DNA of 64,000 nucleotides from contig QPMI01000517.1 in assembly GCA_004431415.1 (NCBI GenBank), positions 124,001 to 188,000 of the forward strand. Direction: 5' to 3'. Both the position numbers and the translations under genes were made by a program. Shown in pieces: positions 1 to 64,000 of the stretch (position 1 is the stretch's first letter; the number at the start of each line of letters is the position of its first letter). The notes beneath the pieces are model-generated. The model was not told where the DNA came from, did not search any database, and worked only from the letters and a program-made list of their open reading frames with translations. Source of the DNA: Cyanophora paradoxa CCMP329 (taxonomy: Eukaryota; Plantae; Glaucophyta).

Positions 1-1600
1 TTGGCTATCCATGAATAAGCCCCCCCTCAATCCACACAGGAGCCGATGTAACGGGGCCTTACACCGTCGTCGTACGGTTTGGCTATCCGTCCGGTCTCCC
101 CCGCTGCGCCGATGCCACGGGGCCACACGCCGTCGTCGAGCGGCCCGGCTCTCCGAGGATAGGCAACCCGCGCGTCGATCCCCCGGGGCCGCAAGGCTCA
201 CCGGGGTAAGATGCCCCCCTGCTGTTCGCTCTCCGCCGCGCGCGCCCTCCCGCCCGCCTGCACGCCGCCCGCCTCCCCATCTCGACCCTCTCATGCCACA
301 CCTTCCTCGCAGGAAACTGGGTCTCCGGCATGATGTCTCTACCCTTCTGTTCTCTTTTCTTTTCCTCGCCCTCCTCCCGCCGGCGGCCAGCCTCGCTCCG
401 GTCCTCGGACCCCTAACTGCACCCACCACCTGGGCTCTCCCCTCCACCCCTATCCTCGAGACCCGCGAGTCTCCTCTCTCTAGCTTCACAGGGGCTCTTA
501 TAACCTCTCTCCTTCTCTCCATAGCCCTCCTCCTTTTCGATCTCCCCCACGTGCCCCCCAGCCCCGCATCATCTCGGGGCCCGCACCGTAACCCAGACTC
601 CCGCCCATACCCCGCCCCATCCCCCTCCCCCCCCGCTCCACCCGGCCCTGGCTCAACCCGCCCCGCCGACGTGTCTGGCGCCACCTCTCCAAGGCCGCTC
701 GCCGCCGCCTGCGCCGTGCTCGTCCGCGCCGGCATCTCCAGACCACCCTCCCCCTCCCCCTACCGCTACCTGGGTACCCAGATCCCCTATTCCCCTACAC
801 GTCCCGCCCTACACCTCGGTCCCCCCGCCGCCGTCACTCCCGTCGCTTTCGTCGCTTTCTGACTCCCTCCCTCCCACCTCCCCCGGCCCCCGCCTCATCC
901 CCCGCCCCTCCGGATCCCACGACCTCTCTCTCTGCCCCTACAACCCAAACGCTTGCCCTACGCCCCTCCTCCTCCGCTCGCCAACGGACACGCACTGCCC
1001 GCCCGCCCCCCCCCCTCCCTATGCGCCCCTCTTTCTCCACGGCCCGCGCAAGCCGCAATTTCGCCGCCGCCGTTCTTCTTCGCTCTCACTGGTTGCCCGC
1101 CCTGCCACCTCCCCCCACGCTTCCGACCCGACCACCTCGCCCGCCCTTTCGGTCCGGCACTCGACTAACACGCACTATCCTCTTATCCCGCTGTCCCGAA
1201 CCCAGCGGCCATGGCCATGTACACTCCCCCGAACCCACCCCCACCCCTACTCCCCCCATGCCCCCAGCTCCTCGCACCCCCACCCTCCCCCGCCCTCTCC
1301 CCCGCCCTCCCCCCTCTCATCAGACGCCCCCTACAGCGCGGCCGCCCCATTATAACCTCCCCAACAACCTCACCTACCCATGCCTTCTCCTCCTCTTTCT
1401 TCTCAACCAAATCTTCTTTCCCTCCCGGTCTCCCCCTCGACCCCGCGCCCCCTACCCCACCTCTCCTTCCCCTGCCCCCCACCCTCCCCTCCCAGCCCCC
1501 CTCTCAGTCTGCCCCAACACGCCCCCAGTCCACGGGCCCGCCCTATCCTGGATGTCTCGAGCTCTCACCCTGACATCAACCCAGCCCCCCCCCCCCCTAG

Positions 1601-4600
1601 CCGCATCCCGCCCCCCCTGGTCGCACCTCCCGCCTCCCTTCTCCAACTTCCCTCCGCCTTTCTGCTCCCTCCCTGCCTATTTCTCCTCCTCCTATTGCAC
1701 CGCCTGACAACCCCCCTCTTCAACCCCACCCCTGCCCCACATGCTCTCCGGGATTTCCTTGCACAAGGACGCCACCGGTTCGGTTCGCCCCTCTCCTCAG
1801 CACGCACACCTCCCCTCCATACCTCCCGTTAGCAGCCCTTCTTCTCCATCTTTACCTCGCGTCCCCGGCCCTCCCCACTATTCTTCAAATCGGCGCCTCC
1901 GCCCGCTTCCTGCTTGGCTCCCTCCCACTCCTCCCTCTCTCTCTCCTCGGGGACCCCCCGCCCTACTCCCCCCCCGCGCCTCCCCCCACTCCACCAGACT
2001 CCCCCCACCAAACCCCCCTTGCGGCGGGGTGCCTCCTCTGCACCCTCATTCTCGCACGCCGCCGCTTCCCCTTCTCGCCCTCTAACCACGCCTTACTTAG
2101 TCTTCTCACCCTCCCCCTCCACCCCCCGCCCCCACCGCTCCCCCGATACTCCCCCATCCTCCCTCCCTACGCTAGCCTCCTCGCCGCTCTCGCCTGGGCT
2201 CAGCTTACTGCAGCCACCCTCAATTTCCCCCCTTTAGCATTCGAACTCCTCCTGACCACTCCGGCCTCCCTAGCGGCAGAATGGCACGTCCTTGTCTGCA
2301 CAACCTTCCACTTCCTAGTAGACCTCCGGCGAGCCCTGTACGAGGCAGCAGACCCGGGCGGAACTCCCCTCTCTCTCTCCCTCATCGCCACCGCCCCACT
2401 CATCCTTCTCCACTTCTCCCGGCCCGAGCCCATCGAATTTGTCAGTCTTATCACTGCGGCATCCCTCGCGGGTTTTGCGCTCCAATCTCTCCTCGATAGT
2501 ATCTCTCCCCGCGGCCCCCTCCTCCAAGCTCCGTACCCGAACGCCGTCCCCGTACCAGTGATTCGCTCCCTCCTCCTCCTTTCCCTATTTACACACACGG
2601 AGACGCGCACGGCCACACCAAGCCCTCCTCCCGCCCGGCCCAGCGCCTCCGCCCTGGCTGTACTCGCGTTCACGCTCGTGCTCGCCGTCTTGTTGTGGAC
2701 CGTCTTAACAAAAATTTCCAGTCACTGTACCTCCCCCCTACCCTGGGGGGTACGCACACGCGGCAATCCCCGATTCTCACCTGCACAACTCACAACCCGG
2801 CCCCTGCATCTCGCCGCCATGGGCCGGAAAAGTGGCAAATCCCCAGCTGACCCCAATATTCCCGAGTCTGATCTGGGAACAGCCCCACCCGACCCAACGG
2901 ACTCCCTAGCGACCTCGCTCTCGACGGCCGCGACCCTCCCTTCCGGATCCCAAGGGCAGTCCGAGCCACCCCTTCCGTCAGCAACTCCCCTCCCAGCCGC
3001 CGAGGGCATCCCGGAGGAAACCACCCACCCTGCGATCTCGGCGGCCCGAACGCAATCAGAACAGCGTTTCGGTCCGGGCCCCACCTCTCTCATCCTCCCC
3101 ATTATCGCTTTCATCACTCACTGGACCACAGCGGCCGTCCAGCAGACAAAGAACAGTTTGTACGGAGCAGTGGCGATCCGGCGCCAGATCTTCTCCTCCC
3201 CCTCTGCTCTGCTGAAAGCCTCCCCGGAGAACACAGCCTCCGGCTGCCGACGCCCCCTCCCAGACCAAGCCCGTAACACCCTCGTCATCGTGGCTCCCTA
3301 CACCTCATTCATGCCGGCCATGCCGCCCGGCTTCCTGGCCCTCGCAGAAGGCAAACTGACAGCCGCAAACCAAGACTACGTCAAAGCAAACCGTGGCTAC
3401 GGCAACAATTTCCTTCGCGACCACCCGACTCACCCAGCACACGGCAAGCTCAACCTGAACGGCGCAATCCCCACTGTCTTCAGCGGCACTGAGCGGGATA
3501 GCCGCCGTACCTACGCGACTCAGGCAGTGGGATTCCTGGTCAGCAACAGCCCCGCCCTGACTCTTTTCCACCAGCTCCCAACCCCACTCCCCAGGTTGAT
3601 CCCATCGGCCACTGGACTCCTGAATTCCAGAACAAAGTACTCGACTGGGCGGCCCAAGACCTCGCCCTCCCGGACCGCAAAGGTGCTCGCGGCGCACTCC
3701 TCGACGACTACCGCGCCCTCCTGGAACCCCAAGCTGACCGCGAACTCTACGAATACGTCGTACGCACTTCTCCTAGCTGCACACCGCACTTGCGCTCACT
3801 CCCAGCCTATGCAGATCCGCCACGCGGCCCCCGGCGGGCCCCTACGCGCAGAAGACGGATCCGCGGTCACTACCACGCTCGCCGAAGTTCTGACGGACTT
3901 CCAACGGTACCTTTTCAACGTTCTCCAGGCAGGCGGCACAGCACCGGACGTCGCCGGCCGCGCCGCAATCAACGCCATGCAAGCCCTCACGTACAACAGC
4001 AAACTCGACGGTCATGAGGCCTTCGTCCTCGTGGATAGCAGCACGCACCGCACCCTGTGCGCGGCAGACCCCGCCAACCAGCTCCCTCCGGCCGAGGCGG
4101 TCATGGCCAGCGCCTTCTTCCCCTCCCTCCTCGGATGCGCTCTCTGCCTCCCGCGCGGCCTCCACTCCGACGATCACCTCCGCAGCGCCTCCTTCTCCCT
4201 GTTTATCCCGGGCTCCACCGCTCCCTCGTTTCAGGCGGTATCTTACATCACGCGCGCCCTCTATCTCCAGGGGATCACGGTCCTGGGCACGATCCACTCC
4301 TCGCTCCCCGCCGGTAACCCAACCCTCGTGGTCGTATGCGCGCTCGACTCCTACGCTTCGCTCCCCCTCCCGTCGCGCCGCCTCTCCTTCTCCGATGACG
4401 GCCTCGCACTCCAAGCTTTCTTCCGCACTTTCAACATCGTCCGCCTCTTTCCTTTTTCTCACCCCATTCCTCGGCGTAACGCTACCCTCAGGGAACTGAA
4501 GCTGCCCCGGTGCTGGTGGAAACCTATGAAATACTACTCACGCCTCCGGCCTCTGATCTCTCACTTGACCTCACCTACGGCGATTTCAACCTCGACCTCA

Positions 4601-7600
4601 CGGTCGCGCTCTCCAAGTGCTGCACTAAGTGCCGCACCGGGCCACACCCTACCGACTGGTTCCACGGGCCCATCACATGCCGGGTGCTCCCCACTCCTGC
4701 TGCCCCCACCCCCACCCGCGGCCCCTCACCTCCTCGTAGGCCAAACGCCAGCGCACTTCCGATGTAATCATGCTGGCGGCTCCCCCGACCCTTGCCTCCC
4801 CGCCTGTATCGTCGCCTTTGATCTCGCGCCGCAAGGCCCGCTTCTAGCACTCATGTACTGGCTGCTGCACGTCCGTAAAAGGTTACAGTCTCACTTTACA
4901 CCTCAGCCTGCCCGGCCCCCGCACCTGGCACATCCACTCCCACCCCTCACCCTCACTCCATTTGCACTTTCTGCACATGGCTCTGGGCGGAATAGCACAC
5001 CCATGCCCCAATTTCAAATTCATAATCGACAGACCCCACAGGCCCCGCGGCCCCTCCAGACAGCACTCGCCGCCTCCGCACCGAGCACATACTCTCACTC
5101 CAACAGCCCTTGCCAGCCGCCGTCCAGACCCCACTCGCCGCCTACCTCCCCCCCCCCGCACACATCGGCCCAGTGTGATCTGCAGGACACCGTCAGCCCC
5201 CCCAACGCCCGCCGCCGCGCTAGGGTCGGCGGACCTGAGCCCGGGGCGGGATCGCCGACGCACCCCTACGCGCCGCCCGCCCTGCCCCCGCCTACGCCGG
5301 CTCTGCACGCCCTACAAGACAGCCTCAGCCCCCCCGACGCCCGCCGCCGCACTACGACCGATGCCCGTCGCTATGCTCAGGCCAACGGACCTGATCCTGA
5401 AGCGCGAACGCCGCCGAGCCCCCACGCGCCGCCCGCCTCGCCCTCGCCCGCGACAGCTCCGCGCGACCTGCAAGAACCTATCAGCCCCCCCGCTGCCCGA
5501 CGAAATACTCAGGCTGCCGAACCTGGGCCTACAACGGCGCCACCACCCGACCCTCGCGCGCCGCCCGGTCGCCCCGCCGCCCGACACCATGCTAGGCCTG
5601 ACGGACCAGAGACTGAGACGCCGTCTCCGATAGCCTCTCCCACGCTGTCCGCCTCGCCTCCGCGGGCGACGGCTGCGCACGGCCGGCAGGAAATGCCGGG
5701 GCCCCGCGCGCCGCCCGTCTTCCTCCCGCCTGCACCGACTATCCCGCGGGACCCTACTACACCGGCTCTCTTGCCCGCACTCGCGCTGGAGCTCCGCGGC
5801 CTGCCGGCGGCTGCCCTACAAGATTCGATCCACTGCCCGGGGCTTAGCGCTTGGGCCGAGGAGCCCGCGCCAACTCCACAGGACTCATCCCAGGTACATC
5901 CCGCCGAATCCGGGCGCGATATGCAGCTGCTGCTGGACCCCAGTGTGCCGTCCGCCTCTCTCCTGCCCGCAACGCTATGCGACTCGCGCGCTGGCCCGGA
6001 ACGGCCGACGGCGCCGGACACCAGAATGACTACCATCGCATTCTGCACAGCGCTCATCCTACGACACCCGGCTTCCCCCCCCCCCATAGGGGTACATACC
6101 ACCTCAGCTCCGCCCAGCCCAACCATGAATCCGCTTGCCGCGGTTCACAACCTGATGGACCTCTCTCGGCAAACACTACGTAAGTGGCTCGACAGCACCC
6201 CCACTCACCGATCCCACTCGCCTGAAGCACCCGCAGAAGATATCCACCGAGAGCTCACACACGTCAACATCCCCGACGACCAGGCGGATGAAGACGAGCG
6301 GGACGAGAACGCTCAAGCCCTTTCCGCCCGTCTTCGCCAGCTGCTCACCGGACTAGGCGGCTCTCCGACAGTAGAAACTTACTCTGATACTCTCCCCAGC
6401 ATCATCGGGTGCAATCCTTGCTACAGCGTCGCTGGTGAAACAGTAGCGGAAGCCTCAGCCACCACCCAGCTCGCCAACCCGGTAGTAGTCGTTCTCAACT
6501 GTGAGCCAGCCGGCGATTACTCCAGCTCAGCTAGCACCCTCAGCTACGCATCGGCATCCCCGCACTCGCCATCCCCGGACCACATCCAGCGTACCACCCT
6601 CGAAGCGGCGGAAGACTGGCGAGCTCACGTAGGATCTGAGCTAGCACGACGCGGCATCTTCCTGGTGCCAGCCACACCCACTTTCTTCCACCTAGCGTGT
6701 ACTGGCCCTCTCGAATGCGGCCTGCAGTCCGAACGCTCCCTCCCCGCTTTCAGGGTCCGTCCCACTGCCAACCTCTTCACCCCCCCTATACTCATACCTC
6801 GCCAGCTCGATCCTCTCCTTCCTCCCGGCCCCGTAGCGCACGGGCGCCGGACCGCAACCGCCCAAATCCTGGCGGGACAACTGCGCAACCTCCTCCACGG
6901 CTACTGCGACCCGGACCGCACTTACGGCGTCCTCGCGGCCCACACGTCCGCACTCCTTCGGGGAGGCGACCCCGTTCTCATCCGCCTCGCTGCCTTAGGC
7001 CAAGTCCCTCTCACGGACCTTCTCTTGGGCGCCCTTATCCTTCTCATAGAAACCAATTCCCCCGATGCCTTCGAGACCTCCTCCCTCGACGCCTTTATCG
7101 AGGCCATCCTCTCCATCCGCCAATTTGGTATAACCTTCGACCCCGACCTCAACATCTCCGAACTCACCCTTTTCCTCCCCCCGAAAACCGCTACCTCCCT
7201 TCTTCTCTGCCTCCCTGACTTCCCCTTCATCCCCTCCACCCTCTGGGCAGCCATCACCCACTCCCGGACACCCTCCCGCCGCTCCTTACTGCTCCTCCAT
7301 CACCCGTTCCGCACTCACCACGACCGGGGCGACTTTGTTCTTCTTCTGGCCCGCTCTTCCGATCTCTTCCCCGACCCCCCCACCCACTCTAAACGAGAGC
7401 CCTTTCACGATAGGAAATTCCGCACCGAGAATTTTTCCGCCAAACTGGACGCTCTCCACAACCGCCTCTCCCCCTGCCCCCTCTTTGGACTTCTCGCCGA
7501 CCCCGAGTCCCTACCATACATTCTCCTTCTTTTCCCCAAGGCCGCGTACTCCATGCTCCCACCTCAAACTTCCCTCCCACTCACCACCTTCCCCACTCCC

Positions 7601-10600
7601 TTCCACTCCTGCGAATCCCACCTCCCCTCTCCGCACCCGTCCCATATCACGGCCCGCCCCCGCCTCCTGTCCAACCCTAAAGCAAAGGACGACTACGATG
7701 ACTTTCCGGGCACCCGCCTCTGGGAACTCTTCGGTAGCGAAGGCGACCAATACCTCCCGCTATCCCCCGGCCTCCTCGCCGCCATCATCTGCCCCCACTG
7801 CCTCGCCTCCGACTTCTTCTATCGGGATACCTCCTGGATCCACCCCGCTCACCGGTGCCCGGTACGCCGACATCACTCTCCCACTCGGTGCCGCCCCACG
7901 CTTACCCCCCCCGCAGGCGGCGTGACCCTCCTCCCCCCTCCTCCCTCCTCCCCCCCTCCCCCCCCTACCATCCCCTTCGACACCCCCGCCTGCTCCCCTC
8001 CCCGCGCCGACGTTTGCGCCGCGTTTATGAATACGACAAGTGGCCTCCCCTGCCTCACATACACACCCGGGCTACCCCCTCGAGCTCGAAGCCGCGATAG
8101 GGCTATCGCACCTGGGCCCGTACCGCGAACGTCATTGGGCCCCCGCACGGCGCCCGATTTACCCTTGCCCGCGTCAGCCCCGCTCGTACCGGCAGACCCC
8201 CGCGCGCCGCCCGCCCTGCCCCCGCCCGCGCCGGCCCCTCGCGACCTGCCGACAGACCTTAGCCTCCCCGACGCCCGCCGCCGCGCTCGGTCCAACGGAC
8301 CTGAGCCTGAAACGAGACCGCAGCCGAACCCCCGCGCGCCGCCCGCCTCTCCCCCGCCTCAGCCGTACCAGCGCGACGGACCAACGCCTGCAACGTTCCC
8401 ACCGTCGTGCGCGTCGCCCGCCTCATCCTCGCCCAAGCCGACCCCGCGCGACCGGCCGGAGGACCTTAGCCTCCCCGACGCCCACCGCCGCGCTCGGGCT
8501 GACAGACCTGAGCCTGCAGCAAGGTTGCCGCCGAGCTATCACGCGCTGCCCGCCTCGCTCCCACCCACGCCGACTTTGCGGGACCTGCCGGCAGACCTCA
8601 GCCCCCCCGGCGCCCGCCGCCGCGCTAGGGCTGACGGACCTGAGCCTAAGGCGAGACCCCTGCCGGCCTCCCACGCGTCGCCCGCCTCGCCCCCGCCCCA
8701 GCCGGACCCGCGCGACCTGCAGGGAGCTCTCAGCCTCCACGACGCCCGACGTCGGGCCGACGGACCAGCGCCCGAGGCGATACGCCTCCGAACGCCGCCC
8801 ACCTCACCCTCGCCCAAGCCGACCCCGCGCGACCGGCCGGCAGACCTTAACCCCCCCAACACCCGCCGCCACGCTCGGGCCGACGGACCTGAACCTGAAG
8901 CGAGACCGCCGCCGACCTCCCACGCTCCGCCCGCCTCGCCCCCGCCCCAGCCGGCCCAGCGCGACCGGCAGGAAGACCTCAGCCTCCCCGACGCCCGAAG
9001 CTGCGCCTGGGCCGACAGCTCCGAGCCTGCAACGAGACCACCGCCGAGCTCCCACGCTCAGCCTGCCTCGCCCCCGCCCACGCCGGCCCCGTGCGCCCTG
9101 CCGGACGCCCTCAGCCTCCCCGCGGCCCAACGCCGCGCTCGGGCTGACAGACCTGAGCCTGCAGCCAGCTCGCCTCCGAGCTCTCACGCACAGTCCGCCT
9201 CGCCCCCGTCCACTCTGACTTCGCGGCCCCCCCGCGACCTGCACTACACTGTCCGCCCCTCCGATGCCCGGCTCTGCGCCCATGCTGACGGACCTGGATT
9301 AGCCGCGAAACCGCCGACGGGCCCCAGCACGCCGCCCGTCCCGCCTCCGCTCCGGGCGCCGCACGATCTACAAGACGCTGTCAGCCTCTCCGCTGCCCGA
9401 CTCCGCGCTCGCGCTGACGGACCTGGATCTGCAGTGCAGCCGCCGCCGGGCCCCGGCGCGCCGCCCGCCCTGCCTCCGCTCGAGCCGGCGCCACCGGGCC
9501 CCTGCGCGCCTCCGGTTCCGCCCCCGCCCTCGCCGGCGCGGTGCGCCCTGCAGGACGCTGTCGGCTTCCCCGCTGCCCGGCGCCGCGCCCGCGCTGACGG
9601 ACCCGGACCCGACGTGCAGCCACCGCCGAGCCCCAGCGCGCCTCGCGCATCGCCTCCGCCCGCGCCGCGCGACCTGCAGAACACTGTCGGCCGCCCCGCT
9701 GCCCGGCGCCGCGTCCGCACTGACGGACCTGGACCTGAAGAGAAGCCGCCACCGAACCCCAGCGCGAACCGCGCCTCGCCTCCGCCCGCGCCGTGTGACC
9801 TGCAGGATGCTGTCGGCCGCCCCGCTGCCCGGCGCCGCGCCCACACTGACGGACCTGGACCTGAAGAGAAGCCGGCGACGGGCTCCAGCGCGAGCCAAGC
9901 CTCGCCCCCGCCCGCGCCGCGCGACCTGCAGGATGCTGTCGGCCGCCCTGCTCCCCGGCGCCGCGCCCGGGCCGAAGGACCTGAACCTGAAGAGAATCCG
10001 CCGACGGACCCCAGCGCGCCGCCTGTCTCGCCCCCGCCCGTCCCGTGCGACCTGCAGGACGCTGTCGGCCGCCCCACTGCCCGGCGCCGCGCCCGCACTG
10101 ATGGACCTGGACCCGACGAGAAACCGCCGCCGAGCCCCAACGCACCGCCTGGGTCGCCCCCGCCCGCGCCGCGCGACCTTCAGGACGCTGCCGGCCGCCC
10201 CGCTGCCCCGCGCCGCGCCCGCGCTGACGGACCTGGATTTGAAGAGAAGCTGCCGCAGAGCCCCAGCGCGCCTCGCCCCTCGCCTCCGCCCGCGCCGCGC
10301 GACCTGCAGGACGCCGCCGGCCGCCCAGCTGCCCGGCACAGCGCCCGCGCTGACGGACCTGGACCTAAAGTGAAGCCGCCGCCGGGCCCCAGCACGCCGC
10401 CCGTCTCGCCTCCGCCCGCGCCGGCGCCGCGCGACCTGCAGGACGCTGTCGGCTTCCCTGCTGCCCGGCGCCGCGCCCGCGCTGACGGACCTGGACCTAA
10501 AGTGAAGCCGCCGCCGGGCCCCAGCGCGCCTCGCGCATCGCCTCCGCCCGCGCCGCGCGACCTGCAGAACACTGTCGGCCGCCCCGCTGCCCGGCGCCGC

Positions 10601-13600
10601 GTCCGCACTGACGGACCTGGACCTGAAGAGAAGCCGCCACCGAACCCCAGCGCGAACCGCGCCTCGCCTCCGCCCGCGCCGTGTGACCTGCAGGATGCTG
10701 TCGGCCGCCCCGCTGCCCGGCGCCGCGCCCACACTGACGGACCTGGACCTGAAGAGAAGCCGGCGACGGGCTCCAGCGCGAGCCAAGCCTCGCCCCCGCC
10801 CGCGCCGCGCGACCTGCAGGATGCTGTCGGCCGCCCTGCTCCCCGGCGCCGCGCCCGGACTGACGGACCTGGACCTGAAGAGAACCCGCTGACGGGCCCC
10901 AGCGCGCCACCTGTCTCGTCTCCGCCCACCCCGCGCGACCTGCAGGGCGCTGTCGGCCGCCCCGCTGCCCGACGCCGCGCCCGGGCCGAAGGACCTGAAC
11001 CTGAAGAGAATCCGCCGACGGACCCCAGCGCGCCGCCTGTCTCGCCCCCGCCCGTCCCGTGCGACCTGCAGGACGCTGTCGGCCGCCCCACTGCCCGGCG
11101 CCGCGCCCGCACTGATGGACCTGGACCCGACGAGAAACCGCCGCCGAGCCCCAACGCACCGCCTGGGTCGCCCCCGCCCGCGCCGCGCGACCTTCAGGAC
11201 GCTGCCGGCCGCCCCGCTGCCCCGCGCCGCGCCCGCGCTGACGGACCTGGATTTGAAGAGAAGCTGCCGCAGAGCCCCAGCGCGCCTCGCCCCTCGCCTC
11301 CGCCCGCGCCGCGCGACCTGCAGGACGCCGCCGGCCGCCCAGCTGCCCGGCACAGCGCCCGCGCTGACGGACCTGGACCTAAAGTGAAGCCGCCGCCGGG
11401 CCCCAGCACGCCGCCCGTCTCGCCTCCGCCCGCGCCGGCGCCGCGCGACCTGCAGGACGCTGTCGGCTTCCCTGCTGCCCGGCGCCGCGCCCGCGCTGAC
11501 GGACCTGGACCTAAAGTGAAGCCGCCGCCGGGCCCCAGCGAGCCGCCCGTCTCGCCTCCGCCCGCGCCGGCGCTGCGCGACCTGCGGGATGCCGTCGGCC
11601 TCCCTGCTGCCCGGCGTCATGCCCGTGCTGACGGACCTGCGGCGCCGAGCGCCCTGCAGGACGCGGTCGACCTCCTTAAGGAACAGTCCGCCTCGCCTAA
11701 CTTGGCGCCCCTAACCACGCACCGGCCCCATCCTGCGAAGCCCCCGCCCTCAATTAATCGCGGATTCACCAACTCGCGGGCACTAGCTAAGCATCGGACC
11801 TACTCCCACCAACGCTCTGAAAATGCGCACGAAAGCACGTCTACCCCCGCCTGCCCGTACCCCCCCCTCGGCACCGCCGAACCCGCGATGGCGACGCCGT
11901 CGAACCCCATTCCTTCTCTCGGACAGCTCCCTCCGCAAGCGCTGGCGCTCCGAGCATGGATGCTTCCCGAACTTGGTCTGTACGCCGCCGCAACCGGTTC
12001 ATGCAAACCCGCACCTCACTATCTCTCCCACTCTATCGCAGCGCGCATCACGGGCCGTCTGTATCCTCTCCTTCCTAGTCGCCCCTGGAGCCCGACTACA
12101 AACACGCTCTCGGTCCCCCACTGGTCATCCTTCGAGGAATGGACGGCCTGCTACTTCACCATTTTCCATTCCTTCCACGCCAGCCCGGGCCCGATCAGCG
12201 CGGCTACGTGGGACTCCATCGCCGACTGCACCCGCTGTCGGTCGCTCCAGGCTCCCGCGACGAGCGCCACTTCACAGCTTCTCAACCCGGACATCTGCAT
12301 AGTCTCTGCACGCCCGTATCAAGCGACCCGCGCGCTCCGTGCCGGGGCCGAGGCGACGGCACAACGACTCCTCGAACTCGCATGTGGCAGCGGAGTGGAT
12401 TCCTTCGACAACCTTGACATTGACTTCGTACGCCCCCACAGCCACCATGGCCCGTGTTTCGGCCGCCGCCGCTCCCCCCGCGAGGCTGCGGAGACTAGCT
12501 CCTTCGTCCTCGAAGTACGCACTGCTCAGGCCTTCTTCCGCGCTGCTCTCCTACCACGCCCGCCTTTGCTCATGTGCTCTCTCCTCCGGCAGAACGCCAC
12601 GGCACTCACTGACGAACTGGAGGCGGGCGCCCGCCTGACACGCTGGGCCCGGGCGGCGAGCTCTCACCTCTTCAGCGACGACCTCTTCTGGGGCGACTTC
12701 GCCGACCCCGCCGATGTTCCTGAACCCGACATCGCCCTCCCTCTCTCCCCCCTTTCGGCCCTTCTCTCCAGCCCCGCTCACCCCTACGCCATAATCCGCC
12801 TTTATACCGTTGGAGAACCAGCCCCCATCGACGCGCTTGCCGGCTTGCTCCGGATTTTAGCCGACCGTCGTGCTCCCCTCGACCAGCCGCCCAGCCCTGG
12901 CTACCACACCATACTAGAAGAAGCTAGGACGGCGGCTTTCCTAGAACTACGACAATGGTCTGGCCGCTACCTCCCTGAACTGGGAGTTTCCGAAATCGCG
13001 GCCCTTGTCCCTCTTGAGACCGCCCGCTCCCTCTTCCATGCTTCTCTTCCTCTCTCATACCAGGCTACCAAGGCGGCGATCCTCGCGAGCTCCGCGGGTC
13101 AGCCGGCCCTCCTCCTCCACCACCCCCTCTCGACCCACATTGAACGCCACGACCTTATCTTCCTGGTCCTCCGCCTCTCTGACCTAGACCTCCCCGCCCC
13201 CGACCCCGAAACTCTTCGCCGCACTCTTCAAGCCCTCCTCGTCGGCCCCCCGGGCACCCTCGCTGCTCTCCGTCCCCTCGGCCTCCTCTGTACCTCGTCC
13301 CTGGCCATCCTCGCCGTCCCATCCATTCTCTACGACCAGCTCCCTCCTCCCGCGCCCTACGCAGACCACCCCCCGACCCCGATCACTGCTCTCCTCCGCC
13401 CCATCCCCCGCGCCGCCCCTTACTATCAGACTCCCAGCCCGTCTCTCGCCGCCTGGGAACTCTTCCGCAGCGACCGCCCCACCTATACCCCCCTCTCTCC
13501 CGCTGCTATCCAGCAGACAACGTGCCAACGCTGCGTTTCGACACCTGCTTTCCTCGCCAGCGCGGCCTGGCTCCACTCCACACGGCAGTGCCCGGTACGC

Positions 13601-16600
13601 CCCCCAGACCCCTCCCCCTCCTCCCGTGCTTACCCCGCCCCCAGCTACACCCCTGAAGACCCCCCTCCCCCCCCTTCCTCCCCTCCCCCGCCCCGGAGTT
13701 ACCCCCCCGAGCGTGTCCCCCCCTCACGCTCCTCCCTACCCGCTATACGCTGGGAACTGTACATAATGTTTCATACCCTTTTCGTCTCTTCCGTGACCAA
13801 TCGCACCCGCACCACCACCTCCCGGCCGTCGTTGCATCCTCCTCGCCCCCCTGCCCCCCCAGCGCCCCCTAGCGCCCAAACTCCCACGCACATCGAGCCC
13901 CACCAGACCAGCAGCATCGTAATGCAAAATTCCAAATTGCGTGGATACAGCCGGCCGTGCCCCATCTCCTCCTGGCACAACGGGGACCGGACCCCTCCTT
14001 TAGTGAGAGTCCAGCAGCTCCACCAATACTCGAGCCGCGGCCCGCAGAGCCGCCCCTCGGGTGGGAAAGACCATCTGAGCAACGGAAGCGCTAGCGTTGA
14101 GGCGGCCCACGGCACACAGCCGCCAAGGACACCGCTCAGATCCACCCCCGCGCAGAACGGGCACTATCCCCTCGAAGCCTGCCACCTCCACAGCCTCCAC
14201 GGTCACCTCGGTCGCCACCCGCAACAACGCCTGCACATCGCCCAGATCCAACAACAACCTGCCGCGCGTAGCCGCGAAGCAGCGCAGCTCCACCTCCACG
14301 AAATCACTGCTCAATTGCACGATGTAGTCGCTCTGCAGATACTCCTTAGCCCGATGCGCCACGTCGCCCACAACGGACATGTACTCGAGGCGACGCAGCA
14401 CTTCAGCGTCCGGCTGCAGCCCGCCCTGCGCACGCGAACTCAGCCACGAACGCCGCTCTCACAGATTACTGGCACGCACATGCCGGCACCTCCCAGGAAA
14501 CGCTCTCCAGAGAACTGCCCCGATGTCCCGCCTCACGATCACAGGCCCAACAAAGCGCACTTCCTCGTCCGACCCGCTCCCACTACCACGCTCCTCTACA
14601 ACCCCGGCAGCCGGGACGGCTCTCACACCGGGGACTGCCATTCCTGGGGGAACCGGTACCCCTGCTCCCCTTACCCCCCCTGCTCCCTCCGTAGACTCAG
14701 CGAATCCGCATCCACACACCCAGCCCCGTGCAACCAGATGGGGGACTTTATCGATATCTATTACGAGCTCCAGCTCATTCTCCCGTCGGAGCATGCCGCC
14801 ATGACCCGCCTACAGAAGCACGCGACAGACCTGGCGAAGGACCCGGAGGCTGCTAGACATCTCACCAGCCTTTCCGTACAGCAGCCACGCCACCGCTCGT
14901 CCGCCACCACTACTCGCTTTCTTGGCCCGGTCGACAGCGCCCCCCGTCACGCGTGGCACGCTGGGCTCCGCCACTTCGGCCTCCAGGAATTTGCACCGGC
15001 TCACGCCCAATACATAGCCGCAGCCATGGCAGCCGTGATAGAAACAGCGGAACGCCCGCTCACTACACTAGCCCCGTCTCCCGAGCCAGGACTACAGCTA
15101 AACAGCCTGATCCTGTCGGCCCTCAGCGATCTCTTGGATCTCGCAGCGCTCACAGGCGACGTCTTCGCCTACGATGTCCCCTGGAAGCACCTCACAGCCC
15201 GTCCTTTCGCCTCACAGGACGCGATCCAAACCTTCAAGAACGCGGCGTTCCGCCAAGGCTACATCAAGGTCGCAATCACCAAAGCCTTCATCGACCATGA
15301 GACCACTCTCCACGCGCTTCACCCGACCGGCACGATCACGTCCAGCACGTACATCCATGCGGATCACCCGGGCACCACCCGCACCGGCCGGTCGGAACGC
15401 GCCTCAATCACATTGGCCCTCGCCTTCCTCGATGCGGCACTATCCCGTGCCCACCATCTTGAGAAATTCCTCCGCCGCGCCTTTTCCCTCCTTAACTGCC
15501 GTCAATTTCCCTACGCGGTCAGCTGCACCCCCTCCCCCGGCCCCTCACACCCGGTACTAATCCCCGCCTCAGACCGCTACCCTGGCTCCCTGGCTCTTTG
15601 GTCCGACCCAATCGACACCCCTCACCCCCACTCCCAGCACGAGCTGACCCCGGCCCGCACAGGCTTCCCGCGCACCATCAACACCTTTTCCGGAGCACTG
15701 CGAGACCTCCGCCGCCACTTCGTCCCGGGCCAGGGCACCACTGCAGAATACCGCCAGGCTATCTTTGCCTCGGATCTCGCCCCTGCGACCCACACTCTCA
15801 TTTTGGAAACGTGGCTGACTCTAGTCCTCCGCTATGGTATTAGCGCTGCAATCCAGAGCCGACCCCTCCCCGCCATCTTCCTCGCATCCATCCCTACCCA
15901 ACTTGGGGACCTCCACCGCGGGTTTGCCCCACCCGATTTCCCCAACACCACGTACTCCCTCTCACCCTCACCCACAGATGGACCCGTGTGTCCCCCCGCA
16001 CGAAGGAATGGATCCGTCTTCTCTCAGGCGAAAGTCCCGGGGGCCCGTCCCGTTCCCCTCGCATCTCCCTCTAACCGACCCAGACCCCTTCACCCTCCCC
16101 TCCCCCCCCTCGACTGTCCCACACTCTGCTCTTCCAATCCCCTGTCATGTTCGGAAACAATATGGCAATCCCGAGCAGACACTGCCCTTTCGCTACTCCT
16201 CCGCGCCGTACCCGCCGGAATGAGCCCTGCACCCTACCCGCCCCCGACACCCCGCACGATAGAGCCCCCACACGCCGGAAAGCCGCCGTCGCGCCTCCGC
16301 AAGCCGCCCGCCCCGCTTCCGATCGTGTCAGCCCCAGACGCCCTGCGGACGGCGGCCGGTCTCCCCGCCGCCCGCCACCGCACTAGGGCCGAAGCACCAG
16401 GGCCCCAATGGACGTCGGCGTCGGACCCCCGAACACCACTCGCCCCGCCCCCGCCCGCGCCAGCCCCGCGCGACCTGCAGGACACCCTCAACCTCCCCGA
16501 CGTGCAAAGCCGAGCGCGGGCCGACGGACCTTTGCCTGAAGCGAAACCGCCGTCGGGCCCCCGACCGCCAACCGCCCCACCCCCGCCCACGCCAGCCCTG

Positions 16601-19600
16601 CGCGACCCGCAGGACGCCCTCAGCCTCCCTGACGCCCAAAGCCGCGCGAGGGCCGCTGGACCGGCGCCTGAGGCGAGACCGTCGTCGGGCGCTCGTGCGC
16701 CGCCCGCCCCGTCCCCGCCCGCACCAGCCCCGCGTGACGTGCGGGACGTCCCCAACCTCCCCGACGCCCAGAGCCGCGCGAGGGCCGCTGGACCGGCGCC
16801 TGCGGCGAGACCATCGTCAGGCCCTCGCGCTTCGCCCACCTCGCCCCCGCCCGAGCCAGCCCCGCGCGACCTGCAAGACACCCTCAGCCTCCCCGACGCC
16901 CAAAGCCGCGCGAGGGCCGACGGACCGGCACCCGAGGCGAGACCGCCGTCGGGCCCCCGAATGCTGCCCGCCCTGCCCCCGCCCGCGCCAGCCCCGCGCG
17001 ACCTGCAAGCCACCCCCAGCCTCCCCGACGCCCAAAGTCGCGAGAGGACCGACGGACCCGCGTCTGCGGCGCGACCGCCGCTGGGCCCTCGAGCGCCGCC
17101 CGCCCCACCCCCGCCCGCGCCAGCCCTGCGCGACCCACAGGACGCCCTCAGCCTCCCCGACGCGCAAAGCCGAGCGCGGGCCGACGGACCGGCACCTGAA
17201 GCGAGACCGCCGTCGGGCCCTCGAGTTCTGCCCGCCCCGCCCCCGCCCGCGCCAGTCCTGCGCGACCCGCAGGACGCCCCCAGCCTCCCTGACGCCCAAA
17301 GCCGCGCGAGGGCCGATGGCCCTGCGCCTGAGGCGAGACTGTCGTCGGGCGCCCGTGCTGACGGACCTGGACCTGAAGTGAAGCCGCCGCCGGGCCCCCG
17401 CGCGCCGCCCGTCTCGCCCCCGCTCGCGCCGGCGCCGCGCGACCTACAGACCGCTGTCGGCCTCCCCGCGGCCCGGCGCCACACTCGTGCCGACGGACCA
17501 GGACCTGCGGTGAAGCCGCAGCCGAGCCCCAGCGCGTCGCCCGTCTCGCCTTCGCCCGCGCCGGCGCAGCGCGACCTGCAGGACGCGGTCGGCTCCCCCG
17601 CTGCCCCGCCCCGCGCCCGTGCTGACGGACCTGGACCTGCAGTGAAACCACCGCCGGGCCCCCGCGCGCCGCCCGCCTCGCCCCCGCTCGCGCCGGCGCC
17701 GCGCGACCTGCAGACCGCTGTCGGCCTCCCCGCTGCCCGGCGTTGCGCTCGTGCCAACGGACCTGGACCTGAGGTGACGCCGCCGCCGAGCCCCAGCGCG
17801 TCACCCATCTCGCCTCCGCCCACGCCGGCGCCGCGCGACCTGCAGGACGCTGTCGGCTTTCCTGCTGCCCGGCGCCGCGCCCGCGCTGACGGACCTGGAC
17901 CTAAAGTGAAGCCGCCGCCGGGCCCCAGCGCGCCGCCCGTCTCGCCTCCGCCCGCGCCGGCGCCGCGCGACCTGCAGGACGCGGTCGGCCTCCCCGCCGC
18001 CCGGCGCCGCGCCCGCGCTGACGGACCTGGACCTGAAGAGAAGCCGCCACCGGGACTCAGAGCGCCGCCCGCCTCGCCTCCGCCCACGCCGCGCGACCTG
18101 CAGGACGCTGTTGGCCCGGCGGCTCGGTGCCGCGCCCGAGACGACTGTCCGATCCCTAGAGCAAACCTAGGGTTGCAGAAGTGTCCCGGAGGCCCGTCTG
18201 CAACGCCTCGCCCGTCGAACGCGTCGCCAGGCACGCCGCAAGAAGTCACTCCCCGTCGTGCTACTGTTGTCGCTGCCGCGCCACGCCGCGCTGCCCGCCT
18301 CGGCATTCAGCAGGCCGCGCAAGTACTTTCGCAGCTCAGTCGCCGTGTCTGCATCTGGAGCACCTTATGGACCACTGTCGCTAGACCGCGCTACGGCATG
18401 CTCCAGAACTTGATCGCTGGACCGGAGCACGGAAGCCCCATCAGAGCCGTCGCATACCGCAGTGGCCGGTGGAGCATCCCTCCCCAGTCGGAACGTCCCA
18501 GGGCCCCGGACGAAACTGCGCCTACCGGTACCCCCACCGCGTGCCGTCAAAAAACTCCAACGCGAACAGGCTTTTTTATTCATTCGATTTGTGAGTCGGA
18601 CAATGATTCGAAGCGGCCCAGTGCCTCCGCACTCCGCGATTGGGGCTGGAATAACTGCACTATAGCTAGTACCACTAACCCCGCGTACGGCCACGTGCCA
18701 GGGCCTAGCTGTAACACCGATACTACCATTGCAGGTTACGCAGCTAGCACTGGCGCCCACGCTAGTGCTGGCCCCACCAACGCCGGCGCCTCAAGCTCAG
18801 ACGCTGCGCTGCATGACGCCGAGAGCTGTCGTACGAACCACGCGTACGGATCAGGACGTGTACTAGCTATGTGTACGGCTGCGTACCTCGCAGTCAGCCC
18901 CCGCGCTAGTGCCCACGTGCACGCTAGCGCTGGCCCCGCCGGCGCAGGCGACACGGACTCTGCGCCGCTTGACGTCGACGCCGGTCTCGAACCCCTGGGC
19001 CGGCGCCGGACCGCGCGCCGCGCCCCACAAGCCCAACGGTCCTTCAGCCGCCCGGCCCCTCTCCCCACACGCCTCCTCCTCTGTGTTCTCCTCGCCGCCC
19101 TTGTCCCCGTCGCCCTTGCGGACATCGAGCCCAGCACAGCAACGGCCGCCGCAGTCGCTACCGCCGCCGCCGCCCTCTCCTCTCCGACACTAGTCACGGC
19201 GGCCTCGTCCCTTCTAACATTATACCCTCCCTCTCTGTACACCGCTGACCGAATTGACGCCCGCCACCACCGAGATGCGCTCCAGATCCCTGTCCTAGCA
19301 CACCCCCCGGACGCGGCAAATGCGAAGCTGAACCTCCGCGCCCTCACGTGGAATATTCGCCGCTTGGAGGGGAAGGCGAGCGGCAACAATATTGCAACTA
19401 AATTTATCAGCGCAATTGACTATGGCCGCCGTGACTGGGACTGCCACTTCGTTGCTCTTCAAGAGGTCGACATGGTCCCTACCGACCGCCCCCCCTCGAA
19501 GCCCTTTCCGCCCAATATCCGCGATCACCTGATTCAGACAGCAGTCCGCCGCCATAAATCTAGCTACCTTGTCTACTCTCCTCCATCCGCGGCCCGTCCT

Positions 19601-22600
19601 GGCACCGCCGGCTCCGCGCTGTGGATCTCAGCAAGCTATGCAGCGCACCGCCAGGCGGATTACGCGTTTGACGGCCGAGTAGCCGGCGCTCGCTTTGACT
19701 TCCCGCGCACGCGCGAGCGCCTCATTGTCCTCTCACTCTACGTGCCGGACTGCGGGCACGACAATTTGCAAAAAGAGCTCCACGACCTCACCGAATACCT
19801 GACCGCGAAGGTCGCACCCGACATCCACGAACCTGACTGGCAGACGCATCTCCTGGTACTCGGCGATATGAATAGCACATACTCTCCGTGCAACGACCGG
19901 ATCACTGGGGGCAACCGGCGCACTGAAACTACCCCCCCGAACTCCTACGCAGAAATATGGACCCTTTTCCGCGAGACCTGGGGTCTTTGTGATACCGGAA
20001 CCCCGGGCGATTTCACACACGTTTCCCGCCACGCCGACTTTCTTGACGACCAGGGCCACCGCCCCCTCCTGGACGCCGCCCGCATCGACTACGCCCTTGC
20101 CTCCCCCACTCTCGCGGCCCGATCACTAGGGACTCGCACACTCTATGTCCCTGGCCGACCGTCCCCTTTACTCACAGCCGACCATCTCCCCGTACTTGCG
20201 ACCTTCAAAACCGAAGGCGTGCTCTCTGCCCCCCCTACGGAGCCCCGCCAGCCCCGACCCCAACCTCTCCCTCCTCTCTTCAACTATGCCGCCCAACCTG
20301 CACCCATCCGGCTTGCTTTCAAGCTCGCTGTCGAAACTTTTCTCAATAAACACGGCCAGCGGTATATCCAGCTCCTTCTCACTCCCGAGAACAGCCCCGA
20401 CTACGCCCAACGCGCCACGAAATCCCACCGCTCCCTCCTCTGTGCTATCGCCCAAAGTATCAAGTCCGTCGCCCACTCTCAAGAATTCTCTACTGCTAAA
20501 GTCCTCCAACACCGCGTCGCTGCTCAGGGAGATATGGCTAAGTTCAACCATCTATCTGCACTGGACGCTGACGACGAACAACTCGTTGGCCGCGTTGGAC
20601 AGGCCTTACACGACTGGGCGCACCAAGGCTCCACAGACCACCCGCCTGACGAAACTATCCGGGCTGTCCTCCGGGACCTTCCCAAAGACGTGACGGACAT
20701 CCGAAAAGCTGCGGGCTCGGACACCACACTGGCTTTCTGCCCCTCCCTCCTCGCTTTCCCCGACCCTCCTAATTACCCTGAATTCGAGAATGGTACCATT
20801 ACAGGCTCTGAAATCGCCGAGTACCATACTCAACTAAGTACATGGCACTTACAGGCGCGGGCCGCCCTGGACAATCATCGCCGTGCATATACCGAAGCCG
20901 ACATTGCTCGCAATATTGACACCCGCCGCCACCTCCTGTCCCACTGTCGAAGTATGGGTCGGGCTATTCAACTCCTCCTCTCCCGTTTCCGATCCGCCCC
21001 CCGCCTATACCTTACCCGCACGGCAGCGGGACTACCCGAAGTGCTCACCGATCCCAATGAAATTAAACGCGCACATCTGGATCACTTCAAAAATTTCTGG
21101 CGACTCCGCAAGGCTGCCCCAAACCTGGATGCCATAGCTACGAAATTCGCGGACATTGAAAACGGCGCCTGGTTGGGCAGATTTTGGAAACGCCAGTACC
21201 GACCCCTTTCCCACTTCACCCCCGCCGTCTGGGACGGACTAATGGCCATGCCAGAAGACCCCGAACTCGATCGCCTCATCTCGTCCCTGTCCAATGGCGC
21301 AGGCGGTCCCTCCGGCCTCACGAACGGAATGATTAAAATGCTCTGGTCCCCCCTCCGCCTCTCCAAGACGGAACGCCAGGCCTTAGCCGCCTCACACTCT
21401 ACAGACGAGATCACCAGCTTCGAGTCCGCGGCTCACTGGACCACCTCGCGCGACGCCATCCGAGCTCTAGTTCAATCCACTCTTCTCGGCCACGTGCCCG
21501 ACCACGCACTTCGCGGTCAAGTCTACGCTATCCCGAAACGTGATAATTCAGCAGATCTTGCCGATCTCCGCCCCATCACCCTTCAAGAAGTCACCTGGAA
21601 GCTGGTCACGGGCCTCCTGACCCACCGCATGGAAGACCGTATTGATACACATAACATTCTACGCGGCCGCAACTATGGCTTTTGTCGCCGCGAATCTACC
21701 GACCCTGTTCTCTACGCCCTCCGATCCTCCCTCGAGGACGCGCACCAGTTCAAAAAGCCAATCTTCGGCGGCCTGGGGGATATTGCCAGCGCCTACGACA
21801 GTGTCTCCTGGCATAGCCAAGAGCTCAGCCTTAATCGTATCCAACTCCACCTCCATCCTGAAGGGAAACGATACATAGCCCTCCACAAAAAAGCAGCTCA
21901 GCACCGCACGGCGTGCATCCTTACCCCCCACGGCCGCACGGAATATTTTCAAGTCCCCTGTGGCCTCCCCCAAGGAGGCATCGAAGCCCCTCTCCACTGG
22001 CGCATTTTCTTCGACGCCGCTCTCACCGCCATCGAAGATCGAGCGACTCAGTCCAATTTCGGATACCAACTCGGGCCGCACCGATCTGACCCTACCCGCC
22101 CCCGTTCCCCCCGCCCACCATGCCCTGGCGAACCCCTCTACTTCCCCTCCGGTCCCTGCCCCACAGTCTCTGTGCTCGCATACGCCGATGACACCACCAT
22201 GCTTGCCAGCTCGGCTCAGGGTCTCCAACATATGCTTGACTGGCTGTCCGAATTTCTCCATATCCATGGCATGAACTTGAACGCCAAAAAGACGGAAATT
22301 TTCCACTGGAAACCCCCCCGATCCGAAGCGCCAGTCAAGAGCAAATACTATGTCGGCGTCGGCGATTCCAGAGCTGAGGTTGGCCACATCCTCTCCCCCA
22401 CAACACCATTCCGCGTCCTCGGCGTCCAGTTTACTGCGAACCTGTCTTGGACCCACCAAGTCCGTCTACTCAAGTCCCAGCTCCAGTCCGCAATCTCCGT
22501 TCTAGCCACAAAGAAGATTACCGTTCACGAATTCCAAGTGATACTACACCGGGTTCTCTTCCCTAAACTGGCATACCCTCTCCGCATCATGACCTTAACG

Positions 22601-22717
22601 TCATCCCAATGCCAATCCTCGACGCTGTCTGGCTCACCGCGGCCAAACACACGGCCAACCTGGCCCAGTCCGTATCCACGGCTGCCTTCTCTTCCATCTA
22701 TCGCCTTCCCTCACTAG
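1601..22717 (+). CDS. Giant unspliced polyprotein frame of element A (ORF1-like modules, Pro/Arg repeats, APE, RT)
   Basis: The ORF track gives 2558..22717 (6719 aa). Reading the same frame upstream by hand finds no stop until TAG at 1598-1600. First in-frame ATG with good context is gccgccATGg at 2819. Confidence 0.85.
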   Translation, partial: PHPAPPGRTSRLPSPTSLRLSAPSLPISPPPIAPPDNPPLQPHPCPTCSPGFPCTRTPPVRFAPLLSTHTSPPYLPLAALLLHLYLASPALPTILQIGASARFLLGSLPLLPLSLLGDPPPYSPPAPPPTPPDSPHQTPLAAGCLLCTLILARRRFPFSPSNHALLSLLTLPLHPPPPPLPRYSPILPPYASLLAALAWAQLTAATLNFPPLAFELLLTTPASLAAEWHVLVCTTFHFLVDLRRALYEAADPGGTPLSLSLIATAPLILLHFSRPEPIEFVSLITAASLAGFALQSLLDSISPRGPLLQAPYPNAVPVPVIRSLLLLSLFTHTETRTATPSPPPARPSASALAVLAFTLVLAVLLWTVLTKISSHCTSPLPWGVRTRGNPRFSPAQLTTRPLHLAAMGRKSGKSPADPNIPESDLGTAPPDPTDSLATSLSTAATLPSGSQGQSEPPLPSATPLPAAEGIPEETTHPAISAARTQSEQRFGPGPTSLILPIIAFITHWTTAAVQQTKNSLYGAVAIRRQIFSSPSALLKASPENTASGCRRPLPDQARNTLVIVAPYTSFMPAMPPGFLALAEGKLTAANQDYVKANRGYGNNFLRDHPTHPAHGKLNLNGAIPTVFSGTERDSRRTYATQAVGFLVSNSPALTLFHQLPTPLPRLIPSATGLLNSRTKYSTGRPKTSPSRTAKVLAAHSSTTTAPSWNPKLTANSTNTSYALLLAAHRTCAHSQPMQIRHAAPGGPLRAEDGSAVTTTLAEVLTDFQRYLFNVLQAGGTAPDVAGRAAINAMQALTYNSKLDGHEAFVLVDSSTHRTLCAADPANQLPPAEAVMASAFFPSLLGCALCLPRGLHSDDHLRSASFSLFIPGSTAPSFQAVSYITRALYLQGITVLGTIHSSLPAGNPTLVVVCALDSYASLPLPSRRLSFSDDGLALQAFFRTFNIVRLFPFSHPIPRRNATLRELKLPRCWWKPMKYYSRLRPLISHLTSPTAISTSTSRSRSPSAALSAAPGHTLPTGSTGPSHAGCSPLLLPPPPPAAPHLLVGQTPAHFRCNHAGGSPDPCLPACIVAFDLAPQGPLLALMYWLLHVRKRLQSHFTPQPARPPHLAHPLPPLTLTPFALSAHGSGRNSTPMPQFQIHNRQTPQAPRPLQTALAASAPSTYSHSNSPCQPPSRPHSPPTSPPPHTSAQCDLQDTVSPPNARRRARVGGPEPGAGSPTHPYAPPALPPPTPALHALQDSLSPPDARRRTTTDARRYAQANGPDPEARTPPSPHAPPASPSPATAPRDLQEPISPPAARRNTQAAEPGPTTAPPPDPRAPPGRPAARHHARPDGPETETPSPIASPTLSASPPRATAAHGRQEMPGPRAPPVFLPPAPTIPRDPTTPALLPALALELRGLPAAALQDSIHCPGLSAWAEEPAPTPQDSSQVHPAESGRDMQLLLDPSVPSASLLPATLCDSRAGPERPTAPDTRMTTIAFCTALILRHPASPPPIGVHTTSAPPSPTMNPLAAVHNLMDLSRQTLRKWLDSTPTHRSHSPEAPAEDIHRELTHVNIPDDQADEDERDENAQALSARLRQLLTGLGGSPTVETYSDTLPSIIGCNPCYSVAGETVAEASATTQLANPVVVVLNCEPAGDYSSSASTLSYASASPHSPSPDHIQRTTLEAAEDWRAHVGSELARRGIFLVPATPTFFHLACTGPLECGLQSERSLPAFRVRPTANLFTPPILIPRQLDPLLPPGPVAHGRRTATAQILAGQLRNLLHGYCDPDRTYGVLAAHTSALLRGGDPVLIRLAALGQVPLTDLLLGALILLIETNSPDAFETSSLDAFIEAILSIRQFGITFDPDLNISELTLFLPPKTATSLLLCLPDFPFIPSTLWAAITHSRTPSRRSLLLLHHPFRTHHDRGDFVLLLARSSDLFPDPPTHSKREPFHDRKFRTENFSAKLDALHNRLSPCPLFGLLADPESLPYILLLFPKAAYSMLPPQTSLPLTTFPTPFHSCESHLPSPHPSHITARPRLLSNPKAKDDYDDFPGTRLWELFGSEGDQYLPLSPGLLAAIICPHCLASDFFYRDTSWIHPAHRCPVRRHHSPTRCRPTLTPPAGGVTLLPPPPSSPPPPPTIPFDTPACSPPRADVCAAFMNTTSGLPCLTYTPGLPPRARSRDRAIAPGPVPRTSLGPRTAPDLPLPASAPLVPADPRAPPALPPPAPAPRDLPTDLSLPDARRRARSNGPEPETRPQPNPRAPPASPPPQPYQRDGPTPATFPPSCASPASSSPKPTPRDRPEDLSLPDAHRRARADRPEPAARLPPSYHALPASLPPTPTLRDLPADLSPPGARRRARADGPEPKARPLPASHASPASPPPQPDPRDLQGALSLHDARRRADGPAPEAIRLRTPPTSPSPKPTPRDRPADLNPPNTRRHARADGPEPEARPPPTSHAPPASPPPQPAQRDRQEDLSLPDARSCAWADSSEPATRPPPSSHAQPASPPPTPAPCALPDALSLPAAQRRARADRPEPAASSPPSSHAQSASPPSTLTSRPPRDLHYTVRPSDARLCAHADGPGLAAKPPTGPSTPPVPPPLRAPHDLQDAVSLSAARLRARADGPGSAVQPPPGPGAPPALPPLEPAPPGPCAPPVPPPPSPARCALQDAVGFPAARRRARADGPGPDVQPPPSPSAPRASPPPAPRDLQNTVGRPAARRRVRTDGPGPEEKPPPNPSANRASPPPAPCDLQDAVGRPAARRRAHTDGPGPEEKPATGSSASQASPPPAPRDLQDAVGRPAPRRRARAEGPEPEENPPTDPSAPPVSPPPVPCDLQDAVGRPTARRRARTDGPGPDEKPPPSPNAPPGSPPPAPRDLQDAAGRPAAPRRARADGPGFEEKLPQSPSAPRPSPPPAPRDLQDAAGRPAARHSARADGPGPKVKPPPGPSTPPVSPPPAPAPRDLQDAVGFPAARRRARADGPGPKVKPPPGPSAPRASPPPAPRDLQNTVGRPAARRRVRTDGPGPEEKPPPNPSANRASPPPAPCDLQDAVGRPAARRRAHTDGPGPEEKPATGSSASQASPPPAPRDLQDAVGRPAPRRRARTDGPGPEENPLTGPSAPPVSSPPTPRDLQGAVGRPAARRRARAEGPEPEENPPTDPSAPPVSPPPVPCDLQDAVGRPTARRRARTDGPGPDEKPPPSPNAPPGSPPPAPRDLQDAAGRPAAPRRARADGPGFEEKLPQSPSAPRPSPPPAPRDLQDAAGRPAARHSARADGPGPKVKPPPGPSTPPVSPPPAPAPRDLQDAVGFPAARRRARADGPGPKVKPPPGPSEPPVSPPPAPALRDLRDAVGLPAARRHARADGPAAPSALQDAVDLLKEQSASPNLAPLTTHRPHPAKPPPSINRGFTNSRALAKHRTYSHQRSENAHESTSTPACPYPPLGTAEPAMATPSNPIPSLGQLPPQALALRAWMLPELGLYAAATGSCKPAPHYLSHSIAARITGRLYPLLPSRPWSPTTNTLSVPHWSSFEEWTACYFTIFHSFHASPGPISAATWDSIADCTRCRSLQAPATSATSQLLNPDICIVSARPYQATRALRAGAEATAQRLLELACGSGVDSFDNLDIDFVRPHSHHGPCFGRRRSPREAAETSSFVLEVRTAQAFFRAALLPRPPLLMCSLLRQNATALTDELEAGARLTRWARAASSHLFSDDLFWGDFADPADVPEPDIALPLSPLSALLSSPAHPYAIIRLYTVGEPAPIDALAGLLRILADRRAPLDQPPSPGYHTILEEARTAAFLELRQWSGRYLPELGVSEIAALVPLETARSLFHASLPLSYQATKAAILASSAGQPALLLHHPLSTHIERHDLIFLVLRLSDLDLPAPDPETLRRTLQALLVGPPGTLAALRPLGLLCTSSLAILAVPSILYDQLPPPAPYADHPPTPITALLRPIPRAAPYYQTPSPSLAAWELFRSDRPTYTPLSPAAIQQTTCQRCVSTPAFLASAAWLHSTRQCPVRPPDPSPSSRAYPAPSYTPEDPPPPPSSPPPPRSYPPERVPPSRSSLPAIRWELYIMFHTLFVSSVTNRTRTTTSRPSLHPPRPPAPPAPPSAQTPTHIEPHQTSSIVMQNSKLRGYSRPCPISSWHNGDRTPPLVRVQQLHQYSSRGPQSRPSGGKDHLSNGSASVEAAHGTQPPRTPLRSTPAQNGHYPLEACHLHSLHGHLGRHPQQRLHIAQIQQQPAARSREAAQLHLHEITAQLHDVVALQILLSPMRHVAHNGHVLEATQHFSVRLQPALRTRTQPRTPLSQITGTHMPAPPRKRSPENCPDVPPHDHRPNKAHFLVRPAPTTTLLYNPGSRDGSHTGDCHSWGNRYPCSPYPPCSLRRLSESASTHPAPCNQMGDFIDIYYELQLILPSEHAAMTRLQKHATDLAKDPEAARHLTSLSVQQPRHRSSATTTRFLGPVDSAPRHAWHAGLRHFGLQEFAPAHAQYIAAAMAAVIETAERPLTTLAPSPEPGLQLNSLILSALSDLLDLAALTGDVFAYDVPWKHLTARPFASQDAIQTFKNAAFRQGYIKVAITKAFIDHETTLHALHPTGTITSSTYIHADHPGTTRTGRSERASITLALAFLDAALSRAHHLEKFLRRAFSLLNCRQFPYAVSCTPSPGPSHPVLIPASDRYPGSLALWSDPIDTPHPHSQHELTPARTGFPRTINTFSGALRDLRRHFVPGQGTTAEYRQAIFASDLAPATHTLILETWLTLVLRYGISAAIQSRPLPAIFLASIPTQLGDLHRGFAPPDFPNTTYSLSPSPTDGPVCPPARRNGSVFSQAKVPGARPVPLASPSNRPRPLHPPLPPLDCPTLCSSNPLSCSETIWQSRADTALSLLLRAVPAGMSPAPYPPPTPRTIEPPHAGKPPSRLRKPPAPLPIVSAPDALRTAAGLPAARHRTRAEAPGPQWTSASDPRTPLAPPPPAPAPRDLQDTLNLPDVQSRARADGPLPEAKPPSGPRPPTAPPPPTPALRDPQDALSLPDAQSRARAAGPAPEARPSSGARAPPAPSPPAPAPRDVRDVPNLPDAQSRARAAGPAPAARPSSGPRASPTSPPPEPAPRDLQDTLSLPDAQSRARADGPAPEARPPSGPRMLPALPPPAPAPRDLQATPSLPDAQSRERTDGPASAARPPLGPRAPPAPPPPAPALRDPQDALSLPDAQSRARADGPAPEARPPSGPRVLPAPPPPAPVLRDPQDAPSLPDAQSRARADGPAPEARLSSGARADGPGPEVKPPPGPRAPPVSPPLAPAPRDLQTAVGLPAARRHTRADGPGPAVKPQPSPSASPVSPSPAPAQRDLQDAVGSPAAPPRARADGPGPAVKPPPGPRAPPASPPLAPAPRDLQTAVGLPAARRCARANGPGPEVTPPPSPSASPISPPPTPAPRDLQDAVGFPAARRRARADGPGPKVKPPPGPSAPPVSPPPAPAPRDLQDAVGLPAARRRARADGPGPEEKPPPGLRAPPASPPPTPRDLQDAVGPAARCRARDDCPIPRANLGLQKCPGGPSATPRPSNASPGTPQEVTPRRATVVAAAPRRAARLGIQQAAQVLSQLSRRVCIWSTLWTTVARPRYGMLQNLIAGPEHGSPIRAVAYRSGRWSIPPQSERPRAPDETAPTGTPTACRQKTPTRTGFFIHSICESDNDSKRPSASALRDWGWNNCTIASTTNPAYGHVPGPSCNTDTTIAGYAASTGAHASAGPTNAGASSSDAALHDAESCRTNHAYGSGRVLAMCTAAYLAVSPRASAHVHASAGPAGAGDTDSAPLDVDAGLEPLGRRRTARRAPQAQRSFSRPAPLPTRLLLCVLLAALVPVALADIEPSTATAAAVATAAAALSSPTLVTAASSLLTLYPPSLYTADRIDARHHRDALQIPVLAHPPDAANAKLNLRALTWNIRRLEGKASGNNIATKFISAIDYGRRDWDCHFVALQEVDMVPTDRPPSKPFPPNIRDHLIQTAVRRHKSSYLVYSPPSAARPGTAGSALWISASYAAHRQADYAFDGRVAGARFDFPRTRERLIVLSLYVPDCGHDNLQKELHDLTEYLTAKVAPDIHEPDWQTHLLVLGDMNSTYSPCNDRITGGNRRTETTPPNSYAEIWTLFRETWGLCDTGTPGDFTHVSRHADFLDDQGHRPLLDAARIDYALASPTLAARSLGTRTLYVPGRPSPLLTADHLPVLATFKTEGVLSAPPTEPRQPRPQPLPPLFNYAAQPAPIRLAFKLAVETFLNKHGQRYIQLLLTPENSPDYAQRATKSHRSLLCAIAQSIKSVAHSQEFSTAKVLQHRVAAQGDMAKFNHLSALDADDEQLVGRVGQALHDWAHQGSTDHPPDETIRAVLRDLPKDVTDIRKAAGSDTTLAFCPSLLAFPDPPNYPEFENGTITGSEIAEYHTQLSTWHLQARAALDNHRRAYTEADIARNIDTRRHLLSHCRSMGRAIQLLLSRFRSAPRLYLTRTAAGLPEVLTDPNEIKRAHLDHFKNFWRLRKAAPNLDAIATKFADIENGAWLGRFWKRQYRPLSHFTPAVWDGLMAMPEDPELDRLISSLSNGAGGPSGLTNGMIKMLWSPLRLSKTERQALAASHSTDEITSFESAAHWTTSRDAIRALVQSTLLGHVPDHALRGQVYAIPKRDNSADLADLRPITLQEVTWKLVTGLLTHRMEDRIDTHNILRGRNYGFCRRESTDPVLYALRSSLEDAHQFKKPIFGGLGDIASAYDSVSWHSQELSLNRIQLHLHPEGKRYIALHKKAAQHRTACILTPHGRTEYFQVPCGLPQGGIEAPLHWRIFFDAALTAIEDRATQSNFGYQLGPHRSDPTRPRSPRPPCPGEPLYFPSGPCPTVSVLAYADDTTMLASSAQGLQHMLDWLSEFLHIHGMNLNAKKTEIFHWKPPRSEAPVKSKYYVGVGDSRAEVGHILSPTTPFRVLGVQFTANLSWTHQVRLLKSQLQSAISVLATKKITVHEFQVILHRVLFPKLAYPLRIMTLTSSQCQSSTLSGSPRPNTRPTWPSPYPRLPSLPSIAFPH
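2819..4847 (+). CDS. Spliced ORF1/Gag-like protein G1 (~582 aa) with CxxC..WxHxxxxC knuckle
   Basis: Predicted exons 2819-3071, 3132-3538, 3595-3759, 3815-4438, 4492-4683, 4740-4847; introns are 53-60 nt GT..AG. Splicing joins off-frame segments (VDPIGHWTPEFQNKVLDWAA; CCTKCRTGPHPTDWFHGPITCR) and ends at TAG 4845-4847. Confidence 0.7.
5170..5750 (+). repeat. Degenerate first array of the ~126-bp coding repeat (DLQD..PxARRRARADGP)
   Basis: Several diverged units of the motif seen in the larger arrays. Confidence 0.7.
6125..7925 (+). CDS. Spliced ORF1-like paralog G2 (~564 aa) with knuckle
   Basis: ATG 6125. In-frame intron 6755-6805 (GTCCGT..CAG). Intron 7862-7916 (GTACGC..CTTAC..GCAG) directly after CPHC..WIHPAHRCP; splicing gives AA then TGA 7923-7925. 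Confidence 0.7.
8150..11670 (+). repeat. Main 126-bp (42-aa) tandem array with a higher-order duplication
   Basis: Unit encodes PRDLQDAVGRPAARRRARADGPGPEEKPPPSPSAPPASPPPA. The variant gacctgcagaacactgtcgg recurs at 9671 and 10559 (888 bp apart, about 7 units). Confidence 0.95.
11888..13656 (+). CDS. Spliced ORF1-like paralog G3 (~546 aa) with knuckle
   Basis: ATG 11888. In-frame intron 12515-12592 (GTACGC..CAG). Intron 13595-13644 (GTACGC..CTTAC..CCAG) after CQRC..WLHSTRQCP; splicing gives LHP then TGA. Shares LLLHHP..TH..R.D and WELF.S....Y.PLSP motifs with G2. Confidence 0.7.
14000..14641 (-). CDS. Antisense intron-containing gene (~195 aa, unknown function) inside the giant ORF
   Basis: Minus-strand ORFs 14459..14794 and 14000..14401 share a frame. 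A 54-nt GTGCGT..CTGAG..GCAG intron (14426-14479) removes the stop between them. The plus-strand translation here is H/L/Q-rich, as expected for an antisense shadow. Start codon and 3' end are uncertain. Confidence 0.55.
14738..16223 (+). CDS. Spliced accessory protein G4 (~420 aa, unknown function)
   Basis: Predicted exons 14738-15517, 15573-15600, 15663-15921, 15978-16033, 16084-16223. Branch-like TACTAAT, GCTGAC and CTAAC motifs. Introns of 55+62 nt restore the frame around a 28-nt exon; the later introns lead to TGA at 16221-16223. Confidence 0.6.
16330..18140 (+). repeat. Third array of the ~126-132-bp coding repeat
   Basis: Same unit family in two subtypes (SLPDAQSRARADGP, then AVGLPAARRRARADGP). 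Confidence 0.95.
19331..20210 (+). CDS. Element A apurinic-like endonuclease (APE) domain
   Basis: Motifs LTWNIRRL, VALQEV, SLYVP, LVLGDMNS, RIDYAL, ADHLPV. Confidence 0.93.
21500..22610 (+). CDS. Element A reverse transcriptase domain
   Basis: Motifs AIPK, LRPITLQE, NYGF, DIASAYDSV, GLPQGG, YADD (22181), LNAKKT, FRVLGV. Confidence 0.97.
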
Positions 22718-25700
22718 CCGTCATCCAACGTCAACAGCAGTGCGTCGACGAGCGCCTCCGCCAGGAACTAGCCTCTCACACATCATCACTCTACGGCCAA
22801 ATATACCGACAACGTGTCCTCGACACCCAGGCCCGATACGGGCTTCCCCTTCTCCCACACGAATATCCGAACCTCCCCTCGGGGCCCCTCACACTACAGA
22901 AAAATATTACGCTTGCCATCACGGCAGACCTGACCTCCACCTCCCATCACATCCTCACAACGTGCGACTCCTGGACACATGGCCTCCCCTCCCGCCGATC
23001 CCATCTTCGACGAGAATATATTATATCAACGCAATTGTCGCCCCTCACCCTCCAACAAGCCGGTCAGCGACTCTATCGCTGCGGCCTCCTCACAATCCGC
23101 GACATCACGGCCCCTGACGGCTCCCTTGCCGAATGGTCCCTCCTCTGGAGTCACGGCCGTGTCCCGGCATACTACAAACGTGCCCCTCCTGGTGGGACGC
23201 TGTCCGCGAAGAACTCTCTCTTCCCCGCCCCTCCACCCGGTCCCCTTTCCTCCCCCGCCACCCTATGCCTCCACCGCCCTCTATCCCAGACATTCGTCGC
23301 TCTCTCCAAGCTAACGCCGTCCTTGCGGGACTAAACCTTGGCGATTTTGTATGGACATCCCAAGGCCTAGTTGGCCGCGTCGTTGGGAAACCCCCGATCC
23401 CGGACGAACACCTGGACGAACCGGCCTCCGAGGACCCTGACGCGGACCCCAACTGCCCCCGGGATTCAGAGTATAACTATGGGGTGGAACTCGTCCATTA
23501 CTGCCTCACCCCATATGATGGCCTCTCCACGCGCGACCCCGGTCTATCGGCGCTTGAGCTCGACCCCGCCTGGCGTGAACGCAGACTGGAATTCCAATTT
23601 TGCCCTCACCCAAAATACTGCGGCTCTGAACAGCTTCATCGCGAGCTGGGCCTTTCTACGACTGCTTGCCGATGGGTCGAGTACGCATCTCACGTCCGCC
23701 GAATCCCGGCAGGCTCGTCGTGCGAATCGAAGGGCTGGTCTCCGAGCCTCTCCAATCTCAATAGGCCGGTGCCCACCCGCTCCCGGCAGCTGCCCGACTC
23801 CACCTCCGCCTTCACATGCTCCCACTCTAGAGGGCAGCATCCCCCCCGTGCTCAACCCACACGCGCAGCTAAAAAAGCCCGCCTTGACCCCTCCTCAGCT
23901 ACCCCTCCTGCTCAATATGACCCCGAACTCCCCCCTTCCAACCTCCCCCGCGAAATCACACACATTGGCTTCATCGATCTCTGGCTCCGGGAAACTGACT
24001 GGTGGGACTCTTTCCGAGCGGAGGCCCAAGCTACCAATGTTGCCCTCGAGAGACGCCCACGCCTTATGACCCCCACATCACAAGCCGACCGCGCCTTCTA
24101 TGAATCCCCGGCCGGGCTCGACTTCCTTTTCATTACCTCCCGAGCCCTTTTCGCAGAGCTCTGCCCTACACTCCGCGCACTAAACTCCCCGCCCCTTCCC
24201 TCCGGAACTACTCCCCGGGTAATATACACGGACGCCAGCACACAAAAACAGGGCTCCGCCTCTGTCCGAACCACTTACGCCGGCCTTGCACCCCTCGAAA
24301 ATAATCCCGACCTGCCTGACAAAATCGAGTTCGCCCACCGCCTCCCCGGCGTCCAACATAACGTGAACCTGGGAGAGCTAGCAGGCACAATCTCCGCAGC
24401 ATTCACGTATTTCGGGCCCACGGGCGGGAAAATTATCACGGACAGTCAGAACACTATCCGAGCCCTGACAGCCTTCGCCTTTCAAGACCCTTCATCCTTC
24501 TCCCATCCCATCAACTTCCGCACCCTGCTCCGCCGAGAAGACGGGGCCCTTCTCCTCAACGCTCGAACGCAATACGCCATTCGTATCGCCCAAGACCCGA
24601 ACTTCCAAGTCACGCTTCAGTGGGTCCCCTCTCACCAACCAAAGACCATCCCGCGGCCACCTGCAACGGCTCCGACACCAACGACGACCCGCCGCCCGGC
24701 CCCCTCTTCCCCCCGCCGACCCCGTGTCCCCCGCAGCGGACCAGCTGCCCCCCTTCCTACCGCCCCGCAGACATTCCCTGCCTCGGCTCCTTACCACTAT
24801 ATTGGTGGAATGGACATCCCCGACGCCCGACTCCTCTTTTCGGACGACTCCTCCCCGCCCCTCCCTCCGTCACTATTCTCGTCCCTCCTCCCGCCTCGCC
24901 GGCACATTCGCACATATATCCTAGCTGACAGCCCCGCCGACTACCATTTCCTCCGCTGCCAAGCGGACCTTGTTGACTATGTAGATGCCTCCGAGAATAC
25001 CAACACCCACCTGGTCCTGGACCTTGTCCCCCTCGCGTCCGCCAGACTTGAACGCGCCTTCATGGCGGAGGACACCGTCATCTGGAACCGCTGCATCCGA
25101 CTTCCCAAAGCTCATACTCTTTTTCCTTCCGACGAACACCTGACTATCGTCTCGGACTGTGACATCCTCCGCGCCTACTCCGCTTTTCTTGCAGCCTTAG
25201 GACGCAGAGACATCACTCACAACATCTCCTTCCAGTGCTGCTCCCCTCCCAACCCAATCTTCCTTCAACCACTCCCCGAGGACGCCCCTGATGTTGACCA
25301 CCCTGATCCTGGGCCTACAAGGAAACTCGCCCTCGACTATTACTTAGCCCACCCTAGGGGCTCCGGCCCCACCTGGCACTTCTACCCCACTTCCCTCTGC
25401 AAACCCGCTGTCCCCGCCGACCGTGACACGCCTCTCCCCGCCTGGTACTGGGACGAGGACCTTACACTCGCCCCCACCTCCCAGACCGAGGCTGGCACCC
25501 CTATGGTCGCGTACCACCGTTGCGACCCTGGCATGTGGGGCATCCCTATTTCCTCCCTGATCGCAGAACAATGGGCACGGGGACCCGCCCTCTCCTGCCC
25601 GCACTGCCACCCCACCCCCGCCCCGCCTGGCCCCCCACCCACGTTCCCTCTCCGCGACCAAACCGGCGCCCTTCCTGTCTTATTCGAACGCTATGGACGC

Positions 25701-28700
25701 CGAGCCATCCCCTACTCAGCTGCCATCGACCCCGACGGCCCCAGGTATGATCGCCGAGTACTTCCCCTCCTCGACGGCATAAAATCTCGCCTGGCTGCCC
25801 TTAAAGCGGCCCCCCTCTCCCTCATCGACCCCAACCCTCGGTCTGGGGCCCACCTGGCCACACCCGTTCTCCTCGCACAACCCATACCTGCAGAACCCGT
25901 CGACGCTTTCTTCAGACTTCTCCAAAACCGCCAAGTCTCCTTCCGCCTGCATGCCCCGACCACCCCCAAGTGCCTCTTCCTCTCGTCCTCCCACGCAACC
26001 TCGATCCTCATGGGCACAGCCCCCACTGCCCTTTCTATCAAAGCCCGCGCAGGCCAGCCACAACTGGACCGACCCTACGTCCCGCACCCTTTCTCCCCAA
26101 CGGAATACGATTATATTCTCCTCCCCCTGCCCCCCTCTGGGTCCCGACCCTGGCGACTAGCAATCATCTCGGCCCGCCTCCGCGAAATCCGCATCCTGGA
26201 CGTCACCCGCAAACCCGCCTCCGACGTCACGGCCCCTCTTAAAGACTGGGTCATCAACTGGTGGACGGCGACTCTCCGCCCCGGCGACTCCTCCCCACGC
26301 TCGGCCTGGAAGTACGACACCAGCACCTTCCCCACACAAGCCTGGAAAAACGTTCACACGGGTGAAGACGCTCTCTTCGTCATGACCGCTGCTGAGTTCA
26401 TTGGCCGCGGTGAGGAAGTCCACCTGTATGGCAAAGGACGGGGCCGCCCCATCCCCTTCCACGCCCCCATCTACCGGGAGCGTTGGGCGGCCGCTCTCCT
26501 TCTCCGGGACCCTGAGGTTCTCCTGGGGACAGTCCAGGCCAACGACCCGGCATTCACAACAAAACGACAGCGCATGACCCCGCGCACCAGCTCCCGCCCT
26601 TCCCAGCACACGGCAGCCAAAGCCCGCCGTCCGGTTAGACGCAAGCGAGACCCCACCCCTCCTCCCTTCCGTCCTCCCCTCCCCCCCCCGTCCCTTACAC
26701 CGGTAACCCCCCGGTCCCCCAATTCCCCTCCCTCCTCCCCGCAGCTCCCCACCCCCCCCCCACCCTGCCCTTCCCCACCCCCACGCCCCCCGGCGCCCGA
26801 GGCCCGACCAACTGCTTCCCCAGGCCGAACCCCCGCTCACACGACTGAATTTCCCCTCCCTCGCCCCCTGACGCTGGCGGAGAAAAGTTGGCTGGGGAAT
26901 GCCTTCCGGTTTGCAGACAATGATTACTGCGCGGAGCAAACTCTCATGTCGAAACCCCCCTCCCACCCGCCCCCCGACCTGACCCTCATCGCCACTCCCT
27001 CATTCGACGAGGCGACCTTATCCACCTCCGGCCGAATGCCGCCCTCAGCCTCCCCCTCGTGGAAGCCTTCCTTGACATGCTCTCCTCCCGCGAAGCCGCC
27101 CTGGCCTCGCCTCACCCTACCTACTTCCTGTCGTCCAGCTCTTACCCCGCTAGTGCAGCCTCCCAATTTGACTCTCGGGGCTCTGCCCCCTCCCCCTGCA
27201 CCACTACCTTCCCCCCGGACGCCTTCTCGATGCCCGCCTTGTCCTTGTCCCCATCCTTACCTATCGCCCCACTCATCATGCCCCACCAGCCCCCTCGCCG
27301 ACCCTTCCCTCAGGCAGATCCCGGCACCCTCAGGGCCCCCCGGGACACTGGCACCTACTTGCCTTATTTCCTCAGACGCGCTCGTTCTACATTCACAACG
27401 GCTCCCTCGACGTCCCTGATCACCTTGTCTCCTTTGCACAAGACTTGGCGGCCACTTGGAGTCAACGCGACTCTGGCTCTCCCCTCCCCCTCACTCCATT
27501 CTGCAGATGGACCTACCTACGCCCGGAGACATCCCTCTCCGTTCTCCAGCCTCCCAACAGCACGGCCTGCGGCCCTCTCCTCCTCCTCACAGCTGACCTA
27601 CTCAGTCGCTCCTCAGCACTTGCCCCGTCGGACCTGCCCCGCCCCCCAGCCTACATTCAGGTCGACAATGCTGCGCTCCGCAGATACCGTGAATATATTG
27701 CCCTCAGCCTCTGCTACGGGTCCGTCACCCTCGACCCTATATGCTGTGGCCCTGCCCTCCCGGCCCTCAGACCCCCACCGACCTTCCCGGGGCGCCCCCG
27801 ACCGCCACGCCGCCCCCCAGTCTCCACCGGCGGCACCCTCCCTACCCTCGACTCCCCACCACCCTCCCCCGACCGCCCAGCCCTCCCGCGCTCCCCAACT
27901 GTGCTTGAGTCTACCCCGCCTCGCCCTGCAGGGCCCGCCACCCCCCTCCCTCCCGGTGCTCGCTACGCCCAAGAACTCGCCTCTCAGCTCGCCGACCTGG
28001 CCCGCAACGAAGCCTCCGCAACAGCACGCCGTCTCTTCCGGCCGTCCCACGTGACCCCACTCGAGGCGGCGACCATCCTAGCTGAAGCCGCTCACCGCGA
28101 CGCCGCCCAGCCGCCACCACGGTCCGCCAAAGCATCTAAAACGGCCGCAAAGAAAGAGGCGGCCAGGACCCCGGCCAAGAGCCGTATCTCGAACCCAGCC
28201 TATACTCCTGACAACTGCCACAATGACGCCGTTGACAAGCTCGCCAAAACGGCCCCAGACGCCCCCCTCTCAGCCCTTCTCTTCATTCCTCACAGTTTCA
28301 AATGCTTCCTCATCCGCGTCGGCCTCCCGCCCCCGTCATCCCAAGGCCCAGTTCCAGGAGCCGAGCCTTACAGAGGCAGACTCCATGCATACCGCGTTGA
28401 GGGGGACCCCCGCTCTCACTTCCTAGCCGAAGCCTCCCTCTCCCAATACCTCGACTGGCGCCAGCTTCGCAACGCTGGGGCCGTCCTCAGCAATCCTCAC
28501 GTTACCCTCGCCCCAGCCCTCTCCCTCGTGTCCGACAAGCCACCGGACCGCCGTACCCCCACAGGCGATCACCTCCGCAAAGTCAGATTCCAGTGCATTC
28601 TTGGAGGCCTCCCCTCCCTCACCATCCGCCTCCTCCACGACCCCGACCTATACGGCCCTCTCTTTCCTGACGGTATCGCCCACTGCCCCTTCTGTCACCT

Positions 28701-30704
28701 CCCCCCCACCCCTGCCCCAGTCCCCGAGGACCCTACTTCCCCACCCCCACCCTCCCCGCCCCCTGCCACGTGCACCCCCCCGGGCTCCCCCCCGCCCTCT
28801 TCCCCACCGAGGGCCGCAGACCCCAGACAGCCCGACCCTACAACCCACCCCCCCGAAGACTTCATTCACATATTTACGTGCCCCGCCGCTCGCCTCCTCC
28901 TCCAAGCTTTCCAGGATGCACTCGTGACCTTCCTCCGCACCCGGGTTCTCCGCCACTCGCCCAAACCCTTAGGACACGACGACACTATTTTTCAACTCTT
29001 TCCCTTCCTCCGCCTCGTCTCCCCTGACCCCGCCTCTCCCCTCCAATCCGCCCTCCTCTCCCCCACCGAAAATCCGGCCCTTTTCCGCCCCCCAGGTCTT
29101 ACCGATACCCTATGGACAAAGCTTAGCCCGGCCTTGGCTGACATACTCCCCTTCCCCGCCCCTGCCCTCCTGCGCCTCGGTACCCCGGCAGGATTGCCCG
29201 CCCTCTGCGCAGCCCTGGGCATCAACAAGACCACCACAATGTCAATCCAAAAAGATTTAGCGCTACTCCTCGACCAACACCTCCGTGCGATCTGGAGGGA
29301 CCGCTGCGCCCGCAACCACGCCTGGGAGCTCCGACAAGGCATCACTGACAGAACCAAACGTCGATACCGCAAACATGCCGACACCAAACCCTCCCGCTCG
29401 CCGCTAGTACAGCCGCCTAGTCCCCCCCTCCCCCCCCCCCCCCCCGCCCCCTCCCTCCATGATACCATCTCCATCACTGACTTCTGCTGCGAATTGGACT
29501 CGGAAGGCCAACCCTGGGTTCTCCTGGAAAATATCCGCCAAGCAATAGCACGACTCCCTGCCGCCCCCTCACCCCAGGCCGCCCCCTCCCCTCAGGCCCC
29601 TCCCTCCCCCCAACCGCCCGATGCAGGACCCACCGCCGGACATCTGACTTCTCTTGCACCTGTGGCACCCAATTTGCCTCCGCAGCTGCCCTCCAGGCCC
29701 ACTCCGACGCCAGACGGGGAAAGTGCCCCGCTCGCCCAGAGACCACCTCATACTCTCGACCTGCCTCCCAACCTGCTGCACCCCCAACGCAGCCTTCCCA
29801 CAAGAACCCCGACAATGGCACCCTGCCCGCTCTGCCCGCGGGCCCTACGTCCGCTACTCAACCTTCCAAGCGCCCCGCCCCAACGCTCCCCCTGGCCCCT
29901 CCCTCGAAACGAACTCGCCCGTCGCCTGCCTCACGCAAACGGACAACCGCTACTCCCCCCGCCCCGGCACCCAAACGCCCGCGCCTCATGACCCCTCCCC
30001 TTCCCGCCTCTGCACCCGCCCCACCCGTACCTACGGCAAAAAGAAAGGCAGCCGGTCGCAAGACCCCCAAGCGCGGGACCAAAAAAGCGCGAACGGTGTC
30101 GATACCTGCTGGACAACCCACAATCACGTCCCTCTTCGCACCTGGAGTGTACAAACCACTAACGACGCTTCAAGTAGCCGACTCTCCCCCCCCCTCCTCG
30201 CTTCAGCCGGCCCCCCCGACCGGGACCCCGCACGGTGCCGCCCCGCTGCCCCCTACGGTTCCTCCCCCAGCCCCAACCGACTCACAAGTGCCGAACCCCT
30301 CGTTGACTCCGGCCACCCCTATGGCTTCGGCCCTCCCCTCGGCTTCGGCCCCCCCCTCGGCTTCGGCCACCCCATCGGCTTCGGCCCCCCCCCCGGCTTC
30401 GGCCACCCCATCGGCCTCGGCCACCCCTCTGGCTTCGGCCACCCCCCCTACTCAGACCGACCCCTCCCGACCCCTCGCGACCCGCCTCGCCTCCGCACTC
30501 CCCGCTCTCTGCGCCGCCTGTCAGTGCCCACGCTCACTCCACTCTGCCGTCCCGGCACCGCTCCCTGCCCTGCCCCGCATCCGCTGCCCACCCCCTACCG
30601 CTGCCTCCGCCCACTCCCTCTCCTTCCTCATATCTTCCTCCTACCACCTTCTTCACCTCGACAGAACGGGACACCGATTAATCGGGGTCCTGGGGCGCAG
30701 GTGA
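22609..30704 (+). CDS. Continuation of element A polyprotein (post-RT region, split RNase H, two Ulp1-like domains, CCHC finger, basic tail), broken by about 5 indels
   Basis: Frame hops near 22615, 23186, 26990, 27178 and 29700-29790, mostly in homopolymer runs. The pieces align with element B: QCQILDAVW/QCQELDRIW, RVEGDPR in both, CPFC..EDFIHIFTCP/CALC..ETLEHVLTCP, IWRDRC..WE..GIT/TWAARC..WEK..GIT. Confidence 0.8.
24219..28250 (+). CDS. Split RNase H domain of element A
   Basis: IYTDAS (D 24231), LGELAG (E 24375), ITDSQ (D 24441), WVPSH (H 24633). The final helix HNDAVDKLAK is displaced to 28219-28248. Confidence 0.75.
25880..26500 (+). CDS. Ulp1/SENP-like (C48) domain 1, catalytically degenerate
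   Basis: VDAFFRLLQNRQ..CLFLSS..YDYILLPL..PWRLAII..IRILD..PTQ..DALFVM follows the C48 motif order but lacks the catalytic His and Cys. Confidence 0.6.
27000..27720 (+). CDS. Ulp1/SENP-like (C48) cysteine protease domain 2
   Basis: IRRGDLIHLRP..LVEAFLDML, LLDARLVLVPI, GHWHLLAL (His 27346), FYIHNGSL, LQPPNSTACG, LRRYREYIAL. One frameshift near 27178. Confidence 0.75.
30323..30445 (+). repeat. 18-bp minisatellite (ggcttcggccmccccmtc)
   Basis: About 7 tandem units encoding ASAPPS/ASATPS. Confidence 0.9.
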
Positions 30705-30973
30705 GGAGGAGGGAGGAGGCAGAGTGAGGAGGAGGAGGGGTGGCGGAGCGGCGACAAGGGAGGGCGGCGGACTGCGAGACATTTCACTTCCAGGGCTCAT
30801 GAGGGATGGAGGAGTTGATCAAGGGGTGGGCGCGCGGGTCTGGTTACGGCTATCACCGAAAACCATGGCTCCCCCACTCAGGCGAACCTCCCATACTGAG
30901 CGACCCATGGCCGGCACCTCGCTAGCATCTTCGGCTAGATAGATGACCGGTCGGAAGGGCGCGTCACGTAGAA

Positions 30974-31031
30974 CATTGATACATGTGCCGTGGTGTATCA
31001 ATGCGACGTCCACTTTTGCAAAAAAAAAAAA
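30974..31031 (+). terminator. 3' stem-loop and poly(A) tail of element A
   Basis: cattgataca..tgtatcaatg perfect 10-bp stem, then A12 at 31020-31031. Confidence 0.75.
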
Positions 31032-34000
31032 GCGGCCGCGCCTTCGACGCCGAGCAAGTCCGGCAGCAACCGGTGGCCCAGGCCACTGCGAGCCAGCAGC
31101 CCCGCCGGGCGGTTCGTGCGGCGCGCGAAGTCCCGGCACACCAGCGCATGTACGACCAAATTATGCAAGCCGGCGCTGCTGGCCTCCGCCCGACTTCCCT
31201 TGGCAAGCGACCGCTGCCGCAGTAGGCCTAGCTACAGCCATAGTCCCCAGTGCTCCAGTGAGAGCCCCTTTACCCACAGAACACTTGTCTGTAGCTTTCC
31301 CGCCCTTGATTCGATAAACCGCCATGCTGAAGATTGTCTTCCAGTGCGCGTGCACAAGGGCACTGGGATGGTACACAACGTCAACAACTGTACTGTACCC
31401 AAATGAAAAAGAAAACTAAATCTGCGGCCGCGGCCCCCGCGGCACCAAAAGCAGCTCCAAAACCTAAGGCGCCCGGCAGCAAGCCAACGGGCCAAAAGAA
31501 ACAAAATGCGACCAAGCTGCAGCTGAACAACAAGGCGGCGGGCGCGGCGCCCGCGGGATCTGGGCAGGCGGCCGCGACGCTTCGGCTGGAGAACGTCTTC
31601 CCCCCTAGCATGTTTCCCGAAGGTGGCGACTTCATAGGGGACGAACCGGCTATCAGGAAGCAGAAACCGGACGGGGTGCTGAGGACCATGACCTTCAACA
31701 CGAGAGGCTCCAGCGCCTACAAGCTGCAGCAGCTAGAAGAGTTCTGCTGCCGCTGGGATGTCGATGTAGCGGGCGTGCAGGAGCTGTCGATGACAAGGCC
31801 CCAGATGGCCGCCGCCCTGAGGTCGAGAGGGGAGGACCCGCTCCAGCCGGAAGGCGCGATAACGCACGGAAAGCTCCTGTACACGCTAAAATCAGGAGAC
31901 GGAACGCGAGGGAGCGGCGCCGCTCTCTGGGTCGCGCCGCAATGGGTCAAGCACCTCACGACGAAGTACGAGGTCCAGGGCCGGCTGATCGGGTTCGAGC
32001 TCCGCTTCAAAGGGAACCTCCAGCTCTTCGTGGCGAGCGTGTACATGCCCGCGACCGAGAGCAAAGCTGCGCACCGCCAGGATCAGGAGAAGGTCGTTGA
32101 AGAACTGACGAAGATGTACGACGACTTCTACGAGCGTGACAACGCGCACCTGCTGCTCCTGGGAGACTGGAACTCGGTCCCGGTCCCGTCGAGCTCACGC
32201 ATCCGAAACGGCGCCCTGGCCCAGAGCCACAAAGCCGAACGGAAGTGGTGGCACACGATGATCGACTCGTGGGACCTGCACGACGCCGGGATGTCACACG
32301 CGGCGAAACATGATGACGGAACTCTCTGCGGAGCACGCGAGATCACGCACCGCACCCCGCACGGAAGCAAGGGCCAAGGAGCGTCGGTCGGGGCGGCGGT
32401 GGCACCTGTACCGTCAGACGGAGTAGACGAGTCAGAGGGCGCGGAACGCGAAGCCGAGGAGGAAACGCCGGCTGACCTACCAAAAGACGCGCTCTGGCAC
32501 GCGGCGCGCATCGATGCAGTGCTGGTCTCGGAATCACTGGATCACGCGCTCCTCAGCGCGCACACGTGCCCCGCGTGGGTCGATGCGCCGCACGACTCAG
32601 ACCACTATCCAGCGTTCGCGGACTTCGACCTGGAGGAGGCGGGCATGACAGCGCCGGTGGGACCGAAGCCAGAACCGAAACCCGGGCCACCAGTGTTTGA
32701 CCCGGACGGCCTGAAGCGCACACAAAACGAAAAAGATGAGCTGAAAAGAGAGCTAAACAGGCAGCTCGGCGAAGCCGTCGGGGCGGACCTCGACGCCGTC
32801 GGCGAGGGCACGCCGGAAGAGCGTCTTGAGCGACTGAGCCGCATCCACGCTGCGAGCGCGAGCCTTGTTCAGGAGGTGGCAAAGGAACATCTATGCATGA
32901 GGGGCCGAGGGGGAAGCCGACCAAGCCGCGCAACCTGCCGTGGCAGGCGAAGGCCGACGCCAGAGTTGCCCGCATTCTCGCTGCCTGGAGGAAGGAACCA
33001 GGCGGGATCCCGTCGGAGCTGACGGTCCAGGCGATCGAGAAGCTGCTGCACTACGTGACCGCCAGGGAAGGTCTCCGACCCTTCCCGCTCCGTCCGGCTG
33101 AACGGCGCCAAGCGAGGGCTGAACAAGGCTCACCGCCGCCCGGATCCCCGTATGCGCACTCGAGCTCGCACAGCTCACAAGGCTCGCGCAGCGGTAGCCC
33201 CGCGCCGGTTCCAGCCGTACCCCCCGCGGCTGATCAGCAAGAGGACTGGGCCGAGATGCACCGGCGGCAGCTCAAAGAAGACTGGGCGACCTTCTTCCGG
33301 GAGCTGAAAGTATGGCGAAACCGGACGCGGCACGACCTGCAGAAAATCCGCCGGGCGCTCCAGGCGGAGGACGTTGAGAGGGCATTAAAAGAGAGGCTAG
33401 ACAAGTTCATGGACGGCCGCCAGCTCGGATCCTATATAGCCGCGGTGCTAGAAAAGCCGCGGAACCGCCCGATCATGCACATCACGCGTGTATCCAAGGA
33501 CGGAAAAACGTATGAAATCTACACGGAGCCTGAGGAAGTGAAACGACTCCTAAAAGAGCACTGGCGGAAATGGTGCCGACGCCGACGCCCACGCGTGGGC
33601 TGCACCCCAGAGACAATACCGGAAAGTGCGCTGAAGGATAGCATGGGGAAAGAACTGCTCGACTTCTGGAGGCTGGAATACGAGCCAAAAGCATACGCGG
33701 ACCCTGCACTATTCCGAAACGACATGTCGGTGCCGAGCGAAGGCGAGCTCGGCGACTACATTAAAACGCTAAGAAACACGGCAGCCGGGCCGTCGAACTT
33801 CTCATATGCTATGGTGAAGTTCCTATGGGCGCCGGTGCCCAAGCCGAAGCCCAAAGACGGGAAGGGCAACGAGGCCGGTGGCCCAGCGCCGGAGGGCCCG
33901 AGCCCAGCCGACGAGAGCGCCGAGGAGGCCACGGAAGCGGAGCCCGTACACTGGGGCCGGAAGCTGCTGCTCTCGCTGGTGGCTGAAGCGATCCGCCTCC

Positions 34001-37000
34001 GGGACCTGCCGGACGCCGTGTGTCAGGGCAACATCCTCGGCATTACTAAGAGCCGGGAGTGGGACGGGGATATCGAAAATAACCTGCGACCGATCACCCT
34101 GCAGGAGGTGGCCCTGAAGCTGACCACTGGCCTCCTGAACGCGCGCCTGTCCCGGACAATCCATCAGAACGGGCTCCTGAAAGGGGCCAACTACGGCTTC
34201 AGACCTGGTTGCTCGACGGACGACGCCCTCCACGTCTTTAACGCAGTCCTCGAGGACGCGAAGGAGTTCAAGAAGCCCCTGTACATCCTGCTGCAGGATA
34301 TCAGGCGAGCGTACGACTCCGTCTCGTGGGAGAGCATGGAGCTCTCGATGCGGAGGCTAAACGTACCCGAGGGGTACATCGAACTCCACAGGAACATATT
34401 CCGGCGCCGCAGGGCGCGGGCAATCTCCGGTCACGGCCTCTCCGACGAGTTCGAGCTCGAGTGCGGGCTGCCGCAGGGCGGCGTCGAGTCGCCGCTGCAC
34501 TGGCTGATCTTCTACGATGCCCTCCTCTGCGCGCAAGAGCGCCTGGATCAGCACGAACGCCAGCACGGAAAGAAGACGGCAAAGACGATAGAGCACTATG
34601 CCCACCCCGAGAGCTGGGAGGAGCCGGGCACGGCGTACGTGATGGGGAACCCGAGGGAGACCGATGCTGCGGAACGCGAGGGCCGGGCCCGCGTCAGCGG
34701 CGTGGCGTACGCCGACGACACGAAGTGGATGAGCGGCAGCATGCGGGGGCTGCAGACCCAGGCCGACGTGGCCGGCGAGTTCTTCCGACTGCACGATATC
34801 GAGGTCAACGCAAAGAAGACGATCTTCACGTGGAACAACGCACGTCGCGAGGTTGAGAGCAAACCTGGGGCCCACCCCGCCGCGAAGAAGAAGGAGAAGC
34901 AGCCCTCCCCGCCGAAGATCAACGGTACCCCCGTCGGACTTGTCCGCCAGCCCCACGAGCACTTCAAGCTCCTCGGGGTATACATGAGCGCAAACCTGAA
35001 CTGGGATCGTCAGTGGCAGTACATCTGCGATCAGGCGCGGGGCGCAGTCGCGCTGATAGAACGCAAGAAGCTCACCGCGAACGAGGCCTGCTACCTTGTC
35101 GAGGCCGTAGTACAGGCCCGCATCTCGTACGGCCTGAAGCTCATGACCCTGAGCGAGAGTCAGTGCCAGGAACTCGATCGTATTTGGATGCGGGTCGTCA
35201 AGCACCACGGGAACCTCGCCGCCTCGACGACGAATTACGCGATCTGGAGCCACGGGGGGTACAGCCTCAAACGAACAGCCCACCTGCAAGCGGAGGCGCA
35301 AATCACAGAGGCTCAGATCCGGCTCTGCGCGCCAGAGGGCTCGCTGCTGGCCCGGGTTGTACGACACCGGGTGCGCGCGCTGCAGGAGAAGCTTGGGGTG
35401 CCTCTGCTCCCGACCGAGTTCCTAAACGCGCCCGTCTCCAGCGACCTCGCCCGCAGAAACGCCCTGGCGGCGATCATGCCGCAGATGCAGCGCCGTAAGT
35501 ACCGGCTGATGTCGAATCACGCGCGCTACGCGGCGTTCCGCACCTTGCCCGGGGCGAAGCCTTGGCCTGACCCGGAGCGCCTCGACCGGCGCTACGTCGT
35601 GGCAATGCACATCCCAAGAGCCGTCTTCAGCGTCGCGGCCCCTGCCCTTTACGGGGCGGGCGTGACGACCATGGACGCGGTGACAGCAGCGGACGGCGAG
35701 ACCTTGCGAACCTGGCAGGACCTGTACATGGGCGCGCCCAAGGGAACGCTGCAGAAGAGCGAGCCTGCGTGGTGGCGTGAGGTGGCGAACGCGCTCACGG
35801 TTGACGGGAAGAAGCTGCGGCACCCGATGCGGCGGGCGGGAGAGCGCGCGTCAGCCATGGCCTCGCTCCCCAGCGGGGCCCGGAAGGTGAAGTGGACGAA
35901 GGGCGCGTTCGTAGCCGTGTTTGAGGCGGAGCAGCTGCACGACGAATCTGCCGAGCCCCACGTGGGGCGAGTCATTACGTTCAAGTCCGCGACGGGCAGC
36001 ATACTAGCGTCGGAGTACCTGCTGGAGCACTGGGTGCCGGTGCCGAAGGGCGCGGACCCCGACGCGGAGAAAGAGGGGCTCTACTGCCGGTGCGACGGTC
36101 ACTGCCGGCACCCCGAAATAGAGGGGCAGACGAGCACGTACACAGCAGTGCAGGGGACAGGAAAGCAGTACTGGCACCATGACGACCGGTGCACGCGCAA
36201 TGCTCCGTCGCGCTGCCCCGAAATGAGTCAGTGCGACGGCTCGTGGGCGCACGGGAAGGGCTGGTGGGAGGAGGAGGATACCCTCCTCGCCTTGGAAGGC
36301 GAACCGACGGAGGAGACGCCGGCGGTAGCGGCGGGGCAGGAGACGATGTCGAAGCGCGGGCGCAAGCAGGTCGCCCTGCGACCGACCTTGGAGTACTACG
36401 ACCCGGGCCTGCGCACGCAAGACGACGAGAAACGCAGGGCACTGCTTCTCCAGGCCCGCGTGAAAGCCGTACAGGATGGTGACGAGCGCTTCCTCCGTGA
36501 ACAGCTGAGCCAGGAGGCCGAGGCTGAGCTGCAGGCCGCGCTGGAAGTAGCTGCGGCGGCGACGCCGGGCGCCGAGCCGCGGGACGAGGCACAACCTGTG
36601 TCAGATTCAGCAGAGCAGAGCGAGCTCTACTACGCGGGCGGAGCGCCGCGCCACTGGGACTCCCGGGCGGCGCAGGAAGGGGTCACCCTCACCGTTTACT
36701 GGCAGCACATGCTGGCAAATTGGAGCAGATCGAAGAGGCGGAACTCGCGAAGCTCGGCCGTCGCCCAGGCAAACTCGAGCAGTGGATATGGACGGACGGG
36801 AGCCTGAAGAAGGGTCAGACGGAAGGGGCGCACGCCGGCCTCGGCGTCGTGAGTCCGGCCGAGTTCCCGGACGGGACCGTGGCGAACCACCCGGAATGGG
36901 CAGGCACGTACGTCGGCCGGCTGCGCGGGCTTCAAGAGAACAACAAGGCTGAGCTCCAGGCTGCGATCGTCGCCGACGTGCTCGCGGCGCAGGGGGTGCG

Positions 37001-37918
37001 CCTGCACACGGACAGTCAGAACGTCTGCACATGGTTCGATAAGTTCGTGCTGAATGCGCACGATATGCACATGCGAGACTACATCCGGAACACGTGCAGC
37101 GCTGAGCTGTACGCGTGGTCCAAGTTCCGTGCCCTGGTGATGGGACGGGATCGGCAGCGGCCGGCTGCGGTTATCAAGGTCAAGGCGCACAGCGACGAGG
37201 ATATGCACGAGCTAAACGACGCCGCCGACAGAGCGGCCGATCAAGGCGCGCACCTGGAACAGGAGGAACTGGACGAGCACTAGTAGAATGGGGTAGGAAC
37301 TGACACTACCCTGACATTATACTGACACTATAAATATTGTCAGAATGATGTCAGCCGGTCTGACAATTTCCTGACAGTACTCTGACACTATTCGGACCGC
37401 ACCTTGGTTTCGTTTGATAAGCCCGAAATGGCTCGGAGGCTCCACCAGCAGTCGTCCCTAGCCCAGTATTAAACGAAAGCGAGTGCACTGCTGCTGATGA
37501 TGTGTCCCCTAGCCTCGAGATAATGTCTAAATAATGTCAGACGGCCTGACATCATCCTGACAGTATTTAGACAATATTGTATTAGTACATTGAAAGGTTG
37601 AAAAGGTTGAAAGGTTCCTATATGAAACTAAACGTAAAACACATAGAGTTACAACAAACAGCGCGTGCACGCTGCTACACGCCGCGCTGCCGAGCCGCCG
37701 CCGCCCCGCGCGCGCCGAGCCGCCGCGCCACGCCGCCGCCCCGCGCCGAGCCGCAGCGCCGCGCCGAGCCGCCGCGCCGCCGCCGCCCCGCGCCGAGCCG
37801 CCTCCCCGCGCCGAGCCGCCGCCGCCCGCCCGCGCCGAGCCGCCGCGCCGCGCCGCCGCCCCGCGCCGAGCCGCAGCGCCGCGCCGAGCCGCCGCCCCGC
37901 GCCGAGCCGCCGTCTCGC

Positions 37919-39464
37919 GTCAACAAGTACCTCGACGACCTCGGCGCGATCCCGTCCGAGCCTGACCGGAACCCCGACAGTAGCTACTCCATCGACAAGT
38001 GCAAGGTGCCTCTCTCTCTCTCTCTCTCTCTCTCTCGCGCGCTCCCTTCGTCACGCCGCAACAGGGGAAGCCCGTCCTCTGGAAGAAGACCTCGCTTGCC
38101 CTCGCCGACGACGACGTCCTCGAGTTCGGCGGCCTCCTTCACAAGCTTCTTAAGCTCGACGCCGTAAGTGGCCCTCCCTCCCTCGCTTCCCCTCCCCCGG
38201 CCCGTACCCCTCCCCCTCCCCCCCGACTCTTAGCCCCGTAGCTTCCCTCCCCGGCCCGTACCCTCCCCTCCCCCCGACTCTTAGCCCCCGTCGCTCCCCT
38301 CCCCGGCCCGTACCCGTCCCCTCCCCCCGACTCTTAGCCCCGTCGCTTCCCTCCCCGGCCCGTACCCCTCCCCTCCCCCCCGACTCTTAGCCCCCGTCGC
38401 TCCCCCTCCCCGGCCCGTACCCTCCCCCTCCCCCCGACTCTTAGCCCCGTCGCTTCCCCTCCCCGGCCCGTACCCCTCCCCTCCCCCCCGACTCTTAGCC
38501 CCCGTCGCTCCCCCTCCCCCGGCCCGTACCCCTCCCCCTCCCCCCGACTCTTAGCCCCCGTCGCTTCCCTCCCCCGGCCCGTACCCCTCCCCCTCCCCCC
38601 GACTCTTAGCCCCCGTCGCTCCCCCTCCCCGGCCCGTACCCCTCCCCCTCCCCCCCGACTCTTAGCCCCCGTCGCTTCCCCTCCCCCGGCCCGTACCCCT
38701 CCCCCTCCCCCCCGACTCTTAGCCCCCGTCGCTCCCCTCCCCCGGCCCGTACCCCTCCCCCTCCCCCCGACTCTTAGCCCCCGTCGCTTCCCCTCCCCGG
38801 CCCGTACCCTCCCCCTCCCCCCGACTCTTAGCCCCGTCGCTCCCCTCCCCGCCCCCCCCCCCCCCCCGCCCCCCGCCACCCCTCGGCCACCCCTCGGTCT
38901 AACGCGTACATCAGCTGCAGGAGGACACGAAGTCCCGCGCCTCGCGCGCCCGCACTGCGCCCCGCGCCAAGAACGACTACGTGCCCACCGAGGATGCGGC
39001 GGCGGAGGCGGTGGCGGAGGATGAGGAAGCCGAGATCGTCGAAGCAGCTAGCCCCACGGGCCGGGTGCGCTCCCTCCTCCTTCAGTATGCTCTCCCATCC
39101 TGACTCTCGGCGCTCAGAACCCGCGGAACGTCCTCCTTCGGCTCAACGGCAAGGACGTCGCTACGGCTTTTACCGGCAGTCCCAGCCAGATCGACGGTTG
39201 CATCAAGGTTGCCATCGGCCACATCTTGGACGCGAAGTACGACGGCCTGCCGATTCCGTACCCAACCGACAAGGTGAAGACGCTTCGGCAAGCGGCGTCT
39301 TCAACGCGCGCATTCGACTGGCCCCTCAAACAGATCCGACTCGTGCGTATTGTCTTCGCTCTCCTCCTGACCTTCCTGACCTTCGCTCGCAGGCAAACGC
39401 GACGTCGCCCCCCGTCAAGCCCGTCAAGAAGCCCGTCAAGCCCGTTGCCAAGAAGCAGAACTGA
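37919..39464 (+). pseudogene. 3' remnant of a CACTA TnpA/TNP1-like accessory gene with 4 introns
   Basis: Exons ~37919-38005, 38065-38163, 38921-39064, 39118-39342, 39393-39464 splice in frame (all phase 0). LPIPYPTDKVKTLRQAA...FDWPLKQIRL resembles the C-terminal domain of EnSpm TNP1-type proteins. Confidence 0.7.
38180..38850 (+). repeat. ~55-60-bp C-rich minisatellite inside an intron of the CACTA gene remnant
   Basis: About 11 copies of cccgactcttagccccgtcgcttccctccccggcccgtacccctcccct between GTAAGT (38164) and CTAAC..CAG (38920). Confidence 0.92.
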
Positions 39465-41444
39465 ACGCGGGCTGCGGGCGCCGGAGTCGGGGCGCTATTT
39501 GTAGTTTACTTTTACCTTCGCACCTTTTCAGTTTTACCTGCGCCTTCGCGCGCGTGTACTTTTCACCTTTTCACCTTTTATTTAACCTGTACAGCAGAGC
39601 TAGCAGAGCTGCTAGCGCTGTTTCAAGCCGATGTCACAGTGTACAGTACCAGAGCAGTACTATTTAGACAGTATCCTGATATCAGATTGACATTTTTGTG
39701 ACATCAACATGACACTACATCTGACAATATCCTGACACGGTTCTGACACTTAAAATAATGTCCGGATAATGTCAGTTGCAGGCAAAGTGTCAGGATAATG
39801 ATGTCAGGGCTGACAATATTTATAGTGTCAGAATGATGTCCGGGTAGTGTCAGTTCCTACCCCATTCTACTAGTGGAGAACATCTTCCTGCCGCCCGAGT
39901 TCAGCATGCCGGCAGTGCTGACGATCGAGGGACCAACCGGGATAGTCAGGCGAGTCGAAGGCGACCCCCGGCGGCACGCCGCTGTGCTTCACGCGCACCA
40001 CACGCACTTCGCGTGGACGAACCAGCTCAAGGCCGGGGAGTGGCTACGGCTGCCAGTGGACCATGGGGCCGTGTACGATCAGATGACTATGGGGCCCCGC
40101 CGAGTCGGGGTGAGCCGGGAGAGCAACTGCTTCCGGGGTACGCACATGAAACTCGTGATGGGTACGGTGGCGACGGCCCTCGTCCGCAAGCGAGACGCGC
40201 CCGAGCTCTACAGCGAAGTGAACCCGGCAGGACTCTGTGCGCTCTGCAGCACGCGGGAAATCGATGGCGAAGGCCGGCCCCGGCTTGTGACTGGGCCCGA
40301 GGAGACGCTCGAGCACGTCCTCACCTGCCCCAGCGCGGTGGCGACGGAGGCGCGCACCGCTGCGGAAGCACGCATCGCAGCGACGGTCAGCGAGGCCCTC
40401 GAAGGCGCGCAGAAGCGATCAGTGCCACACGCGCTCTCCAGATCCCTGAAGGTCACGAGAGTCAACGACCCGACGCTCACGGCGGCTGAACGGCAGGCGC
40501 AGATGTGCGTGCTACGGGGCTGCCCCCGGCGGGCCTCACCGACATGGTCCGCGAGACCGTCCCGGACGCCAAGAAAGCTGCCCAGGTCGTGCGCAAGCTG
40601 GCGACGGCCATAGGCGAGCAGGCCCATAAAACGTGGGCCGCCAGATGCCAGGCGTACGCGGAGTGGGAGAAGGCGTGCGGGATCACGAAGGTCATGAAAG
40701 AACGTCGCGCCAAGGCGAAGCGCACTGGGGCGCGCGACCGCGAGGCCGACGCGCCGCCTGACGATACGGCTGGCAACGCTCGCAGGAAGCGCGCGGATCC
40801 GGAGCCCGGCAGCGGGAACGCTGCAGGGAGTGCGGTGCCCTCGAGTCCCGCCACCAGGGCGGGGAAACCCTAGCCCTCTCACACCTGAGCTGCCCGCCAG
40901 ACGACTACGGCTGGGTCCGGGCTTCGGCGGCCATGCAAGTGTACGACCATACGAACAGGTATGCTTGGGGCGTGGGCACAAAAAGGGCGCGCCCGCGCTA
41001 GAGGGAGACACGGGGGATTGCGGTCTGGGGTCGGGGCCGGAGGACGCAACACCAACAACTGGAGGCGGCGGAGGCGACGGCAGGAGGCGGCCAGTAGCCC
41101 AATCTACTGGGGCTGGCGAGGAGCCTGGCACACGGCGCGGCGAGGCCCTTGGGCAGCGCTGGCGGCGGACGTACCATGATTGGGAGTCTTTTGTAGAGAT
41201 AGGACCTCGTAGCCGGGAGTTTAGGTTAGTTTAGAAATCGATACAGCTAGCTTCCACATCATTAGTATTAGGTAGAAACCTCCTTAGCTAGATATCTAGA
41301 CACGAAACCTTCAAACCTTTCGTTCATTTTGTACTTTCTAAAGCACAGCATACGACGGTCCTCGATAGTATCTAGTCGGAGAGATTTATTGGGCGATGTG
41401 AAACTCATTGTAGTTGTGTTGTGTGCTAATGCAAGAGACCAAGA

Positions 41445-41507
41445 GGTCTCGAAGGCCTCCTTCGGGTCCCGCGTCCACTCCAGGATCTTCTTGCCCCAGT
41501 ACATCCT

Positions 41508-41545
<38 letters not shown>

Positions 41546-44340
41546 CGTCAGAGGGGTGAGAGGAAGAGCCAGGAAGGAGGGGGTGGGGGGGTGGGCGAGG
41601 TGGGAGGAGCCCCCTGAGAGCAAGAATATATATAACCGGCGGCGGGCCCTCACCGCGCGTAGCTAGATCCTCTAAATTCTAAAATATGTAGGCGGCGGCG
41701 GGCGCTCACCGCATGTAGTTGTGCATCTTGCCGGTGATGACCATCTCCTTCTGCGAGGCGTCCCAGTAGGGGTCGGCCGTCCGCGAGGTCAGCCGGGCAT
41801 GAGGGCAAGGCGGAGGCCTGGCATAGGGACCCAGCCGACCCCGAGCCTGGCCTGGCCCATGGGTGGCCCGGTCTGGCCTGGCCTAGGGACCCGGGGGAGG
41901 CGGCGGAGGTCGAGGCGAGCAAGGGGCCCGGCCCAGCCTATCCTTGCCCTCCCTGCCAGGGACCCGGCCCGGCCTAGGGACCGGGCCCAGCCTAGCCCAG
42001 ACCGGCCCAGGCCCAGCCTATCCTGGCCCGGCCCATCCCATTCTATCCTTGGCGTGGCCGGCGCGGACCTGGGAGGCGTTCCAGTAGGGGTCGGCCGTCC
42101 GCCCCGCCTCCAGGTCCCCCCGGCTGTACACCTTCTCCCGGTGGTCCTGCGGGGCGCGATCAGCATCCGACCGGCTAAGCTTGAGATCTAGGTGCCGTCC
42201 CTCCATCTAGTTCTCAAATTGACTTAAGCTAGCCTAGCCTAGCCTTAAGCTTAGCTCTAGCCGCCCGCGGTCCATCCATCTCGGCCGCGCGGCCACGCAC
42301 GGGCTTGTGCTTCTCGAGGCTCTTGCGGGCCCAGTCGGGGAGGCCCTCGTACTTGTCGTAGCGGTCGTTGTACTGGCAGAAGTTCATGCTCAGCTCCCGC
42401 CGCACCTGCGGGGCGACGTGGGTGTGGGTGGGGCGGGGGTTGAGGGTCGGGGGGGGGGGGGGGGGGGGTGCGGGGGAGGGGGGGGGGGGGGGGAGGGGAA
42501 GTTGTGTACGAGGGAGCGCGCTAGCTGCAGTGATCGGGCCGGGGCCCAGGTAGCGCGGCCGGCTAGAGGGCTAGAGAGCGTTCGGGGTCAGGCGGGAGAG
42601 GGGGGGGCGACGGGAGGTGTGCAGGGGGGCCCTCTAGCCGGGAGGGGGGGTACGGGCCCAAGGGAAGGAAAGAGAGAGGGGGGGGGGGGGAGAAAGTCAA
42701 GGTGGAGGCGGGTCTGGTACTCGAGGATGGTAGCTGTGCTAGGGAGCGCTAGCTATAGCGGTCGGGCAGGCCCGGAGGGCGGTCGACTACGGGGCTAGGG
42801 AGCGGCCAGGGCCGGGCCCAGGGCCGGACGGGGGGCGGAGGTACGCGCGGCCCGGAGGGGGAGGGGAGGAGGGGAGGGAAAGGGAGAGAGGGGTACGGGC
42901 GCACGACGAGCTCCTCGATGTAGGACTTCTTGGCCTCGGCGTTGGTCGCCCGGCGGGAGACCTCCAGCGCGATCCGCAGCGGCGAGATCTGTACCGCCCG
43001 GCGGTTAGCTCGAGGCGAGGCGAGGCGAGGCGAGAGGCTAGAGCAGCTGGGCGTTCCTAGCTGGGCGTGTCTAGACAGCACGACAGCAAGATAGCTAGCT
43101 CGCTGGCCGCCGCCCCCGCCTCCCCCCCCGTCCCCGCCCCCCCCGCGCTCCGGGTTCGACCCTGGGCGAAGGCGGACCTGCCCAAAGTGGAGGCACGGCG
43201 ATATGTGCGAGACATAGTCCTCGCTGCGCGCACAGGAATAAGAAGAGGAGGAGGAGGAGGCGGCGCGCGTCAGCCAAGCAAGGGAGCGAGCTCAGATCGA
43301 GCGGGATCGACCGCACCTCGGCTCGTTGCGCTTGTCGGCGTAGTGCCGCAGCTTCCGCTCGATGAACTCCTGGGGGGGAGGAGTCAGCGGGGCGGCCGCT
43401 GGGCCTTTGTACGATAAGGATCTTATAATCTTTGTATGATAAGGATCTCATCAGGGTCTTAAATGAAAGGCTATATTTCGGGCTACAGCGAACTCGCCTC
43501 GAGGTGGCGGTTGGCCTCCGACTCGCCCCCGATGTACGTCGCCACGCGCGGCACCGCCCGGTCGATCTGCGCGGCGGCGCGGGGCGGGGCGGGCGTGAGC
43601 GGCGGGCGGGCGGGACGGTGCGGGAGCTAAGCGGGGCGGAGACGAGCGAAGGGCGGGGGCGGGGGCGACCGGAACGGGGCGGGCGGGAAGGGGGGGGGGG
43701 GGGGGGAAGGGGGCGAGGGGGGGGAGCGGAGGCAGGGGCTGGGCGGGGGGGGGGAGGGGGCGGGGGGGGAGGCGGGCGGGCGGGCGGGGCGGGCGGGCCT
43801 GGAGGGACGCCAGGGCGGCGGAGACGTCGGAGAGGTCGAGGGCGCGCCCGCCGTCGGGCACGCTGAGATCCGTCGAGCGGTGCTTCACCGCCACCTCCGC
43901 CACCGGCACCTGCGCCAAGAAGCTTAGGGAGAGAGGCTAAACTTGGGGAGAGGGAGAGAAAGGATGCGCCGGCGCCGCGCTAAAGCTTAGGCTAAAGCTT
44001 AGGAAGAGGCAGCGCAGCTTAGAGAGCTAGCTAGCGCAGCTTAGAGAGCTAGAGCTAAAGCTGCGCAGCCCGAAGCTTAGGGAGCGAGGCTAAAGTTGGC
44101 CGGGCTCGGCAGAAGCGTCGGGAGAGAGAAGAGGCGCCGGCGCCGGCGCCGCGCAGCCCCCAGAACTTGGCCCCCTAGCTAGGCCTTGGGTCTTCGCGGT
44201 GAGGCCGCTAGGCGACCAACGGCCAACGGCCGGGGGGCGCCGGACCTGCGCAGCCCCCAGGACTTGGCCCCCTAGCTAGGCCTTGGGTCTTCTGGGCGTC
44301 AGCCCATAAAGCTTGGCCTAGCGCTAGCTGCGCATAAAGC
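41445..44340 (-). pseudogene. Truncated duplicate of the class II photolyase gene
   Basis: Exons near-identical to 58685-62615 ([45 protein letters not shown]). Lacks the 5' exons and is cut mid-exon at 41445. SPYLHFGQ is changed to SPCLHFGQ. Confidence 0.88.
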
Positions 44341-45331
44341 TCGGCCGCCGGACTTAAGGAAAGGCCAAGCGCCGCAGAGGGAAGTATTAGTTGGAGAGTA
44401 CTAGTCGGTCTGTCATTGAGTCTGTCATTCGTCTATTAGATAAGATCCTATTGTTCTTCTATATATGGTGCAATTCCATTTACGTATACAGAGCGTGGAA
44501 AGTCCCCTGCGGCTGGCTACGTATAGATCGAGAAAATTGAGGCCAAGGCCTCCTCGAGGGGCTTGGGCGGCGCCGCCGGCGCCGGCGCCTGCGACTCGCC
44601 CTCGGCCTTGGGCTTCTTTGGCTGATCATGATTCTATTATCAATATTCTTCTATTAGAACACATTGTTCTAAAAGATCGAGGCCTCCTCGAGGGGCTTCT
44701 TCGCGGCGGGGGCCGCCTCCCCAGCCCCGGGACCCGCCCCGGCGCCCTTGCCCTTGCCCTTGCCCTTGCCGACGGCCGGCGCTCCCGGCCCGGAAGCGAG
44801 CTATAGCTAGGCCCGTGCCGGGCGCAGCGCTCCGTATCCGGCGCCGGCAGCCGCGGCCGGAGGCTTTAAGGTGAATTTGGCTTTGGGAGAAACTATCAAA
44901 GCAACATATATACGGGCGGGAGTGGAGTCGGAGCCGCCGCCGCCGAGGAGGAGGAGCCCTGGACCGGCGCCCTAGCCCGGCAGAGTTAACGTTCTAGATC
45001 TGTAAGGGTGGGGGTACGCGGAGGGTGATCGAGCCCGGGGCTGTCTTGGGCCCCGCCCGGATCGGATCGGGTCTCGTTCTTTTCGCACATGCACAGTTGC
45101 TTTATTAATATATAGATTAATTATATTGACGTCATTCGCGAGAGTGAAGACAAGAGTATAGGGCGAAAGCGAAAGGGATCCGGATTTCCCGGAAAGGTGC
45201 GAAATCCAGTTCACGGGGTTTTATCACAGGGGGCGTTCTAGATCGAAATCCGGGAGAATTCGAACTCGGACGCTACAGCTACAGCTGGCCCGGCCCGTGG
45301 CCCCCAGGCTCGGTCGCCGCACACGGTCGCC

Positions 45332-46059
45332 TCATAATAAGAGGCGGGGCGCAAGGGCTGCCGCGAGGGCGGCGGCGAGGAGGCCGGCGATCGCCGATGC
45401 CGCGAGGCCCGCCGGCGCCGCGCCGCTGACGTACGGCCTGCGTGCAGACGGAAGGCCGCTGTCAGTAGGGGAGGGGGTGGTTGGGGGGAGATCTAGATCT
45501 GCCCTCAGGCGCCGCATTTGATTGGGCCAGAAGGCTGCCCGCGGCCGGCGGGGGCGGGGGCGGGGCGAGGCGCCGGCGAGGGGGACGGACACGGCGGGGG
45601 CGGCGGGGACCCGGAGGCCCAGGCGAAGGCGCGGACGAGGGTGAAGGCTTCGAAGGCGCCGCCCGGGCTGCGGACCTCGATGTCGTACCCCTGGCCCGCC
45701 GCGAAGGCCCCGGCGGCCGCCTGCGCATGCGGGGGGAAGCAGTGAGCTCGAGTTCGAGTCTGCGGCCCCGGCCCGCCGCGGGCCGGGAGCTCGAGCTCGG
45801 GCGCACGAGGAGGGAGCGCTCGCGGGCGGTTGCCGATCCCGACAGGGAGCACTCGGTGATGCGGGGACGGCTGCTCATGTCAGAGGGGCAGGGGGCCGGG
45901 GTGCCGGGTGCCGGGGCGGGCCGGGCGGGCGGGGCGGGGCGGGGCGCACAGATGGTGAGCAGGGTGGAGCTCACGAAGCGCGGGTTGCCGGCGGGCACCG
46001 CGAGGTCCCCGAGACGATGTCGACCTGCGCCCCCGGACCAGCCCGGCCCGCGATTGGCA

Positions 46060-46098
<39 letters not shown>

Positions 46099-47668
46099 CG
46101 GGCGGGGCGGGGCGGGGCGGGGCGGGCGGGAGGGGGGGGGGGGGGCGGGGGGGATGGAGAGAGGGGAGGCGAGGGGGCGGGAGGGGCGGGGCGCACGGTC
46201 ACGCCCTGGCCGGTGGGGAAGCCCGAGCCGGGGATTCGCAGCTCACCCCCCGCCTGCGCCCGCCCGCGCCGTGCGCTAATTATAAGCGACCGGCGCGGGG
46301 CCGACGATCGAATGGCGCGAGGCTCGCGGACCGGGGGGGCCGTGAAGACGGGTGTGCTGAAGACGGGGCGGCCGCTTGCGTCGTATGTGATGCTGGTCGA
46401 CGTCCCGAGTCGAGGCTAAGCTTAATGGAGGACACGATGCTTGCCGCGATCTGCGGGGAGAGGAGGGCAGGGAAGGGCTCGGCGCCGCGTGCTCTGGCAT
46501 GGCAGCGGGGCGGGGCGGGGCGGGGGCGGGGGCGGGCCTCTGGCGCACGGGGCTGGGGGCCGGGCGTCGGGCTTGGGCCCGCGGCCGCGGGCGGCGAGGG
46601 CGTCGCTCCAGATCCGGACCGGGGCGCGCTCGTGGGGCTCGGGGAGGGCGAGGGGCCCGCCGGGGCCCCGCTCGACGGGCTCGGGCTCGGGCTCGGGCTC
46701 GGCGAGCTCGTGGGGGACGGGCTCGGGCTCGGGCTGGCGCTGGGGCTCGGGCTTGGGCTTGGGCTTGGGCTCGGGCTCGGGCTCGGCGTGGGGTAGACGC
46801 AGACCCCAGAGGCGTTGGCGGCGGGGGCGTCGCAGGTGCAACGGGCGAAGGCCGCGCCGTTGGCGCAAGCGGAGTAAACGCAGTTGCCGGAGACGTTGGC
46901 GGCGGGGGCGTCGCAGCTGCAGCTCGCGACCGCGAATGCCGCGCCGTTCGCGCAGTCGGGGAACGTGCACACCTGCGCGGAAAATCTTAAATCAGAAGCT
47001 CATGAAGCGCGATCGCGGATCGAACGCGCGCGAGGTCGCGATCGACATCGGATATCGATGGGGCGCGGCCCGGCGCGCGCATGCGCATGCGCACGTTGTT
47101 GACGTCCGTGCCGGGTGCGTTGCAGGAGCACGCCGCATTGACGCCCACCATGATCGTTTGGTTGTGCACGCACGGGGAGGTGCCGGGGAAGTTGGACGCG
47201 ACCGCGCGGGCGGAGACGCGGGCGGCCGTGCGGGCCCTCGCCCATCGGAAGTTCCGGATCCCGGCGCCGGCGGCTGCCGCAATATAAAATCACAATCGAT
47301 ATCAGATCGCTTTCAATCTTGCAAAGTTGGCGCGAGAAAGGGAGCGGATGTGTACCTTTCGAGGAAGGGTTGATTGCAATTGCCCCGGGGCGGCCGCGGG
47401 CGAAATCTAAAGCGGCGGCCGCGGGGGAGACCCCCCCCGCGCGCCCGCGGCCGGCGCCATCGGCCGGCGCGGCGCGCTTGTCGAACAGGGCGAAGAAGTC
47501 AGCAGTGGCACTATGGCCGCTGGCAGCGGCGGGCGCGGGCGCCGTCGACGTCGACGTCCCGCAGGCCGCGGCCTCAAGCTGCAGACACCCGACGGCCGCG
47601 GCCGCGAGAAGGAGGACCAGCGCAGCGGGAGCGACGCGTGCTCTGGATCTAGAGCTGGATCCCGCCAT
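45332..47668 (-). CDS. Multi-exon cell-surface protein: signal peptide, three Cys repeats, (SP)n stalk, Ig/IPT-like region, hydrophobic C-terminus
   Basis: N-terminal AALVLLLAAAAVG; CSCNAP/CSCDAP/CTCDAP repeats; PSPSPSPS tract; PRITECS..YDIEVRSPGG; C-terminal GLAASAIAGLLAAALAAALAPRLLL-stop. Exact exons are uncertain and frameshifts are possible. Confidence 0.7.
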
Positions 47669-48632
47669 GATCGAAGGTTCACCAGCTGCAGGCTGCAGCG
47701 TGTAGGCGCAAGCGGCCGTACGGTATACAGCCGTGAGCTGTCGATCCGGGCGGTCCGGAATCCGGATTATGGACCGGATACTCCGCCGGCCGCCGTATCG
47801 ATATCTTAAGCGTGCTAGCGCGCTTTAATTTTCGCCTTCGACTCAGGCTTCGAGGCAATGGCAGCCGCAATGCGGCGCGCGCGCAAGGCGACCGTCGGTC
47901 CGGCCGCTCCCGGAGTCCGGCGCCGGCGTCGGACGGCTGTCCGAGCTCGAGGAGCTCGAGGCTCCGCCGCTCCGCCGGCACCAGCTGCACAGTGTACCCG
48001 TGCTGCCGGGGCCGTGCAGGACGGTGCAGCGCCGTGACGCGGCCGTCACGCCGCCGTGCCGCAGTGCTACCTAGTACTAGGCTAGCGCTGCCGTTTCGAA
48101 TTCATTCTTGCGTACTGCGGAGTCTGCGGCATGCATTATGCATACTAGTATACAGCGCAAAGCTCTGCAACAATTGAATTTCGAATTTCCGAAATCATGA
48201 ATTTCGATGAATTTCGATCCAAGAAAGCAATACTCTCGGAAAATCGATTTGTCACTTGCGCATGCATCTTACAAAAACAAATGCACTTAGGCATCATGGC
48301 ATGCCTTCAGCGTAGCTGCCGCGTAAAGAACGTAGCAATGTTTTTAGCAGCGACAGATAATAGGGATATCTGGTATCGATAGATAGGAACATCGATCGAT
48401 ATCGTGCGCGACTTGCTAATTGCGGCGAGGTCGAATTCATCGGATCAGATCTAGATCGATATCAAGATCTAGATCTATAGCTAGTCTAATATTTGCCAAG
48501 TTGCGAGCTGCAGCGTGCGCAATTGCAAGCTCCACACTAGCATACCACACTTCGCTCCGCTCTATCGCTTCATGTACACTGAGTCACGATCGCATTACTG
48601 AAGTTATAGCACTAGTCATGACCACAGAGTAC

Positions 48633-48686
48633 TTCCCCCCTTGCACCCCCGGCCGCGATTTTCGCGCCGGGGGTGCAAGGGGGGAA
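48633..48686. other. GC-rich hairpin, possibly a Helitron-type 3' terminus
   Basis: ttccccccttgcacccccggc..gccgggggtgcaaggggggaa 21-bp stem. CTAAT at 48700, CTAGT at 48714 and ACTAGT at 48611. Confidence 0.45.
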
Positions 48687-49699
48687 CCGGCGGCGGGATC
48701 TAATGAAAGAGTCCTAGTGGCACGCACATGCGCAGAGTCCTCCCCTCGGGGTCGCGCTGCTCGGCTGCGGGCAGCGGCGCACGCGGTACTGCGGTATAAG
48801 CTCGATTTCGGCGGCGTGCTGAGCGCAGCAAGAAAGCACGGTCTGGACGACCGGGCGTGCTCGGCTGCGATCAGCGGCGCAGCTAGGCAGCGGCGCAAGC
48901 GGTTTTGCGGTGCAAGCTCAAGCTCGAGTGCCGGGCAGCGTGCTCGGCTGCGGGCAGCGGCGCGTGCTCGGTAGGCGGTGCAAGCTTATGCAGTGAGAAG
49001 TAGTCCAGGTGGCACGGGTACCGTGCGGCGTACGCGGCGCAGTGCGAGGAAGCGGAAATCTGCCATACAAGTCCAGCCGAAATTAAAGCGGAGCACAGCG
49101 AGTGACTGGCGCGAGACCGGGCAGGTAGGAAGTGCAGTTTAGATCAGCCGAGATGAAAAACATTTTTGGTCTCCCGCCAGAAGCTCGCCGCGCGAAAGTT
49201 GGCCTCGGAGGTCGCTGCGCCCCGGCCCCCTCTCCAGCCCTCGACAGCGCAAGGCAGCTCAAGGCCCGCCCAGGCCCCCCCGCTCCCCCCAACTGCCCTT
49301 CCCGGGACTCGAACGCTGGGGCAATAAGACGCCGGCGCACTGCTAGCTCGGCTAGCTCGCCGCGAAACTGGCCTTTTCGTCGTCGCCTTTGTATGGCCAT
49401 ACATCTAGGAAATTTTTGTACCGCGTCCGCGAGAGACTGAGCATTGGATATGCATTAAGATGCGTACTAGCTCGTGTTAAGCGCTTCGGTCTCTCGCCAA
49501 TCGCTCCCCCTAGTTTAATCGGGCCGTACCGAACAGATAGAGGAGACAGCTAGGGAGAAGTGGTTCCATGCAGAACCGCGCAAGGAAGAGCCCGGAGTGA
49601 GAGAGAAGTTGGTTTTCCCCTCGAAAACCACTTTTCGCGAGTTCGAGAGAGCTCTCGCGAGCCCGAGTCAGGCGAAGCCTCTTTCAGGCGAAGCCTCTT

Positions 49700-52600
49700 T
49701 CTCAAACCCAAAAACCGCCGATATAAATTCCTTTTTTAACCTTTTTTTCCACTCAAGATCCCCCCTGCTAAATAATTTCCGCGTCGCACTCCCTCGAGGA
49801 CGAATTATTAATTCTGCCTCGACACGGACGCGATTGCCGCTAATGACTCAGCTACCCTAACCCCCACAGACCTCTCTAGATCCATTTTTAGCGTCGTGGC
49901 TCCCCTAAGACGACCGCTCGCCCGTGGGCGTCGCGCGAAAATCGAATTTCCCTCTGGATCAATTCCGGTACTTAACCTCCGACAAATGCAGTCCGAGTCA
50001 GAAGGTGGGACCCGGTCCCGCCCGGTCCCGCGACGAAATCGCGCCAGGGACGCCCCAGAACGATACAGAATGCCGCGCGAGGCGAGCGCATCGCCGCAAG
50101 CTCGATTTCAAGCGCCGTCGACGCTCCAGTGCGAAGAGTCGGCCGAAAATTTGATCCAGCGCTAGCCGGTCCCGCCCGGTCCCGCGACGCGCGCAATCGA
50201 TGCGTACTGGCGCGCATGGACATAGCAGGGCCTGCGCACCCCCGAAATCCGCTTTTCGGAGCCGGAACAGCGCAGGAAGGTACCCGACGGCCAAAATTCG
50301 ATCCTGCACGCGCCCTGACATCTTTCCGCGCGCCCACGCCGCGGCGCATGCGCGGAACGATAGCATAAGCATTTAAGATGTAGGCAAAGTCTTCCGCACG
50401 CTTTGCGTATGCGACGGGCCGCGAGGACCCAGCCGACCCCGAAAATTCGATCCTGCATGGACCTGCACATCTTTCCGCGCGCCCTCGCCTCGAGCTCCGC
50501 AGCCCCGCACATCGATGCTATAGCTATATGCATTCAAGATTCTGTTTAAGCGATTCGCAAGCTCTGTGCATGCGCCTGGCCGCGAGAACCTTGCCCTCCC
50601 GGGCCTCCCTCTCAACAATATTATATATAATTCATCTCCTCTAATCTCAACCTGCTCCGGCCTCCCTTTATTTCCTCAGTACATTAATATTCCTCTAGTT
50701 ATATTCCTCTAGCCGGCCAGCGGTAGCTGGACTGGCCGTCAGCCGGCCAGCTTCCAACCAGAAAGCTGTTCGCGATCGGCCAGGCCGCTGGCCAGTGCGA
50801 AATTCCTTTTTTAACCTTTTTTTCTACTCGAGATCCCCCCTGCTAAATAATTTCCGTGTCACACTCCCTCGAAGCAGAATTATTAATTCTGCCTCGACAC
50901 GGACGCGATTGATGGACATTACACAGCTGCCCGAACCGCCACAGACCCCTCTAGATCCATTTTTAGCGTCCTAGCTCCCCTAAGACGACCGCTCGCCCGT
51001 GGGCGTCGCACGACATCGAATTTCCCTCTGGATCAATTCCGGTACTTAACCTCCGACAAATGCAGTCCGAGTCAGAAGGTGGGACCCGGTCCCGCCCGGT
51101 CCCGCGACGAAATCGCGCCAGGGACGCCCCAGAACGATACAGAATGACGCGCGAGGGCGAGCGCATCGCCGCAAACTCGGTTTCGGGCGCCCTCGACGCT
51201 CCAGTGCAAACAGTCGGCCGAAATTTTGATCCGGCCGGTTCCGGCCGGTCCCGCGACGCGCGCAATCGATGCGCACTAGCGCGCATAGGCATAGCAGGGC
51301 CTGCGCACCCCCGAAATCCGGTTTTCGGAGGCCGAACAGTGCAGGAAGGTACCGGACATCAAAAATTCGATCTTGCACAGGCCCGGACATCTTTCCGTGC
51401 GCCCACGCCGCGGCGCATGCGCGGAACAATAGCATAAGCATTTGAGATGTAGACAAAGCATTCCGCACAGTTTACGGATGTGCCGGGCCGCGAGGACCCA
51501 GCCGACCCCGAAAATTCGATCCTAGACGGACCTGCACGTCTTTCCGCGCGCCCTCGCATCCTCACGCAAGCACATCGCTACTATATTCATTTGGGATTTT
51601 ATCAAAGCCTTCCACAAGCTTCGAAGACGCGAAAGAGCACGAGAACCCAGCCGGCGGCAAAAATTCGATCCTGCACGGGCCCGGACATCTTTCCGCGTGC
51701 CCACGCCGCGGCGCATGCGCGGAACAATAGCATAAGCATTTGAGATGTAGAAGAAGCTTTCCGCACGCTTTACAGATGCGCCGGGCCGCGGGGACCCACC
51801 CGACCCCAAAAATTCGATCCTGGACAGACCTGCACATCTTTCCGCGCGCCCTCGCATCCTCACGCACGGGCATCGCTACAATATTCATCAGAGATGTTTT
51901 AAAAGCCTTTCGCAAGCTCTGCGGACGCAACAGGGCGCGGCAATCCAGCCGACGCAAAAATTCGATCCTGGCCACGCCTGCACATCTTTCCGCGCGCCCT
52001 CGCCTCCGCAGGCCTACACATCGATGCTATATGCATTCGAGATTCTGTTTAAGCGATTCGCGAGATCTGCAGCTGTGCATGCGCCTGCACGTCAGACGAT
52101 CATGCAACGAGCCGGCGACGACGACGACATGCGCTTCCAGACAAACGCGGGGCACGTACGGGAGCGCGGGAATGCGAAATGCGCGCGACCAGTAACTGCC
52201 GCTCTCCCCGGCCACAGTATTTAAATCCGACTGCGAACATAATAGCATCGAACAATATATTTCCGTCTCCTCTCGGCCCCGCACAGACTTTCTCACACAC
52301 AAACCTAGCGTGCATAAAAATAACTGACGCACTTCTCCTCTTGCATATAACAATTCCCTTGCATTCATTGTCTCCTCTCCCCTATAAACAGTATACCCGA
52401 CAATTGCGAAACAGATCGGCGAAGCACGTGCGCAGCGCTCCGGCGCGTCCTGAAGCGAAGCCCTCCAGCTAATTGCCGCGGAAATCTCCATTTGCACTCT
52501 AAACAAAAAAACAACCGCGTGCGCGCAGATATGCCTCCACCCGTCCCGTTCGTTCAAGACCCCTACGCGTTCAGCGTGACTGCTGCCTTCGGTGTCCACG

Positions 52601-55600
52601 AGTTTATGAATTTCGAGCAGTGGGACGAAATCGCAAAGAAAGCGCGCGCCGTCGAGGAGGAAACAGGCATGCCGATCCCGGACGTCCAAGCGTGTGCGCG
52701 CATGCATATATGCACGCGCTTCTCCGCCCATTTTATCCGACACCGACGCGTTGGCGCAGCGATCGCCGGCGCAATTACCGGTTGCAGATCGCTGGAGAAC
52801 GACATCTACGGTATCGCCGTCGTGCAGCGCATCCTCGAGAAGGTCAACAACGAAATTTGCGAACGCTTGTGCGACATTCGATCCCGCAACGCTCGACCTC
52901 GACAACATGATCGTGCCCGCGCCCTGACATTCCGGCAGCGTGAGACGCATGATGAAAATCCCGCGCCCCGTCGCTGCGCAAATGGCAGAGAATTTCGCCT
53001 CGTCGCTCACGCCGGATCAGCTCGTCGACATGGTCGACAAGTGCCTGCAGGTCATCGACCCAATCATATCCGGAGCCGCACCTGCGAGCTAAACTGCAGC
53101 ACAGACCGCTGGAAAGGTGATAGCGCTCAAAAACGTCTACATCCTCGGGCATACCGTCGGCCTCGAAAATGTCCCGCCCGTCTACGAAGCGGGACCGGGC
53201 ACGCGCATCGCGATCGGCCCGTTCATCAGGACGAGAGAGCGCTCCGAAATCTTGGAGAGGTATCGCCCCGCGACGCGGCGCTGTACTGCATTAAATATTC
53301 GCCGTATGCGTGTCCCCGATTTAATCCGCGTTCAGGTTCAGCCCCGACGCCGCCCCGCAGGTCGGCACGGCAGACGCACCCGGCCGTTAATATGCGCGCC
53401 GGTACGTCGAACAGATTTCCAAGACGTACTTATTGCTTTATAATGCTCTGTATATACGCAGCTTCGTGGTGCTGGGCCCCGTCAATCCGACGATTACGTT
53501 CCCGACGATCTAGATCTCTAACAAGGTCTCGCATGTCTTGCAAATAAATATGTCTACCCTAATCAAATTCGTCTCAAACTCGCATACCATGCAAATAAAT
53601 ATAGCACGAGCCAGCACCGCCGTCCCCGACGTCCGGTAGCATGGCCGCCAAGCTCGCCGGCACCCCGTCGTTGCGCCGCGGCCGGTGTCTGGCATCGCTA
53701 CAATATTCATTTGAGATTTTATGGAAGCCTTTCACAAGCTTCGAAGACGCAAAAGACCACGAGAACCCAGCCGACCGCAAAAATTCGATCCTGCACAGAC
53801 CTGCACGTCATTCCGCGCGCCCTCGCCTCCGCAGCCCCGCACATCGATGCTATATGCATTCGAGATTCTGTTTAAGCGATTCGCAAGCTCTGTGCATGCG
53901 CCTGGCCGCGAGAACCTCGCCCCTCCCGGGCCTCGATCCCTCCCAACAATATTATATAAATAATCTCCTCTCAATCTAGATCTGCTCCACCCTTTAATTG
54001 TTTCCTCAGTACATTAATATTCCTCTAGCCGACCAGCGCTAGCTGGACTGGCCGTCACCCAGCCAGCTTCTAGCCTTCTGTAACAGCCGCGAGGGCGTCC
54101 GCGAGGCTTCGCCGTACTTAGTGCTCCGCAGGAGCACGGATCTTGTCTCAAACCCAAAAACCGCCGACCGAAATTCCTTTTTTAACCTTTTTTTCCACTC
54201 GAGATCCCCCCTGCTAAATAATTTCCGTGGCACACTCCCTCGAGGCAGAATTATTAATTCTGCCTCGACACGGACGCGATTGATGGACATTACAGAGCTG
54301 CCCGAACCGCCACAGACCCCTCTAGATCCATTTTTAGCGTCCTGGCTCCCCTAAGACGACCGCTCGCCCGTGGGCGTCGCGCGACATCGAATTTCCCTCT
54401 GGATCAATTCCGGTACTTAACCTCCGACAAATGCAGTCCGAGTCAGAAGGTGGGACCCGGTCCCGCCCGGTCCCCCGACGAAATCGCGCGAGTCAGAAGG
54501 TGGGACCCGGTCCCGCCCGGTCCCCCGACGAAATCGCGCTAGGGACGCCCCAGAACGATACAGAATGACGGGCGAGGGCGAGCGCATCGCCGCAAGCTCG
54601 ATTTCGGGCGCCCTCGACGCTGCAGTCCGAACAGTACGCCGAAATTTGATCCTCCCGGTTCCGGCCGGTCCCGCGACGCGCGCAATCGATGCGTACTGGC
54701 GCGTATAGACATAGCACGGCCTGCGCACCCCCGAAATCCGCTTTTCGGAGCCGGAACAGCGCAGGAAGGTACCCGACGGCAAAAATTCGATCCCACACGG
54801 GCCCGGACATCTTTCCGCGCGCCCACGCCGCGGCGCACGCGCGGAACGATAGCATAAGCATTTAAGATGTAGAAGAAGACTTCCGCACGGTCTCTAAATG
54901 CACCAGGCCGCGAGGACCCAGCCGACCCCGAAAATTCGATCCTGGACGGACCTGAACATCTTTCCGCGCGCCCTCGCATTCTCGCGCATGCGCATCGCTA
55001 CAATATTCATTTGAGATTTTATCAAAGCCTTCCACAAGCTTCGAAGACGCGAAAGAGCGCGATCGCGAGAACCCAGCGGACGGCAAAAATTCGATCCTGC
55101 ACGGACCCGGACATCTTTCCGCGCGCCCACGCCGCGGCGCATGCGCGGAACAATCGCATATGCATTTGAGATGTAGAAGAAGACTTCCGCACGGTCTCTA
55201 AATGCGCCGGGCCGCGAGGACCCAGCCGACCCCGAAAATTCGATCCTGGACAGATCTGCGCATCTTTCCGCGCGCCCTCGCATCGTCACGCGAGCGCATC
55301 GCTACAATATGCATTCGAGATCGTTTTAAAGCTTTCCGCGAGCTCTGCGGGCGCGACAGCGCACGACAACCCAGCCGACGCAAAAAATTCGATCCTGGCC
55401 ACGCCTGCACATCTTTCCGCGCGCGCTCGCCTCCGCAGCCCCGCACATCGATGCTATATGCATTCGAGATTCTGTTTAAGCGATTCGCAAGCTCTGTGCA
55501 TGCGCCTGGCCGCGAGAACCTCGCCCCTCCCGGGCCTCCTTCCCAACAATATTATAAAAATAAACTCCTCAAAATTCGATCCTGGACGGACCTGCACAGC

Positions 55601-56182
55601 TTTCCGCGCGCCCTCGCATCCTCACACGAGCGCATCGCTACAATATTCAGATGAGATTAAAGCTTTTCGCAAGCTCTGCGGGCGCGACAAGGAACGAGAA
55701 CCCAGCCAACGCAAAAAATCGATCCTGAACGGGCCTGCACAGCTTTCCGCGCGCCCTCGCCTCCGCAGCCCTGCACATTGATACTATATGCATTCGACGT
55801 TCTGTTTAAGCGATTCGCAAGCTCTGCGCATGCGCCTGGCTGCGAGAACCTCGCCCCTCCCGGGCCTCCCCCCCAACAATATATTAATAATACTAAATTA
55901 ATCCGGTTCGACTCCTCCCCTAGCGTTACCGGTTCAACTCCTCCCCTAGTTAATTATATATTCCCTCTCCTCATTACATTGCTCCCTGGCCAGCGAGCTC
56001 TCCATCGAGCTGGCTATAGCGGGCCAGCCCATTGCCGCAGTACCACGGTGCCAAGCCGGCGAAACCCGGCCATGCAGCTGGGCGCGCGCCGGCGGGGCTG
56101 CACCTGGCCGCCTACTGTGACAGCCGCGCGGGCGTCCGCGAGGCTTCGCCGTACTTAGTGCTCCGCAGGAGCACGGATCTTG
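49700..56182 (+). mobile_element. Head-to-tail array (3 units) of a non-autonomous element with internal subrepeats; rolling-circle-like termini
   Basis: Units start TCTCAAACCCAAAAACCGCCGA (49700, 54146; 5'-truncated at ~50798). Units end gtgctcc-gca-ggagcac-GGATCTTG (54145, 56182). Repeated aaaattcgatcctg..catctttccgcgcgcc blocks. Confidence 0.7.
52531..53480 (+). pseudogene. Decayed gene of unknown function inside unit 2 of the array
   Basis: TATA-like cctataaa at 52381 and ATG at 52531. Protein-like segments (MNFEQWDEIAKKARAVEEETG; ENDIYGIAVVQRILEKV; KVIALKNVYILGHTVG) are broken by stops and frame changes. Confidence 0.5.
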
Positions 56183-57199
56183 TTTGACGCTCGAAAGTCG
56201 AGGGCTGACCGGTTCACCGAGCCAATCAGAACGCGAATAACCATCATTTTTGTTGCATACTGGACCTCGCAAACGGCCTCATAGAAAAATTTTGGCTGAA
56301 GCGAGGGAACGGGAAGCAAGCTGGGAGAAGCCCTTCGGTCTTCGTCCCCCCTTGCAACTTCCGCTTCTTGATCACGTGCACCTTATAACACTTCCGCTTC
56401 TTTATTCATAATTAGTCGCATAATTATATAAGTGGGGGGTTGCGGTGGAGGGAGGGGGGGGGGGGGGGGGGGCTTGCCCCCCTGCTTGTACCCCTGCTGC
56501 TTGCGTGGTCGATCGTCCGACGGTCGGGCGGGGCCGATCGCGCCTGCAGCCTGTGCAGGTACCGCCAGGTCGATCTGCGCCGCGGGCACGTACTCGAGAT
56601 CTAGCCTAGTAGAGGGGCGGGAGAGGGTCCAGCCCCAGGGCCCGCGGCCGGGCTCGGTCGCGGCCCGGCGGGGACCCGATCGCGACTCCAAATCGAGTAA
56701 AGGCTGCAGCTGATCGCGAGTGCAGGGAGCGCATGGCCAGGGGCTGATCGCTGAGCTCGAGGCTAATTATAGAATGTCCATGTGCGCAGAGTGCGAGGTG
56801 ACGCCCTCGGAAGATCTGGCGCATATGCATGGTGTATCGGTGTCGGGCTACGGTCAATTGCAAGCTCCCCTCAAGGGGGGGAGGAGGGGGAAATTAAAGG
56901 AGGGGGGGAAGAGGAGGGGGGGCGGGGCTGGGGCTGGACTTCGACCAGCCGGCCTATTTATAGGGCGCTACGACACCGCACCGCAAGCTTTAAGGTGACG
57001 CCCTAAAGCTAGCCTCGGAACATTTAGATCTGACGCGTGGTGTTATTTTAAATTACAGCGCATGAAGATACAGTCCCCTGCAGCTACGGCCAAGGCCGCC
57101 TCAGAAGATCGAGGCCTCCTCCAGCGATTCTTCAACGAGGTTCTATTATTCGTCTAACAGATCCTCTCAGAGTCTTGTTCTTCTATTAGATTCTACGTT

Positions 57200-60100
57200 C
57201 GGGGCGGCCCTATAGATCTAAAAGATTGAGGCCTCCTCGAGGGGCTTGGGGGGCGCCGCCGGCGCCGGCGCCGCCGCCTCGCCCTTGGGCTTCTTCGCGG
57301 CGGGGCCGGCCTCCTCCGCCCCGGGACCCGCCCCAGCGCCCTTGCCCTTGCCCTTGCCTGCGCACCGCGCGCGCCCAGTCAGAGTCAGAGGAGGCGAGGC
57401 CGACAGACAGCAGCTGCCCCCGGATTATTATTATTAGAGCAACGGAATATAAAAGACGGCCCCGAAGCCGCCTCAAACTATGAACTTAAAAGACGGCCCG
57501 GGAGCCGCCTCCGCGACGAAGCGCCAAACGGGCGGGAGTCTTTCGGACCTTTGCCCTTGCCCTTGGCCGACGAGGAGGAAGAGGAGACCATGGACGCGAG
57601 GGTGGCCTGCGAGGCGGACGGAGGGATACCGGATTCAAATTCGAAGGGCGAGGCCGGGAGGGGGACCCCCGTCCTAATTCGATTTCCTTCCCTTGGATTC
57701 CCTTCATAAGAGCCAAGCATCATATCGATACCGTTATATTTCAGGCGCGGGGCGCGGGCCTCCTATCCGTAGACTCCGGCTTTTTAGATTCCGAGGCCCT
57801 GGGGGCGGGCCGGGGCGCGGGGCGCGGGCACCTGGACGGCGACGGGCCCGCCGGCCGCCCGCTGCTCCAGCGTCCGCACCTTCGCCACGTACGCCTGCGC
57901 CCCGGCGAGTGAGAGGGGGCGGAGGACCTCAGAAGGGAGGGGGGGGAGGAGGGGGGGGGGGGGGCGGCTCGGTGCAGCTGAAGCCGCGCTCGAAGCTGCC
58001 GGAGCAACGTGGGGGCGAGGGGGCGGGCGGCTTGAGTAGAGTGAGATTGAAGCTCCTATGAAAAGCGCGGGGGACCGGGCCGGCTCGAGCTTGCGCTCGA
58101 GGCCGCCAAAGGTTTTAAGCTCTTATTTATTATTGCTAAAAGTAAAGATTCCAAAGCTTAGAGCTCTTACTGGATGTTGAAGTGCAGGTTTCAAAGCTTT
58201 GATGTTTTTATGAAAGCTTAAAGAAAAGATTCCAGAGCTTCAGTTCTTATTAAAGCTCGCCTTGATGTCGAGCTTGCGCTCGAGGCCGCCGGCGTTCATG
58301 TAGCGGATGAGGCCGAAGACGGGGCGCTCGGGGCCCCACGGCCGGTCGTGCTTGCCTGCGGCGGCGGCCGGGCCCGGTCCGTCAGCCGAGCAAGCCTCAT
58401 AAAGCCTCAGGGAGAAGAAGGGAGCCTCTACCCCCCCTCCTCCCCCCCCCTCGCCCCCCGCCCCTCGCACCGAAGACCCAGGCGACGCCGGTGAAGGAGT
58501 TGGGGCCCCGCCCGTCCAGCTCGTACCTGCCCCGCGCCGCCAGCGTGAGGGGGGTAGAGGGGGGAGGGGGGGTAGAGAAGGGGGGTCTTAACATTCTATC
58601 AGATTCTATCTGATCTATTAGCTCCTTCTATCAGATTCTATCATTCTTCTCCTATTGCGCGCACTTGTTGTTGAGGTATAGGGCGGTCTCGAAGGCCTCC
58701 TTCGGGTCCCGCGTCCACTCCAGGATCTTCTTGCCCCAGTACATCCTGGGGGGGGGGGGGGGGGGGGGGGGAAGCGTCAGAGGGGGAGACGAAGAGCCAG
58801 GAAGAAGGCGGGGGGGGTGGGGGGGATAGAGATAGGCGGGCCCTCTAGATCTTGATCTAGATCCTCTAGAATCTAGGCAGCGGCCCGCGCTCACCGCATG
58901 TAGTTGTGCATCTTTCCGGTGATGACCATCTCCTTCTGCGAGGCGTTCCCGAGGTCAGCCGGGCAGAGGTCAAGGCGGCAGAGGTCGAGGCGAGTAGGGT
59001 CCAGCCCAGCCCACGGCCAGCATGGACCTGGGAGGCCCGGGGGCCTATCCCCGCCTAGCCCAGGCCCGGCCTAGATGGAGGGACGGCTTCCAAATCCGAC
59101 CTGGGAGCGCGGACCTTCAAGGGGCCTTATTAAAAGCCCTGGCACATACATAATGCTTCGCTTCGTTTAGTTCATTTTAGTTTTTGGATACTCGCGAGGC
59201 ACTGGAGACTTAGTTCCCCTCCACGTCTGCCGGGCGCCTACTGGAACGCCTCCCAGGTCAGGAGCGCGGACCTGGGAGGCATTCCAGTAGGCGCCCGGCA
59301 TAGGGACCCAGGGCCCAGCATATCCCTGCCCGACCCAGCCCGGCCCATCCTATCCTTGGCGTGGCCGGCGCGGACCTGGGAGGCGTTCCAGTAGGGGTCG
59401 GCCGTCCGCCCCGCCTCCAGGTCCCCCCGGCTGTACACCTTCTCCCGGTGGTCCTGCGGGGCGCGATCGGCATCCGACCGGCTAAGCTTGATATCTAGGT
59501 GCCTTCCCTCCATCTATATCTCAGCGGAGGGAGCTGGGGGTGAGCCCGGGTGCCCGGCGGGAGCTGGGGGTGAGCCCAGGCTCTCGGGCGCGATCTCAGG
59601 CCTAGGTGGGCCGATAACCGACCGGCTAAGCTTGATATCTAGGTGCCGTCCCTCCATCTAGACCGACTAAGGCTATCCTAGCCTTGAGCTTGGCTTTGGC
59701 CGCGCGGCGACGCACGGGCTTGTGCTTCTCGAGGCTCTTGCGGGCCCAGTCGGGGAGGCCCTCGTACTTGTCGTAGCGGTCGTTGTACTGGCAGAAGTTC
59801 ATGCTCAGCTCCCGCCGCACCTGCGGGGCGACGTCGGCGTCGGGGCGGGGAAGGGGATGGTGGCGGGGTGGGGGTGGGGAGGGGGGGGAGGAGGGGAGGT
59901 GGGGGGGGGGGTGGGGGGTGGGGGCTTGTACTAGAGGGGGCTGGTACTAGAGCGGGGGAGCTGTGTTAGATGTTAGGGAGCGCTAGCTATAGCGGCCGGA
60001 CCGGCCCAGAGGCCGGGCCCAGGGCCGGAAGGGGGGCCTGGCCCCGGCCCGGAGGGGGAGAGGAGGAGGGGAAGGAAAGGGTGGGAGGGGGTGGGGTGGG

Positions 60101-63100
60101 CCCGGAGGGCGGCCGGCTAGGGGGCTAGGGGGCGGCCCGGGCGGGGCACATGGCCGGGCGGGGGGGGATACGGGTCCGCTCGGTCGGGAGGGTGAGGGGG
60201 GGGGGATGGAGGGAGGGGTACGGGCGCACGACGAGCTCCTCGATGTAGGACTTCTTGGCCTCGGCGTTCGTCGCCCGGCGGGAGACCTCCAGCGCGATCC
60301 GCAGCGGCGAGATCTGTACCCCCCCGGCGGCGGTTAGCTCGGCTCGAGGCGAGGAGAGACGAGGAGGGCAGTTAGCTGGGCGCGTCTACACAGGAAAGCG
60401 GCTAGCTCGCATCCCCGCCTCCCCCCTTGCTCCCCGGCCCGCCCCCGCCCCCGCCTAGATAGCAAGGCGGCTAGCTCGCTGGCTGGACGTCGCCCCCGCC
60501 CCCGCCCCGGAACGCTCCGGGTTCGACCCCGGCCGAAGGCGGACCTGCCCAAAGTGAAGGTAGGGCGACATGTGCGATACGTAGTCCTCGCTGCGCGCGG
60601 AGGAATGAGAAGAAGCGCGCAGCTTGCTTATAAGATCCATATATATGAGATCCTTAGATGATTCCTTAGAAGGAAGAAGAAGAAGAGGAGGAGGAGGAGG
60701 CGGCGGCGCGCGCCAGCCAAGCGAGGAAGCGAGCGAGCTCGTTTAATACAAGGGAGAGCAAACTCAGATCGAGCGGGATCGATCGCACCTCGGCTCGTTG
60801 CGCTTGTCGGCGTAGTGTCGCAGCTTCCGCTCGATGAACTCCTGGGGGGGAGAAGTCAGCGGGGCGAAACTATAAGGATCTTATATAGATCTTATAAGGA
60901 TCTTATAAGGATCTCCTAAGGGCGGCCGCTGGGCCTTTGTACGATAAGGATCTTACAATCTTTGCATGATAAGGATTTTATAAGGATCTTATAAAAATCT
61001 TCTAAGGATCTTTTAAGCTGGGGACTCAGCGGGGGCATAGCTGGCCCTGGGCGGGGGGGGCCGCCCGGGGCGGGCGGGGCGGGCGGGAAGGCGGGGGGCA
61101 AGCCTCGAGGTGGCGGCTCAATAAATCACATGTACAGGACCTTCTTTGAAACCCTCGAAAGTACAAGGTACTATAAGGATCTCATAAGATTCTTAAATGA
61201 AAGGCTATATTTCGGGCTATAGCGAACTCGCCTCGAGGTGGCGGTTGGCCTCCGACTCGCCCCCGATGTACGTCGCCACGCGCGGCACCGCCCGGTCGAT
61301 CTGCGCGGCGCCGGCGTGAGCGGCGGGAGGGCGGCCGGGGCGGGGGCGGGCCGGTGCGGAGGTAAGCGGGGCGGGGGCGAGCAAAGGGAGGGGCGGGGAC
61401 GCGGGGACGAGCGAAGGGCGGGGGCGAGAGGCGACCGGAACGGGGCGGGCGGGGAAGGGGGGGGGGGGGAGGGAGGCTTGGGGGGACGGTAGTGGGGTTA
61501 GGGACGGCGGGGCCGGGGGCGGGCAGGCGGGCGGAAGCTTCGGGGCGGGCGGGCGGGCCTGGAGGGAGGCGGGCGAAGGGCGGGGCGAGGGCGAGCGAAG
61601 GGCGGGGGCGGGGAACGACCGGAACGGGTCGGGGGAGGGGAGGGGAGGGGGGGTAAGGGGGGGGGGGAGGGGAGGGGGCGGGGAGTGGGGGGAGGGGCGG
61701 CGGGGAAGGGGGCGGCAGCCCGAGCGCCCCAAGCTCCCCTAAAGCGAGGCGAGGCGAGGCGAGGCGAGGCAGGGCGGGCGGGCGGGCGGGCGGGCGGGGG
61801 CGAGCGACCGAATGGGGCGGGCGGGCGGGCGGGCCGGTGCGGGAGCTAAGCGGGGCGGGGCGGGCGAGAAGGCGGGCGGGCCTGGAGGGAGGCAAGGGCG
61901 GCGGAGACGTCGGAGAGGTCGAGGGCGCGCCCGCCGTCCGGCACGCTGAGATCCGTCGAGCGGTGCTTCACCGCCACCTCCGCCACCGGCACCTGCGCCA
62001 AGAAGCTTAGGAAGAGAGGCTAAACTTGGAGAGAGGGAGAGAAAGGATGCGCCGGCGCCGCGCTAAAGCTTAGGCTAAAGCTTAGGAAGAGGCAGCGCAG
62101 CTTAGAGAGCTAAGGCTCTTCCTAAGCTCTTAGCTATAGCGGACCGAGCTGCGCAGCTTCGGGCTAAGCTTCGGGGAGAAAGCTGCGCAGCCCGAAGCTT
62201 AGGGAGAGAGGCTAAACTTGGCCGGGCTCGGCAGAAGCTTTGGGAGAGAGACGAGGCGCCGGCGCCGGCGCCGCGCAGCACCCAGAACTTGGCCCCCTAG
62301 CTAGGCCTTGGGTCTTCGCGGTGAGGCTGCTAGGCGGTCAACGGCCTAAGCCTAGACGGCCTAGGCTTAGGCCGCTGGCCGCGCAGAGAGAAATAGAGCA
62401 GCGCAGCCCGCGGGACTGGGCCCACGTCTGGCATGGCCCGAAGAGCTCGGCTGCTGGCGCCCGCCGGAGAGGGAGAGGCTTCGGCTTAGACCGAGGCTTG
62501 GGGAGAGGCTTAGCAGGGGGGCGCCGGACCTGCGCAGCCCCTAGGACTTGGCCCCCTAGCTAGGCCTTGGACCCTCTAAAAAAAATGGACTTCAGCCCAT
62601 AAAGCTGGGCCTAGGACGAGGCTAGGAGATGGGGGGCGCCAGCCCCGACGCCGCGCAGGCCCGCCGCCTATGCACCGTCTAGGCCCCAGCCCCCAAGGCT
62701 AGGCCGCCAGAGCCGCGCACCAGGTACTGCCGCAGCTTGTTCATGATCTTCGGCCGGATCGTCCGCGCCGCGTACTCCTCCTGGGGGGGAGGAGAGGGGG
62801 GTAAGACAGGGGAGGCGGGGGGGGGAACAGCAGCAGCGGCGGCGGGCCCGCCTTCTCGCTCGCGATCTCGACGGGTACGACGACGTTGTCCTCGATCTGC
62901 GCGGGCGCGTCGGGCGCGTCGGGCGCGTCCCGAGGAAGGAAAGGGCTCCGAGAGAAAAAAAGGGGGGGGGGAAGGATGGGGGGGAGGAACCTGTACGACC
63001 TGGCACGGGACCGCGCCGGCGACCTTCTCCCGCCACAGCCGCTGTATCCTGAGGTACCTGTATACGGGCGAAACGAAGCGCGCGGCGTGAGCGGAAGGCA

Positions 63101-63741
63101 GCGGAGGCGGGGGCGTGATTGGAAAGAAGGGAAGGGACGCGCCCGCGGTCGACGACGAGGAGGCAGGCGCGCTTGGCGAGCTCGACGGCGGCCAGCTCCG
63201 GGCTCAGCTTCCACACGACGAGCTTCACGCCGCGCTCCGCGAACCGCCGCTGCGCCTCCGCCACGCCCTCGAGCATGAACGCGTAGTGCCGCTCGCTGGC
63301 TTCGGGGTAGCTACGGGCGCGTGCGCGCGCGCGGTGAGATGGCGGCCCCGCGCGGACGGGGCCGCGCCCCGCTTTGCGCACTTGTCCGTCACCCCGAAGA
63401 AGGCCAGGACGGGCTTGCCGAGCTCGTTCGCGCGCCGGATCGCGTGCTGCGTCGAAGCGGGTCAACGGCCGGCGCGCGGCGGCGGCGCGCGCGCGAGTTC
63501 GAACCTCCAGCGCGAAGTTCAACTGCACGCGCACGCTCCCCTGTACCCAGAGAAGCACGTAGTCGCCGCCGTCCACCACCTTCTTGCTGTTCAGCAGCTG
63601 GATCCGGTCCTTGGGAACCTCGGCGAGCGCCTCGCCCGTCCCGACGTCCGCGGCGGAGTCGCTGGCCTCGGACTCGTCCCCGCTGCTCTCATCCTTGACC
63701 TTCTTCTTCGACGCTGCGGCACGCTTCTTCTCTCCCGCCAT
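57200..63741 (-). CDS. PHR: Class II CPD (deoxyribodipyrimidine) photolyase, many exons
   Basis: ATG 63741. Exons in order: [132 protein letters not shown]. Lys/Gly-rich tail; stop position approximate. Confidence 0.93.
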
Positions 63742-64000
63742 AGCTGCTGCTGGTCCCACTGGTGCCGTGCACGTGCTGTAGAAGACGCGCGCGCAACTGA
63801 ACGCGCGGCGATCAGCCAGAGTCAACGGCGTGCGATAGCAGCGCTAGAAATGTAGCAATCGAGAGCGCACCTGGGCCTGGGCTCGAATTCGAATGCGCGT
63901 TCGAGGCCTCGGCACGCGCCCCTGAAGAACGGCCGCGCGGACCAGCTGGGACGCTGGAGGCAGACGCGCTGGATGCCCTGTAGGCTGCGGGCTGGATGTG

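Follow-up and report, generated by a model that had tools for sequence, protein, structure and literature searches.

LINEs are generally thought to be small and simple, because their reverse transcriptase (RT) has to act on the very RNA from which it is translated. Human L1, for example, is 6 kb long with two ORFs parted by stops; it possesses an antisense promoter with ORF0, internal splice sites and internal poly(A) sites, and shows cis-preference, while splicing represents a defect that plays no role in ending genes. Dualens reach the low teens of kb and, to our knowledge, contain no spliced 5' gene cassette. Among elements with other types of machinery, Penelope-like elements (GIY-YIG) keep introns, and in retroviruses (integrase) the unspliced RNA serves as both genome and polymerase messenger and spliced RNAs give rise to accessory proteins. 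We know of no example in any of these systems, or elsewhere, of stops created only by splicing. The Dualen clade is described as defined by the presence of both RLE and APE endonucleases (PMC9977147, citing Kojima and Fujiwara 2005).

In this study, we analyzed a stretch of 64,000 nucleotides from Cyanophora paradoxa CCMP329 (contig QPMI01000517.1; hereafter the window), the first 31 kb of which had been interpreted in an initial annotation as a LINE with a potential ORF of 9,000-10,000 aa. First, we found that a genuine LINE core was present on the + strand. An APE-type endonuclease (Exo_endo_phos; 19343..20150, Pfam E=1.2e-05) is located N-terminal to a LINE-type reverse transcriptase (RVT_1; 21530..22433, Pfam E=2e-18) within one frame, which is the arrangement of APE-type non-LTR retrotransposons. 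The rest of ORF2 follows in four pieces (22617..30704, +) that are colinear with residues 1101-3716 of a relative, P0007, and includes, on the + strand, a weak match to RNase H (24219-24639), a CxxC...HxxxC knuckle (28681-28890) and, between these two, an RNase-H-like end motif (28216-28248). The 3' untranslated part (30705..31032, +) ends in an A12 tail (31021-31032) about 315 nt past the last ORF piece, which corresponds to the poly(A) or A-rich 3' end of a LINE.

An exhaustive HMMER search revealed 3,554 relatives, the closest intact one being P0007, a 3,720-aa ORF on metagenome contig L001 that also showed a faint Peptidase_C48 match in Pfam (E=0.039, below the cut-off). No record was found in exact-product look-ups of P0001 and two ORF2 pieces, no match in a word-index protein search with 19001-22714, and no relatives in a metagenome scan using the APE-RT alignment. 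The closest solved structures to the RT were R2 proteins, with weak matches, and a PDB sequence search with the 2,600-aa tail gave no meaningful match. Pfam at E up to 1 matched neither the ORF2 tail nor the 18141-19340 spacer, and Rfam matched nothing in the whole window. Neither Pfam nor PDB-sequence searches detected an R2-type RLE in the tail of the element or of P0007, where only a CCHC knuckle was seen, although a very divergent RLE could escape such sequence methods.

The ORF2 pieces indeed chain to 30704 as initially proposed; the number of breaks is smaller, with four frame changes (22617/8, 23160-23187, 27169-27417 and 29478-29989) instead of about five when the intact relative is used as a guide. 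The view that these breaks were mostly homopolymer errors did not hold for at least two of the four: the overlap at the first contains no run of at least 5 bases, and the alignment puts the second at 23160-23187, apart from the only C5 of its overlap at 23252. Introns were rejected as the cause of these first two frame changes, because the relative aligns across them without any missing or extra stretch. If all four breaks are read through, the potential ORF amounts to approximately 9,300-9,700 codons, which agrees well with the size first suggested. With four breaks after the RT, the present copy is probably non-autonomous.

Second, analysis of the reading frame revealed that it enters the LINE core from 17.7 kb upstream. 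The + frame of the window with codon starts at mod 3 = 2 contains no stop from 1601 to 22714 (7,038 codons) and is bounded by stops at 1598 and 22715, with the earliest ATG at 2819; this bears out the stop-free frame previously given as 1601-22717, the last sense codon ending at 22714. The remaining two + frames contain 228 and 143 stops over 1-31031. When individual segments were considered, the giant frame had no stop in any of them and the other two frames had 5-55, the two shortest spacers excepted. Based on first-order Markov resampling, 4.8 stops were expected in 1601-2818, 7.9 in 4601-6100, 1.3 in 13657-13914, 4.3 in 13915-14680, 1.5 in 16075-16279 and 9.7 in the spacer at 18141-19340 (+); for the two stretches holding tandem arrays the expectations were 17.7 and 5.2. 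None was observed in any of these segments. Even with the arrays left out, the non-repeat spacers together should contain approximately 29 stops in this frame, so that chance is excluded; the openness through spacer-like DNA is thus far above random expectation, and base composition alone was ruled out as its source by the stop counts and the resampling. Codon periodicity was absent in spacers 4802-6000, 7802-8400 and 18002-19200, and likewise in the 18141-19340 spacer, and a coding-like codon signature was found in modules A, B1, B2 and C. All 26 runs of at least 7 identical bases upstream of the frame breaks are still in frame, and breakage is strikingly uneven, with four breaks in the 8 kb after the RT versus none in the 21 kb before it. 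No 2A-like NPGP motif was detected within the giant frame.

The region upstream of the core contains a cassette of several genes and repeats. Module A (2819..4600, +) has a coding-like codon-position signature and matches no known domain. Module B1 (6101..7925, +) encodes a protein paralog of B2 with 30% identity and carries a CxxC...HxxxxC motif at 7790-7858; based on homology only, a 55-nt terminator intron (7862-7916) followed by a stop in the spliced frame (7923-7925) is predicted. Tandem array 1 (8190..11640, +) consists of 126-132 bp units, equal to 42-44 aa, that are Pro/Arg-rich in the giant frame. Gene B2 (11888..13656, +; published model tig00020952_g16489) has three + strand introns, 11976-12041 (66 nt), 12515-12592 (78 nt) and 13595-13644 (50 nt); splicing of the third brings a stop (13654-13656) into frame 4 codons downstream. 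It is followed by an antisense spliced transcript (13915..14679, - strand) identified from RNA contigs, whose ORF has its codons in register with those of the giant frame and whose 54-nt intron (14426-14479) holds an in-frame stop that splicing removes. Gene C (14738..16074, +; models tig00020952_g16491, tig00020571_g11502 and tig00020849_g14654) has introns at 15518-15572, 15601-15662 and 15922-15977 (+), and again the last one shifts the frame, here to a stop at 16072, 31 codons on. Tandem array 2 (16280..18140, +) is composed of 132-bp units approximately 70% identical to array 1, and every tandem unit length in both arrays is a multiple of three.

B1 (by homology), B2 and C therefore share one feature: none has a stop of its own in the genomic frame, and each ends only via a frame-shifting last intron. 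The B1 donor is placed exactly as in B2, directly after Cys-Pro codons, despite only 30% identity between the two proteins; the common donor and terminator layout therefore implies that this arrangement has been kept through a long period of divergence. Both proteins end in CxxC-x15-17-H-x4-C, for which no Pfam family was matched in a comparison with ORF1p, and an Atlas search gave no usable match for B2 or C and no cluster for the ORF1p comparison. Pfam at E up to 1 found nothing in modules A and B1, BLASTP detected no third B-like paralog, a metagenome scan using the B family gave no relatives, and none of the 150 RT relatives examined has anything in common with the cassette. AlphaFold models of B2 (pLDDT 31, 4-row alignment) and C (pLDDT 38, single sequence) were too poor for a fold search. 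At the level of sequence comparison, then, the cassette proteins match nothing known. In these analyses exons were searched singly, and spliced frames were derived arithmetically from the coordinates.

To the extent covered by the DNA and RNA contig alignment (11650-16270, 4.6 kb), the splicing itself was directly observed. RNA contigs from three runs, which belong to three different studies, contained seven GT..AG joints with introns of 50-78 nt, and DNA contigs (run X1) over the same introns contained no spliced joint. The spliced B2 and C RNAs stop after the last intron, and the unspliced sequence reads on in the giant frame. Variants in the + strand genes were mainly synonymous (11 versus 5 that were not). 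The RNA contigs represented discrete units (~11790/11860-13745, 13915-14679 and 14677-16187), with a coverage gap at 13665-13819 in two of the three RNA runs, and in run X22 the cassette genes were present, with a fraction of only 0.05 of the LINE core words. The abundant RNAs therefore do not represent the full-length element, and a long unspliced transcript was not seen among the RNA contigs over 11650-16270. Thus, with regard to the earlier proposal that the whole frame is translated, its openness beyond chance stands, and a simple single long protein does not, given the spliced genes upstream, including one on the minus strand.

With respect to the extent of the element, a strong C-rich skew begins at ~210-230 and stops at ~31000 near the tail, and is homogeneous in between. 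The skew onset marks a C-rich leader (230..1600, +) without an open frame, each frame having 3-4 stops. The 5' end may lie at ~230 or outside the window. No target-site duplication (TSD) was found, in that the 30 nt after the tail had no match of at least 9 nt within 1-2900.

The family is multi-copy, with 163 DNA contigs at 90-100% identity over the 4.6 kb. The B2 and C models are separated by two gene numbers on each of three contigs, tig00020952, tig00020571 and tig00020849; on the last of these, the C model continues into array 2 at 95% identity, and the same APE is present as gene g14656 (98% identical). An RT fragment was found on a further contig. This copy tracing covered 11650-20200. 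Copies carrying only the part from ~19000 onward, with the modules at independent loci, were not seen within the family; tig00020849 has the cassette beside the APE. There are copies at 97-98% identity, a level that suggests recent spread. The neighboring element B, a LINE of the same kind, has no cassette.

Taken together, we lean slightly towards the interpretation that the region from ~230 to 31032 forms a single LINE unit, at least 30.8 kb long, in which the unspliced RNA is constrained to stay translatable up to the RT. On balance, the structure appears to be that of a composite non-LTR retrotransposon, in which a 12-kb single-ORF LINE core stands behind a grown cassette of 17-19 kb, and it is likely that all 31 kb move as one LINE. 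The core would include APE, RT, RNase H, a large middle part of unknown kind and the CCHC tail, and the cassette modules A, B1, B2, the antisense gene, C and two arrays of 42-44-aa repeats. Cassette genes would be expressed as ordinary short mRNAs with their 50-78-nt introns removed, whereas in the unspliced RNA the introns, spacers, arrays and the stretch opposite the antisense gene could all be read in one frame into APE and RT. The full-length unspliced RNA might then be both template and messenger for the RT. Since a ribosome starting at ATG 2819 would reach the RT only in the absence of stops, selection would remove each stop that arises. The balance between separate accessory proteins and an RT fusion made by read-through would then depend on splicing, in the way that the output of Gag versus Gag-Pol depends on frameshifting. 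What we observed is the open frame, the splicing, the terminator introns, the presence of multiple copies and a conserved gene order; that the unspliced RNA is translated, that the whole moves as a unit and what the cassette proteins do are matters of inference. More tentatively, the element may be the largest LINE, ancestrally with a single frame of about 9,300 codons, and may follow a retrovirus-like plan in which terminator introns release accessory proteins and growth occurs only by in-frame, stop-free additions; no larger LINE, and no earlier one with such an expression plan, is known to us. Several observations stand against the reading as one unit: the lack of a TSD and of a defined 5' end, the absence of the cassette from the relative and from element B, the discrete RNAs, the uneven breaks, and cassette proteins that resemble nothing known.

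Alternatively, the region may hold a LINE of the family's usual size (about 12-13 kb), with a start somewhere in 18141-19340, and in front of it an independent multi-copy gene cluster or another kind of repeat. Such a neighborhood could reflect targeting of the 132-bp array by the LINE or segmental duplication of the whole block, and the frame shared across the junction would be partly luck. In line with this, the intact relative and element B do without a cassette, the frame-2 translation of the spacer just 5' of APE contains in-frame ATGs, the transcripts of the cassette genes have ends of their own, one of these genes lies on the other strand, no TSD joins both ends, and cassette and APE were seen together on just one other contig. 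However, such an arrangement leaves unexplained both the 16.5 kb of introns, spacers, arrays and antisense gene without a stop and the splicing-only ends of B1, B2 and C. Moreover, frame, skew and coding strand run unbroken into the LINE, and we estimate that an in-phase junction plus an open spacer would arise by chance in only a few per cent of cases. We thus regard this explanation as unlikely.

The breaks after the RT could also mean that a read-through design existed in the past, that ORF2 is now broken and that the open frame is a young relic of a dead LINE, with the cassette genes kept as domesticated host or selfish genes. The good expression of these genes, the near absence of the core in one RNA run and the mostly synonymous variants in B2 and C are compatible with this scenario, but a relic should decay evenly, whereas the four breaks all fall within 8 kb, the 21 kb before them have none and 26 upstream runs are still in frame; copies at such high identity also point to recent spread; it therefore seems to us quite improbable. 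A plain giant polyprotein, all exon from 1601 to 30704 with splicing of no role, accords with the open frame and the coding-like A, B1, B2 and C, but is very hard to believe in and, as the sole product, already contradicted, since the assembled forms in three RNA runs were spliced RNAs ending proteins early, spacers 4802-6000, 7802-8400 and 18002-19200 lack codon periodicity, and an antisense spliced transcript lies inside the frame.

Under the composite LINE that we favor, the constraint linking an RT to its own RNA would seemingly be met in another way than by small size, with no stops in 21 kb and splicing in place of stop codons. If true, a LINE could harbor a large set of intron-containing genes that goes on evolving, and the locus would provide a natural case in which intron retention versus splicing determines which of two protein products a mobile element makes. 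Similar elements could then be searched for by a long stop-free frame across introns, frame-shifting last introns and tandem units that are multiples of three. Besides, the published gene models at this locus belong to a repeat family, which should serve as a warning for annotators.

Finally, the element was compared with known systems. P0007 and its contig L001 are the most similar, with 49% identity over APE-RT and colinear alignment with 19310-30683, the whole 2,600-aa tail included, and L001 also has a C-rich strand and a similar 3' end with an A-rich run. On the other hand, L001 is only ~11.9 kb long, its ORF is unbroken and begins 12 residues before APE with stops upstream, and it contains neither a 5' cassette nor arrays; its 5' leader has no counterpart in the Cyanophora element. 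The Dualen/RandI LINEs of Chlamydomonas, to which the element was compared in the initial annotation, are likewise large LINEs of algae that combine APE, RT and RNase H with extra domains, but they have RLE beside APE, whereas no RLE was detectable in the element or in P0007, so that the combination that defines the clade was not found here. In a limited literature search, a LINE at the end of a stop-free frame through spliced genes was not found described. Human L1 resembles the element in having an antisense transcript from inside the sense element and spliced and prematurely ended RNAs, and differs in lacking a multi-gene cassette; that its RT acts on its own encoding RNA is the rationale proposed here for the open frame. 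Penelope-like elements, although of a different class, are similar in that the copied RNA retains functional introns, and retroviruses, again a different class, share with the proposed scheme the division between unspliced and spliced expression.

Stop codon counts revealed that, in the plus-strand frame whose codons start at positions equal to 2 modulo 3, there was no stop between 1598 and 22715 (7,038 codons), whereas the other two plus-strand frames contained 228 and 143 stops in 1-31031. Counted segment by segment, this giant frame had no stop anywhere, and the other frames had 5-55 except in the two shortest spacers. By first-order Markov resampling, the non-repeat spacers by themselves would be expected to hold approximately 29 stops, and approximately 52 would be expected when tandem arrays were included. 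C-rich composition as the cause of the open frame was ruled out by the other-frame counts and this expectation. The giant frame was not open in 230-1600, and its first ATG was at 2819. If its downstream breaks were read through, it would cover 1601-30704, or about 9,700 codons (about 9,300 if counted from that ATG). A strong C-over-G skew began near 210-230 and ended near 31000; just ahead of this C-rich domain, two 48-nt direct repeats (42-155, 66 nt spacing, 77% alike) had no Rfam match.

Upstream of the APE-RT core of element A (the LINE studied here), the frame runs through a 5' cassette of gene-like modules and arrays. Codon-position composition resembling that of APE and RT (low GC2, high G1) was found in 3000-4200, 6000-7800, 12000-13200 and 13800-16200, and was absent from 4802-6000, 7802-8400 and 18002-19200. 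The proteins of the plus-strand, giant-frame modules B1 (6101-7861) and B2 (11702-13660) were paralogs (30% identity, E=1e-23), and no third B-like paralog was found by BLASTP. The cassette proteins had no Pfam match (modules A and B1 searched at E up to 1) and no Atlas match, and the structure models of B2 and gene C had very low confidence. Two tandem arrays (8190-11640 and 16280-18140) consisted of 126-132 bp units; they were about 70% alike, and every main period was a multiple of three. Minus-strand ORFs of 750 and 690 aa (9368-11620 and 16234-18306) ran antisense through both arrays and probably just reflect a sense frame that is GC-rich and free of stops.

Contigs of one DNA run (X1) and three RNA runs, each from a different study, were aligned on 11650-16270 (4,621 letters). 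RNA contigs of all three runs were spliced and the aligned X1 contigs were unspliced; the RNA-derived joints matched published gene models, three of which (EukProt EP00741) aligned to the window at 97-100% identity. On the plus strand, the RNA defined GT..AG introns in B2 (11976-12041, 66 nt; 12515-12592, 78 nt; 13595-13644, 50 nt) and gene C (15518-15572, 55 nt; 15601-15662, 62 nt; 15922-15977, 56 nt). The two internal B2 introns were stop-free with lengths that are multiples of three, and the last one shifted the frame, so that the spliced message met a stop four codons on (13654-13656). The 55-nt and 62-nt introns of gene C jointly restored the frame, and the last intron of this gene shifted the frame to a stop at 16072, as in gene model P0005. 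By homology only, B1 had the same donor right after Cys-Pro codons, followed by a predicted 55-nt intron and a stop. Thus, the genomic frame offers no stop to B1 (by homology), B2 or C, which end only if spliced; their unspliced sequence reads into the next module and ultimately into APE-RT. With an identity of only 30% between B1 and B2, their shared terminator design points to long maintenance and against a recent accident. The antisense transcript (13915-14679) carried an ORF whose codon boundaries coincided exactly with those of the giant frame, and its minus-strand, RNA-defined intron (14426-14479, 54 nt) contained an in-frame stop that splicing took out.

RNA contigs fell into separate blocks at about 11790/11860-13745, at 13915-14679 and at 14677-16187. 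In two of the three runs, 13665-13819 had no RNA, and one run contained the cassette genes but no more than a 0.05 fraction of the words sampled from 18150-24149. Thus, the abundant RNAs are not of element length; they are short, gene-like messages that probably have their own starts. Contigs lose rare forms, and an unspliced long RNA could have escaped them. The antisense and gene C contigs abutted head to head within about 15 nt (14677-14693), and these contig ends suggest a shared bidirectional start inside element A.

By gene-model names, B2 and C had the same order on three contigs: tig00020952 (g16489 and g16491, 100% identical and presumably the window locus), tig00020571 (g11500 and g11502) and tig00020849 (g14652 and g14654). 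On tig00020849, the gene C model ran into array 2 (95% identical to 17369-17611, giant frame), and g14656 was the same APE as in element A (98% identity). An RT fragment, also 98% identical, was found on a further contig. The 4.6 kb of 11650-16270 was covered by 163 X1 contigs at 90-100% identity, and variants in B2 and C comprised 11 synonymous and 5 non-synonymous changes. Taken together, the cassette appears to be multi-copy, constrained at the protein level and linked with this LINE in more than one genomic location. In one X1 contig, 15546-16093 was replaced by 31 other letters, a cassette deletion variant; the gene C model tig00020571_g11502, which ends early, may derive from this copy.

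We lean towards regarding element A as a LINE whose 5' cassette grew under a readability rule, namely that a ribosome be able to go from the first ATG to RT on unspliced RNA. Such a rule would account for the removal of stops from introns, spacers and arrays, for tandem units held to multiples of three, for an antisense gene kept in register and for frame-shifting introns as the sole terminators; splicing would release free accessory proteins, and intron retention would yield an RT fusion. The main competing explanation, a 12-13-kb LINE beside an independent multi-copy cluster, fits the separate transcripts and the cassette-free relatives, but we judge it unlikely, as it accounts for neither the stop-free frame nor the terminator introns.

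Pfam matches placed APE (about 19343-20150) and RT (about 21530-22433) in the plus-strand giant frame and a weak RNase H (about 24219-24639, profile positions 5-123 only) in another frame; a motif resembling the usual RNase H end lay 3.6 kb further on (28216-28248). An exhaustive HMMER search yielded one close relative, P0007 (49% identical), an uninterrupted 3,720-aa ORF on an 11.9-kb metagenome contig that was colinear with 19310-30683 in five pieces. Hence the 8 kb behind RT appear to be one ORF in this LINE family, with four breaks in the present copy, and the split RNase H looks like a family feature, since the intervening stretch was colinear with the intact relative. P0007 residues about 2624-2729 (window about 26582-27880) matched Ulp1/Peptidase_C48 faintly, at an E of 0.039 that did not reach the cut-off; the window's own ORF2 pieces had none at E up to 1. 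The alignment placed the first frame change at 22617/8 and the second within 23160-23187. The third fell between 26582 and 27880 and was confined to 27169-27417 by open-frame overlap, which likewise reduced the interval of the fourth from 29397-30444 to 29478-29989. The initial annotation had chained these pieces to 30704 through about five indels, mostly in homopolymers; the chaining holds with four breaks, but simple homopolymer assembly error seems a poor explanation, because the first break had no homopolymer of at least 5 in its overlap window, the second was aligned away from the sole C5 of its window, and all 26 upstream runs of at least 7 identical bases were in frame. A dead element with domesticated genes would fit the four breaks but is at odds with their uneven distribution, and we find it rather improbable. 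A plain single polyprotein as the only product is contradicted by the spliced RNAs and deserves very little credence.

The element ends in A12 (31021-31032), and no target-site duplication was found when the 30 nt after the tail were compared with 1-2900 (matches of at least 9 nt). Directly behind it lies element B, a second LINE of normal size (31334-36807), whose APE (31334-33022) and RT (32893-36807) ORFs overlap in different frames; its RT was 33% identical to that of element A, and its copy in the window had no upstream cassette. Further repeats downstream included a tandem array (38177-38875, about 90% alike) with an offset of about 54-55 bp from copy to copy, repeats of roughly 1.3 kb in one block (49696-55892, 77-89% identity) and a dispersed duplicate (41445-44224 and 58685-62346, 73-84% identity).

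With regard to known systems, no RLE domain was detectable in the tails of element A and P0007 by Pfam and PDB-sequence searches; thus, judged from sequence, element A does not appear to belong to the Dualen clade, which is defined by having an RLE as well as APE. The ORF of P0007 begins just before APE and has stops upstream, and this relative is therefore without a 5' cassette.

Follow-up and report, generated by a model that had tools for sequence, protein, structure and literature searches.

The locus described here raises the question of why a single reading frame should stay open for about 21 kb across four genes that are interrupted by introns. On the plus strand of the window (the whole 64,000-nt stretch of Cyanophora paradoxa DNA that was analyzed), positions 1601-22717 comprise 7038 codons without a stop. 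The nearest upstream in-frame stop lies at 1598-1600, the first ATG of the frame is at 2819, and the ORF listing gives a product of 6719 aa for 2558-22717. In this frame no stop was found across any of the introns, off-frame exons, spacers and repeat arrays on the way into the region coding for an APE-type endonuclease and a reverse transcriptase (APE-RT). The only Pfam matches in the 6719-aa ORF, Exo_endo_phos and RVT_1, are located at its C-terminus. All four genes, designated A, B, B′ and C, have their start codons in the same frame as APE-RT, and 90% of their coding bases are read in it. An earlier note on this DNA had proposed four intron-containing genes within one stop-free frame running into APE-RT, and both cDNA and published gene models bear this out.

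Thirteen introns had been proposed. Inspection of the sequence agreed with GT..AG ends and the claimed lengths for all of them, and 12 of the 13 are real. For seven, the cDNA contigs of three studies (X15, X17 and X19) show splicing at precisely the predicted positions, and none of these seven joints was present in the DNA run X1. Removal of five more reproduces the published models g16489 and g16491 of contig tig00020952, residue for residue. The thirteenth candidate, 50 nt at 16034-16083 of the plus strand, is unsupported, being unused in model g16491.t1. Together with two introns beyond the proposed list (6180-6236 and 11976-12041), this makes at least 14 short spliceosomal introns that are spliced out of the cassette. 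It had also been predicted that each gene reaches a stop only when spliced; this was confirmed at 4845-4847 for A, 7923-7925 for B and 13654-13656 for B′, and the fourth predicted stop, at 16223, requires the unsupported intron.

Gene A (2819-4847, plus strand) encodes about 582 aa once spliced, as judged from cDNA and translation. A single cDNA contig in each run covers all five of its joints at a depth of 115-179, and the mRNA starts at 2774-2832, immediately ahead of the first ATG of the frame. The introns are located at 3072-3131 (60 nt), 3539-3594 (56 nt), 3760-3814 (55 nt), 4439-4491 (53 nt) and 4684-4739 (56 nt). The second and third of them compensate each other, and exons 3, 5 and 6 are read in frames other than that of the giant ORF. 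The C-terminal end carries a C-x2-C-x10-H-x4-C knuckle, which is coded off-frame, with intron 5 placed one codon past its last Cys.

Spacer 1 (4848-6124, plus strand) is proline-rich in the main frame. Plus-strand RNA is nearly absent from it, and two runs have no coverage at all at 5018-5391. On the minus strand, at 5180-6009, a spliced antisense transcript is found. Its CT..AC joints lie near 5180-5234, 5311-5389 and 5466-5520; it translates into a Gly/Arg-rich sequence and looks non-coding. Gene B (6125-7925, plus strand) has a 5′ exon of its own in the mRNA and encodes a gag/ORF1-like protein of 545 aa with a knuckle at its end, approximately 70% identical to tig00020571_g11498. The joint of its intron 1 (6180-6236, 57 nt) was seen in X15 and agrees with sister model P0009, and that of intron 2 (6755-6805, 51 nt) was seen in all three cDNA runs. 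At the terminal intron (7862-7916, 55 nt) loose ends of contigs at 7862 in the three cDNA runs resume with the sequence after 7916, and the stop lies two codons further on. The zero coverage between A and B and the antisense spliced RNA lying between them demonstrate that the two genes are separate transcription units. Their mRNAs are separate and fully spliced, and each frame stops right past the last intron. The idea that the small proteins are released from one genomic RNA therefore fails for A and B on account of the coverage gap, the antisense RNA and the 5′ exon of B.

Unspliced contigs for the seven tested introns were not found in the three cDNA runs, in which contigs drop rare forms, and bin depths over these introns are compatible with zero intron coverage. 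Of the words of 6300-16299, no more than 50-60% are present in the RNA runs. This is about what spliced mRNAs alone would supply, so that the large repeat array is probably absent from the RNA contigs.

That array (8410-11639, plus strand) is made up of tandem units, each 126-132 nt or 42-44 codons long, whose main-frame reading is rich in proline. Every period is a multiple of three, and pN/pS is lowest, at 0.79, in the plus-strand main frame. It is followed by gene B′ (11888-13656, plus strand; 524 aa), a paralog of B with 30% identity. Joining of exons across 11976-12041 (66 nt), 12515-12592 (78 nt) and 13595-13644 (50 nt) yields exactly model tig00020952_g16489.t1; the terminal intron occupies the same position as in B, and the stop is three codons past the splice. 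Spacer 3 (13657-15025, plus strand) contains minus-strand ORFs at 14000-14401 and 14459-14794, which, judged from gene numbering, are probably model g16490. Gene C (15026-16074, plus strand) encodes 291 aa, or 387 aa if the alternative in-frame ATG at 14738 is taken. Joining across 15518-15572 (55 nt), 15601-15662 (62 nt) and 15922-15977 (56 nt) yields exactly tig00020952_g16491.t1, with the stop at 16072-16074. The first two of these introns enclose a 28-nt off-frame exon, and both compensating pairs that had been described, 56 + 55 nt in A and 55 + 62 nt in C, were confirmed. A second array (16419-18116, plus strand) has 132-nt units, again proline-rich in the main frame. Here the main-frame pN/pS is 0.53-0.61, the lowest value, though tied with that of one minus-strand frame which shares the third codon position of the main frame.

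The proteins A, B and B′ are paralogous and gag/ORF1-like; C is unrelated to them. Each of the three ends in a C-x2-C-x10-13-W-h-H-x4-C knuckle followed by an intron one codon later, and the 70%-identical sister of B has both the knuckle and the intron position in common with them. The spacing C-x2-C-x10-13-H-x4-C is wider than the classical C-x2-C-x4-H-x4-C. A Pfam search of the gag-like proteins gave no match, and their AlphaFold models (pLDDT 33-34) were unusable.

Downstream of the second array, the linker (18117-19306, plus strand) contains no recognisable domain, and it has no ATG at the point where ORF2 of a relative, P0001, begins. The main frame then enters an APE-type endonuclease domain at 19439-20149 (plus strand; PF03372, E=6e-4, under the gathering score) and a reverse transcriptase domain at 21530-22432 (plus strand; PF00078, E=3.7e-19, above the gathering score), for which the best PDB matches, although weak, are R2 RT chains. 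P0001 is a metagenomic ORF2 of 3720 aa, a very long APE-RT-RNase H protein with extra domains, with which the APE-RT region has 48% identity along 97% of its length; the precomputed Pfam families of P0001 include PF03372, marked weak. The remainder of ORF2 (22618-31031, plus strand) carries the RNase H domain and others, for which the frame is shifted. Compared with P0001, -1 shifts are located at 22618 and about 23160, with more further on, and the copy in the window may be disabled downstream of RT. A poly(A) stretch, A12 at 31020-31031, lies past the last stretch aligned to P0001, and the cassette and ORF2 share a strand skew toward C. The features of a LINE found here are thus an RT domain, an APE domain N-terminal to it, the 3′ A12 and several genomic copies of the cassette genes. 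A search of 1-20000 for a target-site duplication found no repeat of at least 11 nt of the post-tail sequence (the 5′ end may fall outside the window), and joint movement of the cassette and ORF2 is therefore not demonstrated. ORF2 of P0001 begins at its own ATG, preceded by 296 nt with stops in every frame, which indicates that fusion of such a cassette to ORF2 is not family-wide.

The openness of the frame was compared with chance expectation. None of the introns has a main-frame stop, as had been claimed, but by itself this is weak evidence (P about 0.05 for all 15), not significant, as short C-rich introns often lack stops. In the off-frame exons and the spacers outside repeats, chance would give about 34 stops, and none is seen (P about 2e-15); the expectation is approximately 6.3 in spacer 1, 8.7 in spacer 3 and 8.3 in the linker. 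The other two plus-strand frames contain 3-17 stops per spacer, which is the expected rate. Co-phasing of the exons with the giant frame has P 9e-4, or 1e-4 with random start phases. The internal introns of B and B′ together with intron 1 of A, five in all, are multiples of three, and A and C have their compensating pairs. Chance falls far short of explaining how open the frame is, and its phase is shared by the exons and internal introns. Such a combination is the pattern expected from selection on translated, intron-retaining RNA.

These data could be explained if the locus were the 5′ two-thirds of a giant C. paradoxa LINE with a cassette of four host-style genes upstream of APE-RT, the unspliced RNA of which gives a fusion polyprotein. 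We rate the chances of this as even; the frame suggests, and does not prove, that a fusion is made when the introns are retained. As to how it might operate, our tentative proposal, somewhat less likely than not, is that in an active lineage of this LINE intron retention is the switch between ORF1 and ORF2, yielding either a polyprotein from 2819 or free modules, and that cis-preference keeps the introns. In the lineage of the element, unspliced read-through RNA would begin near 2774, and its translation from the ATG at 2819 would produce an ORF1-ORF2 fusion consisting of three gag-like modules, the fourth protein and proline-rich linkers, and then APE-RT. Splicing of the short host-type introns, some of which are not multiples of three, would end each module as a free protein, and removal versus retention of introns would set the ratio of structural protein to enzyme. 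If RT were encoded by the unspliced RNA alone, cis-preference would copy only intron-bearing RNA, and this would account for the persistence of introns in a retroelement.

Other copies in the genome bear on this proposal. The order B-x-B′-x-C was found on three contigs; models of B′ are present on three contigs with about 98% identity and those of C on two, with the same gene order. The sister loci are located on tig00020571 near g11498-g11500 and on tig00020849 near g14650-g14654. Sister model P0006 speaks against the expectation that sister copies keep the spacer frame, for it would require a shift of 1 nt and a stop within the repeat spacer, and the published annotation treats the cassette units as plain genes. 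Both observations, as well as the frameshifts in ORF2 past RT and the fact that the RNA seen consists of spliced mRNAs only, from separate transcription units, would be accommodated if the open frame were a relic. It would then go back to an ancestral LINE that had a single long ORF, or to a recently active master that needed such an ORF, and would have persisted in a young copy not yet bearing stops; the four genes, whether TE-encoded or domesticated, would today be ordinary, separately transcribed and spliced, and the read-through never translated. We consider this possible but doubtful. In gene A the conserved knuckle is coded off the main frame, so that at this point the ancestral way of coding is the spliced one, and still the main frame stays open across it. 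B and B′ have little similarity to each other, yet both have stop-free internal introns that are multiples of three and a frame open beyond the terminal intron. Finally, the 21 kb upstream contain no frameshifts and no stops, as against at least four frameshifts in the following 8.4 kb, and constraint fits this better than uniform youth.

Retention of terminal introns alone could extend the proteins by proline-rich tails, as in B continued into the repeats, and so keep parts of the frame open; APE-RT would then be translated from a start of its own within the linker and not in a polyprotein. The weak purifying selection on repeat units in the main frame is in line with this, as are P0006, which connects C to repeat units in the main-frame reading, and the in-frame Met codons that the main-frame translation of the linker contains upstream of APE. 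However, the linker and spacers 1 and 3 are open beyond any plausible tail and all four ATGs have the frame of APE-RT in common, making such partial read-through unlikely. That C-rich, G-poor DNA gave a long open frame by chance, the strand being very C-rich (GC skew -0.2 to -0.5) and its short introns often stop-free, or that the frame is a misassembly, has next to no probability and is refuted by the frame-specific stops and by DNA contigs of an independent run, which reproduce 2400-7924 with no differences.

Retroelements copy via RNA, and intron loss is expected of them; to our knowledge, LINEs are regarded as lacking introns. The LINE-linked unit described here, present in several genomic copies, has at least 14 introns that are spliced efficiently, and the simplest reason for a 21-kb frame open across them is translation of unspliced RNA. 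If the switch proposed above is correct, the locus is an example from nature of dual coding over a long range, in which off-frame exons are kept open in two frames, and shows a route by which cis-preference protects introns inside a retroelement. If it is not, the case calls for caution in annotation: the gene set shows plain host genes, ORF scanners show one 6719-aa protein, and neither view is sufficient.

Among known elements, P0001 resembles the Cyanophora unit in the sequence of APE-RT and in having an ORF2 of great length, with domains beyond APE, RT and RNase H, but its ORF2 has its own ATG, whereas the Cyanophora frame is continuous from the upstream cassette. In human L1 also, LINE RNA is cut by the host spliceosome at sites inside the element; there splicing, including that yielding SpIREs (described by Larson and co-workers in 2018), reportedly removes needed sequence and leads to defective copies. 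In contrast, the Cyanophora spliced products are conserved, well-expressed proteins and the introns persist in several copies. Spliceosomal introns survive retrotransposition in two groups of retroelements, the Penelope-like elements and the Ogre LTR elements. The nuclease of the former is of the GIY-YIG type, C-terminal to RT, instead of APE. Such an identity was rejected for the Cyanophora unit, since Pfam places APE on the N-terminal side of RT and RNase H beyond it, and gives no GIY-YIG. In Ogre, splicing of the intron is needed to join gag-pro to RT and decides translation of the polymerase part. The logic is opposite: splicing fuses frames in Ogre and ends them in Cyanophora. We know of no serial genes in one open frame in either Ogre or Penelope-like elements.

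The closest likeness in mechanism is to shGAG of Ty1/copia elements. In the account of Arabidopsis EVD and other plant copia elements by Oberlin et al. (2017, PMC5580714), gag-pol is a single long frame; splicing with early termination gives a short mRNA for the structural protein only, the unspliced RNA encodes the polyprotein, and structural protein is made in excess of catalytic protein. The spliced A and B mRNAs of Cyanophora similarly encode structural protein only, with a stop right past the last intron. The likeness is an analogy of mechanism only, and membership in Ty1/copia was rejected, the architecture being that of APE, RT and poly(A). The shGAG system belongs to an LTR element with one intron, one gag, the same promoter for both RNAs and a demonstrated unspliced RNA. 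The Cyanophora unit belongs to a LINE and contains 14 or more introns. Of its four genes three are gag-like paralogs; some of the exons are off-frame, the promoters seem to be internal, antisense RNA is present, and no unspliced RNA was seen in the cDNA contigs. If the proposed switch holds, the 'splice or read through' control of Ty1/copia would extend to LINEs, and this would be the first known LINE that contains numerous spliceosomal introns and depends on them, in a serial dual-coding layout without precedent.

The ORF listing for the window gives a plus-strand frame of 6719 aa (2558-22717). The closest upstream in-frame stop is at 1598-1600, which leaves 7038 open codons, and the first ATG of this main frame is at 2819. 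Pfam matches in the 6719-aa ORF, Exo_endo_phos and RVT_1, are confined to its C-terminus, where APE and then RT are encoded on the plus strand from about 19307. Upstream, and all on the plus strand, are gene A (2819-4847), gene B (6125-7925), gene B′ (11888-13656) and gene C (15026, or 14738, to 16074). A and B are separated by the proline-rich spacer 1 (4848-6124), arrays of 126-132-nt repeats occupy 8410-11639, spacer 3 covers 13657-15025, and C is followed by 132-nt repeats (16419-18116) and a featureless linker (18117-19306). When stops were counted in 600-nt bins, the main frame had none anywhere, and the other two plus frames had about 3 and 5.5 per bin, near the expectation from composition. 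The GC skew over 1-30 kb is -0.2 to -0.5, the plus strand being C-rich; as the other two plus frames carry stops near the expected rate, this skew is not the cause of the open frame. Since the frame is already open from 1601, the element may continue 5′ past the window edge. Positions 1-2557 are low-complexity C/T-rich sequence with a C skew (-0.53) as strong as that of the element, and gave no Pfam match.

The earlier note had placed thirteen candidate introns in this ORF, and every one of them has GT and AG as its borders and the length claimed. To examine their splicing, contigs from three presumed RNA runs (three studies) and from one DNA run were compared with 2400-7990. In all three RNA runs single contigs were joined exactly at the GT..AG borders of 3072-3131, 3539-3594, 3760-3814, 4439-4491, 4684-4739 and 6755-6805, and at 7862 all three go on with the sequence after 7916. 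None of these joints was present in the DNA run, the contigs of which are identical to the window across 2400-7924. Bin depths were consistent with zero intron coverage (e.g. 179 x 127/187 = 121.6, compared with 121.5 observed). B′ spliced at 11976-12041, 12515-12592 and 13595-13644 is the EukProt model tig00020952_g16489.t1 residue for residue, and C spliced at 15518-15572, 15601-15662 and 15922-15977 is likewise identical to tig00020952_g16491.t1. Twelve of the thirteen introns are therefore supported, seven by RNA contigs and five by published gene models, and two were added (11976-12041, and 6180-6236 seen in one RNA run). The remaining candidate, 16034-16083, is absent from the g16491 model, whose stop is at 16072-16074; the stop at 16223 proposed earlier requires it. 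These identities place the window on contig tig00020952 of the 2019 C. paradoxa assembly. The gene models of the 2019 C. paradoxa genome paper were made with RNA-seq-trained BRAKER1; genes have on average 9.2 introns with a mean length of 86 bp, and LINEs account for 2.47% of the assembly (PMC6704402). The cDNA contigs of two studies deviate from the window at 3193, 3214, 4053, 4234, 4307, 4345, 4863 and 7358, nearly always by transitions (C>T, G>A, T>C), and those of the third study and the DNA run are identical to it. The deviating contigs come either from other strains or from expressed sister copies, and are spliced alike.

RNA contig coverage of gene A begins at 2774-2832 and drops after about 4870, 5018-5391 has zero coverage in two RNA runs, and transcripts of gene B open with a 5′ exon of their own at about 6105. 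The two genes give distinct mRNAs, which counts against the working polyprotein that the earlier note had expected from unspliced RNA. The main rival to that reading holds that the frame is a relic carried by a young copy, with the genes now functional only as spliced units; we consider it possible, with clearly less than even confidence. Another alternative is partial read-through, which we regard as unlikely. An antisense transcript spliced at three CT..AC joints lies between A and B; its Gly/Arg-rich translation looks non-coding. It was found in two cDNA runs (minus strand, 5180-6009 in spacer 1; joints of 55, 79 and 55 nt), and each of its introns sits within one proline-rich repeat unit, the conserved 'DLQD...ARRRAR..GP' core of which has GTCCG...CTGAC...CAG as reverse complement. 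Many such introns could therefore be present in the large arrays. The ATG start codons of gene B (6125) and of a 205-aa ORF on the minus strand (5509-6126) share a single CATG at 6124-6127, which suggests that B and the antisense unit are packed very closely in divergent orientation. The interval between B′ and C contains two further minus-strand ORFs, 14000-14401 and 14459-14794 (the latter with ATG), which by gene numbering probably correspond to model g16490.

Genes of the cassette are also present on contigs tig00020571 and tig00020849. Models of B′ (g11500, g14652 and g16489) are about 98% identical on the three contigs; B is represented by g11498 (70% identical), g14650 and the window's own gene, and C by g14654 and g16491. 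The gene numbers are always two apart, so the order B-x-B′-x-C is constant across copies. The sister model tig00020849_g14654 runs through repeat units in the main frame until a one-base shift leads it into a stop, a hint that the main frame of that sister copy may be broken.

No unspliced contig was found over 2400-7990 in the three RNA runs, contigs being able to lose rare forms. The RNA runs contain 50-60% of words sampled from 6300-16299, and spliced B, B′ and C together with the antisense unit make up approximately 52% of that interval by our arithmetic; based on this agreement, the 3.7-kb repeat array is probably missing from the RNA contigs.

The two off-frame exons of gene A look like natural protein only when read in the spliced frame. 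The second contains C-x2-C-x10-W-F-H-x4-C, with an intron one codon after it. In B, B′ and the sister B (tig00020571_g11498) the sequence C-x2-C-x13-W-[IL]-H-x4-C-P is followed by an intron, 2-3 codons and the stop. B and B′ are paralogs with 30% full-length identity; A is a putative third member on the basis of motif and intron position, and BLASTP of the A knuckle exon against B′ gave no significant match. With the threshold relaxed to E<=1, Pfam still recognised no family in B′, sister B, C, two ORFs from upstream or any exon of A taken by itself. Among 1.84 billion representatives, the relatives of B′ in an exhaustive HMMER search were all Cyanophora paralogs, the one other match being a low-complexity oomycete sequence, and AlphaFold models of B′ were unusable (pLDDT 34 with a single sequence, 33 with a five-sequence alignment). 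The label 'gag/ORF1-like' is consequently a provisional one, taken from the knuckle-like motif and the location upstream of APE-RT. Intronisation of an old ORF as sole origin is rejected for gene A, where the conserved knuckle is in the spliced and not in the main frame.

Chance or artefact as the source of the open frame is exceedingly improbable: in non-repeat sequence outside the main-frame reading of the spliced mRNAs (5′ leader, off-frame exons, spacers 1, 2a, 2b and 3, C tail and linker) 33.7 stops were expected and none was observed (P about 2e-15). The same segments have 3-17 stops in each of the other two plus frames, and on the minus strand no register is free of stops. It is true, as the earlier note observed, that no intron contains a main-frame stop; this is weak evidence, with P=0.05 for all 15 jointly in composition-preserving shuffles. 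All four gene ATGs and 5227 of 5837 coding bases are in the main frame, a co-phasing reached in 9e-4 of trials with random intron lengths and in 1e-4 when start phases were random too. Five introns (the internal ones of B and B′, and A intron 1) have lengths divisible by three, the proposed compensating pairs (56+55 in A, 55+62 in C) were confirmed, and the frame is broken by the last introns only. Repeat units vary most at main-frame third positions, and pN/pS of the arrays is lowest in the plus main frame (0.79, 0.53, 0.61), two arrays tying with one minus frame which, by our reading, shares its wobble position with the main frame. From the stop, phase, intron-length and pN/pS results, therefore, spliced and unspliced readings alike carry signs of constraint. 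A shadow ORF, an open frame opposite a GC-rich gene, was rejected as general cause, the minus strand having stops in all registers of every spacer; such an effect may contribute only in about 14000-14740.

Only one long relative was found, P0001, a 3720-aa ORF2 on a metagenome contig in ENA, with 48% identity in the APE-RT region. Its locus (ERZ27275054 k141_121716, 297-11459) holds an uninterrupted APE-RT-RNase H ORF2, so another organism, presumably a related alga, has giant ORF2s of this kind in intact form. This ORF2 begins at its own ATG, and in the preceding 296 nt every frame has stops; fusion to an upstream cassette is thus not a family trait. A metagenome scan for APE-RT relatives gave 262 pattern matches and no relatives. 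Compared with P0001, the window LINE has lost one base from a C run at 22618 and another at about 23160, in both cases a -1 shift. At least four frame changes follow RT, including those at about 26600-27900 and 29400-30450, and the pieces between shifts remain long ORFs (1428 and 848 aa). The shifts may be real decay or long-read homopolymer or assembly errors, and the contrast with 21 kb unbroken upstream is notable. The element ends in A12 (31020-31031), no target-site duplication was found, and cassette plus ORF2 is a putative single moving unit. Adjoining the A12 tail is a different LINE (31334-36807, plus strand; APE E=1e-7, RT E=1e-18), whose RT is 32% identical to that of the first and which lacks the C-rich skew.

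Overall, the sequence observation is confirmed and chance is excluded as its cause. The existing annotation lists the genes as plain genes; the new point is their co-phased embedding in a frame running into the LINE APE-RT. The best explanation, to which we give about an even chance, is that the open frame was selected for in the element's lineage: intron-retaining read-through RNA would be translated through it, and splicing would terminate each module. A comparable switch is that of Ty1/copia shGAG (PMC5580714), and the proposed alternation of splicing and read-through would be its LINE counterpart.

Follow-up and report, generated by a model that had tools for sequence, protein, structure and literature searches.

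Spliced upstream genes with an expanded CCHC motif in a 7,039-codon frame of a giant LINE-type element from Cyanophora paradoxa

LINEs are expected to have a single ORF1 and, because they are copied from RNA, to lose introns. Their reverse transcriptase (RT) favors its own encoding RNA, as established for mammalian L1, and the Dualen LINEs have a single long ORF that includes an RNase H and a protease. In type I ORF1 proteins (ORF1p), found in plant L1, Tx1, Jockey, I, and R1 elements, an RRM is followed by a CCHC knuckle (PMC4120745, PMC5203782), and plant L1s may possess an RNase H (PMC5203782). In Ty1/Copia elements, Gag is made from a short RNA by splicing and early termination, and the unspliced full-length RNA serves as the genome and encodes the enzymes (PMC5580714). 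Penelope-like elements keep introns after retrotransposition (PMC8557442).

The giant LINE of C. paradoxa described here is at least 31 kb long and has three genes, G1, G2, and G3, all 5' of the RT. Like type I ORF1p, they precede an AP endonuclease and RT and have a predicted alpha/beta region before a C-terminal C-x2-C...H-x4-C motif. Unlike type I ORF1p, the knuckle loop is 10 to 13 residues long and contains a Trp, no RRM or DUF4283 is detectable, and three genes with spliceosomal introns lie inside the RT frame, where one separate ORF would be usual. A spliced RNA for the structural protein and an unspliced RNA for the enzymes and genome, as we propose below, would resemble Ty1/Copia, which however has LTRs, one intron, and one Gag, whereas the Cyanophora element belongs to the non-LTR class, has three genes upstream, and contains at least 11 sense introns. 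Its genomic copies keep introns, as those of Penelope-like elements do, but in place of a GIY-YIG nuclease and telomerase-related RT it has an AP endonuclease, a LINE RT, and a poly(A) tail. It is also, like the algal L1/Zepp and Dualen LINEs (PMC8226300), a long algal LINE with extra domains, although these are far shorter. A literature search returned no LINE described as having several spliced upstream paralogs or a frame of 7,000 codons.

The giant frame and its host LINE

The window, that is, the whole 64-kb stretch of DNA analyzed, contains the following large features.

1601 to 22717, forward strand: stop-free frame +2 of 7,039 codons, open from at least 1601
8410 to 11639, no strand assigned: tandem array of 126/132-bp units separating G2 from G3, without stops in the giant frame
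19330 to 31031, forward strand: LINE enzyme region, with AP endonuclease and RT, then RNase H, Ulp1-like motifs, a C-terminal CCHC, the 3' region, and poly(A)

The 7,039-codon frame crosses G1, G2, and G3 with all their introns and the repeat arrays, and then enters the endonuclease/RT. Frame +2 has no stops, and the other two forward frames give at least 41. In the introns, off-frame exons, and spacers (approximately 3,870 codons), frame +2 again has none, against an expectation of at least 41 (P ~1e-18, or 4e-8 with the repeat arrays excluded). The 15 read variants, a small sample, include none that creates a stop in this frame. It is because G1 to G3 sit inside the RT frame, a point absent from the preliminary description, that their terminal introns acquire a meaning.

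At the end of the giant frame, Pfam detected Exo_endo_phos at E 1.7e-5, just above the cut-off, and RVT_1 at E 7e-19. The AP endonuclease and the following non-LTR RT share one frame, as expected of an AP-endonuclease LINE, and the best PDB matches of the RT were R2 proteins. The frame changes near 22610, 23190, and 27100, after the RT. We rejected a Penelope-like identity because the element has an AP endonuclease and a LINE-type RT instead of GIY-YIG and a PLE-type RT. The 3' end is marked by a LINE-type poly(A) tail (A12, at approximately 31020 to 31031), and a C-rich skew spans the whole element and stops at this poly(A). Within the window, the 3' flank showed no repeat that would indicate a target-site duplication (TSD); the 5' end of the element lies upstream of base 1. 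No tRNA was found in the 64-kb window, and an Rfam search of 1 to 32000 gave no match. Most units of the 126/132-bp array contain a 55-nt intron-like segment on the minus strand, and antisense spliced units are also present in the element. A fourth gene-like region, from 14738 onward, has no similarity to G1 to G3.

Spliced genes and exits from the frame

The first gene occupies several frames; exons 3 and 5 of G1 are in frame +1, and exon 6 is in frame +3.

2819 to 4847, forward strand: G1, six exons, 582 aa when spliced
3071 to 3130, forward strand: G1 intron 1, 60 nt, frame-preserving, from RNA-like contigs
3539 to 3594, forward strand: G1 intron 2, 56 nt, leads out of the giant frame, from RNA-like contigs
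3760 to 3814, forward strand: G1 intron 3, 55 nt, leads back into the giant frame, from RNA-like contigs
4439 to 4491, forward strand: G1 intron 4, 53 nt, last exit from the giant frame, from RNA-like contigs
4621 to 4680, forward strand: G1 expanded CCHC motif, C-x2-C-x10-H-x4-C, frame +1, outside the giant-frame reading
4684 to 4739, forward strand: G1 intron 5, 56 nt, GT-AG, phase 0, one codon past the last Cys

All five G1 introns appear as joints in RNA-like contigs, and gene model tig00020952_g16486 matches G1 exactly over the model's 566 aa. The joint across 4684 to 4739 was present in runs X1, X4, and X12, whose contigs come from three studies, and absent from the DNA-like run X15. Beyond the acceptor of intron 5 lies a 35-aa basic tail, 31 of whose 35 residues are shared with g11493, a copy of 81% identity.

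6125 to 7925, forward strand: G2, four exons, 545 aa, from gene model tig00020952_g16487 and RNA-like contigs
6180 to 6236, forward strand: G2 intron 1, 57 nt, phase 1, joint in RNA-like contigs
6755 to 6805, forward strand: G2 intron 2, 51 nt, phase 0, joint in RNA-like contigs
7790 to 7858, forward strand: G2 expanded CCHC motif, C-x2-C-x13-H-x4-C, frame +2
7862 to 7916, forward strand: G2 terminal intron, 55 nt, GT-AG, phase 0
11888 to 13656, forward strand: G3, four exons, 524 aa
11976 to 12041, forward strand: G3 intron 1, 66 nt, phase 1, from the gene model only
12515 to 12592, forward strand: G3 intron 2, 78 nt, phase 0, from the gene model only
13523 to 13591, forward strand: G3 expanded CCHC motif, C-x2-C-x13-H-x4-C, frame +2
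13595 to 13644, forward strand: G3 terminal intron, 50 nt, GT-AG, phase 0, from public gene models

Splicing of the G2 terminal intron leads out of the giant frame to a stop after 2 codons. In X1, X4, and X12 this splice was seen as a loose end whose letters match 7918 onward, and the DNA-like run had none of the G1 and G2 splices found in the RNA-like runs. For G3, the public gene model tig00020952_g16489 (P0005) equals the spliced protein at 524 of 524 residues; the terminal intron, used by three public gene models at three loci, matches that of G2 in donor hexamer and site, and its predicted splice leaves the giant frame with a stop after 3 codons.

The preliminary description had reported these motifs with a phase-0 donor one codon past the last Cys, and tails of 35, 2, and 3 codons; both hold in all three genes, and the splicing it took to be real was indeed found at the G1 and G2 terminal sites in RNA-like contigs of three studies but not in the DNA-like run. 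Its term "terminating intron" suits G2 and G3 but not G1. That gene quits the giant frame at intron 4, and frame +1 stops after 27 codons even when intron 5 is retained; the post-knuckle intron was therefore rejected as the terminator of G1.

We favor, with somewhat better than even confidence, the reading that G1 to G3 are genes of one giant AP-endonuclease LINE with splice exits, of which only the unspliced RNA is copied. Each gene would give its own short spliced mRNA, separate transcription being suggested by gaps in contig cover, and these mRNAs would yield separate ORF1-like proteins of approximately 520 to 580 aa ending in the expanded CCHC finger. The unspliced RNA would carry the single frame, which in the sequence is open from at least 1601 as far as the RT. 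The G2 and G3 terminal introns and G1 intron 4 would be the exits, at which splicing shifts the frame and the protein ends. Where introns are retained, the ribosome would reach the endonuclease–RT, and only intron-retaining RNA would make RT. If this RT, as we infer, prefers its encoding RNA, only unspliced RNA would be copied, and introns would consequently stand in every genomic copy and stops would be purged from introns and spacers. Frame-preserving introns persist although they could be lost harmlessly; splicing would therefore have to be avoided wholesale. Unspliced RNA was not visible in the RNA contigs, which drop rare forms.

At least eight RNA-verified sense introns thus lie in two of the three upstream genes of a LINE-type element, with G2 and G3 as duplicates. 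A frame open across introns would offer a simple and testable explanation of how introns are retained in a LINE and how ORF1 output is balanced against that of RT, parallel to the splicing of Copia Gag.

Probable ORF1-like character of the upstream proteins

G1 to G3 lie 5' of the endonuclease–RT, as expected of type I ORF1p, and frame continuity argues that they belong to the element. From their position and motif, the proteins of approximately 520 to 580 aa are probably ORF1p-like RNA chaperones. The finger differs from the canonical Gag-like knuckle C-x2-C-x4-H-x4-C in its spacing (C-x2-C-x10/13-H-x4-C) and is, as judged from the sequence, a CCHC-like variant. The profile searches for an RRM and a zinc knuckle proposed earlier detected neither: Pfam gave no match to RRM or DUF4283 in G1 to G3, and zf-CCHC gave none up to E 10. 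Beta-alpha-beta-beta elements are predicted ahead of the C-terminal CCHC. AlphaFold models (pLDDT 30.6 and 31.2) were too poor for a shared-fold comparison, and these low-confidence models gave weak, non-significant similarity to ferredoxin-like folds (Foldseek E >=0.01, Z <=5.8), to which we attached no evidential weight. The earlier label "ORF1-like" is accordingly a positional one, with no Pfam, PDB, or Atlas match behind it and models of pLDDT ~31.

G1 to G3 could instead be cargo, or lineage-specific host genes captured with their introns, with another function such as counter-silencing; the logic of the frame would be unchanged. We consider this unlikely, though it is the strongest of the alternatives. 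It would account for the lack of a known ORF1 domain and for a knuckle loop of 10 to 13 residues rather than 4, and the antisense spliced units and the fourth, unrelated gene also suit it. Nothing related to G1 to G3 was found outside Cyanophora in Pfam, PDB sequence, ESM Atlas feature, metagenome, and viral-contig searches. Among 1.8 billion representatives, however, every relative found belonged to this cassette, which occurs at three loci, and none was a stand-alone host copy; a site upstream of the endonuclease–RT together with a C-terminal CCHC after a predicted beta-alpha-beta-beta region fits type I ORF1p (PMC4120745).

The three loci are tig00020952, tig00020849, and tig00020571, where gene models, covering the cassette only, are numbered in the order G1-G2-x-G3. 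Proteins of the tig00020849 copy are 98 to 99% identical to the tig00020952 set, and those of tig00020571 are 81%, 70%, and 98% identical, a mosaic divergence. The exons of G1 that lie off the giant frame are conserved in the diverged copies, as are both spliced tails, and two further G3 copies have the same end as G3.

Origin of G1, G2, and G3

The genes G2 and G3 share 28% identity over 304 aa, with a Smith–Waterman score of 286 (shuffle maximum 69) and a BLAST E of 1e-19. Both have intron phases 1, 0, 0; their first two introns align only within 3 to 5 residues, in a poorly aligned region. Sequence comparison thus shows G2 and G3 to be true paralogs, from duplication of an intron-bearing, three-intron gene. 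The earlier proposal of three intron-bearing paralogs produced by duplication stands for this pair (Smith–Waterman 286, same phases) but not for G1 as a whole gene. Scores of G1 against G2 and G3 (48 and 46) fell inside the shuffle range, hhalign probabilities were 0.5 to 1.4%, BLAST gave no signal, and profile comparison, run with four window sizes, aligned no more than the motif. The G1 knuckle was not among the matches listed for an HMM of the G2/G3 tail. The suggested alignment, profile, and fold checks therefore lent G1 homology no sequence, profile, or fold support.

What the three genes do share is the motif C-x2-C-x8/11/11-W-x-H-x4-C (spacings for G1, G2, and G3) and a terminal intron at the same codon relative to it. 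The pattern C-x2-C-x(6-14)-W-x-H-x4-C matched only these three places in the six frames of the 64-kb window, and it did not arise in any of 150 Markov-simulated versions of the 31-kb element. The codon between motif and donor is CGG in G1 and CCG in G2 and G3, and the donor hexamers are GTGCTC, GTACGC, and GTACGC. Given the motif, the shared intron site has a chance of approximately 0.3 to 0.9%; for motif and intron together the chance, calculated post hoc, is 2e-8 to 5e-6. These features argue for a common origin of the G1 and G2/G3 ends and point to an expanded CCHC finger family undescribed so far. Judged by the motif and intron site only, the end of G1 was likely acquired, as knuckle plus intron, through an older duplication or an exon shuffle.

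It is improbable, in our estimate, that only G2 and G3 are paralogous and that G1 is unrelated, its knuckle and intron site having converged because CCHC modules are common at C termini and introns favor G|GT sites. The failure of BLAST, Smith–Waterman, hhalign, and HMM to connect G1 with G2/G3 would agree with this, as would the differences of G1 in Cys-to-Trp spacing (8 versus 11), frame, donor, intron number (five versus three), and tail (35 aa versus 2 to 3). The W-x-H-x4-C half and the long loop, however, are common to all three genes and foreign to ordinary knuckles, and an intron at exactly the same codon would be a rare coincidence.

More tentatively than the splice-exit reading itself, we propose a LINE exceeding 31 kb that is mobile as a whole, with three spliced genes of ORF1 type and shared ancestry, a single polyprotein frame of 7,000 to 10,000 codons, a conserved post-knuckle intron whose splicing switches between ORF1 and RT, and selection for intron retention and stop purge by the preference of the RT for its own RNA. 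A segmentally duplicated gene cluster beside a shorter LINE, with a cassette that is not RNA-mobile, would explain why genomic copies contain introns, why neither TSD nor 5' end is seen in the window, and why the tig00020571 copy is mosaic; we give it very little weight because it leaves unexplained both the stop-free frame through introns, off-frame exons, and spacers into the RT and the element-wide skew ending at the poly(A). The preliminary description had itself named a way in which it could fail, namely, that without splicing at these sites the donor might simply reflect conserved C-P-V-R codons. On this reading, the modules would be no more than segments of a polyprotein. C-P-V-R is indeed read in the giant frame at G2 and G3, but RNA splicing refutes the reading for the G1 and G2 sites, leaving it almost no probability, and the G1 motif lies outside the giant frame.

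Splicing at the knuckle exons of G1 and G2, and predicted at that of G3

The following three genes, all on the plus strand, form a real and unusual arrangement, and splicing was verified in two of them.

4621-4680, plus strand: expanded CCHC knuckle of G1 (2819-4847, six exons); terminal intron 5 at 4684-4739
7790-7858, plus strand: knuckle of G2 (6125-7925, four exons); terminal intron at 7862-7916
13523-13591, plus strand: knuckle of G3 (11888-13656, four exons); terminal intron at 13595-13644

The preliminary description regarded them as ORF1-like paralogs sharing a knuckle and an identically placed terminating intron, and its motifs, donors and tails proved exact in all three. A six-frame search of the window for the pattern C-x2-C-x(6-14)-W-x-H-x4-C gave three matches, with GT one codon after every one of them. 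No match arose in 150 simulations of the element. Splicing was examined across 2250-8150 in contigs from three RNA-like runs of three studies (a label that is the tool's guess) and one DNA-like run. The GT-AG introns 3071-3130, 3539-3594, 3760-3814, 4439-4491, 4684-4739 and 6755-6805 were skipped in all three RNA-like runs, and 6180-6236 in two of them. At 7862, the sequence in all three jumped to that from 7918 onward, marking the terminal splice of G2. None of these skips occurred over the same region in the DNA-like control. Because the GT-AG skips are precise and have no counterpart in the control, spliced RNA is their only sensible source, and the proposed splicing is thus borne out for G1 and G2 by RNA-like contigs from three studies. 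The terminal intron of G3 is predicted: its donor hexamer and site are identical to those of G2, three gene models use it, and the spliced G3 equals the public Cyanophora paradoxa gene model tig00020952_g16489 (524/524 residues), which places the window in this glaucophyte alga. G1 and G2 match public models g16486 and g16487, except that these treat a further 16 aa close to the start of G1 and 21 aa of G2 exon 2 as intronic; the RNA contigs did not show these extra introns.

Relationship among the genes and to ORF1

The claim of three paralogs held for G2 and G3. They align over nearly their full length (Smith–Waterman score 286, with shuffles reaching at most 69; BLAST E 1e-19, 28% over 304 aa), and each has three introns in phases 1, 0 and 0. 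Their last introns sit at the identical codon; the first and second introns of one gene correspond to those of the other to within 3-5 residues, in a poorly aligned region. This nearly full-length similarity, together with the common intron phases and sites, makes duplication of an intron-bearing gene a well-supported origin of the pair. G1 has in common with them the Cys/Trp/His pattern and the position of the intron; its alignment scores against both were inside the shuffle range, and profile–profile comparison gave probabilities of 0.5% with whole proteins and 1.4% with just the last 45 residues. A G2/G3 profile retrieved only G2/G3 copies from 1.8 billion representatives. Given the motif, the chance of an intron at that exact site is about 0.3-0.9%; for motif and intron jointly it is about 2e-8 to 5e-6, for a pattern picked post hoc. 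A common origin of the end module is therefore likely, and paralogy of the whole G1 gene is unproven.

Searches with G1-G3 used their individual exons or the database proteins. Pfam searches up to E 10 gave nothing but one low-complexity match, and PDB and Atlas searches gave no match. The structure models were unreliable; no match of either model reached significance, and most were to ferredoxin-like folds, the class to which RRMs belong. An RRM plus a CCHC knuckle defines type I ORF1p (PMC4120745); its knuckle loop has 4 residues, whereas the loops of G1-G3 have 10-13. With this longer loop and an unproven RRM, G1-G3 are ORF1-like by position and motif but not members of the type, and an ORF1 identity is plausible.

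The giant frame and its proposed exits

A single C-rich plus-strand block, closing with poly(A), spans window positions 1 to about 31,030. It encodes an AP endonuclease and a reverse transcriptase (EN-RT), with a weak RNase H match. The element's 5' end and any target-site duplication fall outside the window. Frame +2 has zero stops over 1601-22714 (7,039 codons), running through G1, G2 and G3 into EN-RT. Across introns, off-frame exons and spacers (~3,870 codons) it has 0 stops against at least 41 expected from the other two plus-strand frames; the probability of such a stop-free stretch is about 1e-18, or 4e-8 when repeat arrays are left out. The frame changes near 22610, 23190 and 27100, with RNase H and protease-like motifs downstream. 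Since the first two changes look like single-base losses, the undamaged frame may be longer than 7,039 codons.

The reading frame of G2 and G3 is the giant frame itself, so removal of their terminal introns (55 and 50 nt) would lead the ribosome out. The term "terminating" thus suits G2 and G3 but not G1. The exon with the G1 knuckle is read in frame +1, the departure of G1 from the giant frame comes at intron 4 (4439-4491), and retained intron 5 would give a stop after 27 codons anyway. In an 81%-identical copy, the spliced 35-aa basic tail of G1 is kept at 31/35 positions and its two off-frame exons at 39/55 and 49/64. An unspliced polyprotein would contain the knuckles of G2 and G3 and lack that of G1.

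The order G1, G2, one gene, G3 occurs in gene models of tig00020952 and tig00020849 (98-99% identical) and again on tig00020571 (81%, 70% and 98%), there with four further models between G1 and G2. G1-G3 and EN-RT may move jointly as one unit. Contig cover drops between genes and, in one run, climbs immediately ahead of the G1 start codon, although contigs cannot reveal transcript starts. We suggest that the three genes have separate promoters and 3' ends, that a rare full-length unspliced RNA would yield the reverse transcriptase, that copying in cis would keep introns and purge stops, and that the G1-G3 proteins may act as RNA chaperones. No unspliced RNA was seen in the RNA-like contigs. 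The nearest parallels are Copia elements, which make Gag by splicing and early termination (PMC5580714), and Penelope-like elements, which retain introns (PMC8557442); we found no description in the literature of such a layout in a LINE.

Other features of the window

Ulp1/C48-like motifs (His-Trp, then Gln-x-x-Asn..Cys) lie downstream of the reverse transcriptase at 27300-27580 and 26080-26400 and could process a giant polyprotein. The window opens with imperfect tandem units of ~77 bp (1-170), which may be promoter monomers in the 5'-UTR of the element. Upstream of G1, the giant frame at 2200-2720 encodes a hydrophobic stretch resembling a membrane segment; RNA contigs extend over it, and one run joins it to G1.

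Proline-rich tandem units of 126/132 bp occupy 8410-11639 and 16419-18116, with degenerate units at 5150-5700. Within these units lies a 55-nt GT..AG segment on the minus strand (donor mostly GTCCGT, acceptor mostly TGCAG), and RNA-like contigs from one or two runs show splicing of three degenerate units, 5180-5234, 5312-5390 and 5468-5522. As a unit comprises 55 + 71/77 nt, splicing of antisense RNA from the large arrays would not yield a single ORF. A spliced antisense transcript (4900-6126, minus strand) lies between G1 and G2, divergent from G2, and a minus-strand ATG overlapping the G2 start codon opens ~280 codons of low complexity, whose register matches that of the giant frame. After G3 come an antisense gene-like stretch (14000-14740) and a fourth sense gene-like region (14738-16200; intron-like segments 15518-15572 and 15601-15662), which has no similarity to G1-G3.

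A second, purine-rich LINE with EN-RT (31334-37283 and 39873-40870; frame change near 32950) is split by a ~2.6 kb insert that carries inverted ends plus a 55-bp tandem array. On the minus strand, 41450-43600 and 58200-63780 hold two related copies of a multi-exon host gene that, judging the sequence by eye, is photolyase-like. Repeated blocks with a satellite-like 149/298-bp unit lie at 49800-55900.
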